Shown here: positions 1 through 64,000 of the stretch, in pieces
How the letters are laid out: each line of letters starts with the position of its first letter
How positions within the stretch are numbered: position 1 is the stretch's first letter
Assembly: GCA_965287045.1 (NCBI GenBank)
Contig: OZ336874.1
Location: 2,232,001-2,296,000 of the forward strand
Source: Carcharhinus amblyrhynchos
Taxonomy: Eukaryota
Reading direction: 5' to 3'
DNA: 64,000 nt
Position numbers and translations under genes: made by a program
Notes under the pieces: generated by a model
Database searches by the model: none
The model's input: the letters and a program-made list of their open reading frames with translations, nothing else
Told to the model about the DNA's origin: nothing

Positions 1-1
1 A

Positions 2-49
2 TATATTGATAATTCAAAAGTACCAAGCATATCATTGCTATTATCCTAA
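2..49 (+). CDS. Possible C-terminal end of a nested antisense gene (LRRC19-like; ...YIDNSKVPSISLLLS*)
   Basis: Window starts a-TAT-ATT-GAT (K?-Y-I-D), reminiscent of the LRRC19 C-terminal GFIEDKYID motif; in mammals LRRC19 is nested antisense in an IFT74 intron at about this position; AATAAA at 823-828. Only 3-4 residues of similarity. Confidence 0.25.
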   Translation, partial: YIDNSKVPSISLLLS

Positions 50-929
50 AGTGATTGCTATGTGTCAACTGATCGGCAATCATAATGGTAGATAATACAA
101 ATAGGCACAACTGAAAGTATATTGAATTGCATTGTGTTGGTAAACTAAACTGGAAATAGTGTAACAACAGCTAAGATAATTTGGATCCTGTTTCAGCCTA
201 AGACAGCTTTACTAATATTTTTCTGATTATTCCACATACTCTGAACATTTTCCTTCATTTGCAATTGCCTAATTTTCTTCTGAAAGTGATATAGACTGTG
301 CTTTAACCAAAGTTTGTAGCTGAGATCTACATTTTAATAACCTTCTGCACAAAAAATGTTTTCCAAGCGCCTTTACTACTTTTTATGAATTACAGTTGCA
401 GTCTTACTATCTCAGCGATCCTATGTATGCTTAGCCCTGTTTGCTTCAGTCTATGCAAAGTCTTCATTTGAAGATATTTCTGCCTATGCAACTAACTCTG
501 CTAAGCTAACCAATTGTAGCTAGTTTGACTACGTCCATATACAATCAGAAAGCATGGCGGGTTAGCTGGAAATAGACTGCTTTCCTGAAGGACACAATGC
601 AGACAAACAACAGCATAACAGCTGCTGCAATGATTGTTTTTCTAGACAGAGATAACCTGCAGAGGACACTTTCAATAACGTAATAAGGGTTGAAATATAG
701 TTTGGATTTTAGAGTGTTTCAGTTCAGTGTTCAAGTTCAGTACATGGACTGCCTGAGAAACTAGTCGCCAAATTTACTTTTTTTTACTGCTTCTGTCATG
801 TTAATCTTTTTTAGTTCTGTTCAATAAAAGAAAACCATTTTAAAGTTAGTACCATGTGCTGTCCCGCTCAGCTCAAACGAATGAATGGACCCAACACTAT
901 CGATTGCAATTAACTTACCATAACTTATA

Positions 930-1680
930 ATAATTTTTGAAAATCTCTATCAGCATATCCCCTTAGCCTAAGAAACACTGTAGTAGTGCTTCCATTACTT
1001 TGATAACTATACCAGACCACGTATACAATACACAGCACTCACTAATGTTTTGTATGAGTTCAACGTTAATCCCAAATGTCCAAACACAAAACCAAGGATT
1101 CTATGGATCTTTTTATAGCCTTATCTGTTTGTGCACATTAACAGCAATCAGCTAGTCTATAGCACAGCTTTCAGTTTTAGCTAGTGACCCTCATGAAAGA
1201 CAGATTTGGTTATAGAGTGTGATATAGCATGAATTGATACTGGTTACATCAAGGACAGTTTGAGTTTACGATGTTTAACAACATCAGGAGTAGGAAACCA
1301 TACCTTCTGTCGAGCCTGTTCTGTCATTCAATACAATCATGGCTAATTTTGGCTCAACTCTGCTTTCATGCTTGCACTCCATACATCTTGATTTCTGATT
1401 AAAGATATGTACATCTGAGCCTTAAATATATTCAATGATGGAGCACCCATAACCATCTGGGGTAGATAATTCCAAAAATTCTCAATCCGTTGAGTGAAGA
1501 AATGTCTCCACACTTCAATCCTAATTGATCATCTTTTTTCTTCTGGGACCATGTCCACATGTTTTAGATTCCCCAGGAAACAACCTTTGTTTCCACACTG
1601 TCAAATCCCTTAAGAATTCTGTATGTTTCAATAAGATCATTCCTCATTCTTCTAAGCTCCAAAACATTCTCATAGGATGA
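930..1680 (-). mobile_element. Old degraded CR1-type LINE 3' fragments (about 930-1120 and 1280-1680)
   Basis: Degenerate similarity to the CR1 3' end seen in the young copies (ccattcaata.gatcatggct; gtgaagaa; caataagatca..cctcattcttctaa). Confidence 0.65.
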
Positions 1681-1789
1681 GGATGCATAAATTGAAATGG
1701 CTGCCTCTGGGAGTGAAGGGTTTTAAAATTAGAATCAAGTCATTTATAAGTTAAATGACAGTTATAACATGGTTAACAAAAATCTGAAA

Positions 1790-2488
1790 CTCTCTTTATA
1801 AAGTTTCAAGAAGCAAAGATTGTTTTGAGTGATCTAGATTTGTATTAAATATTAGAAATAAGATGTAGATGTAAGAGAGTTTAATTTAGTGCTTTTCTGT
1901 CAGAAAGGGTACAACTTTAGTCAGACTCACGTTAGATCTGCTGTCCTTAATTCCAGTCTTTGGAAACAATATTGGGGACTGAGTATCGGATTTTTTTGTG
2001 GAGAAGTTTGAATGCTCTCACATTCAAGGCAAAGGTATATCGAGAGGAGAGTTGAAAAACGTGGAGGGGGATCCTTGCTAAAACAATGGAGAGGAAGCCT
2101 TATATAAAAAGATAGTTGGAAAACCTAGAACCAGATCCTTGGTGAAAACAGCTGAGGGAAGACATTGTTTGAAAGAACATTTTTAAGCGTGTTAGACAGA
2201 AGAGCATAGAAATACTCATGTGACAATCTTTGGGGAGGAATTTGAATCCATAGGTGATTGATTGAGTGGCATCTGCTACTAGGTTGCTGAATAGGTGTTA
2301 TCCTGAAATCTGTGTACATTTGTGAAGATAAGCAACTGTGCTACAATTCTCCTTCACTCTCAGAGTTTTCACATTTACTAAATTGTGATTCTGTTCTTCC
2401 ACATTTAAAAAAGTAAAATGTTATGGCCTTCTGAGCCAGGGTTCCATTCTGGGATCTTCCCGTCTAGTTACGATCTGGGATCGTAACA
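1790..2488 (+). mobile_element. Possible solo LTR remnant
   Basis: Ends in TGGGATCGTAACA, typical of Gypsy-like LTR 3' termini; 5' boundary not resolved. Confidence 0.3.
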
Positions 2489-2620
2489 AAAGTGCTGTGG
2501 ATACCGTTTCTACTGAATTTTTCAAGATGATTAAATGGCTGAACAGGCTTGAAGGATGAGAAAGCCCGTCCTTGTTCTCATATTCCTCAGGACTTTGAAC
2601 AGAATATTATTATTACTTAC

Positions 2621-2682
2621 TCTCGTCGCTCAGTGAAGATTACATCCATGCTCTGTGCTTCTCGATCATTTTGTGCTTTGAG
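2621..2682 (-). CDS. IFT74: IFT74 coding exon 7 (62 nt; [20 protein letters not shown]); gene continues left of the window
   Basis: ttttag acceptor, GTAAGT donor; matches IFT74 [20 protein letters not shown]. Confidence 0.97.
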
Positions 2683-3533
2683 CTAAAATACAATAAAACG
2701 TGCACATCAGCTATGGTCATTTGTGACTGTCAGCTTTATTATAGCAGCTGTTATAATGCGGATATGATTTTAATTGGATGAAACTACAGAATGAAAGCCA
2801 TTACCCTCTTTTCAGAAACTGTTTTTATTTATAACTACTCAGTAATTTTTCCATACTGTCTTGTGTGCTTGTGATTGATTAATCAAAATGACTGACTGCC
2901 TGAAGGATGGCTTTTGCGAGGATTTTAAAGTGGAGAGAAACATGGAGAGGCCGATCAGTTTAGGAAGAGCAATGACAAACAAAAGAACTGAAGTAGCTGA
3001 GGGATTGGCAGTTAGATTAGACAGAGAGAGTGCAAGAGGGTGAAGTCAAAAGGTGTGATGGAGCTTTAGGACTGAATGTTGCAAATAGAGGGAGGCAACA
3101 CCGTAGATGAACTTGAAGAACATGGGATCCAAACAGAAGCAAATGCAGGCAAGATTTGGAAGCAAGCTGAGCAGCATAAAGCTCAAATTCTCATGTTGAT
3201 GGCAGCTTATCTGAGGCCAAGTACATTCAAGGTCATTAAATAATTATAGTAGTTCAAGCAGAAAAGGACAACAGGCCAATTAGCTTAATTGAAGGCTGAG
3301 AAGCTCAGCTAAACCAGGATGCAACTTATTAAATACAAGAACACATTAAAATTATTCTATATAACATTTAAATGCATATTCCTGTTCAGTTCAAAAAGCT
3401 CAGTTTACTTCACTAGCATGGCATGAAATGTTTCATGGTACGACAAGCAACTGGAAGATAATTGACAGGAAAAATAAATATGAAGAATTGTAGTAAAGAA
3501 ACATTCATTTTTGCTGGAAATTACAAGACTTAC

Positions 3534-3593
3534 TATGTTATAGTCGTTCATAACTTCTTCCATATCTGTATTGGTGTTGAGTTTATCGACCAG
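3534..3593 (-). CDS. IFT74: IFT74 coding exon 6 (60 nt; [20 protein letters not shown])
   Basis: ctttag acceptor, GTAAGT donor; near-identical to IFT74 [20 protein letters not shown]. Confidence 0.97.
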
Positions 3594-3639
3594 CTAAAGG
3601 CAGAGAACAAAATCAAGTCAAAAAAGTATTAAAGAAAAT

Positions 3640-4372
3640 AAACTTTGTATTTGCATAGCACCTTTTGTACTTCAAAATGCAATGAAGTTTTTAAACATTT
3701 TGATGTAGAGAAGTATGGAATGTCATTGGTACACAGCAAGATCCCACTAATAGCAAAAATAATGACTTGATCATTCGTTGTTCGCTCACATTGGTTGAGG
3801 GATAAAGGTTGGCTGAGATATGGAAGGCAAAGTGGTTAGCACTGCTGCCTCACAATGCCAGGTACCTGGGTTCAATTCTGGCCTTGGGTCGTTGTGCAAA
3901 CTCCACAGGGACATTCTCCCCGTGTCTGCGTGAGTTTCCTCGGGATGCTCCGATTTCCTCCCATAGTCCAAAGGTGTGTGGGTTAGGTTGATTGGCCATG
4001 CTAAATTGACCCTAGTGTCAGGGGGAAATCAATAGAACAAATATGTGGGGTTATAGGAATAGGGCCCGGAAGGGATTGTGGTTGGTGTAAATTTGATGGG
4101 CCAAATGGTCTCCTTCTGTACCGTAGGGATTCTTTGACATCGGGAGGATTCCCTCCTCCTCTTCAAATAGGTACTCAGGATCTTTCACACACACCTGTTG
4201 AAAGCAGGCAAGACTCTCAGTCTAATGTCTCATTTGAAAGAAGGTACTTCCAACAATGTAGCATCCCCTCAATGCTCCACTGAAGTGCCAGCTTGTAGCA
4301 CATGCCTAAGGCCAAGAGTGGAGCTTGGCCCCAAGGCCTTCAGGTTCAGAGGGGAGTGTTTCCACTGAGTCA
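3640..4372 (-). mobile_element. Deu-domain SINE (SacSINE1/AmnSINE1-like), interrupted by an HE1-like SINE
   Basis: Reverse complement has tRNA-like head (tgactcagtgg..cactc.cctctga..c.gaagg) and Deu core (gagggga.gct.cattgt.gga.gt.cc.tctttc..atgagac.tta); body resumes on both sides of 3822-4135. Confidence 0.7.
3822..4135 (+). mobile_element. HE1-like V-SINE (tRNA-derived)
   Basis: A/B boxes (agtggttagcactgctgcctcac; gggttcaattc), V domain (ttctccccgtgtctgcgtg.gtttcctc), CR1-like tail. Confidence 0.9.
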
Positions 4373-4544
4373 GAATAGACTACAATAGATTGAAGCAGTT
4401 ACAGCTCAGGAAACATAATTGTTTTTTATTTATTGCACTTTATTATATTAAAATGATTATGATGGGATAATAACAACAGACACTGTTACTTATTTCTCAA
4501 CAATACGTAACTACTTGTAAAGTTAAATTATTAATTACACTCAC

Positions 4545-4605
4545 CATATTGTAGTCTGCTAATTGCCCTTGCAGATCTTTAATTTCCACTGCCAATGCTT
4601 CAGCC
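4545..4605 (-). CDS. IFT74: IFT74 coding exon 5 (61 nt; [20 protein letters not shown])
   Basis: taacag acceptor, GTGAGT donor; matches IFT74 [20 protein letters not shown]. Confidence 0.97.
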
Positions 4606-4703
4606 CTGTTACAAATATGAAAGACTGTTAACAACCAATACCTGCCTTCACATGTATGGAGTTGTGTTTGGAGTTTGCACATGTGCAGAGATTATGTACT
4701 TGC

Positions 4704-4802
4704 CTCTTTTCATATGATAGATAGACAGAATTTTCTTGATTAAACGTATCAATTTCCTTTTGTAGTTTGCTGATTTCCGTTGTAAGTTCATTTATTTTGG
4801 CT
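4704..4802 (-). CDS. IFT74: IFT74 coding exon 4 (99 nt; [33 protein letters not shown]), GC donor
   Basis: gtacag acceptor; AG|GCAAGT donor required to keep frame; matches IFT74 [13 protein letters not shown]. Confidence 0.96.
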
Positions 4803-4959
4803 CTGTACAGAAACGTTTCAGGTAAGATTTCCACAATAAAGGAGAAAGAATATTAGAATAAGTGGTCCAGAGTAAGACAACATCAGATGTATCCTATATT
4901 CCAATAACTGGAGCATAAAAATTGTAAGCAGCAGAATTAAAAATAAACATTTTGCAACC

Positions 4960-5150
4960 ATTCAGCACAGGAGGTGGCCCATCATCCCTATAGTTCCTCT
5001 CTGCCTCAAAGAACTATCCAATTGCTCCAACTCCCCGGCTCTTTCCCCACAGCCTTGCCAAGTTTTCTTTTACAAGTGCAAATCTAATTCCCTTCTGAAA
5101 CTTGTTGCTGAATCTGCTTCCACCACCTTTTAAATGGTGCATTCCAGATA
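4960..5150 (-). mobile_element. Old CR1-type 3' fragment
   Basis: cagcacaggaggtggcc..., ctttccccacagcc.tgc, aatctgcttccaccacc, cattccagat match an inverted CR1 3' end. Confidence 0.55.
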
Positions 5151-5913
5151 ACAGAAAGGAAAATAACTTGCCGAGCACAAGTGTTACCCATTCTTAAAGC
5201 AACTGCTGCATATTGAAGCTGTTACAGTGCCTGTATTACCAGTAAATACGTGAGCAAATCTACTAAGGGAAAAGTGATGAGGAAACTGCTGAATTCAAGA
5301 TGGGACAATTTGAATAATTGAGATTAGTTTTGAGGTCTGTGCTGCTCATCAGGACAGCTTCTAACAACCTGGTAATTTTCCTTCCTGTAAAAGAAATCAG
5401 TCTTGGTAGTCGTCACCACCCAATTTTGTGGGGAAAATTAGGGAAATTTATTGTTGATGCAACTTGCGAACAGAGACTCTAAGGAACGGAACTAGAGAAA
5501 GCAACAAGTTAAGCTGAAATATGAATTTGCCTTGAAAGTGACAACCGGCTGCCGAGGTAGTTCACAAATAGTTAGAAGGAAGTGAATGGCTAGCCACGGG
5601 GTGAGATTCGGAGGTGGACAGAGAGCGCAGCTGAAAAATACGTGGAGAAGGTCTGTTAAAGATGTGGAGGGAAGTGAAAATGTTTAGAAAGGAAACTACA
5701 GTGAGGAGGACGAAGGAGGCTGGTGATCACCATTGAGAGAACAAAGGAATGTTGAAGAGTAGTCTGGAATCAGACAAATGGGGTGGGGATTTAAATTTAG
5801 TGCAAGGGGACCAGTGAAAATCAGCAATAATGTGGACATGGAACAAAACATGACACAAGTGGCATGGTTTTAGATAAGCTGGAGTTGGTGGGGCGGGAGG
5901 AGGTTACCAGAGA

Positions 5914-6220
5914 TCATAGCATCCTACCGTGCAACAGACTGCCAATCAGCCCATCGAATCTGCACCAACCACAATCCCACACAGACCCTATCCGCACAAC
6001 TCCATGCATTTACCATAGCTAGTCCCCCTGACACTAAAGGGCAATTTAGCATGGCCAATACACCTAATCCACACATCTTTGGACAGTGGGAGGAAATCAG
6101 AGCACCGTGAGGAAACCCACGCAGAGACAGAGAGAATGTGCAAACTCCATCCAGACAGTGACCCAAGCCGGGAATCGAACCTGGCTCCCTGGTGCTGTGA
6201 GGCAGCAGTACTAACCACTG
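5914..6220 (-). mobile_element. HE1-like V-SINE
   Basis: Reverse complement of the same head, V domain and tail as 3822 and 17443. Confidence 0.9.
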
Positions 6221-6270
6221 GTAGGGATACATAATACATGTCTGACTTTTAGAATTTGGAAATGCAAAAT

Positions 6271-6942
6271 GTGGTCAGGAAGGCGAATGGGATGCTGACC
6301 TTCATAGCGAGGGGGATTGAATATAAAAGTAGGGAGGTCTTGCTGCAGCTGTATAGGGCATTGGTGAGGCCGCAGCTGGAGTACTGTGTGCAGTTTTGGG
6401 CACCGCACCTGCACAAAGATATTTTGGCCTTGGAGGGAGTGCAGAGGAGGTTTACTAGGCTGATACTGGAGTTGAGGGGGTTGAGCTATGAGGAGAGGCT
6501 GAATAAACTAGGCTTGTACTCGTTAGAGTTTAGAAGAATGAGGGGAGATCTCATTGAGACGTATAAGATGAAGAATGGGATGGATAGGATAGAGGTGGAG
6601 AGACTCTTCCTGCTCAAAAAAGACAGTAGGACTAGGGGGCACAGCCTGAAGATAAAGGGGGGGCAGTTTAGAACGGAGTTGAGGAGGAACTTCTTCACTC
6701 AAAGGGTGGCGAATCTCTGGAATTCTCTGCCTGTTGAAGTGGTGGAGGCTGCCTCACTAAATATCTTTAAGACGCGGGTTGATGGGTTTTTGATAAGAGA
6801 GGGGATTAAGGGTTATGGGGAGAGGGCGGGAAAGTGGAACTGAGCCACGACAGATCAGCCATGATCTTGTTGAATGGCGGGGCAGGCTCGAAGGGCTAGA
6901 TGGCCTACTCCTGCTCCTATTTCTTATGTTCTTATGTTCTTA
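6271..6942 (+). mobile_element. Young CR1/HER1-type LINE, 5'-truncated (ORF2 C-terminus, 3' UTR, (TTCTTATG)n tail)
   Basis: Open frame LYRALVRPQLEYCVQFWAP...RTRGHSLK...FFTQRV.NLWNSLP; near-identical to three other copies. Confidence 0.95.
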
Positions 6943-7082
6943 AGATTTTCAGCAGCAATATCAAGAGGTGAAAATAAGTGATCTTTCATGGATAACCTGT
7001 GTGGTTTAAAGCTCAAAGCCCATCCAACGGCACAGAGTTAAAATTGAGCCCTTCGTATTCATCAATATTACTATGCATTCAA

Positions 7083-7255
7083 ACAAAAACAAAAATGCTG
7101 GAAAATCTCTGCAGGTCGGACAGCATTGGCAGAGAAAGAACCGAACCAACGTTTCACATCTGGATGACACGTCACCAGATGCTGTCAGACCTACTGAGAT
7201 TGTTCAGCGTTTTCTGTTTTTATTTGATTCCAGCGTCTGCAACAATTTGCTTTTA
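7083..7255. mobile_element. Palindromic Penelope-derived/MITE-like element
   Basis: ~42-bp imperfect inverted repeats 7086-7126 and 7179-7221 around a hammerhead-like core on the minus strand. Confidence 0.65.
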
Positions 7256-7268
7256 CTCATGTACTCAC

Positions 7269-7317
7269 CTGAGTAGTCCAAGAAAGTAGGACTTGTCCAG
7301 AATCTGACGATGTGGTC
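7269..7317 (-). CDS. IFT74: IFT74 coding exon 3 (49 nt; PHRQILDKSYFLGLLR)
   Basis: ttgcag acceptor, GTGAGT donor; matches IFT74 PQRQILDKSYYLGLLR; phase consistent. Confidence 0.97.
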
Positions 7318-7444
7318 CTGCAAATCAGTTAAAATAGATAGCATGCTCAGAATTATAAACTGATCATTTACTAGTCTTTGTCCTACAGCAGTTAAAAAGT
7401 AAAACAAAAAATAATCTTCCAAGATTTTTACCTCTCTCAAATGG

Positions 7445-7720
7445 ATATGGTAGCCTAGTGGTTATAGTAGCAGATTAGAAATTCGGAGATTGTGAGCTAA
7501 AATCCCACCATAGTAAATTTAAAAAATTCAACAAATTTGCTCATTTGCGAGCTTGCACCAAAAAGTCCAATACAAAGGCCATCAGAGTATTATAGAAATC
7601 TAACTGATTCACTGATGCCCTTCAGAAAAAGGAATCTGCTATCCTACCTGATGTTATCTAAATGTGCCACATTACATGGTTAGAATCTGAATGCCCTCCG
7701 GGTAAACTAGGCATTTGAGT
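7445..7720 (+). mobile_element. Old tRNA-derived SINE
   Basis: tggtagcctagtggtta..., aatcccaccat head and ttcactgatgcccttcag..aaggaatctgc body; degenerate. Confidence 0.55.
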
Positions 7721-7734
7721 ATTAAATGCGACAC

Positions 7735-8350
7735 AGGATTACATAGGATATACAGTGCAGAAAGAGGATATTCAGCCCAATAACTCGTGAGTGATGGCTC
7801 TGCATTTGAGCCTCCTCCCATCTCGTTTCATCTAAATCTATAATTGCAAACATATAATCCCTTCATTCTCATATGCTTGTCTATCTTCCCCTTAAATGCA
7901 TCTATACTACTGGCTTCACTGGCTCCCTGTGGTAGTGTATCCCAGATTCTCTCTACTGTTTGGATGAAGATGTTTCTTCTGAATTCCTTATTGGATTTTT
8001 GTGACTATCTTACATTGATGGTTTCTAGCTGTTTCCTTCTCCACAAAGGGAAACATTCTGTTTCCACTTTATCAAAATCTTTTATGATTTTAAAGGTCAC
8101 TATGAGGTCATTCCCCAGTCTTCATTTTTCAAGGGAAAAGGGAATCAGCCTGTCAATCAATTCCTATTAAACATACCAATACATTTCTGATATTCTTGCA
8201 AATCTCTGGATCCTTCCAATGCCTCAGTATCTTTGATATTAGACAGTGAACAGAGCTGGATGTGGTAGTATAAGTGCAATGGAACAAAGATTTAATACAG
8301 TTTTAGAATAGCTTCCCTGCTTTTCAATTCTGACACTCTAGAAATAAAAT
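7735..8350 (-). mobile_element. Old CR1-type LINE 3' part
   Basis: Degenerate inverse of the CR1 3' end (cccttaaatgcatcta; ccctgtggtag; ccagattctc; gaaga.gtttcttctgaattc). Confidence 0.7.
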
Positions 8351-8718
8351 TTAGTGCTTTTTTTAAACGCCATATTATGTAATAATATGAGATGGATAGA
8401 AAGCTGGTTAGCAGATAGGAAGCAAAGAGTTGGCATAAATGGGCCTTTTTCTGATTGGCAGTCAGAGACTAGTGGGGTTCCACAGGGATCTGTGCTAGGA
8501 CCTCAACTGTTCACATTTTATATTAATGATTTGGAAGAGGGAACTGAATGTATTATCTCCAAACTTGCAAATGATCCAAAGTTGGGTGAGAGGATGAGCT
8601 GCGAAGAGGATGCAGAGATGTTTCAGCATGATTTAGACAGGATGAGTATGTGGGCATCACCATGGTAGATACAGTATAATGTGAATAAATGTCAAGTTAT
8701 CCATTTTGGTAGCAATAA

Positions 8719-10254
8719 TAAGAACATAAGAACATAAGAAATAGGAGCAGGAGTAGGCCATCTGGCCCTTCGAGCCTGCCCCGCCATTCAATAAGATCAT
8801 GGCTGATCTGTCGTGGCTCAGTTCCACTTTCCCGCCCTCTCCCCATAACCCTTAATCCCCTCTCTTATCAAAAACCCATCAACCCGCTTCTTAAAAATAT
8901 TTAGCGAGGCAGCCTCCACCACTTCAACGGGCAGAGAATTCCAGAGATTCACCACCCTTTGAGTGAAGAAGTTCCTCCTCAACTCCGTTCTGAACTGCCC
9001 CCCCTTTATCTTGAGGCTGTGCCCCCTAGTCCTACTGTCTTTTTTGAGCGGGAAGAGTCTTTCCACCTCTATCCTATCCATCCCATTCATCATCTTATAC
9101 GTCTCAATGAGATCTCCCCTCATTCTTCTAAACTCTAACGAGTACAAGCCTAGTTTATTCAGCCTCTCCTCATAGCTCAACCCCCTCAACTCCGGTATCA
9201 GCCTAGTAAACCTCCTCTGCACTCCCTCCAAGGCCAAAATATCCTTGCGCAGGTGCGGCGCCCAAAACTGCACACAGTACTCCAGCTGCGGCCTCACCAA
9301 TGCCCTATACAGCTGCAGCAAGACCTCCCTACTTTTATATTCAATCCCCCTCGCTATGAAGGCCAGCATCCCATTCGCCTTCCTGACCACCTGCTGCACC
9401 TGCAGGCTGGGTTTTTGCGACTCATGCACAAGGACTCCGAGGTCCCTCTGCACCGTCGCCTGCTGCAGTTTTTCGCCACGTAAGTAATAGTCCTTCCTAC
9501 CATTCTTCCTACCAAAGTGGACCACCTCACACTTGCCAACATTAAATTCCATTTGCCATTTCCTGGCCCATTCGCCCAGCCTATCTAGATCCTTCTGCAG
9601 ACTCTCCACACCCTCCGCACAATTTGCCTTTCCCCCAATCTTGGTGTCATCAGCAAATTTCGACACCCTACACTCGGTTCCCTCCTCCAGATCATCTATA
9701 TAAATGGTAAATAGCTGAGGCCCCAGCACCGACCCCTGGGGCACCCCACTAGTCACCAACCGCCAATCCGAATAGCACCCATTGACCCCCACTCTCTGCC
9801 TCCTATTTGACAACCAATCCTCTATCCACGCTAACACCCTACCCCCAACTCCATGTCCTCTGACCTTCTGCAGTAACCTCTTGTGAGGTACCTTATCAAA
9901 CGCCTTCTGAAAATCCAGAAAGACCACATCCACCGGCTCTCCTCTATCCACCGCCCTAGACACATCCTCATAGAACTCCAGTAAATTGGTCAGACACGAC
10001 TTCCCTTTAATGAAACCGTGTTGCGTCTGCCCTATCAAGCAATTCCCTTCAAGATGCCTCGCAATTTCCTCCTTAATGACGGATTCTAACATTTTACCTA
10101 CCACAGACGTTAAACTAACCGGCCTGTAATTCCCCGCCTTTTGCCTGGCACCCTTCTTAAACAACGGCGTAACATTAGCCGTTTTCCAATCCTCCGGCAC
10201 TTCCCCGGAATCCAGCGACGTCTGGAAAATAACCACCAAGGCATCCACTATCAC
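8719..10254 (-). mobile_element. Young CR1/HER1-type LINE, 5'-truncated, with uninterrupted 478-codon RT frame (8818-10254)
   Basis: NYRPVSLTS, FLDFQKAFDKVPH, GVPQGSVLGP, KFADDTK motifs; no stops; (TTCTTATG)n tail at 8719-8740. Confidence 0.97.
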
Positions 10255-10992
10255 AAATAAAACAGATTACTACTTGAATGGGTGTAAATTGAGAAAGTTG
10301 GATACACAACAAGATTTGGAGTCCTCGTGCATCAGCCACTGAAAGTAAGCACACAGGTACAGCAGGCGGTAAAGAAAATTAATTGTATGTTGGCCCTCAG
10401 TGAGACAATTTGAGTACAGAGATAGGGATGTTTTGCTTCAGTTGTGTAGGGCATGGTGGGGCCACACCTGGAGTACTGCGTGCAGTTCTGGTGTCCTTAT
10501 TTGAGGAAGGATGCCCTTGCTATAGAGGGAGCACAGTGAAGGTTTGCCAGTAAGTCTGTCATATGAAGAGAAACTAAGTCAGTTAGAATTATATTCACTG
10601 GAGTTTAGAAGAGTGAGAGGGGATCTCAGTAGCTTATAAAATTCTAACAGGGTTAGATTAGGGTACATTTCAAAATTATCTTCCCAATGGTGGGGGTGGC
10701 CAGAACTAGGGGGTCATAATTTGAGGATAAGGGGTAAACCTTTTAGAACTGAGGTGAGGACAAATTTCTTCACCTAGAGGCTAGTGAATGTGTGGAATTC
10801 ACTACCACAGAAAGCAGTTGAAGCCAAAATGTTGTCTGATTTCAAGAAGAAATTAAATATAGCTATTGAGGTTAAAGGGATCAAGGGAAATGGGGGGAAG
10901 GGAGAAATCAGGATATAGAATTTGATGATCAGCCACGACCAAGATGAATAGCGGTGCATGCTCAAAGGGCCAAATGGCTTTCCTACTTCTAG

Positions 10993-11630
10993 TTCATAGC
11001 GAGGGGGATTGAATATAAAAGTAGGGAGGTCTTGCTGTGGCTGTATAGGGCACTGGTGAGGCCGCAGCTGGAGTACTGTGTGCAGTTTTGGTCGTCGTAC
11101 TTACGCAAGGATATTTTGGCCTTGGAGGGAGTGCAGAGGAGGTTTACTAGGCTGATACTGGAGTTGAGGGGGTTGAGCTATGAGGAGAGGCTGAATAAAC
11201 TAGGCTTGTACTCGTTAGAGTTTAGAAGAATGAGGGGAGATCTCATTGAGACATATAAGATGATGAATGGGATGGATAGGATAGAGGTGGAGAGACTCTT
11301 CCCGCTCAGAAAGGACAGTAGGACTAGGGGGCACAGCCTCAAGATAAAGGGGGTGCGGTTTAGGACAGAGTTGAGGAGGAACTTCTTCACTCAAAGGGTG
11401 ATGAATCTCTGGAATTCTCTGCCCGTTGAGGTGGTGGAGGCTGCCTCGCTTAATATATTTAAGACGCGGGTTAATGGGTTTTTGATAAGAGAGGGGATTA
11501 AGGGTTATGGGGAGAGGGCGGGAATGTGGAACTGAGCCACGACAGATCAGCCATGATCTTACTGAATGGCGGGGCAGGCTCGAAGGGCTAGATGGCCTAC
11601 TCCTGCTCCTAATTCCTATGTTCTTATGTT
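10993..11630 (+). mobile_element. Young CR1/HER1-type LINE, 5'-truncated
   Basis: Near-identical to 6301-6942. Confidence 0.95.
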
Positions 11631-11875
11631 TTTGTTCCAAGTTTCTATGGCCCGTGACATATTAATTAAACTCAGATTTCTTTGTTGCTCTATTCAGACT
11701 TCCAAGTAATAGTTGATCTCTCTGTTCTTCCAACGAAAATGTATATGTACATTTATCTTCGATGAACGCCATTTGCCAGTTTCACCCTATGTTCCAAGAA
11801 GTGGTAAATACTACATGTGTTAATAACTGACTTTATAAATTATGAAAATTATGACAGGAGACAGCCTTCACATAC

Positions 11876-12011
11876 CTTTCATTCCTGTTTTCATTCCACT
11901 CAAACCCTGCTGAGTTACAGGGCGATCTGCTACTTTAATCTGAGCAGACAGCACACCACCTGGCATCACAGGTCCACCACGGGTTCCAGGTCTCGCTGTT
12001 CCAGGAGATAT
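11876..12011 (-). CDS. IFT74: IFT74 coding exon 2 (136 nt; [46 protein letters not shown])
   Basis: ttctag acceptor, GTATGT donor; matches the known IFT74 motif PGTARPGSRG...[26 protein letters not shown]. Confidence 0.97.
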
Positions 12012-12184
12012 CTAGAATGTCAAGAGAATGTTAACCTGTCAAATTGTTCTGAGCAAAATCACTGGTCATTCTTCAGTCACTGCCTTTATGCTTCACTTTT
12101 TCAACATTTGGAAATCATGTTTTTGTATATCAGCAAAAAGGTCAGACAGTATATCGTGATCCAAGTTTGTAAATTAATAATATT

Positions 12185-12510
12185 CTGGTCGTATGACTTG
12201 TCCACTACTGTCTACTGCAAGTCTTCATTAACCGTTCAAGATTCATGTGGGATTCATGTAGCTCCGCATGCTACAAGATTGGCCGTCAGAAATCTTGTAA
12301 GTAGTGTCCTAGGCATTTGTTAACCTTTCAAGCTTGACACAGAAATAGAGCCCATCAAAGCTATCCTAAGGGACAATGACTATCCTGACCAGAACAGGAT
12401 ATTGTGTGTCACAAATGGGCCAAAGGTCACTACTTTCAGATCTGAAAAGTGCTTAAATTACCCTGGAAAGACAAAATATCTCAGAAATTTGAACAATTTC
12501 AGCAAGATAC
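12185..12510 (+). mobile_element. Penelope-like retroelement fragment (RT C-terminal region)
   Basis: Frameshifted translation TTVYCKS...WDSCSS..YKIG...LV....IC..KLDTEIEPIKAILRDNDYPD matches the PLE pattern TTVYRKPT...KL..EI..IK.IL..NGYP. Confidence 0.7.
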
Positions 12511-12519
12511 ATCTGTGAT

Positions 12520-13060
12520 GGGGAATGCAGATAGGGGTGGAAGATGCAGGGAGGAGTGTGGAAGGAGTAAGGAGAGGATAGGGAAGGGGTATGGGGGTAA
12601 GGGAACAGTGCAGCAAGAGTATGGGGGATGGGAAACAAGTGGCAGAGGGCAGATATGCTGGGGGTAAGGGAAGGTGGTAACAGGAGGGGAACAGGTGGCA
12701 GGAAGCTGGGGGGTAGAGCTGGCAGGCAGGGGGTCATGGCAGGCATCAGGGTTGGCAGCAGGAGGTCAGGATACAGGTCAGGGATGACAGGGGTCAGGGT
12801 TGGCAGCAGGACAAGGGCTCAGGGCTGGCAGGGGCCACCAAATAATCCTGTTGGATTTTAACCTGGTGTTGTAAGACTTCTTGCTGTGTTTACCCCAGTT
12901 CAATGCTGGCATCTCCACATCAGGGGTCAGGGCTGGGGTCAGAGCTGGGGTCAGAGCTGGCGGGGTGGGGGTCAGGGCCGGTGGGGGGGGGGGGGGGGTC
13001 AGGCCTGGCCGGGGGGGGGGGGGGGCAGGGCTGGCAGGGGGGCACTGGGGAGTAGTTGGT
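12520..13060 (+). repeat. G-rich low-complexity repeat with GGGGTCAG(G/A)GCT units and poly-G runs
   Basis: 12-bp units at 12923-12980; long G tracts at about 12983-12998 and 13011-13025. Confidence 0.85.
12838..12922 (+). mobile_element. Penelope-type terminal repeat fragment
   Basis: ccaaataa.cctgttgga.tttaacctggtgttgt.agac...gctggcatctccacatca; the same sequence forms both arms of the element at 17914-18066. Confidence 0.65.
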
Positions 13061-13118
13061 GCCAAATCCTATCCTCGATGCCAGCACGAGTCCCGCTCAG
13101 TAACGCTGGCAAACTCAC

Positions 13119-13235
13119 CCCGGTGCCGACCCGTAGCGCCGTGGCTGGAGCTCGGGCTGCTGTCATGGGTGGTCTCCCACCGCCGCCTTTGCTGGGGGGC
13201 CGGGCCGCGGAGGGAGGTCGCAGGGCGCTCGCCAT
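13119..13235 (-). CDS. IFT74: IFT74 coding exon 1 (117 nt; MASALRPPSAARPPSKGGGGRPPMTAARAPATALRVGTG), basic N-terminal tubulin-binding region
   Basis: ATG at 13235-13233 (aagATGG) in CpG island; GTGAGT donor at 13118; resembles vertebrate IFT74 N-terminus (MAS..RP.S.GG...RPP...RV.T); in frame with next exon. Confidence 0.9.
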
Positions 13236-13268
13236 CTTCACCAACCGCCACCGCGCGTGCGCCGCGCC

Positions 13269-13281
13269 GTCTCCCAGCAAC
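13269..13281. promoter_or_regulatory. RFX X-box-like site GTCTCCCAGCAAC
   Basis: Contains the RGYAAC half-site in an imperfect palindrome ~35 bp upstream of the IFT74 ATG; IFT genes are established RFX targets. Confidence 0.65.
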
Positions 13282-13370
13282 GGCCTGGCCCCGCCCCTGC
13301 GCAGTTAGGTCCGCTCCCAGTCACGAGGGAAACCGCCTGGCCCCGCCTCGAACAATCAGCCCCGCCCCCG

Positions 13371-13384
13371 GTTGTCGGGGAAAC
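13371..13384. promoter_or_regulatory. Second RFX X-box-like site GTTGTCGGGGAAAC
   Basis: 14-bp imperfect palindrome GTT...AAC resembling GTTNCCATGGNAAC; a similar motif GTCACGAGGGAAAC lies at 13320-13333. Confidence 0.5.
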
Positions 13385-13509
13385 CACGTGACCCCGCCCA
13401 CCACTTTGTGTTGTCCGTTGGACGATTTACCGCTTTCGGAGTGTCGCGTGCGGCTCGCGGAGGGTGAGGGCGAAGGCGGGGAGGGTCGGTGGTAGGTTGA
13501 GGGAAAGAA

Positions 13510-14480
13510 TGTGAGGGGTTCGGAGTGTGAAGGGGTCGGGGGGGGTTGGAGTGTGTGCTTGGGGGGGGGCGTTGAATTGTGGGGGGCGTTGGAGTCGGGG
13601 GTATTCGGAGGGGGAATGAAGATCAGAATGGGGGGAGGGGGTTTGGAGGGGGAATGGGATCAGTGTGAAGGGGGGTTTGGAGGGGGGGTGGGGGTCAGGG
13701 TGCGAGGGGGGGTTTTGGAGTGTGAGGGGAGGGGGTTTAGAGGGGGAAGGGGATCAGTGTTGGGGGGGGTTCGGAGGGGGAGGGGAGTTCAGCGGGAGGG
13801 GGAATGGGAGTCAGTGTGAGGGGAGTTCAGAGTGTGAGGAGGGGGATGGTTCGGAGGGGGAATGGGATCAGTGTGGGGGGGGGTTCGGAGTGTGAGGGGG
13901 AGGGGGTTCAAAGGAGGAATGGGATCAGTGTGAGGGGGGTTCGGAGGGGGAGGGGGGTTCGGCGGGAGGTGGGGTTCAGAGTGTGAGGAGGAGGGGAGTT
14001 CGGAGGGGGACTGGGATCAGTGTGAGGGGGGTTTGGAGTGGGGGAGGAAGAGGGTTCGGAGGGGGAATGGGATCAGTGTGAGGGGGGTTTGGAGTGGGGG
14101 AGGAAGAGGGTTCGGAGGGGGAATGGGATCAGTGTGAGGGGGGTTTGGAGTGGGGGAGGAAGAGGGTTCGGAGGGGGAATGGGATCAGTGTGAGGGGGGT
14201 TTGGAGTGGGGGAGGAAGAGGGTTCGGAGGGGGAATGGGATCAGTGTGAGGGGGGTTTGGAGTGGGGGAGGAAGAGGGTTCGGAGGGGGAATGGGATCAG
14301 TGTGAGGGGGGGTTCGGAGTGTGAGGAGGAAGAGGGTTCGGAGGGGGAATGGGATCAGTGTGAGGGGGGTTTGGAGTGGGGGAGGAAGAGGGTTCGGAGG
14401 GGGAATGGGATCAGTGTGAGAGGGAGGGAGTTTGGCGGGAGGGGGAGTGGGGGTCGGAGTGTGAGAGGGAGGGGGTTTGG
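13510..14480 (+). repeat. G-rich minisatellite with a 56-bp unit (about 7.5 near-perfect copies at 14001-14420, degenerate copies to the left)
   Basis: CGGAGGGGGAATGGGATCAGTGTGAGGGGGGTTTGGAGTGGGGGAGGAAGAGGGTT begins at 14001, 14057, 14113, 14169, 14225, 14281, 14339, 14395. Confidence 0.95.
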
Positions 14481-14624
14481 AGTTAAAGCAAGTGTATGAT
14501 GAGGAACGGACAGCACCTTTAATATCAAAACAATTCTTTTTCTGCAGGGAGTGATTGAGAAGCAGCCGATGGAGTCAGTCAGATGCTCAGCCCTAGAGCT
14601 CTTTCTGGATAACACAGTCTGAAA

Positions 14625-15460
14625 CAACAACAACACAGACCTGCGTTTCTATAGCACCTTTCAGCAGTCCAAAAATCCTTTTCAGTCAGTAAGTTCCTCT
14701 TTGTTGTAAGGTAGGAAACACAAATTTCCCTGTAACTACTTCAGGTAGACAGCAATCCAATATTGACTCTGAAAATCATTTTTTACTCATCGTGTTGAGG
14801 AATAAATATTGGCCCAGACATCAGGAGAACCCTTCTTGGAAATGATTACCACAGTGTCTTTGATGTCCACCTGAAAAGGCAGTGTTCCCCTTATGGGGAG
14901 CTGCCTCTTTTACTTTGTCCTAATTTAATTTGAGTTTGTGTATTTGGTTTGACTTAAAAGACACCTGGAAAGGCAGTCAGCTTCTTGGTTTCAGACTTCA
15001 TTGAAGACTGACCTCTGACAATGCAGTGTACCCTTGATATTGCCCCTCCGACAGTGCAGCCTTCCTCAGTACTGCCCCTCCGACATTGAACCATAGAATC
15101 CATACATTGCAGAAGGAGGCCATTCAACCCATTGAATCTGCACTGACTCTTCGAAAGAAGATCCTACCCACCCTATTCTCTAAACCCTTTGCATTTACCA
15201 AACCAACCTAACCTACACATCTTAGGGAAGAAACCGGAGGAAACCCAAGCAGGCAAAAGAGATCATACAAACTCCAGGCAGTCTCCCAAGGCTGGAATCG
15301 AACCTTGGTCCTTGGTGCTGCGAAATAGCAATGTTAATCACTAGACCGCTTCTCAGTACTGCCGTTATGACACTGCAGCTCTTCCTCAGTACTGCCCCTG
15401 TGGCAGTACTGCCAAAGTCTCAATACTGACACTGGCGGTGTAGCACACCCTCAATAGTTC
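14625..15460 (-). mobile_element. Deu-domain SINE remnant with internally tandemised motif; degenerate HE1-like SINE inserted at about 15092-15348
   Basis: gttgagg.ataaatattggcc, gtccacctga...ggcag, repeated cctc(c/t)gacagtgcagc...cctcagtactg. Confidence 0.6.
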
Positions 15461-17442
15461 CTCCATCTCCCCCTTTGTCTAAATTAGTGCTTCTAAAATT
15501 TATTTGTTTTTCAAATATGTCACAGATCCCCTCAAATTGTAACTACATAATACTCAAAATATGCAACTGTCTGATGTGAAGTGTGTTTCATTGATATTTT
15601 TAATAAAACAGGAATTTACCTACAAATATGAGTAATTTATGTGTCTCTTTCATTTTGCAGTGTTGGTCTATCATTTCCAAGAGCCTTCGATGGAGAGCAC
15701 AAGTCCAGATAGAACAAAAGCCTGGCGAGAGTAAGATCCAATGTTGGGAAAACATTCGGGAGCTTATTAGGTAGGCGGAGTCTGGAGTGGGTAAAGTCTG
15801 ACAGGAGCTAAAGCAGTAGTATTGAGAGCATGAGAGATCAAAGAGAGGTGGAGCCACGAATGAGAAAAACAGGACCTTGGAGACTGTGGGAGTCCAAAAT
15901 ATGCAGCAGCCTGGATAGAGTGAGGCCTGGAAAGAATGGGAGCCAGAGACAGCAGGACCAAGGCCAAAGAATTTGCGGTCCAGAGTGCACATAAACAAGG
16001 AAGGAACCAGATACTGGAGAGAATAGAAGGCAAGAGAGCGCGAAAGCCTGAGACAAATGCAGTCCATAAACTGCAAAGGGGGAGTTTGAGTCGAGGGGGA
16101 GCAGGAGAAAGAAGGACCTCAAAGTGAACCGGTGCCTGATGTAGCAGGAATCAGAACAGTGGGAGACCAGAAAGAGCTGGAGCTCAGAGTGAACAGAAGC
16201 CAGGAGAGAATGGGAAGCTGCAGAACATGAGAAAAAGGGTGCAGAGACAGTAAAGCACAGGAGCTTCATACAAGTTGGAGCTTGAATTCAACAGGAGTCT
16301 TGAAAAGTGCAGTGATTGAGAGCTCGAAGATGGAGAGGAAGCCTGAGATGAGTGCACATCAGTGAGTGCAAAAATTTAGAGAGTGCAAGAGCCCAGGCAA
16401 CAGGAGAAAACGCTTGGGGAGTTAAAAAAAAGGCAGGAACATTGAGCAAACAATATGGAGACAGCAGGAGCATGGACAGAGGAGGAAGAGAGCACAAGAG
16501 GAACTGGGGAAGAAATTGAACCCTGAGTGAAGAAGAGGCTGAAAAGAGTGTGAGGCCAGAGAGCAGGAGCCAGCAGGAAATGGTACTATAGAAGCCAGCC
16601 GGTGCACAAAAGCAGCATAGAAGGCAGAACACCAAGAAAATTTAGGTCCTAGAGAGTAGGAGCTTAGAGAGAGCAGAGTTCAGTGTGTGTGGTAGCCAGG
16701 AGAGAATGGGAGACCACAGGGAGCAGAAGACTGAAAACAACGGGAAGCAAGAGGCTGGAGGTACAAAGACAAAATTGAGCAGGACACTGAAGAAAGCAGA
16801 AGGGGGGACAAATTGAGTGGACCTGGGGCAACAGAAGCCCAGAAAGAACAAGAAACCACTGGAGAATGGGAGAAAGAATGTTTGGAGATGAGCCTGGAGC
16901 AATATGAGCCCAAAGAAAACTGGCGCGTGAAGTATGTGGGTCTCAGAAATAGTGACAGCAGTGAGTTTGCAGGAACCCGGAGAAAGCAGGAGCATAGAGA
17001 GAAAAGGTTGCAGATTGGAAATTGTCTTTTGCTTTTTGGTTAGTTGCTGTACTTTTAAGAAACAGAGACATTTAAGTAATTGTATTTTTATTTTGTGGGT
17101 GTTAGGAATAAGACGTGGCATTAAAAGTTTTAAGTTTATATTTTTTATTTGGTTAAAAAGGTGAAATTTGTGTTCTAGTTTCGCCTTTAGTAGTGACAAC
17201 AGGTCAGTATTTTTCGATATTACAAAAAATACTTTTCACTGCATACTGAAATGTGACAATAATAAATCAAATCAGGTCTAAGGCTTTGTCTGTGTACCTG
17301 TATTTCAATGAGGGCTCATAAGTTTTGAAGTGGGGAGCTATGTTATCAAGGGTGAATAATTTAGAGAAATAAAAACAAAGTAGAAAAAAACTGCTGTTGC
17401 CTCGCAGCAGGGGCCTTGAGAGAGGGACCTACGGGCACAGAA

Positions 17443-17788
17443 GGCGGCATGGTAGCACAGTGGTTAGCACTGCTGCTTCACAGCTCCAGGGACCTGGGTT
17501 CGATTCCCGGCTTGGGTCACTGTGTGGAGTTTGCACATTCTCCCAGTGTCTGTGTGGGTTTCCTGCGGGTGCTCCAGTTTCCTCCTGCAGTCCAAAGATG
17601 TGCAGGTTAGGTTGATTGGCCGTGCTAAAATTGCCCCTTAGTATCCTGTGTCCTGAGATGCTTAGGTTGAGGGATTAGTGGGTAAAATATGTAGGGATAT
17701 GGGGATAGGGACTGGGTGGGATTGTGGTTGGTGCAGACTCAATGGGCTGAATGGCCTCTTTCTGTACTGTAGGGATTCTATGATTCTA
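17443..17788 (+). mobile_element. HE1-like V-SINE, full length
   Basis: ggcggcatggtagcacagtggttagcactgctg...gggttcgattcccggcttgggtcactg; tail ttctgtactgtagggattctatgattcta. Confidence 0.93.
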
Positions 17789-17913
17789 ATAGTATTTTGT
17801 TATGGTGATCGTGCTGCAAGGTGAAGGGAGCAGTTTAAGTTTAACTGTACATACTAGCAGTGTGCTGAGGAAATAAGTCCTAAGAATCTTAGGTGAGTTG
17901 TTCTAAAGTTAAA

Positions 17914-18066
17914 GTGATGTGAAAATGCTGGCGTTGGATTGGAGTGGGCACAATAAGAAATCTCAGAGATTAAAGTCCAACATCACTCACCTGATGAAGG
18001 CACAGCTCTCCAAAAGCTCCTAATTCCAAATAAACCCATTGGACTTTAACCTGGTGTTGTGAGACC
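17914..18066. mobile_element. Palindromic Penelope-derived element with degenerate hammerhead core
   Basis: Perfect 11-bp inverted repeat TTAAAGTCCAA (17970-17980) / TTGGACTTTAA (18039-18049); CTGATGA at 17991-17997; homologous to 12838-12922. Confidence 0.7.
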
Positions 18067-18799
18067 ACTTAAAATAACAGTGAAAGTCACATGAGTTTTT
18101 GATCACAAGGGAGGTGCCAAGTCATCATCAATCTACTAGGAGAGGGAAATATGGCCAGAAAATCCTAAAGAAAATAGAGAAAGGTTCAAGAAGACCTTTG
18201 TTAAAGAAAAAGGACGGAATCTTGAACAGATCCTGTTTAATGAAGCTAAAGCAAGAAATAGAGAAAAAGGCTCCAAAAAAGCTGCTAGAAGCTAATTAAA
18301 GCAAATGTGCTTGTGAAAAATCAGAAGATACAAGGAGATAGCCAAAGATTTGCAATTCTTTACTATAAGCCTGTGAAAATTGAGAGATAAGTTCATCCTT
18401 ACTTTCATCAGTGAGGAAACAAACACAGGAGCAAGAGTGTACAGGTTATAACTTCAGCTGAACTGGCATTGTGCAAGGAGGTCCTTGGGTTGCCTCCAAT
18501 ATGAAATGGATTTTTGGCTGCAGTGATCACAGCAGCTTGATACTAGGCATCAGCATTGAAAACTGCACCACATACTGACTTGATAACCACCTCATACGTG
18601 GCACTTCTGGCAAAAAACACCTCATGGATTGGTTTCCTCATTCATCAGTAGAACTGTATTTTGATCATCACGTTCTATTAGTCAGTCAACTCTCATCTAA
18701 ACTAGGCCAATACAACCAATAATATACCAGCCCTGTCAATTTCTGCCTTCCTGTCAGGGTACTGAGGGATACGGGATGAAAAAGTGGATGGAAAGTGTA

Positions 18800-21125
18800 T
18801 ACAGATAAAACCGAAATGAGAAATCTTCCAGCTAGTGTGGTGCAGTGTCAGGTTTGTGTCGTCACGTGAACATTGATCCACAGTGTACAGCGATTGTATG
18901 CAAGACTGCATTGATTGTCAGCTACCCAAGTTGGTATTGTAATAACTGCTTTATTAAAGATCAGATTAGACTGAAGCAGACGGACGTTCATGCACTGGTG
19001 ACTGAATTGTACAGAATACAATGACAACAGACATCGGCTTAGCTCTGATCCAAAGAAACTATGCCTTACCTACTTTCAGGGCAAACATTGCCACGAGGTA
19101 TGACGATATCTTCCAAGGTCTGGCCATTGGCACCAACTTGAGCTCATCAGCAGAAGCAATTTGCCTATTCTTCTTGATACACCTGCACCATACAGCAGTG
19201 ACTGCGATCATTCTCTTGTCAGCATCAGAGTGAAGGTGCAATCCTGAATGTTTCATATTGTCAACTCGACTGCCTGTCGGTTCTCAACATCTATATTAAA
19301 AGAAATTGCAGCGAATGTTCACAGTTTGCTTTGGACTTTGAGGAAGTTCCACTTTATCAGGAAATGTCAATGCAGGTATTGTTGAAGGTTGCAAGTTGCT
19401 GAATTCAGTTAACCATGGCACAGTGTCACCAAGACTTGATAAAGGTGGAACCTGTAATAATAACTGATTCGAGATCTGTCCAGAGATGACATCTGCCATT
19501 ACAGTGAAAAGCAACAGAAGCTTCCACATGCACAGGAGAAACCCAACAACTTGAATACTGTATGAATTGAAAGGAGCCAAGGCAGATGTGCAAAAGGCAG
19601 GCAATTATCACATGGCATGTCTTACATAAGAACATAAGAAACAGGAGCAGGAGTAGGCCATCTAGCCCTTCGAGCCTGCCCCGCCATTCAATAAGATCAT
19701 GGCTGATCTGTTGTGGCTCAGTTCCACTTTCCCGCCCTCTCCCCATAACCCTTAATCCCCTCTCTTATCAAGAACCCATCAACCCGCTTCTTAAAAATAT
19801 TTAGCGAGGCAGCCTCCACCACTTCAACGGGCAGAGAATTCCAGAGATTCACCACCCTTTGAGTGAAGAAGTTCCTCCTCAACTCCGTTCTAAACCGCCT
19901 CCCCTTTATCTTGAGGCTGTGCCCCCTAGTCCTACTGTCTTTTTTGAGCGGGAAGAGTCTCTCCACCTCTATCCTATCCATCCCATTCATCATCTTATAC
20001 GTCTCAATGAGATCTCCCCTCATTCTTCTAAACTCTAGCGAGTACAAGCCTAGTTTATTCAGCCTCTCCTCATAGCTCCATCCCCTCAACTCCGGTATCA
20101 GCCTAGTAAACCTCCTCTGCACTCCCTCCAGGGCCAAAATATCCTTGCGCAGGTGTGGCGCCCAAAACTGCACACAGTACTCCAGCTGCGGCCTCACCAA
20201 TGCCCTATACAGCTGCAGCAAGACCTCCCTACTTTTATATTCAATCCCCCGCCAATGCTGATGAAACTCACTCGTCACCCACATGGAAATTGAGCTACAA
20301 GGACACATGGATTTATTCTCCCATAGTGGTAACTTATTTTCTCCTTGTTATAAACATCAAGACAACTGCAGCCATTTGCCTTCAAATACATTAACTAACA
20401 CTGGAGATTGGTACAAAGTTGTCTATAGAACCATGTTGGCAGTTAATCTCACTGAGCTGAAGCAAAGGGAATGGCGCTACCACCATTGTCTGACACTCAA
20501 AATGTATGTGGAAAACACTAAGCTGGCCCTTTGGATCACCAAAATATCGATTTGAGCCCTATGTTACCAGAATTTGTGTGGCTATGAAGCATGAATGACC
20601 TTGACCCATCAAGAGAAGAAGTTCATCAATTATCAGTTTTGATGTGTGTGGTACATTGGCATCTGATGGAAGGCGGAAATAAAAGATATGATTGTCCTCA
20701 AAGACAAATCTCTCAAGTACTAGCACCTGTTATGTAGAGGTGTCTTAGTTCTCTGGATGCATTCAGAGGATGAAACAGAAACATGTGAATGATATTCTTA
20801 TGGGGAGGTACCTGGAGAACGACCAGTAAGATGCCCAAATCTCTGCTTCAAGGAAGTGTGCTGTGAAGCATGGCGTAAAAGTTGTCGATATTAATTGGCA
20901 AATGCAACAGCTTGACAAGCTCCAAAAACAGATGCTTGTAACAACAACATATAAGCATCTTATATGTGGCACCTATGTTTGAATCTGCCTTTCATGTATT
21001 GGTCTGTTCAGCCATCAACAAAAATTTGGTCTTTTCAGCTTTCAACAAAAGTATATCACCTAAAACGGTCCCATCGCGAATGCGTTTCTTGCATGTCAAG
21101 TATTTCACATAGATGGAAGAATGCT
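18800..21125 (+). mobile_element. Decayed RTE-clade LINE, array copy 1 (interrupted by CR1)
   Basis: Endonuclease-like start, ADETSLVTH and 3' motifs shared with other copies; many stops. Confidence 0.8.
19624..20250 (-). mobile_element. Young CR1/HER1-type LINE, 5'-truncated
   Basis: Near-identical to 8724-9350. Confidence 0.95.
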
Positions 21126-24100
21126 TCAGATGATGGAGGGAATCCATGAGCATGAGAGAATCTGAGATGGATACCATAGGAATGTGCAGTGTACAGAAGC
21201 CCAGATAATTGGGAACATAGGGAAGGAACGTCAGCCAGAAGAGTGGGATACCGGAGACAGCAGGAACCTCGAGATTGTGGGCTTCTGAGGGCAACAGCCT
21301 AAAGAGCGTTGAAGCCTGTGAAGAATAGGAACCCAAGGAGGATGGGAACTGGTATGAGAGTGAGCTCAGTGAGAATGCATGCCTAAAGAGAATGGAAGGT
21401 CTTCAATTTGAGGGGAGTATTAGTGCTGAGTAATTCTAGGATCCCAAGGAAAATGAGTATCTGTGGCGGGTGGAAACCTTATGTTTGAAGAGGTTTGACT
21501 CTAGAAATAACACAGAGAAGAGGAAAGAGAGAACCAAAGGAGTGAGGAAAAACAACATGGTGAGAGCAGTACAAAGAAAGAACAGAGTACTAGAAGAGCA
21601 ACAGAAAGAGTTGGATCCCTGAGAGATAAATAGGCCTGGAGGAGCAAGAAGCCAAGGAGTGGAGAGAACATGAGCCCAGAGAAAATGGTATCCCACAGAC
21701 AGTGAGTGCATGAAGAGAGCATGTGCCCAGTGAAAACGAGAAGTCGGATTTTGCAAATGCAAGAGAATACCAAAATCAGACCTCAATGTGAGGATAGCGT
21801 GGAGCATGGTTGTTGAGAGAGGATAGAAGCCTGGAGTGAATGAGAACCTGGACAATTTGAATCCAAAGAATGTGCGTCACTGAAGTGGGAAGGAATCTGG
21901 GTAGAATGCTGAGGCAACAGAAGCTTGGCAAGTGCGGGAGTCTGGAGAGAACTGGAATTTGAAGAGTTCAGATGACCAGTGGCAGCAAAAACGTGGAGAA
22001 AGACAATTGAGCCAGAGGCTTGAGAATGTGAAGACAAAAGGAAGTATAGAAGATAAATATGAGCCGAGCAATGGGGAGCATGAACCTGGGAAGAATGGGT
22101 GTCTGGAAAGGAGGAGTGTGCATGAGACTGGGGAGAATGAAAGCTTGTAGAGAGGAGAAGGCAAGAGAACCTGGAACATACACCTGAAAAGAACAAAAGT
22201 CTGAGTGCTTTTGTCAACGCAAAGAAAGCTGTGGCATGGACAGAATGGGAGTCTGTTAGGGCCGGAATCTCTATGCTTGGTGAGAGTGGCAGAGCCTGAG
22301 AGTCCTGGATCATAAGGAGAATGGGAGCCAAGAAACAATGGAAGTCTGTGCTGAGGCGAAAATCGGGCGTGCAAGGGAATGATTGTAGAGGACATGGTGA
22401 AGATGTGAAACTAAAGGATGTGGGATCTGGAGTCAGCAGGAGCCAAAAGAAAAATTGGAACCAGCATATAACTGAATCTTGAGATGGGTCAATTACAGAG
22501 TGTGAATGAAGCCCAGAGTGATTGCGAGGTCAGGAGGAACAACAGCAAGACAGAGCAGGAGTTTGATGCAAACAGAAGCCTGAAGCCAACCTCTGAAGCC
22601 TAGACAACACCAGAGCCCCAAGGAGAATGTGAACCCGTGGAGAGCGGGAGCATGTGGTGAATGAAAACCCAGGAGAGCAGGAATCCAGGAGCAATGGGAG
22701 CTTGGAAGCAGCATGAACCTGAAGAGACACCAGTGAGCATGCTACCCGTGTGAGGGGAAACCTGAAGATAACGGTCAGAGAGAATTAATCGAAAGGGAAC
22801 TGAAGCCCAGAAAAAATAAGCCAGGAGGAAAGGGATGCCCAAACACAAGCTGGTACCTGGTACAAGTGGATTTCTAGAAGACGTGAAGTCTGGCAAAAGG
22901 AAATAATTATAAGGAGCAGGCGACCAGTGTGTGCAAAGCAAGAGAGCAGGAGGCTGGAGAGCACAAAAGCCCAATGTGTGCTCAACTGAAGAGAGCAGGA
23001 TACTGGAAGATACACGAGTGCCAGATACTGAGGAACATGGGAACTTGGATAGTATGGGAAGTCAGTAAGAGATTGAGAAAAGCAAGACCTAGAGAAATGG
23101 CAGGAGCTCAGAGATATCAAGAGCTGAAAGATAACTGGAGCCCAGAGATTGTGGGTAAATTAATCTCTTACATTTGGAACTCTAGTCTTTAGATCTAAAT
23201 GACAAATGAATCTTGGTTCTGCCTCAGCTTCTTGTACCTGGTGTTAATAGGATGATTTTGGTTCTCTGAGCAAAGAAGACCCACAATGATGGAGGAAAAT
23301 CTGAAAGCATTCACACACTGCACATTAGCATAACACGCACAGATTAAAAGTTTACAGTTCCAGGAAGAAAGAAATTTAATATCATGGTGAATGGATGGAA
23401 CTGGGGCTGAGTTCTCTAATTTGATTCAGAGACTGATATTGGGGTGATTTGAGAACAGAATTGCAATCAACTGGCCTGAATCAACACTCAAAGACTGAGG
23501 CTTGTGGAGATCACTCACTGTTTTCACTTATTCATGGGAGAGTTTTAGTAATTTAACTTCATTGTTGTGATGAGGGTTTAATCTGAGATTTTCTTACTAA
23601 GGGTGTTTAGAGCTAAGGTGTGTATTTTATTGGTGATGTTTTGTGTTGAGATGGAATTTTACTTATAATGTTTTGAGCTTCATGGGAGTTCTTTTGAGGT
23701 GATTTGGTGCTGAGATGGGTGTTTTACTGAGGACTTTAGATCTGTAATATTGTTTCATTCAGGAGAGTTGAATGTGGAGGCTGCATTGTTTATTGAGAGG
23801 GTTTAGTAATGTGTGCCCAGGATTAATTGATCAGTTGGGGGTTTATTGTGGTATTCTAGTGCTGAGTGCATTCATTCCGCCAGTTGATACAGGGTGATGG
23901 GGTGGCAGTTGCAAGCGGAGCTGTGACTTAGCCCACTTAGGTAAAGAGATTTGCTACAAGAATCGACATAAGTGACAGCTAAGGCCACAGAGTTATGAGA
24001 CAGTGGCTCAGACCCTGTTGGCTGCCATGAAGATTGCATATTTCAAGGTTGAGGAAATTCTCCCAACAAATAAACGTAGAGTGTAATCCCACTCAGCTTT

Positions 24101-24689
24101 TGAAAATCATTTCTGAAATCTACTTGGAACAACTGCAATTGAGCATGTCCAAGCTTTTATCATTCTGGTGAATATTCACTTACAACGTGAAGAGGAGATT
24201 TTGGATGCTGGATACTTTTGCACCTCCCAGAACCATGAGTAGAGCTTTGCAAGAAATCAATTTGAGAGGTAAGTTCATCCTTGCTCTCATCAGCAAGGAA
24301 ACAAACGCAGGAGGCAAGAGTGTAAAGGTAATAATTTCAGTGAAACTGGTTTTGAGCAAGGAGACCAGGCCATAGCTTGCCATGAACAGGGAGATGAACT
24401 TTTGGCTGCAGTAATCACAGCAGCTCGACACTAGGCATCAGCATTGAAAACAGCACCACACACTGACTTGATAACCACCTCGTATGTGACACTTCTGGTA
24501 AAAACCACTTCTTGTGGATTGGCCTCTTCAGCCATCAGCAGAAATACACCATGTGGTCATCTCATTCTATTGGTCAGACAATTCTCACCTCAAGCTGGGT
24601 GATCCCAACTAGTGATATACAAATCCCACCAACTTCTGCCTTCCTCTCAGGATAGTGGGAGATAACAGGTGAAAGAGTAAATGGAAAGT

Positions 24690-27035
24690 GTGTAGCAGTG
24701 AAACTAAAACGAGAAATCTTCCAGCTTGAAAGATGCAGCATCAGAACTGTATCCTGGCATAAACATTCGCCCATAGTGTACAGCAGTTGTGTGTAGGAAG
24801 CTCTGATTGTACGAGAGCTATGCAAGTGGGAGTTGTCATTACTACTCAAATAGCAGGCAGATTAACCAACAGACGCCATGTGTAAGGTTAGCTACAACTT
24901 CTATTGCCATATTAAGAGCAAAGTGATCACCATAATGTTGGCTTTGCAGTTAGCAATATATTGACATACTCAGTTGATTAAACAATAGCAACATCTGGAC
25001 ACCTCACCTGTAATACACTGTGGATCACGTTCCATCTGTTTATTCATAAATTAGTTCAAGACACCGACTCAATCAGACGGATTCATGCTGTTTATGCCTT
25101 GGTCATGGAATTGTACAGAATACAATGACAACAGACATCAATCTCTTGAATTCTGCTCCGAATCTTTCAACCGTTGCCACATGGTACCCTGTTATCTAAA
25201 TCAGGCCCTTGGCACCAATCTGACCTAATCATCAGTAGAAGCAATCTGCCTGGTCTTCTCCATACAACTGCATCATACAACACTGATCAATCGTTCTCTT
25301 ATCAGCATCAGAGTGAAGTGCAACCCTGAATATTTTATATCTACAACACGATAGCTTGTCAGGCCTCAACATCTATGTTAAAAGAAATTACGACAAATAC
25401 TCACAGTTTGCTTTGGCTTTGAACAATTTCCAGGTCATGAAGTGTTGCCAGGAAATGCCGCTGCAGATATTGAAGGTTGCAAGTTACTGAGTTCAGTTAT
25501 GGTACAGCATTGCCAACAATTGGTAAAGGTGGAACCAGCAACTATAATTGATTTGAGGTTTACCCAATACCACATCGACCATTACAGGAAAAAGCAACAG
25601 AGCTTCCAGTTGCACAAGAGAAAGCTAACAGCCAAAATACTGCCTGAATTGAAGGGAACCAAGTCAGATGTGCAAAAAACAGACAGTAATCACTTAATCC
25701 TGCCTCAGATCTACCTATGTCAAAAAATCCAAGCTGACTGTGACAGTGGATTTCTGTGTCCTGAATACTGGGATCGAGAGGACACTTGGTCCTATCATTA
25801 CCAAGTTTCCCTTTTGAAGTAACAGACTGTTATGAAAACTACTGAGAGATGTATTAATATAAGAATGATGTTCGAAATGGTAAACAGCATTTGATGCTCA
25901 TCCACAGCTTCTTACTGTAGACAAGTTAGATGCTGGACTTTCAGTAAGGGAACTTGATAAACCATACATTACTTCATGATAACTTGTCCAGTACAGCACA
26001 TATTGATGGCTCTACTTCCACAGTTTCATTCTGAAGAATAGAGTGAAACAGCCTGTGCTCCTGTTTTTTCTGCTATTCCTTCGTTGTGCTCTTGGCTTTT
26101 GCCTTCCTCCCTATAGGCAAGGATTTTCCATCCAAATAGAATTGATGGCAAAGTCTACGATTTGACTAGATTCAAAGCAAAGACAAAACAACAGCATGCC
26201 TTGATCAGAGAACTCATCTATGCTAATGAAACCTCACTAGTCACCTACTTGGACACTGAGCTACAAGGACATGTGGATTTGCTCTCCTATAGCAGTAACT
26301 TATTTCCCCTACTATAAACATCAACAAAACTGTGGCCATTTGCCTTTTAATCACACTAAACAACACTCATTGAAAGCAGTTAGCAAGGTGTGTATATACT
26401 GTGGTCTGTAGTGGCAGATAATCTCACTGAACTGATGCAAAGTGAATGCAACTACCATCATTGTCTGACACTCAAGATGTGTGTGGAAGAACATCAAACT
26501 GACCCTTTGGATCGCCGATATGTTGGTTTATGAGGCCTGTGTTTCCAGAACTTCGTTGTACGACTGTGAAGCATATATGACCTACAGCTCTCAAGACGAG
26601 GTACATCAGTATTCAAATTAAGTGTGTGTGGTGCACTGTTAGCATCTGACGGAAAGTGAAAATGACAAAATGATGGTCCTCTTGAAAGCAAACCAAGTAT
26701 CCGTGTTTGGGTTTCCAGGAAACATTCAGAGCCATGTGTGACAGATATTCTATATGGGAAGGTGTCTGAAGGCGGAAGACCAATTGGATGTCCAAATCTC
26801 CGCTTCGAGGAAGCGTTCCATGAAGCATCATGTAAAGGCTGCAAATGTTAATCGGCAGATGGAACAGTTTGACAGCAGGCTCCAAAAGCAGATTCTGAAA
26901 TCAACAGCACATAATCATATTATATGTGGCCTCTGTGTTGAACCTGCCTTTTAGGTGTTGGTCTGTTCGGCCATCAACAAAAGTGTATTATGTGTTTTTT
27001 ACATATCAGGTATTTCACGTAGATGGAAGAATGCT
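24690..27035 (+). mobile_element. Decayed RTE-clade LINE, array copy 2
   Basis: IDGKVYDLTRFKAKTK..HALIRELIYANETSLVT resembles the RTE RT pattern DGKLFNLARLRAKTK...LIRELLFADD. Confidence 0.85.
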
Positions 27036-28837
27036 TCTGATGACAGAGGGAACCCATGAGCCAGGATGAAGACAGGTGGAGGCAGTGGGAGCATGCAGTG
27101 TGCAGAAGCCCAGATAATTAAGATCATGTGGAGAAAACATGATCCGAGAAAGCGTGGGACACAGGAGAGAGCAGGAGCTTTGATTGTTGGATTCTGAGTG
27201 CAACAACAACCTGAAGACAATGTGGCAAGTGGGAACCCAAGAATGATAGAGACTGAGAGCTCCCAGGAACTGGAGTGAGTGAATGCAGTGAGAATGCATG
27301 CCAGGAGAGAATAAAAGCTTGACAATCTGAGGAGAGTATTAGAGCTGAGAAATTGTGGGATCCCAAGGAAAATGAGTCTCCGTGCTGGATGAAAACCGTA
27401 TTTGGGGAGGACTCCAGAAAGGACACATCAGAGGGGAAAGCAAAGACAGAGCAGAAGGAGTGAGGAAACACAACATGCCACGAGCAGGAACATGGAGAGA
27501 GCACTGCAAAGAAAGAACAGGAGAAGAGAAGAGAGCACGAGAGGAGCAACAGGAAAAACTGGAGCCCTGAAAGTTAAAGGAGCTGAAGAAGTGAGAAGCT
27601 ATTGTAAGCAGGAGCTTGGAGAGAACACGAGCCTAGTACAAGTAGTAGCCCGAAGACAATGAGTGCATAAAGAAAGTGCCAAGAGACCCGGGCGTAAGCC
27701 CAATGACAGTTAGAAGCCTGAGTGTGCAAATGCCAAAGAATGCTAGAATGTGACCTCAATGAAAGGAAGAGCCTGGAGTATTGGTGTCAAGAGAGGACAG
27801 AAACCCGGAGTGACTGAGAGACTGGGCAATTTGTAATCAAATAAAGTGAGAAACTGAAATGAAGAGTTTGGGAAAACACAGAATGCTGAGACAGCAGGAG
27901 CTTAGAGAGTGCAGGAGCAACAAGAGAACTGGAGCTTGGAGAGTGCAGATGCCTCGAGGCAGCTCAAACACAGAAAATCATCAGTGAGTAGGAGGCTTGA
28001 GAATGTAAAGCCTGGGAGTGCAGGAGCTAAGTGAGAGCCAAGAAATCGGAGTCTGGATCAAAGGACTGTGAGAGAAATTGGGGAGAGTGGAAGCTTGGGG
28101 GAAGGTGGAGGCGAGGGAGCTTAATCAGACTGGGTGACATGGGAGAGAGAGAGAGGGGGTTGGAAGAGAATGGGAGGCTAGTGAGAGCAGGAGTCCAGAT
28201 GGAAGAAAGGGGGAGCAAGTAGAAGCTTGGTGTGTGCAGGACCCAGAAACAGCAGTGGCCTGAAGTGGGGGCCTGAAAAGAACAATAGTCATTTGAATGC
28301 TTTTTGAAACACAGAGAAAGCGGTAGCGTGGACAGATCAGGAGAGTGGGAACATTGGTAGGTGTACCAGCAGCTGGGAGTCCTGAATCCTGTGAAGAATA
28401 GAAGCAAGAAACAGTGCAAGTCTGGACTAAGGGAAAACTAGAGTGAGTAAGAGACTGGTTAGAGCAGGACTGGTGGAAGGTGTGAACCCACAGGAAAGTG
28501 GAATGTGAAGTCAGCAGGAACCAAAAGAAAATCGGAACCAATATATGTTTGAATTTTAAGGTTCACTTGCATTACAGAATGCGAGTAAAGACCAGAGCAA
28601 TTATGAGGTCGGAATGAACATAGGTGAAGGAGAGCGAGAGCCAGATGCAGGCAGAAGCTTGGAGCCAGATGCAGGCAGAAGCTTGAAGCTAGTGGGAATC
28701 TAAAGAGAATGTGAGCCCTTTGAGAGCAGGAGCATGTGATGAATGAAAGAGTTCAGGAATGCAGGAACGATGGGAGTTTGTAGGGAGCATGAATTTGAAC
28801 AGGAGCATACTACCTGTATGAGGGGAAACCCAAAGAT

Positions 28838-29012
28838 GTGCTCTTAGGCTGATTGGTTTACCAAATTGACACTACTCTCCCCTGAATCTGGCTAAGGTAG
28901 GGGTTCCACTCGCAGACACGCAGGGCAGGGTAGGTGTAGGAGGATGCAGCGGCGCGGGCTTGTTGGGCCAAAGGGCCTGTTTCCCGTGCTGGGTTGTTCT
29001 TTGTTCTTTGTT
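28838..29012 (+). mobile_element. 5'-truncated SINE 3' part with (TTTGTTC)n tail
   Basis: aaagatgtgc..ttaggctgattgg, gggccaaagggcctgtttc; interrupts the host motif ggaaacctgaagataacagg seen intact at 22756 and 39729. Confidence 0.7.
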
Positions 29013-30184
29013 CTGAAGATAACAGGACTCAAAAGTTAAACGAAAGAGGTAGATGTCAGGAGGGAAGGGTATCCAATCACAGGCAAGTGCCTGGTAGGAG
29101 TAAATTTCTAACGGGTGTGGAAGTCCAGCGAGAGGCAAAAACTGAGGAGTAGGAGACCAGTGTGTGCAAAGAAAGAGCAGGAGGCTGGACTGCACAGAAG
29201 CCTGATGTGAATGCAGCTAAAGACAGCAGAGGGAGGTGGAGAATCCTGGAAGATAAGTGAGTCCCAGACACTAGGAATATGGGAACTTGGAGAGTGTGGG
29301 ATGTCTGAAGAAGATCAAAACAAGCAAGACCACAAAGAGTGCAGAAGTGAAAGAAAATTAGAGCCCAGAGACTGCAGCTCCTGGAAAGAGTGAGAGCCAA
29401 GAGAGCGCAGGAGGCTGGGACTAATGGGAGCTTGAAGAAATCTTAAAGCTTGAGCCATTGCCAGCGAGCATGGATTCAGCTGAACCCACAGAAAACTGGA
29501 GCCCCAAAAGAGAGAATGAAGCTGACAGATACCGAGAGAAAGCAGGAGCATGGAGAGAAAGAGACTATTGATTAGAAGTATCTGTTGCTGTTTGATTAGT
29601 TGCAGTACTTAGGAACACAATTGTAGGTAAATGATACTCATGTATTTTGAATTCTAGCCTGTGGGTCTAAATGACAAATGAATCCTGGTTCTGTGTCAGC
29701 TTGTTGTATCTGGCGTTAATAGTGGGATTTTGATGCTCTGAGCAAGGATAAGATTCACAATGATGGAGGAAAGTCTGAAAGCATTCACTCACTGTACATT
29801 AGCATAGCACGCGCAGATCAAATGTTTTACAGCTCCAGGAAAATTAAATTTAATGTCATGGTGAATGGAAGGAACTGGGGCTGAGTTCCCAAATTTGATG
29901 CTGAGACTGATGTTAGGACAATGCAAGAAAGCAGAACTGCCGTCAACTGGCCTAGATTAGTATGAGAAAAATTAAATGTGGACATGAATGTTCTGTCAAA
30001 TTATATGCAGGGTTGGAAAAACGGTGAAAAGAAAATGGCCAGGATTTTTATTTGGGAGGTAGAATGCAAAAGTCATATTTTGTTTGGAATTACCAATTGG
30101 GTGGTATTGTGCAGTTTTCCTGCCGTGAGAACTTGATACTTTGAGGGTTTGGCCTGTGAAGTGAGGAAATCTGCTGCCCTGAGG

Positions 30185-30983
30185 ATTGTTTTGATTAATT
30201 ATTGTCAAATGTATTAGTATACAATAAAAAGTGTTGTTTCTTGCATACTATACAGACAAAGTATATCATTTATTGAGAAGGAAAGGAGTGCAGAATGTAA
30301 TGTTAGTCTTAGCTAGGATGTGGAGAAATTCAAAATTCAGATGGCAGCAGGGAAGAAGCTGTTCTTGAGTTGGTTGGTATGCAACCTCAGACTTTTGTAT
30401 CATTTTTCTGATGGAAGAAGGTGGAAGAGAGTTTGCCCGGAGAGTGTGGGGTCCTTAATTATGCTGGTTGCTTTTCCGAGGCAGCAGGAAGTGTAGAGAG
30501 AGTCAATGGATGGGAGGCTGGTTTGCATGGTGGATTGGGCTACATTCACAACTTTTTGTAGCTTCTTGCAGTCTTGAGCAGAGCAGGAGCCACATCAAGT
30601 TGTGATATAACCAGAAGGAATGCTTTTTATGGTGCACCTATAAAAGCTGGTGAGAGTCATAACTGACATGTCAAATTTCCTTAGTCTTCTGAGAAAGTAG
30701 AGGCATTGGTGGGGTTTCTAACTATGGTGTCAGCATGGGGGGACTAGGACAGGTCATTGGTGATCTGGACACCTAAAAACCATTTCTACTTCATCCCCAT
30801 TGATACAGACGGGGGCATGTCCTCCACAGTGCTTCCTGAAGTCCATGACTATCTTCTTTGTTTCGTTAACATTGTGGGAAAGATTACTGTGTCACACCAG
30901 TTTACCAAATTCTCTGTCTCATTCCTGTGCATTGTTTGAGATCCAACCCGCTACGATGGTGTTATCAGCAAACTTGAGCAGAT
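30185..30983 (-). mobile_element. Rex1/Babar-like LINE, 5'-truncated, inserted into block C
   Basis: LLKFADNTIVAGWISNN (KFADDTTVVGLISNN type); 3' part is the reverse complement of 38235-38672. Confidence 0.8.
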
Positions 30984-33869
30984 GGTGGTGGTAGCAGCCT
31001 GGGCAAAATAAACTTGTGGAATTTCTAAATCTGGTTGACATGGACTGGTGATCTGTCATTTGAACTCTACCCTGTATGCAAAGTGGCTTAATTGTACAAG
31101 CAGAGCAGGTATAGACCCAGGAATTATTGGCTATGGTAAAGTGACATCTAATGGCGCAGTGGTCCCTCCAGGCCTGAAGAAATGTAGAGATCCCAGTAAA
31201 ATTGTATGGGAGAATATGAATGCTGAAAAACAGCTTGAATCTGTGCAGCGTCAATACCACATTTTAGATCAAATGAAGGCTATCTTGTGAGAGCAGGGGC
31301 ACACTGAAAACAGCAGGTAGGGAGAGAGTGGGAGCCGTAAGATATTAAATGCCCAGAGGGCGAGGGAGCATCAACCCTGAGAGAGTTGATGGGAGTCAGG
31401 GAAATATGAAAGCTTGCAGTCATCGGGTGTCCAGTGTAAGTGGAGGTCTAGAAAAAGGGGAGTTTGTACAGAATGGGAGCAAAGAAAGCATAGTGGTTTA
31501 GAGAGTTGGAGCCTGGACAGCATTGAATTGAAGAGAGCAGGAGCATGGTTGATCGGAAGCTGAAGAACAGGAGAGCCTGTTTGTTTGAGAACAGAAGAAT
31601 GAGATGAATGAAAGCCTGGAACAGTGGAAGCTTGGGGCCAATGTGGAACTGAACAAGGACCAGAGAATGTGGAATGCCTGCAAGTGAAAACCTGAAAATA
31701 ACAGGAGGCAGGGAGAGAGAGAGCCCAAAGAGAACCGGAATGCTGAGAGAGCAGATGCCAGGAGGGAAGGGAGTTCAAACAAAGGCAGGAGTCTGGTGAG
31801 AGTGGACATTCAAGAGGACATGAAGGCCCTGAGATACGGGATAGCAATTAAGAGCAGGAGGCCGATGTGTGTAAAGGGAAAAGAGAACAGAAAGCTGGAG
31901 AGCACAAAAGACCAGTGTGAGCTCAGCTGATGAGTGCAGAATCCTTGAAAATACAGAAAACAGGAGCACGCCAGAGATGGACCTTGGAGAGTGGGAAGCC
32001 TGAGGGAGCTCAAGAAAACCAAGACCCCAAAGCATGAGGAGCTTAGTGAAATCAAGAGCTGAAAAATAATTGGAGCCCAGAGACTGCAGTTCCTGGAAAG
32101 AGTGAGAGAAGAGTCAAAGAAGCAGAAGGAAGAGCTTGCAGAGTTCAAAATCTTTTGTGAGTTTGAGCCACTGAGCAACTGATGCAGTAAGAGCCCAAAG
32201 AAATCTGGAGCCACAGATGAGGGGAACAGAGTTGACAGAAACCTAGAGAAAGCAGGAGCATACTGAGAAAGACTTGATTGGCAAGTATATGTTGCTGTCT
32301 GGTTAGTTGCAGAACTTAGGAACATAACTGTGGTGGGTAAATGAACCTTATGCATTTGGAATTCTAGTCTATGGATTTAAATGATAAATGAATCCTGGTT
32401 CTGCCTCAGCTTGTATCTGTTGTTAATAGTGGGACTTTGATGTTCTGAGCAAGGACAAGACTCTCAATGATGGAATAAAGTCTGAAAGCATTTGTACACT
32501 GCACATTAGCATAACACACGCCGATTAAAAGTTTTTTACAGCTCCAGGAAGGGAGAAATTTAATAACATGATGAATGGCAGGAAGCAGGGCTGAGTTCCC
32601 AAATTTGATTTAGGGACTGGTATTGGAATGATCCAGGAGAACAGAACTGCAGTCACCTGACCTAGATTACTTCTGAAAAGTGGACATGAATAATCTGTCA
32701 AATGATATGCAGTGTCAGAAAAAAAAGTAAAAAGAATAAAGGCCAGGGTTTACTTCAGGTAAGAGAGCAATAAAAGTCACATTTTATTTGGAACTACCAA
32801 TTGCTGAAGGGTGATATTGGGCATTTTTTCCAATGCTGAGAACTTGATAGTTTGAAGCCTTGACCTGTGAAGTGCACAAACCTGCTGTCCTGATGGAGCA
32901 GATATGGGTGATGGCAGCAGCCTGAGTGAAATAAACTGATGGAAATTCAGGATCTTGTTGTCACGGATTGGTTCATTCAAACTCCACCCTGTCACAAAAT
33001 GGTTTAATTTGGACAAGCAAGGCAGGTATAGACCCAGGAATTGGTTATAATAAAGTGACATGTAATGGTGGAGGATTTATCTTGTGATTTCCCTCATGCC
33101 TGAGGAAATGTAGAGATCCGAGTAAAGCTATATGGGACAATATGTTTGCTGAAATACAGCAAGAAGCTATACAGCATCCAGACCGCATTTTGGATCAAGT
33201 TTACAAATGTTGATGACTCCCTAAGGTTGTCTTGTGACAGGTAGCACAACTTGGTATACGTTGCGGACCTAATGGATGTAGTCTGCAAATCAGAACCCAG
33301 AGTTTTTTAATTAATGTAAGTTTATTGTTGTGATGTGGCTTGAATCTGAGGGTTTCTTACTTGAGGATGTTTAGTGCTGATATGTGGATTTTGTTGGGGA
33401 TGATTAGTGCTGAGGTGGGATTTTACTTCAGACGTTTTAAGCGGAAGTGGGAGTTGAGGCGATTTGGAGTTGAGATGGGTGTTTTACTGGGGAATTTTAG
33501 ACCTATGATATGATTTTCTTGAGAGTTGAATGCTGAGATGCATTGAGGGTGTGTAATTAATGTATTACATGGATTGATTAATGATGTAGGCGGTTTACTG
33601 AGGGACTTTTCCACCGGTTGGCACAAGGTGATGGTGCCGCTGTTGCAAATGGAGTTGTGGCTTACCTGACATGTCAAATTTTTCTGGTGAATCTCTTTAC
33701 CTAAGAGACAGCTACAACTGCAAAGTCATGAGACTTTGTCTCTGTATTGACTACTACTTTTTATGAAGCTCGAGAGATTTCCAAGCTAAGAAATTTCATC
33801 CGATAATGAACCTGGACTATCATCACGTTAGGCTTTTGAAAACTAAGAAATCTGCTTGTATCAACTCCT

Positions 33870-36140
33870 GCAATCATTCTGTTATCACCATCAGAGTAAA
33901 GGTGTAAATGTTTCATGTCTCCAATACATCAGCTTGTCAGGAACATCCTTCATGAGCAAAATTACAGCAAATACTCAGTTTGTTGTTGGCCTTCATGCAA
34001 TTGTCACTCAAGAAGCATTACCAGCAAATGTCAATGCATATATTATTGAAGGTTGCAGATTGTTGAATTCAATCATCTCTGGCGCAATGTCACCAACACT
34101 TGGGAAAAGTGGAACCCATAACAATAACTGATTGAAGATCTACCCAAACAGAGACAACATGATCTACCCAAACAGAGACAACATCTGCTATCATAATAAA
34201 AAGCAAGAAAGCTTTTCAGATGCACAAAGGAAACCCATAAGCCAGAACACTGGCTTGAATTGAAAGGAGCCAAGTCAGATGTTCAAAAAACAGGTAGTTA
34301 TCACATAGGCTGATCTGTGGCAGATTTATGTTCAGAAATCCAAGCAGCCTGTGACTGTGGATTTCTATGTACCATGAATAATGGGACTAAGAGGACATTT
34401 GGTCCTATCATTACAAAAGTTTCCCCTCCAAATTTGGCAGATGGTGAAGTACTTTGTGACTGAAGCGACTGTCTGGAATGTCAACATGCATTTGGTGCTC
34501 ATCCATCCCTGTTGTTGACGAATTATGCTGAACTCTTATTAAGGGAACTCGAACAAGTCTTTGATTCCTTAGGAAGCAGAGAGGCACCCATCAAGGACTG
34601 AATACCAGCCCAATTGCTCACACACGGTGAATCCATTTTACTGCCAGACCTATAGAACATGCTCCTCTAAAAAGATCTGTGTGGTGCATAAATCATCATG
34701 TTATACAAAACCAAGGGCTACAAAGAAGATTGCAACAACTATAGGAGCACCTCCCATCTCAGCGCCATTTGGAAGCTATACCAGAGTTAAAATTAAAAGA
34801 TTCCAGTAATGTGTAGACCGAATTTATCTAGAAGGAAAATGCGGTTCTACACTGGCAGATCTACAATAGACATTATTCTCTCATTAGGGCAGTGGCAAAG
34901 ACATGTAAGGAATAGGACATAGCTCTTTTCCTTGCTTTCCTAGAATTCACATCAACGTCTAAACTCTAACAGAACTGGACTCTACAAAGATTTGGAGAAA
35001 ATTTGCTGTACACTAAAACTCTTAGTTTCATCTGTTCCTTTCATGACAACATGCCCAGTACAGTTAATAGCTCTATATTTCACAGTTTCAGGGTGAAGAA
35101 TGGATTGAAACAGCCTAGCCCCTATTTTGTCTGAAGATCTACCCAATCTATCTATTTCCTCATTGTGCTCTTGACCTTTTTTCTTCCTGCCGATTTATAT
35201 AAGGGTTTTACCTGTATAGATCAGCTGATTTAATGCAGTGCCCAAAGTACGGCTTGCCTTGCTCAGAGACCTCCAGTATGCTGATGAAACCTCACTGGTT
35301 ACCCACACAGAAACTGAGCTACAAAGGCACGTGGATTTGCTCTTACATTGTGGTAACTTATTTCCCCTTACTATTAACATTAAGAAAACTGTGGTCATTT
35401 GCCATCAATCACACTAAATATCTAGTGTTATTTAGTGGTTAACAAGTTCTCTGTATACCTTGGTCCATAGAAGCAGATGATCTCACTCAACCCTTGCAAA
35501 GGAAAGGGTAAGTTACTACCGCCATTGTCTGACACTTAATATTTCTGTGGAAAAACATCAAGCTGACTTTTTGGATCTCTAAGATGTCAATTTATGAGGC
35601 CTTTATTCCCAGGACTTTGCTGTAGGCTATGAAACACAAATGACTTACAGCTATCAAAACAAGAAGTTCATTAATTATCTACTTCGATGTGTGTGATGCG
35701 TTGTTGACATCTGACAGAAGACGAAAGTAACAAATATGATGGTTCTCTCAAAGGCAAATGTCTCAAGTGCTAGCACTCATCAAGTAGAGCTGTTTTAGTT
35801 CCCTGGATATATTCAGAGGATAAAACACAGCCACATGTGATGGATATTCTATATGGGAAGGTGGTTATCAGCAGACCAGTATGACAGAACTCTGCTTCAA
35901 GGAAGCATGCCACGAAGCATGGCATAAGCACCCTCAATATTAATTGGCAAATTCAACTTCTTGACAGCAGTCCCCAAAAACAGATGCGCACAATGACAAC
36001 GTATAACCATCTTACATGTGGCATCTGTGCTTGTACCTGCCTTTCATTTATTGGTGTATTCGGCCATCAGCAAAAGCTAAACGATCTTATTGCCAATGGT
36101 TTTCCTGTATGTCAGATATTTCTCATAGATGGAAGAATGC
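33870..36140 (+). mobile_element. Decayed RTE-clade LINE, array copy 3 (retains the 470-bp RT segment)
   Basis: LYKTKGYKEDCNNYR.., IYLEGKCGSTLADLQ; CNNYRGISLL and PESQCGFR-like remnants. Confidence 0.85.
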
Positions 36141-37009
36141 TTCCAATGATGGAGGCATGAGCCAGAGAATGCCAGCGATGGAGACAGTGGGACCATGCAG
36201 TGTGCAGAAACCCTGAGAATTGGGACCATGGGAAGAGAACATGAGCCAGGAGAGTGTGGGATACTGGAGAGAGTAGGAGCCTTGAGATTGTGGGATTCCA
36301 AGGGCATCAGAGGCCCTAAAGAGTTTGTTAACCTTTGGAGAGTGGGGACCCAAGGAGGATGAAAACTGAGAGCTCTTAGGAACTGAAGCGAGAGTGAACT
36401 CACAGAGCGACTGCCTGGCAAGAACGGAAGCTTGTGATCTGAGAGTATTAGAACAGAGAAATTGTGGGATCCCAAAGAAAATGAAGAGTCCATGGTGGAT
36501 GGAAACCGTAAGTGAGGGGAATGCTAATGCATCTCAGAGCACAGCAATTGCAAAGTAAGAGTGAGGAAACACAGAATGGAGGAAGCAGGAGCATTGGCAG
36601 ACCAGTGCAAAGAAAGAACTGGAAAAAAGTGACAGCATTAGAGGAGCAAGGGGAAGAGTTGGAGCCTTGAGAGATTAAGATGCCAGAAGAATTGAGAACT
36701 TTGTGAGCTGATGTCTGGGGAGAACAGGATCCCAAATCATGTGAACTCCCAAAGACAATGCACGAAGGAAGTGGAAGCCTGCTGAGAACCAGAATCAGGA
36801 GAGTGCAAAGAGTGTGGAGAATTGTGGGAGGACAGAAGCCAGGCATGAATGAGAGCCAGGTGTAATTTGAATCCAATGGAATGAGACAATGGAGGGACAA
36901 GGAGCCTGGGGTGAATGCTAAGGTAGCAGGACCTTGGAGCGAGCAGAAGCAGGGTGATGTGGGAATCTGGAGAGAACTGGAATTTGGAGCATTCAGATAG
37001 CCAGAAGCC

Positions 37010-38950
37010 AAACAGACAAAATCTGCCATTATAGTAAAAAGCAACAAATCCTTGCAAATGGACAAGAGAAACCCAACACCCAGAACACTGCATGAATTGA
37101 AAGGAACCAAGTCAGATGTACAAAAGACAGGTAAGTTATCACACACAAGTGCCACAGATTAGCCTTTGTCAAGAAATTCAAGCTGTGTGTGCCAGTGGAT
37201 TTCTATGTGCCATGAATGATGGGATGAAGAGGACTGTCTGTTATGAAAATTACTATGAGCTGTGCTCCCTTAAGAATGACATGTCGAAATGCACTTGATG
37301 CTCATTCACAACTCCCTGTTGTGGACAGGCTAGATGATGAACTGTCAATAAGAGAACTTGAAAAACCATCCATTTCTTTTGTGACAACTTGGCCAGTACT
37401 GTACATTATGATGGCTCCACATCTTCAGGGTGAAGAATAAAGTGAAACAGCCTGAGCCCCTGTTCTGGTATTTCTTCATTGTGCTCTTGACGTTTGCCTT
37501 CCTGCCGATAGACAAGGATTTTACATGCAAATAGATCTGATAGCAGTCTCTACAATCTGTCCAGATTTAAAGCAAAGACAGAAATATGGCATGCCTTGAT
37601 CAGAGAACTCATCTGTGCTGATAAAACCTCACTGGTCACCCACATGGAGATTGAGCTACAAAGATATGTGGATTTGCTCTCCCATTGTGGTAATTTTTTC
37701 CCCATTACTATAAACATCAAGAAAACTGTGGTCATTTGCCTTCAAACACAGTATATAGTAATTATCAGAAGGGATTAGCAAGTTATTTGTACGCCTTGGC
37801 CCACAGTGGCAGACATTCTCACTGACATGAAGCAATGAGAATGCAACTACTAGCATTGTCTGATGCTCAAAATGTGCATGGAAAATACCAAGCTGACCCT
37901 TTGGATTGCCAAGATGTTGATTTATGAGGCCTGTGTTTACAGAACTTTGTTGTGCGACTATAAAACAAGACCGACTTGCAGCTGTTAAAAGAAGTCCATC
38001 AGTCATCAACTTCGATGTGTGTGTTACATAGTTGACATCTGACGGAAAGTGAAAATAACAAATAGGATTGTCTTCTGAAAGGTGCTAGCACTTGAGGTAT
38101 TTACCTATCAAGTAGAGATGCTTTGGTTCCCCGGACACATTCAGAAGATGAAGCACAGCCATATGTGACAGATATGCTACATGGGGAGTTGTCTGGAGGC
38201 AGAAGACCAGTCAGATGTCCGAATCTCTGCTTCATCATAGAAAGCATTCTTTCTGGTTGTATCGCAGCTTGGTATGGCTCCTGCTCTGCCCAAGACAGCA
38301 AGAAGCTACAAAAGATCATGAATGTAGCCCAATCCATCATGCAAACCAGCCTACCATCCATTGACTCTATACTTCCCACTACCTCGGCAAAGCAGCCAGC
38401 ATAATTAAGGACCCCATGCACCCTGGACATTCTCTCTTCCACCTTCTTCCTTCGGGAAAAAGAAAAATCTGAGGTCACATACCAACCAACTCAAGAACAG
38501 CTTCGCTGCTGCTGTCAGACTTCTGAATGGACTTAACCTTGCATTAAATTGATCTTTCTCTAACCTTATTTCCTTCTCTTTGAACGGTATGTTTTGTCTG
38601 TATAGCATGCACAAAACAATACTTTTCACTGTATGTTAATACATGTGACAATTAATCAAATCAAAATCAAATTAAGGAAGTGTGGCATGAAGCATGGCAT
38701 AAAGGCCATCAGTGTTAATTGGCAAATGGAACAGCTTGACAGCAGGTTCCAAAAGCAGATCCTCACAATGGCAACATCTAACCATATTATGTATGGCGCC
38801 TGTGCTTGAACCTGCCTTTCGTGTATTGGCCTGTTCAGTCATCAGCAAAAGCATTGGTCTCTTCAGCAATCAACAAATGTGAATTACTTTAAAAAGTTGC
38901 ATCGTCAGTTTGTTTCCCGCATATCCGATATCTCACAGATGGAAGAATGC
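37010..38950 (+). mobile_element. Decayed RTE-clade LINE, array copy 4
   Basis: LIRELICADKTSLVTHMEIELQRYVDLLSHCGNFFPITINIKKTVV. Confidence 0.85.
38235..38672 (+). mobile_element. Rex1/Babar-like LINE 3' fragment nested in RTE copy 4
   Basis: IESILSGCIAAWYGSCSAQDSKKLQKIMNVAQSI; (AATCA)n tail; splits the host motif ctctgcttca|aggaagtgtgg. Confidence 0.85.
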
Positions 38951-40574
38951 TTCCCATTACAGGGGAATCCTATGAACCAGCAGAGAGGTGGAGCTGTAGA
39001 CCATGTGAGCATGCACTGTGTAGAAGTCCAGAATTGGGACCTTGGGGAGAGAACATCAGCCAGGAGAATGTAGGATACAGCAGGGAGCAGCAGCCTTGAG
39101 TTTGTCTGATTCCAAGGGAACACCAGCCAGAAGAGTATGGTAGCCTGTGCTGAGTGAGAATCCAAGGAGGATGGGAACTGAGAGCTCTCAGGAACTGGAG
39201 TGAGAGCGAGCCCGAGCCCAATGAGAATGCATGCCAGTGAGAATGCCAGGAAAGAATGGAAGCTCGTGAATGTGAGGAGTGTTAGAACCAAGAAATTGTG
39301 GGATCCCAAGGTCCTGGATCCCAAGAAGAATAGAGTTAAAAAACACGAGTATCTGGCTGAGGGGAAATCAGAGAGTGAGAGAGTGGTGAAAAATGTGAAC
39401 TTAGAAGATGTGGGAATCTTGGAAAGTGGGATCTGGAGTCAGCAAGAGCCAAAAGACAAGAAGCACCAGGACATACTTGATTCTTGAGATGAGTGGATAA
39501 CAGACAATGTGAGTGAAGCCCAGGGCGATTGTGAGGTCAGAAAGAACAGGGGTAAGGGAGAGAAAGCTTGATGCAAGAAGAAATCTGAAGTCAGCAGGAG
39601 CCCAAAGAGAATGTGAGCCCATGGAAAGCAAAGTCATGTGAACGAAAGCCTAGAGAGAGCAGGAATCCAGGATCTTGGAGGCAGCATGGATCTGAAGAGA
39701 GACCAGAGAGCATTCTGCCTGTGTGATGGGAAACCTGAAGATAACAGGAGTCATGGAGAGAGCTAATGAAAAGAGAAATGGTGCCCAGAGACGAGAGAGC
39801 AGGAGCCGAGTAGTGTCCAAAAACAGGCAATACCTGATAGGAGTGGATTTCCAGAGGCCAAGGAGTCCAGCGAGAGACATTATCTATAAAGAGCAGGAGA
39901 CCAGTGTGTGTGCAAAGGAAGAGAGCAGGAGGCTGGAGAACTCAAAGCCCAATGTGAGTTCAGCTGGAGAGAGCAGAATACTGGAAAGTACAGAACCAAG
40001 AGACTGCAAGAGGTGAAGGAAAATGGAAGCTTAGAGAGTTTGGGAAGTCTGAGGGAACTCGAGAAAAGCAGGACCCCAAAGAGTGCAGGAGCTCAATGAC
40101 ATCAAGAGCTGAAAGATAACGGGAACCCAGAGATTGGAAAGAATGAGAGTCAAGACGATGCAGGAGACTGGAGTGAATGAGTGCTTGCATTATTCAAAAT
40201 CCTTTGATTTTAAGCCATAGTGACTGAGTAAATCTAAGTGCAGGAGGCAAGAGTCTACGGGTTATAAGTTCAGCAAAACTGGCTTTGAGCAAGGAAGCCC
40301 ATGGCTTGCCACCAACAGGGAGATGGATTTTTGGCTGCAGTGATCACAGCAACTTGACACTAGGCATCAGCATTGAAAACAGCACCACACACTGACTTGA
40401 TAACCACCTCATTTGTGACATTTCTAGCAAAAACCACTTCTCATGGATTGGTCTCTTAAGCCATCAGCAGAAATGTATCATACGATCATCGCTTTCTATT
40501 AGCCTGTCAGCTGTCACTGCAAGCTGGGCCGATGCAGAGCTGTGATGTATAAACCCCTTCAATTTCTACTGAAA

Positions 40575-43200
40575 CCAACAAACCAAAATGAGAACGCTTC
40601 CAGTTTGAAAGGCGCAGCATCAGGATTGGATCCTGGCATGAACATTGACCCACATTGTCCAGCAGTTGAACACAAGACCGCCCTGAGTTACCCAAGTTGG
40701 TGGTAACATTACTACTCGATTGAAGATTGGATTAGCTGATAATAGATTCCGTGTGAGGCTAGCTCTATTTTCTGTTGACATGTTAAAAGCGAAAAAATAG
40801 TGTTGGCCTTTCAATCAGCAACAAATTGACATGCTGAGTTCGTTTGGCAGTGGCAACATCTGAACGCCCCATTGTGAGACACTTGAGCATGTTCCGCATG
40901 GTGAGAACTTATCATTATTTCAAGACGCAGACTAAATCAGACAGAGATTCATGCCCTTTATACCTTGCTCAATGAATTGTAAGGAATACAATGACAACAG
41001 ACATCAGCTTCTTAAGATCTGTTTGGAATGAACTATGTTGAACCAACTTACCTTGTAGCAATGTTTGCTCTGATTGTATGATGACATCATCCAAGATCTG
41101 ATCATCGGCACTAACTTATTATCAGCAGAAACAATCTGCTGCCTCTTCTCTATATACATCTGTACAGTAAACCACCAACTGAGATATTCTCTTGTCAGAA
41201 TCAGAGTGAAAGTGTGATCCTGAGTGTATCACATCTGCAACACGGCAACTTATCAGGCCTTAAAGTCCCTGGTTAAAGAGATTAGCAAAAATACTCACAG
41301 TTTGCTTTGGCCTTTGAGCAATGTCCACATCATGAAACTTTACCAGGAAATGTCGATGCAGATAAAGTCACAAGTAGGCATACATTCATGCTGCAATTAT
41401 GTTACTGTAAAAATCCCCTAGTCGACACATTCCGGCGCTTGTATGGGTATACTGAGGGAGAATTTATCATGGCCAATCCACCTAACTTGCACATCTTTGG
41501 ACTGTGGGAGTAACCAGAGCACCCGGAGGAAACATATGCAAATACAGGGAGAACGTGCAAACTCCGCACAGTGACCCAAGCCGGCAATCGAACCTGGATC
41601 CCTGGTGCTATGAGGCAGCAGTGCTAACCCCTGTGCTGCCCCGATATTACTGAAAGTTACAAATTGCTAAGCTGAGTCATCCATGGCACAGCCTTACCAA
41701 CACTTGGTAAAGTTGGAACCTGGAACAATCACTGATTTGAGGTCTACCAAAAATGGAGTTGCTACCTGCCAGTATAGTAAAAAGCAACAAAGCCTTTCAG
41801 ATGCACAAGAGAAATTCAACAACCAGAACATTGCATGAATTGAAAGGAGCCAAGGCAGATGTGTAAAAGACAGATAGTTATCACATTAATTTGCCACAGA
41901 TCAGCCTATCAAAAAAATCAAGCTGTATGACAGTATATTTCTCTGTTCCATGACTGTTGGGATTAAGAGGACATTTGGTCCTATCATTACCAAAGTTTCC
42001 TCTCTAAACTGACTGCCAGTTATGAAAACTATTGTGAGTTGTACTCCAATAAGAAAGATGTTGAAATGCACTTGATGCTGATCCACAGCTCCCTGTTGTG
42101 AAGAAGCTGAATTCTCTTGAGGGAATTTGAAAAACTATCTATTCCTTGCATAGCGACGTGCTCAGGGTACACTGTATTTTGATGGCAATACATTCCATGG
42201 TTTCAGGCATGAAACAGCTGTAGCTGCTGTTCTGTTTGCTATTTCTCCATTGTGCTCTTGACCTTTGCCTTCCTGCTGATATGCAAGGATCTTACATGCA
42301 AATAGAGCTGATGGCCGTCTCTACAGTCTGACCAGATTCAAAGCAAAGACAAAAATACGGCATGCATTGATCAGAGAACTTGTCATAGAAACTGAGCTAG
42401 AAGGACACGTGGATTTGCTCACCAATAGCCGTAACTTATTTCCATTTACTATAATCATCAAGAAAACTGTGGTCGTTTGCCTACAATCACATTAAATAGC
42501 ACTCACTGGAAGTTGTAAGCAAATTGTTTATATACGTTGTTCCATGGTGATAGTTAATCTCACTGAACTGATGCAAAGGGAATGGAGCTGCCACCATTGT
42601 CTAATGCTCAAAATGTGCATAAAAAAACACCAGGCTGAACTATTGGATCTCCAGGATGTCACTTTGAGGCCTGTGCTCCCAGAATTTCAATTCACAGCCA
42701 CAAAGCATGAATGATTTGCAGCTGTTAAAAGAAGTTATCAGTTTCAATGTGTGCAGTACATTGATGATGGAAAATGAAAACAAATATGATGAACCCCTCA
42801 AAGCAAATGTCTCAAGTGCTAGCACTCATCAAGTAGAAGTTCTGTTGTTTCCCTGGAAGTATTCAGAGGATGAAACACAGCTACATGTGATGGATATTCT
42901 ATACGAGGAGCTGTCTGGAAACAAGACCAGTAGGATGTGCAAATTTCTGTTTAATGGAAGTGTGGTATGAAGCATGGCATAAAGGCCATCTATTAATTGG
43001 AAAATGCAACAGTTTGACAGACAGCAGGATATAACCATCTTATATGTGGCACCTGTGCTTGAACCTGCCTTTCATATATTCACCTATTCAGATGTGTTGG
43101 TTTCTTCAGCAATCAACAAAAGTGAATTACATTAAATGGTCTCATTGCCAGTGTGTTTCACATATGTCAGGTGTCTCACATAGATGGAAGAATGCTTCCA
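40575..43200 (+). mobile_element. Decayed RTE-clade LINE, array copy 5
   Basis: Collinear with copies 2 and 6 from the endonuclease region to the 3' end. Confidence 0.85.
41365..41642 (-). mobile_element. V-SINE with alternative 3' tail; GATA target-site duplication
   Basis: HE1-like head and V domain reversed; tail shared with 47823-48099; host gatgcagata|ttattgaagg restored on removal. Confidence 0.85.
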
Positions 43201-43446
43201 ATAACAGAGGGATCCCATGAGCTGTGAGCAAGGAGGAGATGGAGACTGTGGAAGAATGCAGTCTGTAGCAACCGAGAGAATGGGGAACATGAGGAGTGAG
43301 CATCAGCTAGGAGGCTGTCAAATACCACTGAGAGCAAGGACTGTTTCGATTGTGCAATTCCAAGGGCAACAGCAGCATGGAGAGTCTGATAGCCTGTGGT
43401 AATTGGGAACCCAAGGAAGATGGGAATTCAGAGCTCTCAGGAACTT

Positions 43447-43771
43447 GGGCGGCACGGTAGCACATTAGTTAGCACTGTTGCTTCACAGCTCCAGGGACCT
43501 GGGTTCGATTACCAGCTCGGGTCACTGTGTGGAGTTTGCACATTCTCCTTGTGTCTGCGTGGGTTTCCTCCCACAGTCCAAAGATGTGCGGGTTAGGTTG
43601 ATTGGCCTTGCTAAAGTTGCCCCTTAATATCCTGAGATGTGTAGGTTAGAGGGATTAGCGGGTAAAATGTGTAGGGGTATGGGAGTAAGAGCCTGGGTGG
43701 GATTGTGTTCAGTGCAGACTCGATGGGCCAAACAGCCTCTTTCTGTACTGTAGGGTTTCTATGATTTCTGT
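43447..43771 (+). mobile_element. HE1-like V-SINE with GAACT target-site duplication
   Basis: Full head, V domain and tail; gaact at 43441-43445 and 43772-43776. Confidence 0.92.
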
Positions 43772-46351
43772 GAACTGAAGTGAGAGTGAGCCCTGTGAGA
43801 ATGAATGCCTGGAGAAAATGGAAGCTTGTGAAACTGAGGAGAATATGGAGCCGAGAAGTTGTGGGATTCCAAGGAGAATTGCACATCTGTGATAGATGGA
43901 AACTGTATCTTGGGAGGACACTCAAAAGAATGCATCAGAGAGGAGAGCAAAGATTGAACAGGAGTGAGGAAACACAATATGGCGGAAGTATGGGGAGAGA
44001 ATTGCAAAAAAAAGAACAGGGGAAGAGAGAGAGAGCACAGGAAACAGAAGCAAGGGAGACTAAGAGCTTGATGTAAGCAGAAGCCTGAAGCCAGCAGAAA
44101 CCCAGAGTGAATGTGAGTCCATGAAGAGCTAGAGCATGTAGTGAATGAAAGCCTAGAGAGAGCAGGAATCCAGGAACAGTGGGGGCTTGGAGGCAGCATT
44201 AACCTCAATATAGACCAGAGAGAATGCTACCTGTGTGAGGGGAGACCTGAAGAAAGCAGGAATCAAAGAGAGTTAATCAAAAGGGCATTGGGGGCCAGAA
44301 AAAGCAGAAGCTGTTAGGGAAATACAGGCAAGTGCTTGGTACAAGTGTATATCCAGACTTCATGGAAGTCCAGTGAGAGACGATAGCTATTTGGAGTAGG
44401 AGACCAGTATGAACACAGAAAGAGATCAGGAGGCTGGAGAGTTCAAAAGTCCAAGCTAGAGAGAGCAGAATCCTGGAAAGTAGATGAGTGCCAAAGGCTG
44501 AGAAAAATGAGAACCTGGAGAATGTGGGAAGTCTGAAGGTGATCATAGAAATCGAAAGCTGAAAGGGAACTGAAGCCCAGAGACTCTAGCTCCTGGAAGG
44601 AGTGAGAGCCAAGAGAGTGCAGGAGAATAGGGTGAATGGGATCTTGCAGAGTTCAAAATCCGTGGTGAGTTTGAGCCAGAATGTGTGTGAACAATGCAAC
44701 AGGAGCCAAAACAAAACCTGGAGTCCCAGATGAAGGGAACTGGCAGAAACCTAGAGAAAGCAGGAGTGTGGAGAATAAGAGCTTTGATATAACAGAAGAG
44801 TGAAGAGAGAACGTGAGATCGAAGCTTAAGAAATACTAGAGAGAGAAGGAGACTTGAGTATGGGAGTGTGAAGATATTGAGAGCCAAATTGAACAGCAAC
44901 CCTAAGAGAGTATGGGCACACCGAAACCAGCAGCAAGAGAGAGTTGGAGCCCTGAGAGAATAAATTCCCATTAGATGAGGGAACAGCAACCCTGAAAGAG
45001 CAGGAAGGAGTTAGGGAAATGTGAGTGCTTGCAATCACTGGATGCCCATGCAAATTGGGGGCCTAGGAAAGGGAACTTTGGAAAGAATGGGAGCCCAGAA
45101 GGAGCAGCGTCTCAGAGAGCTGGAGCCAGGACCACATTGGAGCTGGGGAGACCAGGAGCTTGGTGAGTGGATGCTTAATAGAAGAATCTGTTTGTTGAGA
45201 ACAGGAGCATGTGATGTTGAAGGTTGAGACATAACAGGAATAGTGGGAGCTTGGAGGCAGCATGGAAATGAACAGAGACCAGAGAATGTGGAACACGTGT
45301 GTGGAAACCTGAAGATCGCAGGAGGCAGGGAGAGAGGGGCTCCAAAGAGAAGTGGAACCCTGAGAGAACAGAAGCAAGACGGGAAGGGGAGTTCAAACAA
45401 AGGCAGGAATCTGATGAAAGTGAACAGTTAGAAGACATGAAGGTCCTGCGATAAAAGATAGCTATTAAGAGCAGGAGACCAATGCATGTAAAGACAAAAT
45501 AGAGCAGAGGGCTGGGTGCACAAAATTCTAATATGAGCTTAGCAGAATCCTTGAAAGTACAGAAACCAAGAGAGTGTCCGAGATGGAGGTAAATGGGAGG
45601 TTGGAGAGTTTGGGAAGTTTGCGAATGCTTGAGAAAACAGGACCCCAAAGAGTGCAGGAGCTCAGTGAAATCAAGAGCTGAACGATGATTAGAGCCCAGA
45701 GATTGTAGGTCCTGGAACGAGCGAGAGTCAAGAGAGCAGGAGGCTGGAATTAATGGGAACTCAAAGAGTTCAAAATCCTTTGAGTTTGAGCCACATAGCG
45801 AGTGAGCCTGGATTCAGCAGGATCCCAAAGAAGACTAGAGCCCCAGAAGAGGGGAACAGAACTTGTGGAAGCCTGGAGAAAACAGGAGTGTGGAGAGATA
45901 CTGTTGACTGGAAAGTATTTGTTGCAGCCTGGTTAGTTCAGGAACATAACTGTCGTGGATAAATTAAACTCACACATTTTGTACTTTAGTTTGTGGGTCT
46001 AAATGACAAATGAATCCTGGGATTGCCTCAGGAAACCTCTTCTGGTTTCTGTACTTCCTGGTTTTATTAATTGGATTTTGGTGCTGTGAACAAAGATAAG
46101 ATTCATAATGATGGAGAAAAGTTTGAAAGCATTCACACACTATGTTACTATAACATGCGCAGATTAAAAGTTTTACAGCTCCAAGAAGAAAGAAATTTAA
46201 TATCAGGGTGAATGAAAGGACCTGAGGCTGAGTTCCCAAATTTGATGCAAAAATTGGTATTGGGACAATGCAAGAGAACAGAACTGCTGTCGCCTGGTTT
46301 AGATTAATACTGCAAAAGATAACTGTGGACATGAATGTTCTGTCAAATAAT

Positions 46352-46607
46352 GTTTGCACATTCTCCTCGTGTCTGCATGGATTTCCTCCAGGTGCTCTGG
46401 TTTCCTCCCACAGTCCAAAGATGTGTGGGTTAAGTTGATTGGCCATGCTAAAATTGCCCCTTAGTGTCCTGAGATGCGTAGGTTAGAGGGATTAGTGGGT
46501 GAATGTGTAGGGATATGGGAGTAGAGTCTGGGGAGGAATTGTGGTCGTTGCAGACTTGATGGGCCGAAGGGCCTCTTTCTGCACTGTAGGATTTTATGAT
46601 TCTATGA
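46352..46607 (+). mobile_element. HE1-like V-SINE, 5'-truncated, in block C
   Basis: Starts at gtttgcacattctcc; tail gcactgtaggattttatgattctatga. Confidence 0.9.
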
Positions 46608-47822
46608 ATGTGCAGGGTCTGAAAAATGCTGAAAATAGTAACGACCAGGGTTTATATCTTTTTGATAAGAAGAAGACAAAAGTCACATTTTAATTGGAAT
46701 TACCAGTTGCTGAAGGGTGATATCATGCATTTTCTCCCAGTGGTGAGAACTCGATTGTTTGAAGCCTTGGCCTTTGAAGTGGGGAAACCTGCTGCCCTGA
46801 GGAAGCAGATGTGGCTGGTGGCAACAGCCTGAGTGAAATAAACTGGTAGAAATTCGGGACCTGGTTCACTCAAACTCTACCCCATTGTAAGGTACTTTAA
46901 TTGGACAAGCAGAGGAGGTCTAGGTCAAAGAGTTGTTTGTTGCCTGTGGTAAAATGACATCTAGTGGTAAAAGAATTTGTTTGTGATCGATGAAATGGTC
47001 CCTCCATGTAGAAATATAGAGATCCCAGTAAAGCTATATGGGACAATATGAGTGCTGAAATACAGCAAGAAACTATGCACGTTCCGTACCACATTTTAAA
47101 TCAAGTTTTAAAATGTTGATAACTCCCTAAGCCTGTCTTTTGTGATAGGTAGAGCAAGTTGTTGTCGAAATTGGGGAACTAATGGATGGTAGTCTGATTC
47201 TGAGTTAGGTTTTTGGGCCTCGTGCAGACTGAGGCTTGTGGAGTTTACTCACTGTTTTCAGTTATTCATGGGAGAGTTTTGTTAATGTAAGTTTATTGCT
47301 GTGATGTGGCTTCATTTTGAGGATTTCTTACTGAGGGTGTTGAGTGCTGGTGTGTGGATTTTACTAAGAATGTTTTGAGCTGAAATGAGAGTTTACTTGA
47401 GGTAATTTGGTGCCAAGATGGGTGTTTTACTGAGCGGTTTTGGACCTGAGTTTTGTTCAAGAGAGTTGAGTGCTGAGGCAACATGGCTTATTGAGGGGTG
47501 TAGTGATGTATGACATGGATTGATTGATGAGGTTAGGCAGTTTACTGAGGGACTTCAGTGCTGAGTGCTTCCCTTCCACCGGTTGACGCAGTGTGACGGT
47601 GAGGCTGTTGCAAACTGAGCTGTGGCTTAGTACACTAAAGAGATTCACCTCAGGAATTGACATCCGAGACAGTTAAAGCTGCAGAGACATGAGACGGTGG
47701 CTCTGACCCTATTATGTCATTTTTATGAAGATGGAGAAATTTCAAGGCTGAGGAATTTCACCCGACAATAAATTTTTATAGTAATCTGTAATTCTTATCC
47801 AAAGTTAACCCACTCAGTTCTA

Positions 47823-48099
47823 AAGTTTAAAGTTTATTTCTTAGTGTTGCAAGTAGGCTTACATTAACACTGCAATGAAGTTACTGTGAAATTCCCCTAG
47901 TCGCCACATTCCGGCGCCTGTTCGGGCCAATGCACTTAACCAGCACGTCATTCAGACTGTGGGAGGAAACTGGAGGAAAACCACAAAGAAATGGGGAGAA
48001 TGTACAAACTCCAAATATACAGTGACCCAAGCTGGGAATCGAATCCAGGTCCCTGGGGCTGTGAGGCACCAGTGCCAACCACTGTGCCAACCCGGATCT
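47823..48099 (-). mobile_element. V-SINE with alternative 3' tail; AGTTCTA target-site duplication
   Basis: agttcta at 47816-47822 and 48100-48106; HE1-like head reversed. Confidence 0.88.
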
Positions 48100-51000
48100 A
48101 GTTCTAGTAAATTTAATTAAGAATTTTGAATTTCTCTAAGACATGGAGAGTGACAGTCCATGGTGAATGAAGACCCTGTGTGAAAAGGACTCTAGAAAGG
48201 ATGCATCAGAGAGGAGAGCAAAGACAACATGAGGAAACACAACATGGCAGAAGCTGGAATATGGTGAGAACAGTGAAAAGAAAGAACAGAAGAGAGAGTG
48301 CACTAGGGGAGCAACATTTAGTATTGGAGCCATGAAAGATAGAGAGACCTGGAGGAGTGAGAAGCCATTGGAAGCAGGAGCCAGGAGAGAATACAAGTAT
48401 AGGGCATATGGTAGCCCTACAATAATGATTGCATGAAGGGAGCTTAGGCCTGGTGAGAACTATAAGCCAGAATGTGTAAATGGAAGAGAATGCCAGAATG
48501 GGACCCCACTGAGATGGTAATCTGGATCAGGGTTTTCGAGAGAGCAGAAGTAAAGGAGAGCCTGGGCATTTTGAACCCAAACTATGTGAGACACTGAAGT
48601 GTAAAGGAATCTGGGAAGAATGCTGAATGTTGAGACAGCAGGAGCTTGGAGAGAGCAGGAGCAGGGAGAGTGTAAGAGTCCAGAAAGAACTGGAGTTTGG
48701 AGAGTACATGTGGCCAGAAGCAGCTCAAACAAGGAGGAAGCCACAAGCGAGCAGGAGGCTGGCGAATGTAAAGGTGGAAGGAAATGGGATACTGGGAATT
48801 GCAGGAGCTAAATTGAGCTGAGCAGTGGAGAGCATGAGCCTGGGAAGAATGGGAGTCTTCAAAGAAGGAGATTGGATGAGACTGAGGAGAATGAAATCTT
48901 GGAGAAAGGAGGAGGTGAGAGAGCCTAACTAGAGTGGGAGCCATAAGAAGAGGCAGTTGATAGAGAGTGGGAGGCTGGTGAGAACCAGGAATCTAAATGG
49001 AATGATTGGGGTGTAAGTGAGGGTCTGGAGTGAGCAGAAGCCCAAAGCCAGTGGGAGTCTAAAGAGAGTATGAGCACATTGGAGAACAGGAGCACGTGAT
49101 GAATGAAAGCCTAGAAAAGCAAGGATCCAGGATCAGTTGAAATTTGGAGGCACCATGAACCTGAACAGAGATCAGAGAGCATGCTACCTATGTGAGGGGA
49201 AACCTGAAGTTTTAGTGGAAGTCACTGAAAAAGAAATGGAACCCTGAGAGAACAGAAGCCAGGAGAGAAGTGGTATCCAAACACAGGCATATGCCTGGTA
49301 GGAGTGGAGTTCTGGACGACATGGAAGTCTAGCGAGAGATGCTAACTGTAAGGACCTAGAGACCAGTATGTGTAAAGGAAGACAGCAGGAGGCTGGAGAC
49401 CACAAAAGCCTAATGTGAGCTCAGCTGAAGAGAACAGGATGTTGGAAGTTAATGAGTACCAGAGACTGAGGAAAATGGGAACTTTGAGAGTGTGGAAAGC
49501 CTGAAGGAGATTGAGAAAAGCAAGATCCCAAAGAGAGTAGGAGCTCAGAAAAATCCAGTGCTGAAAGATAACTGGAGCCCAGAGACTATTGGTCATGGAA
49601 AAAGTGACAGCCAAGAGAGTGCAGGACACTGGGGTGAATTGGAGTTTACAGAGTTCAAAATCCTTTGTGAGTTTGAGCCACAGAGCAAGTGAGTGATACA
49701 GCATGAGTCCAAAAAGTGCTGGAGCCCCAGATGAAGGGAACAAGGACCAAAACAGAAGAGACTGTTGATTGGAAAGTATCTGTTGCTGCCTGGTTAGTTG
49801 CAGTACTTATGAATGCAACTGTGGTGGATAAATGAATCTCTCACATTTTGTAGTGTAACCTGTGGGTCTAATTGACGGATTAATTCTGGGTTTGCCTCAG
49901 CTTGTTACATCTGATTGAACCTGGGTCCATTGGAGTTCAGAAAGTGTGGAGTTCAGGTGAGGGTACGGGCATATTATTGTAATGATGAGGAGACATTAAA
50001 GAACGGGAGGGCAGAAGAAGTAGTAGTGCCAATGGTGTGGGAACACGGAGTCTTTGAGAGCCTCGATAAAGCAGGAGAATGTTGAGATAACATGAGGTCG
50101 GAGCTTAAGAAATACCAGAGAGAGAAGGAGACTTGTGATCAATGAAGTGCGAAGAAAACAAGAGCCCAATTGAAGAGCAACCCTGAGAGAGTAGGGGCAC
50201 ACTGAAAACAGCAGCTAAGAGAGAGTGAGAGCCCTAAGAGTAAATACCCACTGAGCGATGGAGCAGGGACCCTGAGTGAGCAGGTCAGAATTCGAGAAAT
50301 ATGAATGCATGCAGTCAATGGGTACCCAAAGCAAATGAGAGCCTAGAAGAAGGGAAGTTTGGAAAGAATGGGAGCCCAGCAGGAGCAGCAGCTTAGAGAG
50401 TTGGAATCTGGATAGCATTGGAGCTGGAGAGTGCAGGAGACTGGTTAAGTAGAAGTTGAAGAATGTGAGAATCTATTGAGAACAGGAGCATGCGATGTTG
50501 AAACAACAGTGGGAGCTTGGAGGCAGCTTGGAAACAAACAGAGACCAGAGAACGTGAAACCTATGCGAGTGGAACCCTAAAGATAGCAGGAGGCAGGGAC
50601 AGAGGTATTCCAAAGAGAACTGGAACCCCGAAAAAGCAGAAGCGAGGAAGGAAGTGGAGTTCAAACAAAGGCAGGAGTCTGGTGTGAGTGGACAGTCAGA
50701 AGACATGAAGGTCCTGAGATACATAGTAGTTAAAAGGGATAAGAGAACAGGAGGCTGAAGTGCCCAAAAGCCCAGTGTGTGCTCAGCTGGAGAGAGCCAA
50801 ATCCTTGAAAATACAGAAATCAGGAGAATTCCAGAGATGCAAGTAAATGGGAGCTTGGAGAGTTTGGGAAACCTGTGGAGGCACGAGAAAAGCAGGGCCC
50901 CTACGGAATGCAGGAGCTCAGTGAAATCAAGAGCTGAACAATAACTGGAGAAAAGAGACTGCAGATCCTGGAAAGAATTAGTCCAAGAGAGCGCAGAAGA

Positions 51001-52527
51001 CTGGGATTAAAGGGAACTCAGAGTTCAAAATCCTTTAAGTTTGAGCCACAGAATGAGATTCAGCAGGAGCCCAAAGAACACTGGAGCCTCAAAAGAGGGA
51101 AGCCAAGCTGACAGGAACTGAGAGAAAACAGGAACATGGAGAGAAAGATACTGTTGTTTGGAAAGTATCTGTTGTTGTCTGGTTAGTTGCAGTACTTAGG
51201 AACACAACTGTGGAGGGTAAGTGAATCTCATGCATTTTGAACTCTAGCCTGTGGGTTTAAATGACAAAAGAATCCTGTTTGTGCCTCAGCTTGTTACATT
51301 CTGGTGTTAATAGTGGTATTTTGGTGCTCTGAGCAAAGACTCACAATAATGGAGTAAAGCCTGAAAGCATTCACACACTGCATATTAGCATAACATGCGC
51401 AGACTAAAAGTATTACAGCTCCAGGAAAATGAAATTTAACATGGTGAATGGAAGGAATTGAGCTTCCCAAATTTGATACAGAGACTGGTATTGGGATGAT
51501 CCAAGAGAACAGAACTGCAACCACCTGGCCTAAATTAGTACTGCACAAAGTAAATGAACATTCTTTCAAAAATGGGTCAAAAAAATGGTAGAAATAATAA
51601 TGCCTAGCGTTTATATCTTTTTTTTGGCAAGAGAGATGTAAAAGTGATGTTCTGTTTGGAATTACCAATTGCCGAAGGGTGATATTGTGCAATTTTCCCT
51701 ATGATGAAAACTTGATAGTTTGAAGCTATGGCCAGTGAACTTACCCTGATGGAGCAGATATGGATGGTGCCAGCAACCTGAGTGAAATTCTGGACCTGGT
51801 TGTCATAGATTGGTTATAGGACCTGGAGTTGTTTGTGATGGTAAAATGACATCTAGTGGTGTAGGAATTAGCTTGTGATTGATGAGATGGTCCCTGCATG
51901 CCTGTGGAAATGTAGAGATCCCAGTAAAACTAAAGAAGCAATGTGAGTGCTGAAATACAGCAAGAAGCTGTGCAGGTTTCAAACCACATTTTGGATCGAG
52001 TTTAAAAATGTTTCTAACTTCCAAAGGATGTCCTGTGATAAGTAGGTCAAGTTGGTGTCATCAAAACACTGGGGAACTAATGGAGGTAGTCTGCAAATCA
52101 AAACCCAGATTTTGACTAAGGTTTTTTTGGGCCTCATACAGACTGAGGCTTGTGGAGGTTATTCACTATTTTCAGTTAATCATTTTGTTAATGTAAGTTT
52201 ATTGTTTGATGTGACTTTATTCTGAGAGTTTCTTACTAAGGGTGTTTAGCGCGGAGGTGTGGATTTTATTGGCGGTGTTTAGTGCTGAGGTGGAATTTTA
52301 CTTAGAATGTATCGAGCTGAAATAGAAGTTCATTCGAGACAATTTGTTGCTGAGGGTTTTAGATCTGTGATGGTTTTATTGAGGAAGGTTGAGTGCTAAG
52401 GCAGCGTGATTTATTGAAGGGGTGTAGTGAGCTGTGACATGGATGGATTGATGAGGCAGGTTATTTACTGAGGGATTTAATGCTTCCATTCTGCCAATGG
52501 ACGCGGTGACGGTGAAGTTTTTGCGAC

Positions 52528-52632
52528 CATAGAATCCCTACAGTTCAGGAGGTGGCGATTCAGCCCATTGAGTCTGCACCGACCATAATCCCACTCAGGC
52601 TCCATTTCCGTAACCCCACAAATTTACCCTGC
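52528..52632 (-). mobile_element. Short HE1-like SINE 3' fragment
   Basis: catagaatccctacagt.cag.aggtggc.attcagcccattgagtctgcaccgacca is the reverse of the SINE tail. Confidence 0.75.
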
Positions 52633-53034
52633 TACAATCAACAGGGACAGCTTAAGCTGCAGAGTCATGAGATGTTGGCTGAAATCCTGTTGGCTGCCAG
52701 TTTTATGAAGATCGAGATTTCCAGGCTAAGAAATTTCACCCAACAACAAACCTGCAATGTAATCACATTCGGCTTTTGAAAACCTTTCAAGAATTCTGCT
52801 TGTAACAACACCTGCAATTGAATTGTCCATGCTTTTGTCATTCTGGTGGATATTAGACTACAAAGTGAAGATGGCATTTTGGATGTTGGATACGTTTGCA
52901 CCATGTGATCATCACATTCAATTGGTCAGTCAACACTTGTCTCAAATTGGGCCGATCCTGGCCAGTGATGTACCAACCCTGTTAATTTCTGCCTTGTAGC
53001 GTAGTCGAGGGGATAGGTGTAAAGTTATGCCAAC

Positions 53035-54935
53035 GAAACTAAATTGAGAAATCTTCCTGCATAAACAGTGCAATGTCAGGGTCATGTCCTGTCATGAACA
53101 TTGGCCCACAGTGTACAGCACAAGACAGTTCTGATTGATCCTGAAGTACCCAAGTTGGTGTTGGGATTATTGCACAACTGAAGATTGCATTAGCTGACAG
53201 GGCCTCTATGCGTGAAACTATCCACAACTTCTGTGGCACTTTAAGAACAAAACCATTCAACAAAGTGTTTGCTTTGCAATTAGCAATAAATTGACATTCT
53301 CCGTTGATTCAACATCTGGACGCCTCATCTGTAGGATACTGTGGAGCACGTTGCAGATGGTGAGAACTTATCCATTGTAAGACACTGAATGGAACAGAGA
53401 TTCATGTCTTATGCTTTGGTCATTAAATTGTACAGAATACAGTGACAACAGACATCAGCTTATTGAGCTCTGTTCAGAATGAACTATGCTGAACCATCTT
53501 ACCTTTTGTTTGCCCTGAATGAATGCTGATGTCACCCAAAATCTGGTCATTGACATCAACCAAAACTTATCATCAGTAGGAGCAATTGGCCTAGTTTTCT
53601 CCATACACCTGCACCATACAGCACTGACTGTGAGCATTCTTTTGCCAGCATCAGAGTGAGGGCGCAATACTGAATGTTTATCTCCTAGACGAAGGCTTGT
53701 CAAGCCTCAATGTCCCTGATAAAAGAAATTACAGCAAATAGGCAGTTTGCTTTGGCCTATGAGCAATTTCCACATTATGAAGTGTTACCAGGAAATGTTG
53801 ATGCAGATATTATTGAAGGTTGCAAGTTACTGAGTTCAGTCATCTATGGCACAGCATCAGCAACATTTGGTAAAAGTGAAACCTGCAACTGTAATTGATT
53901 TGAGTTCCACCCAAACAGAGATGACATCTGCCATCATGGCAAAAAGCAACAAAGCCTTCCAGATGCGCAAAGGAAATCCAATAGTCGGAACATGAATTGA
54001 ACAGCCAAGACAGATGTGCCAAAGATATCACAGTTATCACATAAATCTGCTGCAGATCAGCCTATCAACAAATCCAAACAGTCTGTGACAATGGATTTCT
54101 ATGTGCCCTGAATGATGCAACTGAGAGGACACTCGGTCTTATCGCAACCAAAGTTTTCCCTCTGAACTGACTGACTGTTATGAAAACTACTGTCCTATAA
54201 GAATGATATGTCAAAATGCACTTGATGCTCATCCACAGCTAGATGTTGAACTCTCAGTAAGGGAACTTCCTTTCTTGACAGCTTGTCCAGTACAGTGTAT
54301 TTTGATGGCCCTATGTCCTACGGTTTCAGGTGAAGAATGGAGTAAAATTAAAGTCCCCATTTTGCCTGGTATTTCGTCGTTCAGCTCTTGACCTTTGCCT
54401 TCCTACTGTAAGGAGTTTACATGCCAGTAGATCTGATAATAGTCTCTACAATCTGACTAAATTCAAATCAAAGACAGAAATATGGCAAGCCTTGATCAGA
54501 GAACTGGTCTATGCTGATGAAACCTCACTCGTCACCCATATGGTAACTGGGCTACAAGAACATGTGGATTTGCATGCTCACAGCAATTACTTACTATGAC
54601 CATCAAGAAAGTGGTGATCATTTGCCTTCAAACACACTAAACACTGATTGCAAGTGCTTAGCAAGTTGTGCATACCTTGGTCCATGGTCTCAGGAACCAA
54701 TGCAAAGAGATTGCAGCTATCACCATTGTCTGATGTTGAAAATGTGCATGGAAAACACCAGGCTGCACCTTTGGATTGCCAAGATGTTGGTTTATGGGGC
54801 CTGTGTTCCCAGAACTTTGTTGTACGGCTATGAAACATGAATGATTTAGAGCTACTAAGACAATAAGTTGATCAATTATCAGCTTTGATGTGTGTAGTGC
54901 ATTGTTGGCATCTGATGCAAGGTGAAAATAACAAG
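53035..54935 (+). mobile_element. Decayed RTE-clade LINE, array copy 6 (3'-deleted)
   Basis: SRSDNSLYNLTKFKSKTEIWQALIRELVYADETSLVTH. Confidence 0.85.
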
Positions 54936-56829
54936 GCCGGAAGGCCTAACTGTGGGTAAATGAATTTCACACATTTGGAACTAGTCTGTAGGTCTAAGTG
55001 AGAAATGAATCCTGGTTTTGCCTCAGCTTGTTGTATCTGGTGCTAATAGTGGGATGTTGGTGCTCTGAGCAAAAATAAGACTCGCAAGGATGGAGTAAAG
55101 TCTGAAAGCATTCACAAACTGCACATTAACATAACATGGGCAGATTAAAAGTTTTACAGCTCCAGAAAGAAATAAATTTAATATCATGGTGAATGGAAGA
55201 AATTGAGGCTGAGTTCCCAAATTTGATGCAGAGACTGGTGTTGGGACAATTCAGGAGAACAGAATTGCTGTTGCCTGGCTTGGATTAGCACGGCAAAAGG
55301 TAAATGTGGACATGAATGTTCTGTCAAATGATATGCAGTGTCAGAAAAGTGGTGAAAATAATAACAGCAAGGATTTATGTTTCTTTTTGGTAAGAAAGAC
55401 ACAAAAGTCAAATTTTATTCGGAATTACTAGTTGCTGAAGGGTAATATCGTGTAGTTTTCTCTGTGGTGACAACTTGATAGTTTGAAGCCTTGGCGTATG
55501 AAGTGGGGAAACCTGCTGACATGATGGAGCAGCCTGAGTGAAATAAACTGGTGGAAATTCTGGATCTGGTTGTCATGGATTGGTTCATCCGATCTCTACC
55601 CCAGTTGATTTGGATCTAGACCCTAGCATGAAGCTATCTACAACTTCTGGTGGCATTTTAAGAACAAAACCATTCACCATAGTGTTTGCTTTGCAATTAG
55701 CAATAAATTGATATTCTCTGTTGATTCAACATCTGGACGTCTCATCTGTAGGATACTGTGGAGCACATTGCAGATGGTGTAGGAGTTGTTCAATATGGTA
55801 AATTGACATCTATTGTGGAGGAATTGGTTTGTGATTCATCAGATGGTCCCTCCATGCCTGAAGTATTGTAGAGACCCCAGTATAACCATTTGGGACAATG
55901 TGAGTGCTGAAATACAGCAAGAAGCTGTGCAGGGTCCGTACCATATTTGGATCAAGTTTAAATATGTTGATGTCTTCTTTAGTCTGTCTTGTGATAGGCA
56001 GGGCAAGTTGGTATCCAAACATTGGGGAGCTAATGTACGATAGTCTGCAAATCAGAAGACAAATTCTGAGGAGGGCTCTTTGGGCCTCATGCAGTCTGAG
56101 CCATGTGAATGCCACTCACTGTTCTCAGTTATTTTTGGCGAGTTTTTTTTAATGTATGTTCATTGTTGTGATGTGGCTTTAATCTGAAGTTGTGTTACTG
56201 AGGGTGTTTAGCACTAAGGGGTATGTTTGATGTTGACGTGCGATTTTACTTCGAATTGTTTTGAGCTGAAATGGGAGTTCAGCTGAGGCAATTTGGTGTT
56301 TTATTGTGGAGTTTTGGATCTCTGATTTGTCTGTATTGAGCAGAGATGAATGTGGAGGCAGTGTGGTTTATTGTGGAGATGTAGTGATGTGTGCCATGAA
56401 TTGATCAGGTTGGTGCTTTACTGAGGGATTTTACTGCTGAGTTGCTTCCATTCTGCTGGTTGATGCAGTGATGGTGAGGCAATTGCAAGCGGAACTGTGG
56501 AGATTCACCACAAGAATCAGCAAGAGACAACTAAAGCTGCAGTCATGATACAGTGGCTCAGACTCTTGGCTGCCATTTTTATCAAGATCAAAAGATTTCA
56601 TGACTGAGGAATTTCACTCAAGAATAACTCTGGAGTGTAAACCCATTTGACCTTCGAAATCCTTTAAGAAATGTCTTGTAGCAACCCCTACAAACTAGAG
56701 TGTCCAAGTATTTATCATTCCAGTGGATATTAGCCTACAAGGTCAAGACTGGATTTTGGATGCTGGATACATTTGTGCTTCCCTTAACCATAAGTAGAAC
56801 TCTGCAAGAAACTAAATTAAGAGGTAAGT

Positions 56830-58060
56830 TGCTGAGTTTAGTCATCCATGGCACAGCATCACCAGCACTTGGTAAAGGTGGAACCTACAACAATAATTGA
56901 TTTGAGATCTACCCGAACAGTAAATAGTAAAAAGCAACAAAGTCTTTCAGATGCACAAGAGAAACCCAACAGCCAAAACGCTGTATGAATTGAAATGAGC
57001 CCAGTCAGATGTGCAAAAGACAGGCAGTTATCATGTACATCTATCACAGATCAGCCTATGTGAAGAAATCCAAGCTGTCTGTGACAATGGATTTCTCTGC
57101 TCCATTAATGATGAGATTAAGAAGACACTTGACTTGATTCTATCATTCCCAAATTTCTCCTCTGAACTAACTGCCTGTCATGAAAACTACTGTAAGCTCC
57201 AATAAGAATGACATGTCAAAACACATTTCTTCATTGTACTCTTGATCTTTGACTTCCTGCCAATATGCAAGGATTTTACATGCAAACTCTGGTCATTTGC
57301 CTTCAATCACTAAGTAACACTCAAGTTGTCTAATATATCTTGGTCCATAATGGCAGATAATCTCATTGACTCAATGCAAAGGGGATGCAGCTACCTCTAT
57401 TGTCTGATGCCCAAGATGTGCATCAAAAACACCAAGCTGCCCCTTTGGATCACCAAGATGTTGATTTATGAGACTTGTGTTCCAGGACTTTGTTGTATGG
57501 CTATGAAGCATGAATGACTTAGAGCTGTCCAGATAGGAAATTCATCAGTAATCAACCTTGATGTGTGCAGTACAATGTTTGCATCTGACAGACAGCAAAA
57601 ATAACAAATGTGATGGTCCTTTCAAAGGCAAATCTGTCAAGTGCTAGCACTGATCAAGTAGAAGTGCCTTTTTGCCCAGAACACATTTGGAGAATAGCCA
57701 TATGTGAAGGATATTCTGTAAGGGGAGGTGGATGGATGCGGAAAACAAGGAGTATGGGTACAGAAGACAAGTAGGATGCCTGTACCTCTGCTTAATGGAA
57801 GTGTGCCATGAATCATGGCATAAAGGTCATAAATATAATTGGCAAATGAAACAGCTTGACAACGAGGTCCAAAAGCAGATGCTCACAATGACAACATATA
57901 ACCATTTATACGTGCTACTTGTGCTCAAACCTGCCTTTCATGTATTGGTCTATTTGGGCATCAACAAAAGCGTTGGTCTCTTCAGCCATCAACAGAAGTG
58001 TATTGCGTTGAATGTATTAGAGCCAATTCAAGTATTTCACATAGATGGAACAATGCTTCG
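56830..58060 (+). mobile_element. Decayed RTE-clade LINE, array copy 7 (multiple deletions)
   Basis: Collinear pieces of the same element ending in cacatagatggaa.aatgcttc. Confidence 0.8.
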
Positions 58061-58989
58061 ATGAAAATGGTGGAACCATGCAGTGTGCAGAAGACCAGAG
58101 AATTGGAACCATGGGGAGCGAACATCAGCCAGGAGAGTGTGGGATACAGGAACAAGCAAGAACCTTGAGAGTGTTTTATTCCAAGGGCAATAACAACCTG
58201 AAGAGTCTGCCAGCCTGTGAAGATCAGGAACCTAAGCAAGATGGGAACTGTGAGAGCTTTCTTGGGTCTGTGATCAGGTTTGATTGAGGTGAGTTGAGTG
58301 CTGAAGCAGTGTGGTTTATTGAGGGGATGTAATGATGTATGAGGTGAATTGAGTGCAGAGGCAGGAGGCTTACGGATGCATTTTAGTGCTGAGTACTTCA
58401 TTTCTGCTGGTTAACACAGGATGATGGTGAGGCCATTCCAAGTGGAACTGTGGCTTGGCCCATTTAGGTAGCGATTCACCATTAGAATCAACTTAAGAGA
58501 CAGCTGAAGCTGCAGATTCAGGGCCATGATCTGTTTGTTCAGAACCTTTGGCCGCCTCTTTTGACAATATGAAGAGATTTGAAGGTGAAGGGATTGACAC
58601 CAGCAAGAAATCTGGAATGTAATCCTATTGAGCATTTGATTTTTCTTTCAAGAGTTCAGCTTCTAGCAGCTCCTGCAATTGTGTGTGTCCCAGGCTTTTG
58701 TCATTCCTGCGGATACTAGCCTGCAAGGTCAAGAAGAGAGTTGGATGCGGATAAACTTGCATTTGCCATAATCATGAGTAACCATCTGCAGGTAACCAAA
58801 CTGAGAAATAACTTCATCCTTACTCTAATCATCGAGGAAACCAACACAGGAGACAAGAGACTACAGGTTATAACTTCAGTTCAAATGGCATTGAGCAAGG
58901 GGGCCATGGCTTATTTCCAATGGGGAGATGGATCTTTGGCTGCAGTGGCTACATCAGCTTGACAGTCAGCATCAGCATCAAAAACAGCA

Positions 58990-59385
58990 TTCCGCTCCTT
59001 GAAAGTAGAGTCACAGGTGGACAGTATGGTGAAGAAGGCGTTCAGCATGCTTGGTTTCATCGGTCAGAACAAGAGTTGGGACATTTTGTTGAAGTTGTAC
59101 AAGACATTGATAACCTGCTACCTGGACTTGATGGCTTGATTTATAAAGGAAGGCTGGAAAGACTGGCACTTTTTCTCTGGAACATAGAAGGTTGAGGAGT
59201 GATCTTATAGACATCTATAAAATAATGAAGGACACATTACCTTGATAGTCAATATCTTTCCCAAAAGATAGGGGAGTCTAAAACTAGAGGTTTATGGTGG
59301 TGAGAGGGGAAAGATACAAAAGTGTCCAGAGGAGCAATTTTTTCACACAAAGAGTGATGAGTGTCTGGAACAAGCTGCCCGAGGT
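58990..59385 (+). mobile_element. Degraded CR1-type internal fragment
   Basis: gtgaagaaggcgttcagcatgcttgg..., aaggttgaggagtgatcttataga, tttttcacacaaagagtg.tgagtgtctggaac. Confidence 0.8.
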
Positions 59386-59459
59386 ACTGACCTGCCAATA
59401 ACAGCCTTTCTCACTTGTTGGTGGAGGATAAGGGGTTAAAAGCTGGATGGAAAGTGAGT

Positions 59460-61865
59460 ACCGACCAAATGAGAATGATTCCAGCTTGAAAGGTATAGCA
59501 TCAGGGCTGTATCCTGGCATGAACATTGACCCACATTGTACAGCAACTGTACACAAGACAGTTCTGATCGATCGTGAGCTACCCAAGTTGGTGTTGACGT
59601 TACTACTCGATTGGAGATTAGATTAGCTGACATAGATTCCATGTGTGAGGCTAGCTGCAACCCCAGAATTTTCATAACTCCAACACAATAACTTGTCAGG
59701 CATCAACATACCTCATAAAATAAATCGCGGTAAATATTTTCATTGACGTTTGAGAAGTTGCCATTCCATGAAGCAGAAAATATCGATGCAGATATTATTG
59801 AAGGTTGCAAGTTGCTGAGTTCAGTCATCCAGCACAACATCATATTTGATAAAGATGGCACCAGCAACAATAACTGATTTGAGATCTACTCATCAGAGAC
59901 GATACCTCTCATTAAAGTAAAAAGAAAATCCTTCCAGAGGGACAACAGAAACCCAACACTGCATGATTTGAAAGGAGCCAAGTCAGATGAACAAAAGGCA
60001 GAGGGTCATCACATAAATAAGCCCTGGATCAGCCTATATCAATAAATCCAAGCTGTATATGAGAGTGGATTTTTATGCACCATGAATGGTGGGATTAAGA
60101 AGATACTTGGTCCTATTCTTACCAAAGTTACTCCTCTGAAATTGGCAGATGGTGAAGTACTTTGCCACAGAAGCGACTGCTTGGAATGAACACTATAATG
60201 AACTACCATGAGATTGACATCTCCATGGTGCACTTGATGCACCTTCACAGCTTCCTGTTGTGGACAAGTTAGATGCAGATCTCATTAAGGGAATCTGAAA
60301 AAGCCATTAAGTCCCTAATGAGCAGAAAGGTACCTGTCAAGAATAGCATTCCAGCCAAATTGCTTGATACGGTGAGCCCAATTTATTGCCACACCGTCAT
60401 AACATTCTCCTCTTCTATTAAGTTAGGATCAGTTGCACAAGGAGTGCATGAGACAAATATCACTTTGTTATATGAAATGAAAGACAGCAAAGAAGACTGC
60501 TACACTGCAGGAACCTCTTGCTCCTAGAATTATTGGGAAGGCCTTTGAGGGTCATACTGAAAAATATTCCAGCAATTTGCAGACCAAGTTTACCTAAAGC
60601 ACAGTGCAGCTTCTGTACTGGCAGCTTTACAGTGGACACGATCATTTCCTTAGTGCAGCTGCAAGCGATGTCTTAAGGAAAAGGACATGTCTTTCTGCCT
60701 TGCTTTCCCAGATCTCATAAGAACATTTATTAAAACCTTTAGTGAAGCAAAACACTACAAAGGTTTGGAGAAAATTTTCCACCAAAACATGGTTTCACCT
60801 GTTCCTTTCATGACAATATGCCAGTGCAGTACATTTTGATGGCTGACTGTCCCACGGTTTGAGGGAGTGGAGTGAAACAGCCTCACCCTCCATTTTATCT
60901 GTTATTTCTTCATTATGCTCTTGACCTTTGCCTTCCTGTCGATATGCAAGGATTTTCCGTGAATATAGATCAGTCTTTACAATCTGACCAGATTCAAAGT
61001 GATGTCAAAAGTATGGCATATTATGATCAGAGAACTCCTCTACGCTGACGAAACCTCACTATTCACCCACACTGAAACTAAGCGACAGAAAAATCTGGAT
61101 TTTCTCTCCCGTACTTGTAACCTATCCCTCCTTACTATAAAAGTCAAGGGAACTGTAGCCATTTGGCTTCAATCACACTAAATATCACTCCACTGGAAGT
61201 GGTTAACAAGTTAATATCTTGGTCCACGATGGCAGATAATCTCACTTATTCCACGCAAAGGGAAAACAGCTACCACCTTTGTTTCATGCTCAAAATGTAC
61301 TTGGAAAAGCACCAAGCTGACTCTTTGGATCTCAAAAATGGTGGTTTATGAGGCATTTGTTCCAGAATTTTGTTGTACAGCTGTGAAGCATGAACAGCTT
61401 AACAGTTATCAAGACAAGAAGCTCAATAATTTTCATCTTTGATGTGTGTGGTGCTTTTTTTGCATCTGATGGGAAGTGAAGATTATAATTGTGATGGCGC
61501 TCTCAAAGACAGATGCTCGCGATCATCAGGTTAGTTCCTTGGAGAGATTCAGAGGGTGAGACTCAGCCACATGCAAAGAATATTCCAAAGTGTCTGGAGG
61601 CAGACCAGTAAGATGCCCGAAGCTCTGCTTCAAGGAAGTGTGGCATATAACATGGCAGGAAGGTCGTTAATATTGTTAATTGATAAATGCCACAGACTGA
61701 CAGCAGGCTCTAAAAACAGATGCCCACAATGACAGCTTATAACCATGTTGAGCCTGACTTTCATATATTGGTCTCTTCAGCCATCAACGAATGTGGTGAT
61801 CTCTTCAGCAATCAACAAAAATGCATCATGTTAAACATTCTCATCACCAATGTGTTTCCCACATG
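59460..61865 (+). mobile_element. Decayed RTE-clade LINE, array copy 8 (retains the 470-bp RT segment)
   Basis: KTVLIDRELPK...RLADIDSMCEAS (endonuclease pattern KTAVIDREL...RLADSGSLREANY); IRELLYADETSLFTHTE. Confidence 0.85.
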
Positions 61866-61867
61866 CC

Positions 61868-62352
61868 TAGAACATTACAGCACAGTACAGGCCCTTCAGC
61901 CCTCGATGTTGTGCCGACCAGTGGAACCAATCTAATGACCCTCTAATCTAAACTGTTCCAATATTATCCATATGTCTATCCAATGACCGTTTGAATGTCC
62001 TTAAAGTTGGCAAGTCCACTACTGCAGGCAGGGCATTCCACGCCCTTACTACCCTCTGAGTAAAGAACCTACCTCTGACATCTGTCCTATATTTATCACA
62101 TCTCAATTTAAAGCTATGCCCCCTTGTGTTAGCCATCACCATCTGAGGAAAAAGGTTCTCGCTGTCTACCCTGTCTAATCCTCTGATCATCTTGTATGCC
62201 TCAATTAAGTCACCTCTTAATCTTCTTCTTTCTAACGAAAACAACCTCAAGTGCCTCAGCCTTTCCTCATAAGACCTTCCCACCATACTAGGCAACATCC
62301 TGGTAAATCTCTGCACCCTTTCCAGTGCTTCCACGTCTTTCCTGTAAAATGG
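61868..62352 (-). mobile_element. CR1-type LINE 3' fragment (different subfamily)
   Basis: YRKDVEALERVQRFTRMLP...LFSLERRRLRGDLIEAYK...TRGHSFK...FFTQRVVRAWNALP. Confidence 0.92.
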
Positions 62353-63479
62353 TGCTTTGTCAGAGCATAGCCTGGCGGCAATGAGAGTCTGGAAATTGGA
62401 AGACAGAAGAGTGAATTGAAAAGGGAATATAGGAACCTGATGCAGGCAAAAGCCTGAAGACAACGACACCAGAGAAAGTAGACTAAAGAGAATGGAAGCT
62501 TGAATGGAATGGAAACCAGGCGAGAGCTTGAAAATTTGGGAAACCCTAGGAACAAGAGGCCAGACAGAATGGGACCCAGGTGGGGGCAAGAGCCCAAAGG
62601 AGCATGTGCCTAGAGAGAGAGACCATGAGCTTCATTGAACAGGAGGCAAAGACAGCAAGTGCCTGGGAACAGTAGGCGTATGGAATGAGATGCTTCTGGA
62701 ATGTGGAAGCAACTGTTAAGAGCCTGTACCTGGGAAGAACTGGAACTCCGAAGGTACTAAAGCCTGGGAAGAGGGGGAATGAATGGGAGCCTGGAGTAGG
62801 TAGGAGAAAGTTGGAAACTAGAGACCTGGATACTTTGGGAGCTTGGAGACTGTCCGAGGCTGGAAAAATCGATTGGGAGCCTACTCAGAACAGATGACTA
62901 GAGACAGCAGCAGCTGGGAGAGTGCGGGAACCTGAAGAGAATACTTGGCCCGAGAGAACAGGAGCTTGAGATGAGTGGAGTCCAGAGAGTGGAAGAGCCC
63001 AGAGGGAGCAGGAGCCTTCAGAGAGCAGGAACTCAGGGACAGCTGGTGCTCAGATGGAGTGGAAACCATGGAATGGCAGGCTGGAGATTGTAGAGGCAAG
63101 AGCGCATAGGAAACCATAAGTCTCTGGCATGCAAATCTGAAGACTGTAGGAGCTAGTCAAGAACTGGAACCAGGTAAACACGGACGCAGCAAGAGACCAG
63201 AAAGAGTGGGAGCCCAGACAGAATGCGAATTGAGTGGAGAGACCAGTCTCCAAAACAGAATAAGAGCCTGGAGATATCATGATCCCAAAGCAGAAGAAAT
63301 CTGATGCAAGCAGATCCGGGTAGAATTCAAGCCCAGAGCTAAGAGAGTACGGAAGACTGTGGGGGACAGGAGCTCAGAGAGTGCGGAAGGTTTGATGAGC
63401 TCACCGGTTTTGCAGTTGTACTAGATTGACACAGTCAATTGAGTTACCAGTAGTAACTTCTGACCATCTCATCACTGCA

Positions 63480-64000
63480 ACAGAATGAGAGAAATTTTAA
63501 CATCATCATGGAATGCCAATGCTTAAGACAAAAATCTACTCTTTGACTCTCTGTGATGGTGTGGAACATATTTCATGGGGTGAAAAGTTATACATCTTAA
63601 ATAATTTGCACAAATACTGAATTGGGCAGACATTTGTAGCCTATGTACCTTGATCAGCATGAGGTTGACAAGATCACCAACAACAGACAATGACTTTGTG
63701 CCCAGAATGAACTCTGCATTGCCAACTTTCTTCCAGGGTAACCATTGCAACAGGGTACCAGGACATCATTCAAAATCTGTCTATTAGCAGTAACTTGACC
63801 TGATCATCAGAAGATGCAATCTGCCTGGTATCCCGTACCTACCATTCCATAGCTTGTGATTATTCTTGCAGCAGAGAATGAAGGTGCAGTCCCAAAATTT
63901 TCACAGCTCCAACATAACAACTTGGCATGCATCAGCATCCCTAACAAAATAAATTGTGCCAAATGTGAGCAGCTTGTGTTAAGTCTTGAGCAAATTCCTA
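63480..64000 (+). mobile_element. Decayed RTE-clade LINE endonuclease/linker region, copy 9, running off the window
   Basis: tcatcagaagatgcaatctgcctgg; ttcttgcagcagagaatgaaggtgca homologous to 19145-19240 and 25230-25320. Confidence 0.7.

Follow-up and report, generated by a model that had tools for sequence, protein, structure and literature searches.

A spliced non-coding RNA opposite IFT74 enters a 50-kb direct-repeat array in the shark Carcharhinus amblyrhynchos and may be a germline repeat-rich transcript

The age of A-Myb-driven pachytene piRNA clusters is an open question, for which a locus beside IFT74 in the shark Carcharhinus amblyrhynchos offers one exact test site; a jawed-vertebrate origin has been proposed from Myb data alone (PMC5635590). 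The initial annotation of the window (the whole stretch of DNA analysed, 64,000 nt; GCA_965287045.1, contig OZ336874.1, positions 2,232,001 to 2,296,000) had suggested such a locus, transcribed divergently from the IFT74 promoter. What RNA is made here, and what might it be for? We report that a spliced non-coding RNA enters a 50-kb repeat array, and the reading that we prefer, with a rough probability of 40%, is that of a germline-expressed divergent lncRNA whose long, repeat-rich RNA would serve as a FIRRE-like scaffold. Should the locus prove to be a source of piRNAs, a pachytene-type locus would for the first time be defined outside bony vertebrates, and the origin of A-Myb-driven clusters would move back to the ancestor of jawed vertebrates; even without piRNAs, two independent observations, a lasting germline RNA and a shortage of insertions, would point to the importance of this 50-kb lncRNA built from repeats. 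A literature search, from which most subscription papers were missing, gave no account of the locus or of shark piRNA clusters.

The promoter region contains the following features.

13119..13235, minus strand: IFT74 first coding exon, 39 codons counted from the ATG
extending to about 2620, minus strand: further IFT74 exons, from exon translations
13050..13600, no strand: CpG island and shared two-way promoter, with X-box-like sites and MYB-type hexamers inside

That the neighbouring gene is IFT74 on the minus strand, as the initial annotation had claimed, is borne out by the first-exon translation, which is 73% identical to the N-terminus of a named shark IFT74, and by the exon at 4706-4813, for which all named rows match IFT74 (a PDB search with one exon gave no IFT74 match). 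The reported CpG island is likewise real, with a CpG observed/expected ratio of 0.9-1.3 across 13101-13700, and it is the sole clear unique one within the first 330 kb examined. Using consensus motifs that we assume for both factors, we located X-box-like sites near 13269 and 13370 and the MYB-type hexamers CAACGG (13278), CAGTTA (13302) and CCGTTG (13415), all as described before; the hexamers are only marginally enriched, however, with three observed where chance predicts 0.60 (P=0.019 for a window picked post hoc, P=0.056 over 13050-13500), and one of them overlaps an X-box-like site. The spliced plus-strand RNA likely begins at this island, where it would be under RFX and perhaps MYB control. 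In human, PLAA lies head-to-head with IFT74; PLAA was rejected as the divergent partner here, its PUL domain being 40 Mb distant.

Downstream of the island the plus strand carries the parts of the transcript.

13270..13463, plus strand: candidate exon 1, donor 13464 and alternative donor 13492, called from sequence only
13597..14482, plus strand: tandem G-rich repeats in candidate intron 1, 56-bp unit, repeated 8.6 times in the youngest part
14548..14688, plus strand: exon 2, 141 nt, with a 17-codon ATG frame, an acceptor and a GTAAGT donor; X1 contig 14551-14688
14689..15660, plus strand: intron, 972 nt, GT..AG, skipped in X1 record 1, continuous in X10 DNA pieces
15661..16949, plus strand: exon 3, the first A/G module, from X1 contigs; candidate end donors 16961 and 17076

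Donors at 13464 and 13492 and acceptors ending at 14547 and 15660 are present as predicted. The existence of a spliced transcript follows from sequencing run X1, in which one contig fuses 14551-14688 to 15661-15725 with zero letters between them and with GT..AG borders on the plus strand. The predicted acceptor at 15660 is thus used (14688 to 15661), whereas the actual donor, 14689, was absent from the initial annotation. This contig begins 3 nt inside the 14548 acceptor, and X1 contigs cover exon 3 at 15661-15725, 15790-16052, 16092-16246 and 16678-16949 at a depth of about 3-5; the unique bins of the intron are uncovered in X1, and DNA run X10 has depth in all 30 of 30. X1 is a single low-depth run whose RNA status was guessed by a program and whose tissue is not stated, and when three of the nine runs guessed to be RNA were compared over 14,490-17,440, the transcript was visible in one, X2 and X7 being other organisms that match common repeats only. 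The X1 cover stops at 16949 within this stretch, and since the X1 word share (0.12) is nearly accounted for by exon pieces (0.076) and young CR1 (0.060), little is left for 17.8-23.2 kb and read-through is not evident in the X1 sample.

The RNA lacks a protein-coding frame. The longest stop-free frames in 11 A/G stretches exceeded those of shuffles in none at P<0.05 (lowest 0.055), in line with the earlier statement that no long ORF survives, and the longest ATG frame in the spliced models has 76 codons. Exon 3 has frameshifting indels versus X1 and X10 and shows no sequence constraint, with 18 of 1300 sites differing from a relative versus 8 of 972 in the intron. A coding reading of the A/G modules was rejected on their period of 17, the lack of ORF excess and the absence of a relevant Pfam match in five frames. 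No processed copies of exons 2-3 were seen among the scored genome hits, plus-strand poly(A) signals are not depleted (26 observed, 19.8 expected), and counts of splice and poly(A) signals gave no clear strand pattern. With a spliced RNA of more than 200 nt and no protein-coding frame, the locus is a long non-coding RNA gene; the transcript's existence, together with the array anatomy given below, we regard as highly probable.

Exon 3 opens the array, which is built from four kinds of module.

15661..64000 and on to about 65,270, plus strand: old direct-repeat array, from self-comparison
18377..21110, plus strand: RTE-like LINE remnant, first of nine, with many stops and frameshifts
near 24260-27020, 33870-36120, 37010-38930 and 40240-43180, sense: RTE-like LINE remnants 2-5
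near 52900-54940, 56830-58040, 59400-61880 and 63400-65270, sense: RTE-like LINE remnants 6-9
21110..23140, plus strand: A/G module, a decayed 17-bp minisatellite, from autocorrelation
27030-29580, 31290-32290, 36130-37000, 38940-40230, 43780-45900, 48150-51150 and 62370-63380, plus strand: other A/G modules
23150..23490, plus strand: AT-rich spacer, the best-kept module (0.80-0.86), with copies at 29620, 32333, 45955, 51215 and 54951
23530..23900, plus strand: G/T module, derived from a minisatellite with a unit of about 33 bp and now decayed, with others at 33290, 47260, 52170 and 56130

The array had been described as longer than 48 kb; it is indeed long, and its extent is corrected here to 49.7 kb, the end lying about 1.3 kb beyond the window edge. 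In total 40,684 of 44,951 non-insert bases (90%) have a paralogue within the array, and five partial copies were found outside it among the scored matches. All modules are direct repeats, as had been claimed, the reverse matches of at least 80 bp in the self-comparison being SINE/LINE insertions only, although tandem duplication gives one orientation anyway. Nine RTE-like LINE copies, all sense to the transcript as stated earlier, alternate with the A/G minisatellite, the AT-rich spacer (for which Rfam gave no match) and the G/T minisatellite, and the copies have diverged star-like. The RT region is present nine times; a RVT_1 match (E=1.2e-4, under the curated cut-off) was obtained in one of 12 frames, the read-through translation of the RT region gave no protein homologue, dispersed relatives are 59-69% identical, and the RTE clade is one that we assume from motifs. 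Autocorrelation in the A/G module is 0.356 at lag 17 and 0.327 at lag 34 (expected 0.286), and in the G/T module it peaks at lag 33 (0.363 versus 0.298). An AG-ATG word before each A/G module was rejected as acceptor plus start codon, as we take it to close the RTE-like frame and find it also in the old C4 copy; nor does the A/G tail belong to the RTE family, being absent from all eight other dispersed RTE-like loci and present at one (C4). One unit, an RTE remnant with minisatellites, may have been amplified in an ancient burst beside the promoter, after which the copies would have drifted apart.

This origin bears on the A/G skew, which begins at the second acceptor, as reported before (purines make up 0.56 of the sequence before and about 0.7 just past 15661), and which holds for the minisatellite-derived modules while being near zero in the RTE parts. 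Transcription did not drive it, as the six substitution pairs showed no strand asymmetry (P 0.13-0.94; 22,241 array sites); the skew stems from the minisatellite. Skew and single orientation had been offered as hints of a piRNA-type locus and lose that meaning, both being explained by repeat origin. C14 carries a younger 3.5-kb array of a similar A/G unit, which was dismissed as a second such locus since it is merely a minisatellite. Faster evolution of the array was not seen (133 changes versus 190 in the copies, in an alignment that favours the array).

How far the RNA extends is suggested by copies of array sequence elsewhere in the genome, for which the sources are as follows.

46352..46610, plus strand: 5'-truncated SINE without tRNA-like head, starting at position 87-94 of the full element
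41410..46599, plus strand: source of the 4.8-kb C6 copy (92%), which lacks the later SINE 43441-43771
46045-46610 and 46131-46624, plus strand: sources of the C14 copy (92%) and the C8 copy (99%)
32096..33166, plus strand: source of the C5:39.72 Mb copy (90%)

Three of these four dispersed copies (identity 90-99%) terminate at the headless SINE's tail, between 46599 and 46624, their 3' ends lying within 26 bp and their 5' ends varying (41410, 46045 and 46131); the chance of such clustering is about 3e-6, calculated for the array only. The unique/SINE junction is common to all three, their ages differ, and none derives from another, variable sites splitting 26/21/37. They reach upstream of the SINE only and have blunt, non-homologous 5' junctions; the C6 copy is unspliced array sequence across 4.8 kb, and the C8 copy bears the window's private SINE letters and extends 14 nt beyond the SINE tail. 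Target-site duplications were not found in the dispersed copies. Together this suggests three independent copies shaped like retrocopies of a plus-strand RNA, and copying at three ages implies that the RNA was lasting. Because the copies are heritable, the RNA would have been made in germ cells, and it is quite likely that plus-strand transcription runs far through the array in the germline. LINE enzymes would there occasionally prime on the internal SINE tail and copy upstream RNA to other chromosomes. The C5:39.72 Mb copy adjoins a same-sense CR1-like fragment, and a chimera reading of it is weakened since template switching in mammals is apparently confined largely to U6-type RNAs, according to PMC4476161. 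Further copies may exist, as the search of 48-59 kb scored 38 candidates out of 4525, the majority of them SINE, and the queries excluded 17.8-19.6, 29-30.2, 43.8-45.7 and 46.6-47.8 kb. Such retrocopies make it possible to infer from a genome sequence by itself what was once transcribed in the germline.

Moreover, the array is poor in young insertions, even though about a third or more of it is old RTE-like sequence. At 82% identity or more it has 13 insertions versus 29-39 in each of six downstream blocks of equal size (49.8 kb; Poisson P=7e-5), a density 2.5-fold below the flank, and is about half as dense as the IFT74 side (27 in 53 kb); at 86% identity there are 9 versus 22-25. Recent turnover does not explain this, as the 5-kb stretch copied to C6 is still colinear after about 8% divergence. 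The 13 inserts are 5 sense, 6 antisense and 2 undetermined; depleted and without antisense bias, they differ from a flamenco-type trap, in which recent transposons lie antisense to the transcript.

In our preferred reading the RNA made opposite IFT74 would enter the array and traverse most of it in germ cells, serving as a FIRRE-like scaffold, and new insertions would be selected against since the long repeat RNA, or uninterrupted transcription, matters. As far as the accessible part of PMC4820808 describes them, lncRNA loci are enriched in local repeats, the Firre repeat is a nuclear-retention signal, and FIRRE-type loci are spliced non-coding genes with near-exclusive local repeats and transposon remnants; the present locus, likewise a lncRNA gene with locus-confined repeats, resembles them in structure. 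In contrast to FIRRE, its units are 5-9 kb of LINE and minisatellite, 25-30% diverged, its promoter is common to a cilia gene, and a sequence relation was neither found nor expected. A bolder version, which we hold to be speculative, makes it an ancient cartilaginous-fish germline gene for a piRNA precursor or chromatin scaffold, assembled from a dead LINE and two minisatellites on a captured cilia-gene promoter and abundant enough in germ cells to have been retrocopied at three ages.

Rather unlikely, to our mind, is that the RNA arises as a side product of two-way initiation at the IFT74 promoter and owes its stability to two good splice sites, with the array a role-less fossil macrosatellite. 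Divergent transcription is common at CpG islands, X1 depth is low, the exons lack constraint versus the relative, the copies drift star-like, and the skew is explained by a minisatellite that also occurs elsewhere; the shortage of insertions would then reflect insertion bias or deletion. However, the array is poorer in insertions than the transcribed IFT74 side as well as the flank, the C6-copied stretch has stayed colinear, and the repeated copying speaks for a lasting RNA. The exons might instead form the non-coding 5' part of a protein-coding gene that lies far away, or the locus might be a snoRNA/miRNA host with small RNAs in the spacer, which is better kept than its neighbours and has donor-, acceptor- and C/D-box-like words. 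Both are improbable, as a crude scan of 340 kb downstream gave 53 exon-like frames and one sub-threshold Pfam match, Rfam gave zero matches at curated scores (one chance-level hit, E=0.99), a sharp conservation peak is absent, and no known small RNA appears to be repeated in the units. Still less credible is a short lncRNA ending near 17 kb, with the array outside the transcript and the copies due to SINE-mediated repair at the DNA level. The X1 cover does end close to a candidate donor, both ends of the C6 copy lie in SINE sequence, identity is lower over SINE parts than over unique parts (0.86 versus 0.90; 0.90 versus 0.95), target-site duplications are lacking, and the mammalian restriction to mostly U6-type RNAs (PMC4476161) fits as well; against this stand the upstream-only extent, the shared stop at the SINE tail, the blunt junctions and the private SINE letters in C8.

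A pachytene-type single-strand piRNA precursor, made in spermatocytes from a two-way promoter under A-Myb and yielding mostly uniquely mapping piRNAs, is possible but doubtful. It would suit a long, non-coding, insertion-poor locus that is likely germline-abundant, the three MYB hexamers at P=0.019 and the 4.8 kb of unspliced array kept in C6. PMC11615739 describes mouse pachytene precursors as transposon-poor, sometimes spliced and often with two-way promoters, PMC5635590 reports elephant shark A-Myb, high in ovary and testis, and PMC8538981 lists elephant shark gonadal piRNAs. Mammalian pachytene clusters (PMC7782496, PMC11615739) are alike in being long, non-coding and single-stranded with a two-way promoter, to which the few young transposon insertions, likely germline expression and MYB-type hexamers seen here may be added; they differ from the present high-CpG promoter, short spliced first exons, tandem array in place of unique sequence and protein-coding partner. 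Specifically, more than 80% of mouse clusters have low or intermediate CpG promoters, and output tracks a long first exon or no splicing (PMC7782496, in part), traits that are typical though non-obligatory, whereas CpG observed/expected is about 1 here and the first exons are about 190 and 141 nt. The MYB signal also weakens in the wider window, with one site overlapping an X-box, the inserts lack antisense bias, and the RTE remnants, being sense and 59-69% from their dispersed relatives, would silence these poorly.

The preferred reading, a repeat-built divergent lncRNA, also finds partial counterparts among other known systems. Like divergent CpG-island lncRNAs, the RNA is spliced, non-coding and on the opposite strand beside a protein-coding first exon; here, however, it enters a 50-kb array and seems to have left retrocopies, which would imply more germline RNA than for typical unstable upstream transcripts. 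D4Z4, DXZ4, SNORD115/116 and C19MC are transcribed arrays of kilobase units in one orientation; unlike these macrosatellites and small-RNA arrays, the present units have no ORF or known small RNA and are mostly 70-76% alike rather than homogenised.

We report that the repeat array, extending from 15,661 to about 65,270, is entered by a spliced RNA transcribed opposite IFT74, and the locus is filed as a repeat-built divergent lncRNA. The features concerned are:

13119-13235, minus strand, IFT74 exon
14548-14688, + strand, exon 2 of the lncRNA
14689-15660, + strand, intron
15661 onwards, + strand, exon 3 and the array

Nine sequencing runs were listed as RNA by guess, and three (X1, X2 and X7) plus one DNA run from a relative (X10) were compared with 14490-17440; the RNA support comes from one run, X1. 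Specifically, a 201-nt X1 contig fuses 14551-14688 to 15661-15725 with zero extra letters. The 972 nt skipped start with GTAAGT and end in the acceptor named by the initial annotation, which places the RNA on the + strand; the acceptor at 15660 is thus used. Three further X1 contigs cover exon 3 up to 16949 (depth about 3), X1 cover is absent from the unique intron bins while X10 is continuous, and no processed copy of exons 2/3 was present among the scored genome matches. X1 differs from the window at few sites only and therefore represents this species or one very near to it; X2 and X7, from other organisms, cover common repeats only. The X1 word share leaves little for RNA within 17.8-23.2 kb. 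Wherever testable, the predicted structure held.

The window corresponds to C5:2,232,001-2,296,000. The minus-strand gene is IFT74, since one exon matches IFT74 proteins across all named matches and another, at 13119-13235, has 73% identity to a shark IFT74 N-terminus, and its CpG island has an o/e of 0.9-1.3. PLAA and IFT74 are head-to-head in human. Here the PLAA PUL domain lies at C5:42.48 Mb (42,480,026-42,480,574), 40 Mb from IFT74 (window 13235) on the same chromosome, leaving the other side of the IFT74 promoter free, and a rearrangement may have freed it. Downstream, a crude scan over 340 kb (53 exon-like frames, taken from 65 listed once nested ones were removed) gave no convincing coding exon and one sub-threshold match; a frame 180 kb beyond the array (L018:9639-9773) matches AKAP95 in Pfam below threshold (E=9e-4), probably by chance. 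All motifs previously claimed were found in place. The MYB-type hexamers are present but their excess is weak (3 vs 0.60 expected in 13240-13465, P=0.019; P=0.056 over 13050-13500), and CAACGG falls within an X-box-like site. RFX controls IFT genes, and such a site would be expected at a cilia gene anyway. Four young CR1-like copies (6253-6942, 8717-10266, 10993-11636 and 19624-20250), 94-98% identical to each other, were also seen, three of them in IFT74 introns; in one, the RT frame stays open for 482 codons (RVT_1 E=6e-35).

In the array, 40,684 of 44,951 non-insert bases have an in-array paralogue, and the unit comprises an RTE-like LINE remnant, an A/G module, an AT-rich spacer and a G/T module. 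Seven of the nine RT-region copies are 69-76% alike with a star-like tree; alignment identity falls to 62-66% for another and to 52-58% for the last. The RT assignment is based on a weak RVT_1 match (E=1.2e-4, one of 12 frames) and dispersed relatives at 59-69%, and the RTE label follows from RTE-type motifs. The A/G and G/T modules have minisatellite periods of 17 and 33 bp, respectively, and the skew is therefore inherited from the repeat units; no strand bias of substitutions, ORF excess or Rfam match was seen in the array. The A/G modules match a younger, well-kept 17-bp minisatellite of 3.5 kb on C14 (about 28,995,045-28,998,540; L074:5045-8540). The first (15661-16980) and last (62370-63380) A/G modules are farthest from the others, as expected for the edges of a tandem array. 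In most copies of the AT-rich spacer (23150-23490 and five paralogues, too few for a test), C/D-box-like words are retained together with a word resembling a donor and, ~220 nt further on, one resembling an acceptor.

Leaving out array matches to 15 loci with array copies or RTE relatives, the array holds 13 insertion blocks at ≥82% identity vs 29-39 in six equal-size downstream blocks (P=7e-5), and 9 vs 22-25 at 86%; the 53 kb on the IFT74 side hold 27 at ≥82%. The count of 13 agrees with the inserts listed by eye, and their orientation is mixed. Short-range sequence constraint was not visible against X10 (differing sites: exon 3, 18/1300; intron, 8/972).

The locus would work like a divergent, repeat-built lncRNA (PMC4820808), and every lncRNA test applied here had a positive outcome. 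That the lncRNA is a piRNA precursor is a reasonable idea, since A-Myb is present in the gonads of cartilaginous fishes (PMC5635590), which also have piRNAs (PMC8538981). The locus resembles pachytene piRNA clusters in layout and transposon poverty (PMC11615739), but is without the long first exon and low-CpG promoter seen in the majority of productive clusters (PMC7782496), and we consider this role rather unlikely. A flamenco-type trap was rejected for this locus.

Own-genome DNA searches with array pieces identified five partial copies of array-specific sequence elsewhere, one of them old and the other four 90-99% identical. Of these four, three end at the tail of a SINE lacking the tRNA-like head (41410-46599 on C6, 46045 to about 46610 on C14 and 46131-46624 on C8). 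The unique/SINE junction is common to all three, yet they differ in age and none descends from another. Missing from the C6 copy is the SINE at 43441-43771, which in the window has a 5-nt duplication and therefore arrived later. The simplest reading is LINE copying of + strand read-through RNA: the enzyme would prime on the SINE tail within this RNA and then copy upstream until falling off. The copies are inherited, which suggests that the RNA was present in germline or early embryo. The fourth copy (C5:39.72 Mb) adjoins a same-sense CR1-like fragment, resembling a template-switch chimera; these are made by several LINE clades, in mammals seemingly mostly with U6-type RNAs (PMC4476161, available part). 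Counting against retrocopying, no target-site duplications were found at the copies, the C8 copy passes the SINE tail by 14 nt and lies within another repeat, and of the three SINE tails on the + strand only one served. Together, the dispersed copies and the insertion shortage, both new lines, point to an array poor in insertions and covered by a lasting RNA in the germline.

The old copy, at about 100.144 Mb on C4 (L042:4640-6310; 62-72%), contains the RTE 3' part and the A/G module start, is alone among nine dispersed RTE-like loci in having the A/G tail, and may have been copied from the array unit very early. The C8 piece at about 8.8586 Mb (L028:9610-10000 and L029:1-27) is 99% identical and has an internal deletion of 76 bp; it resembles a templated insertion of recent date, which might be polymorphic.
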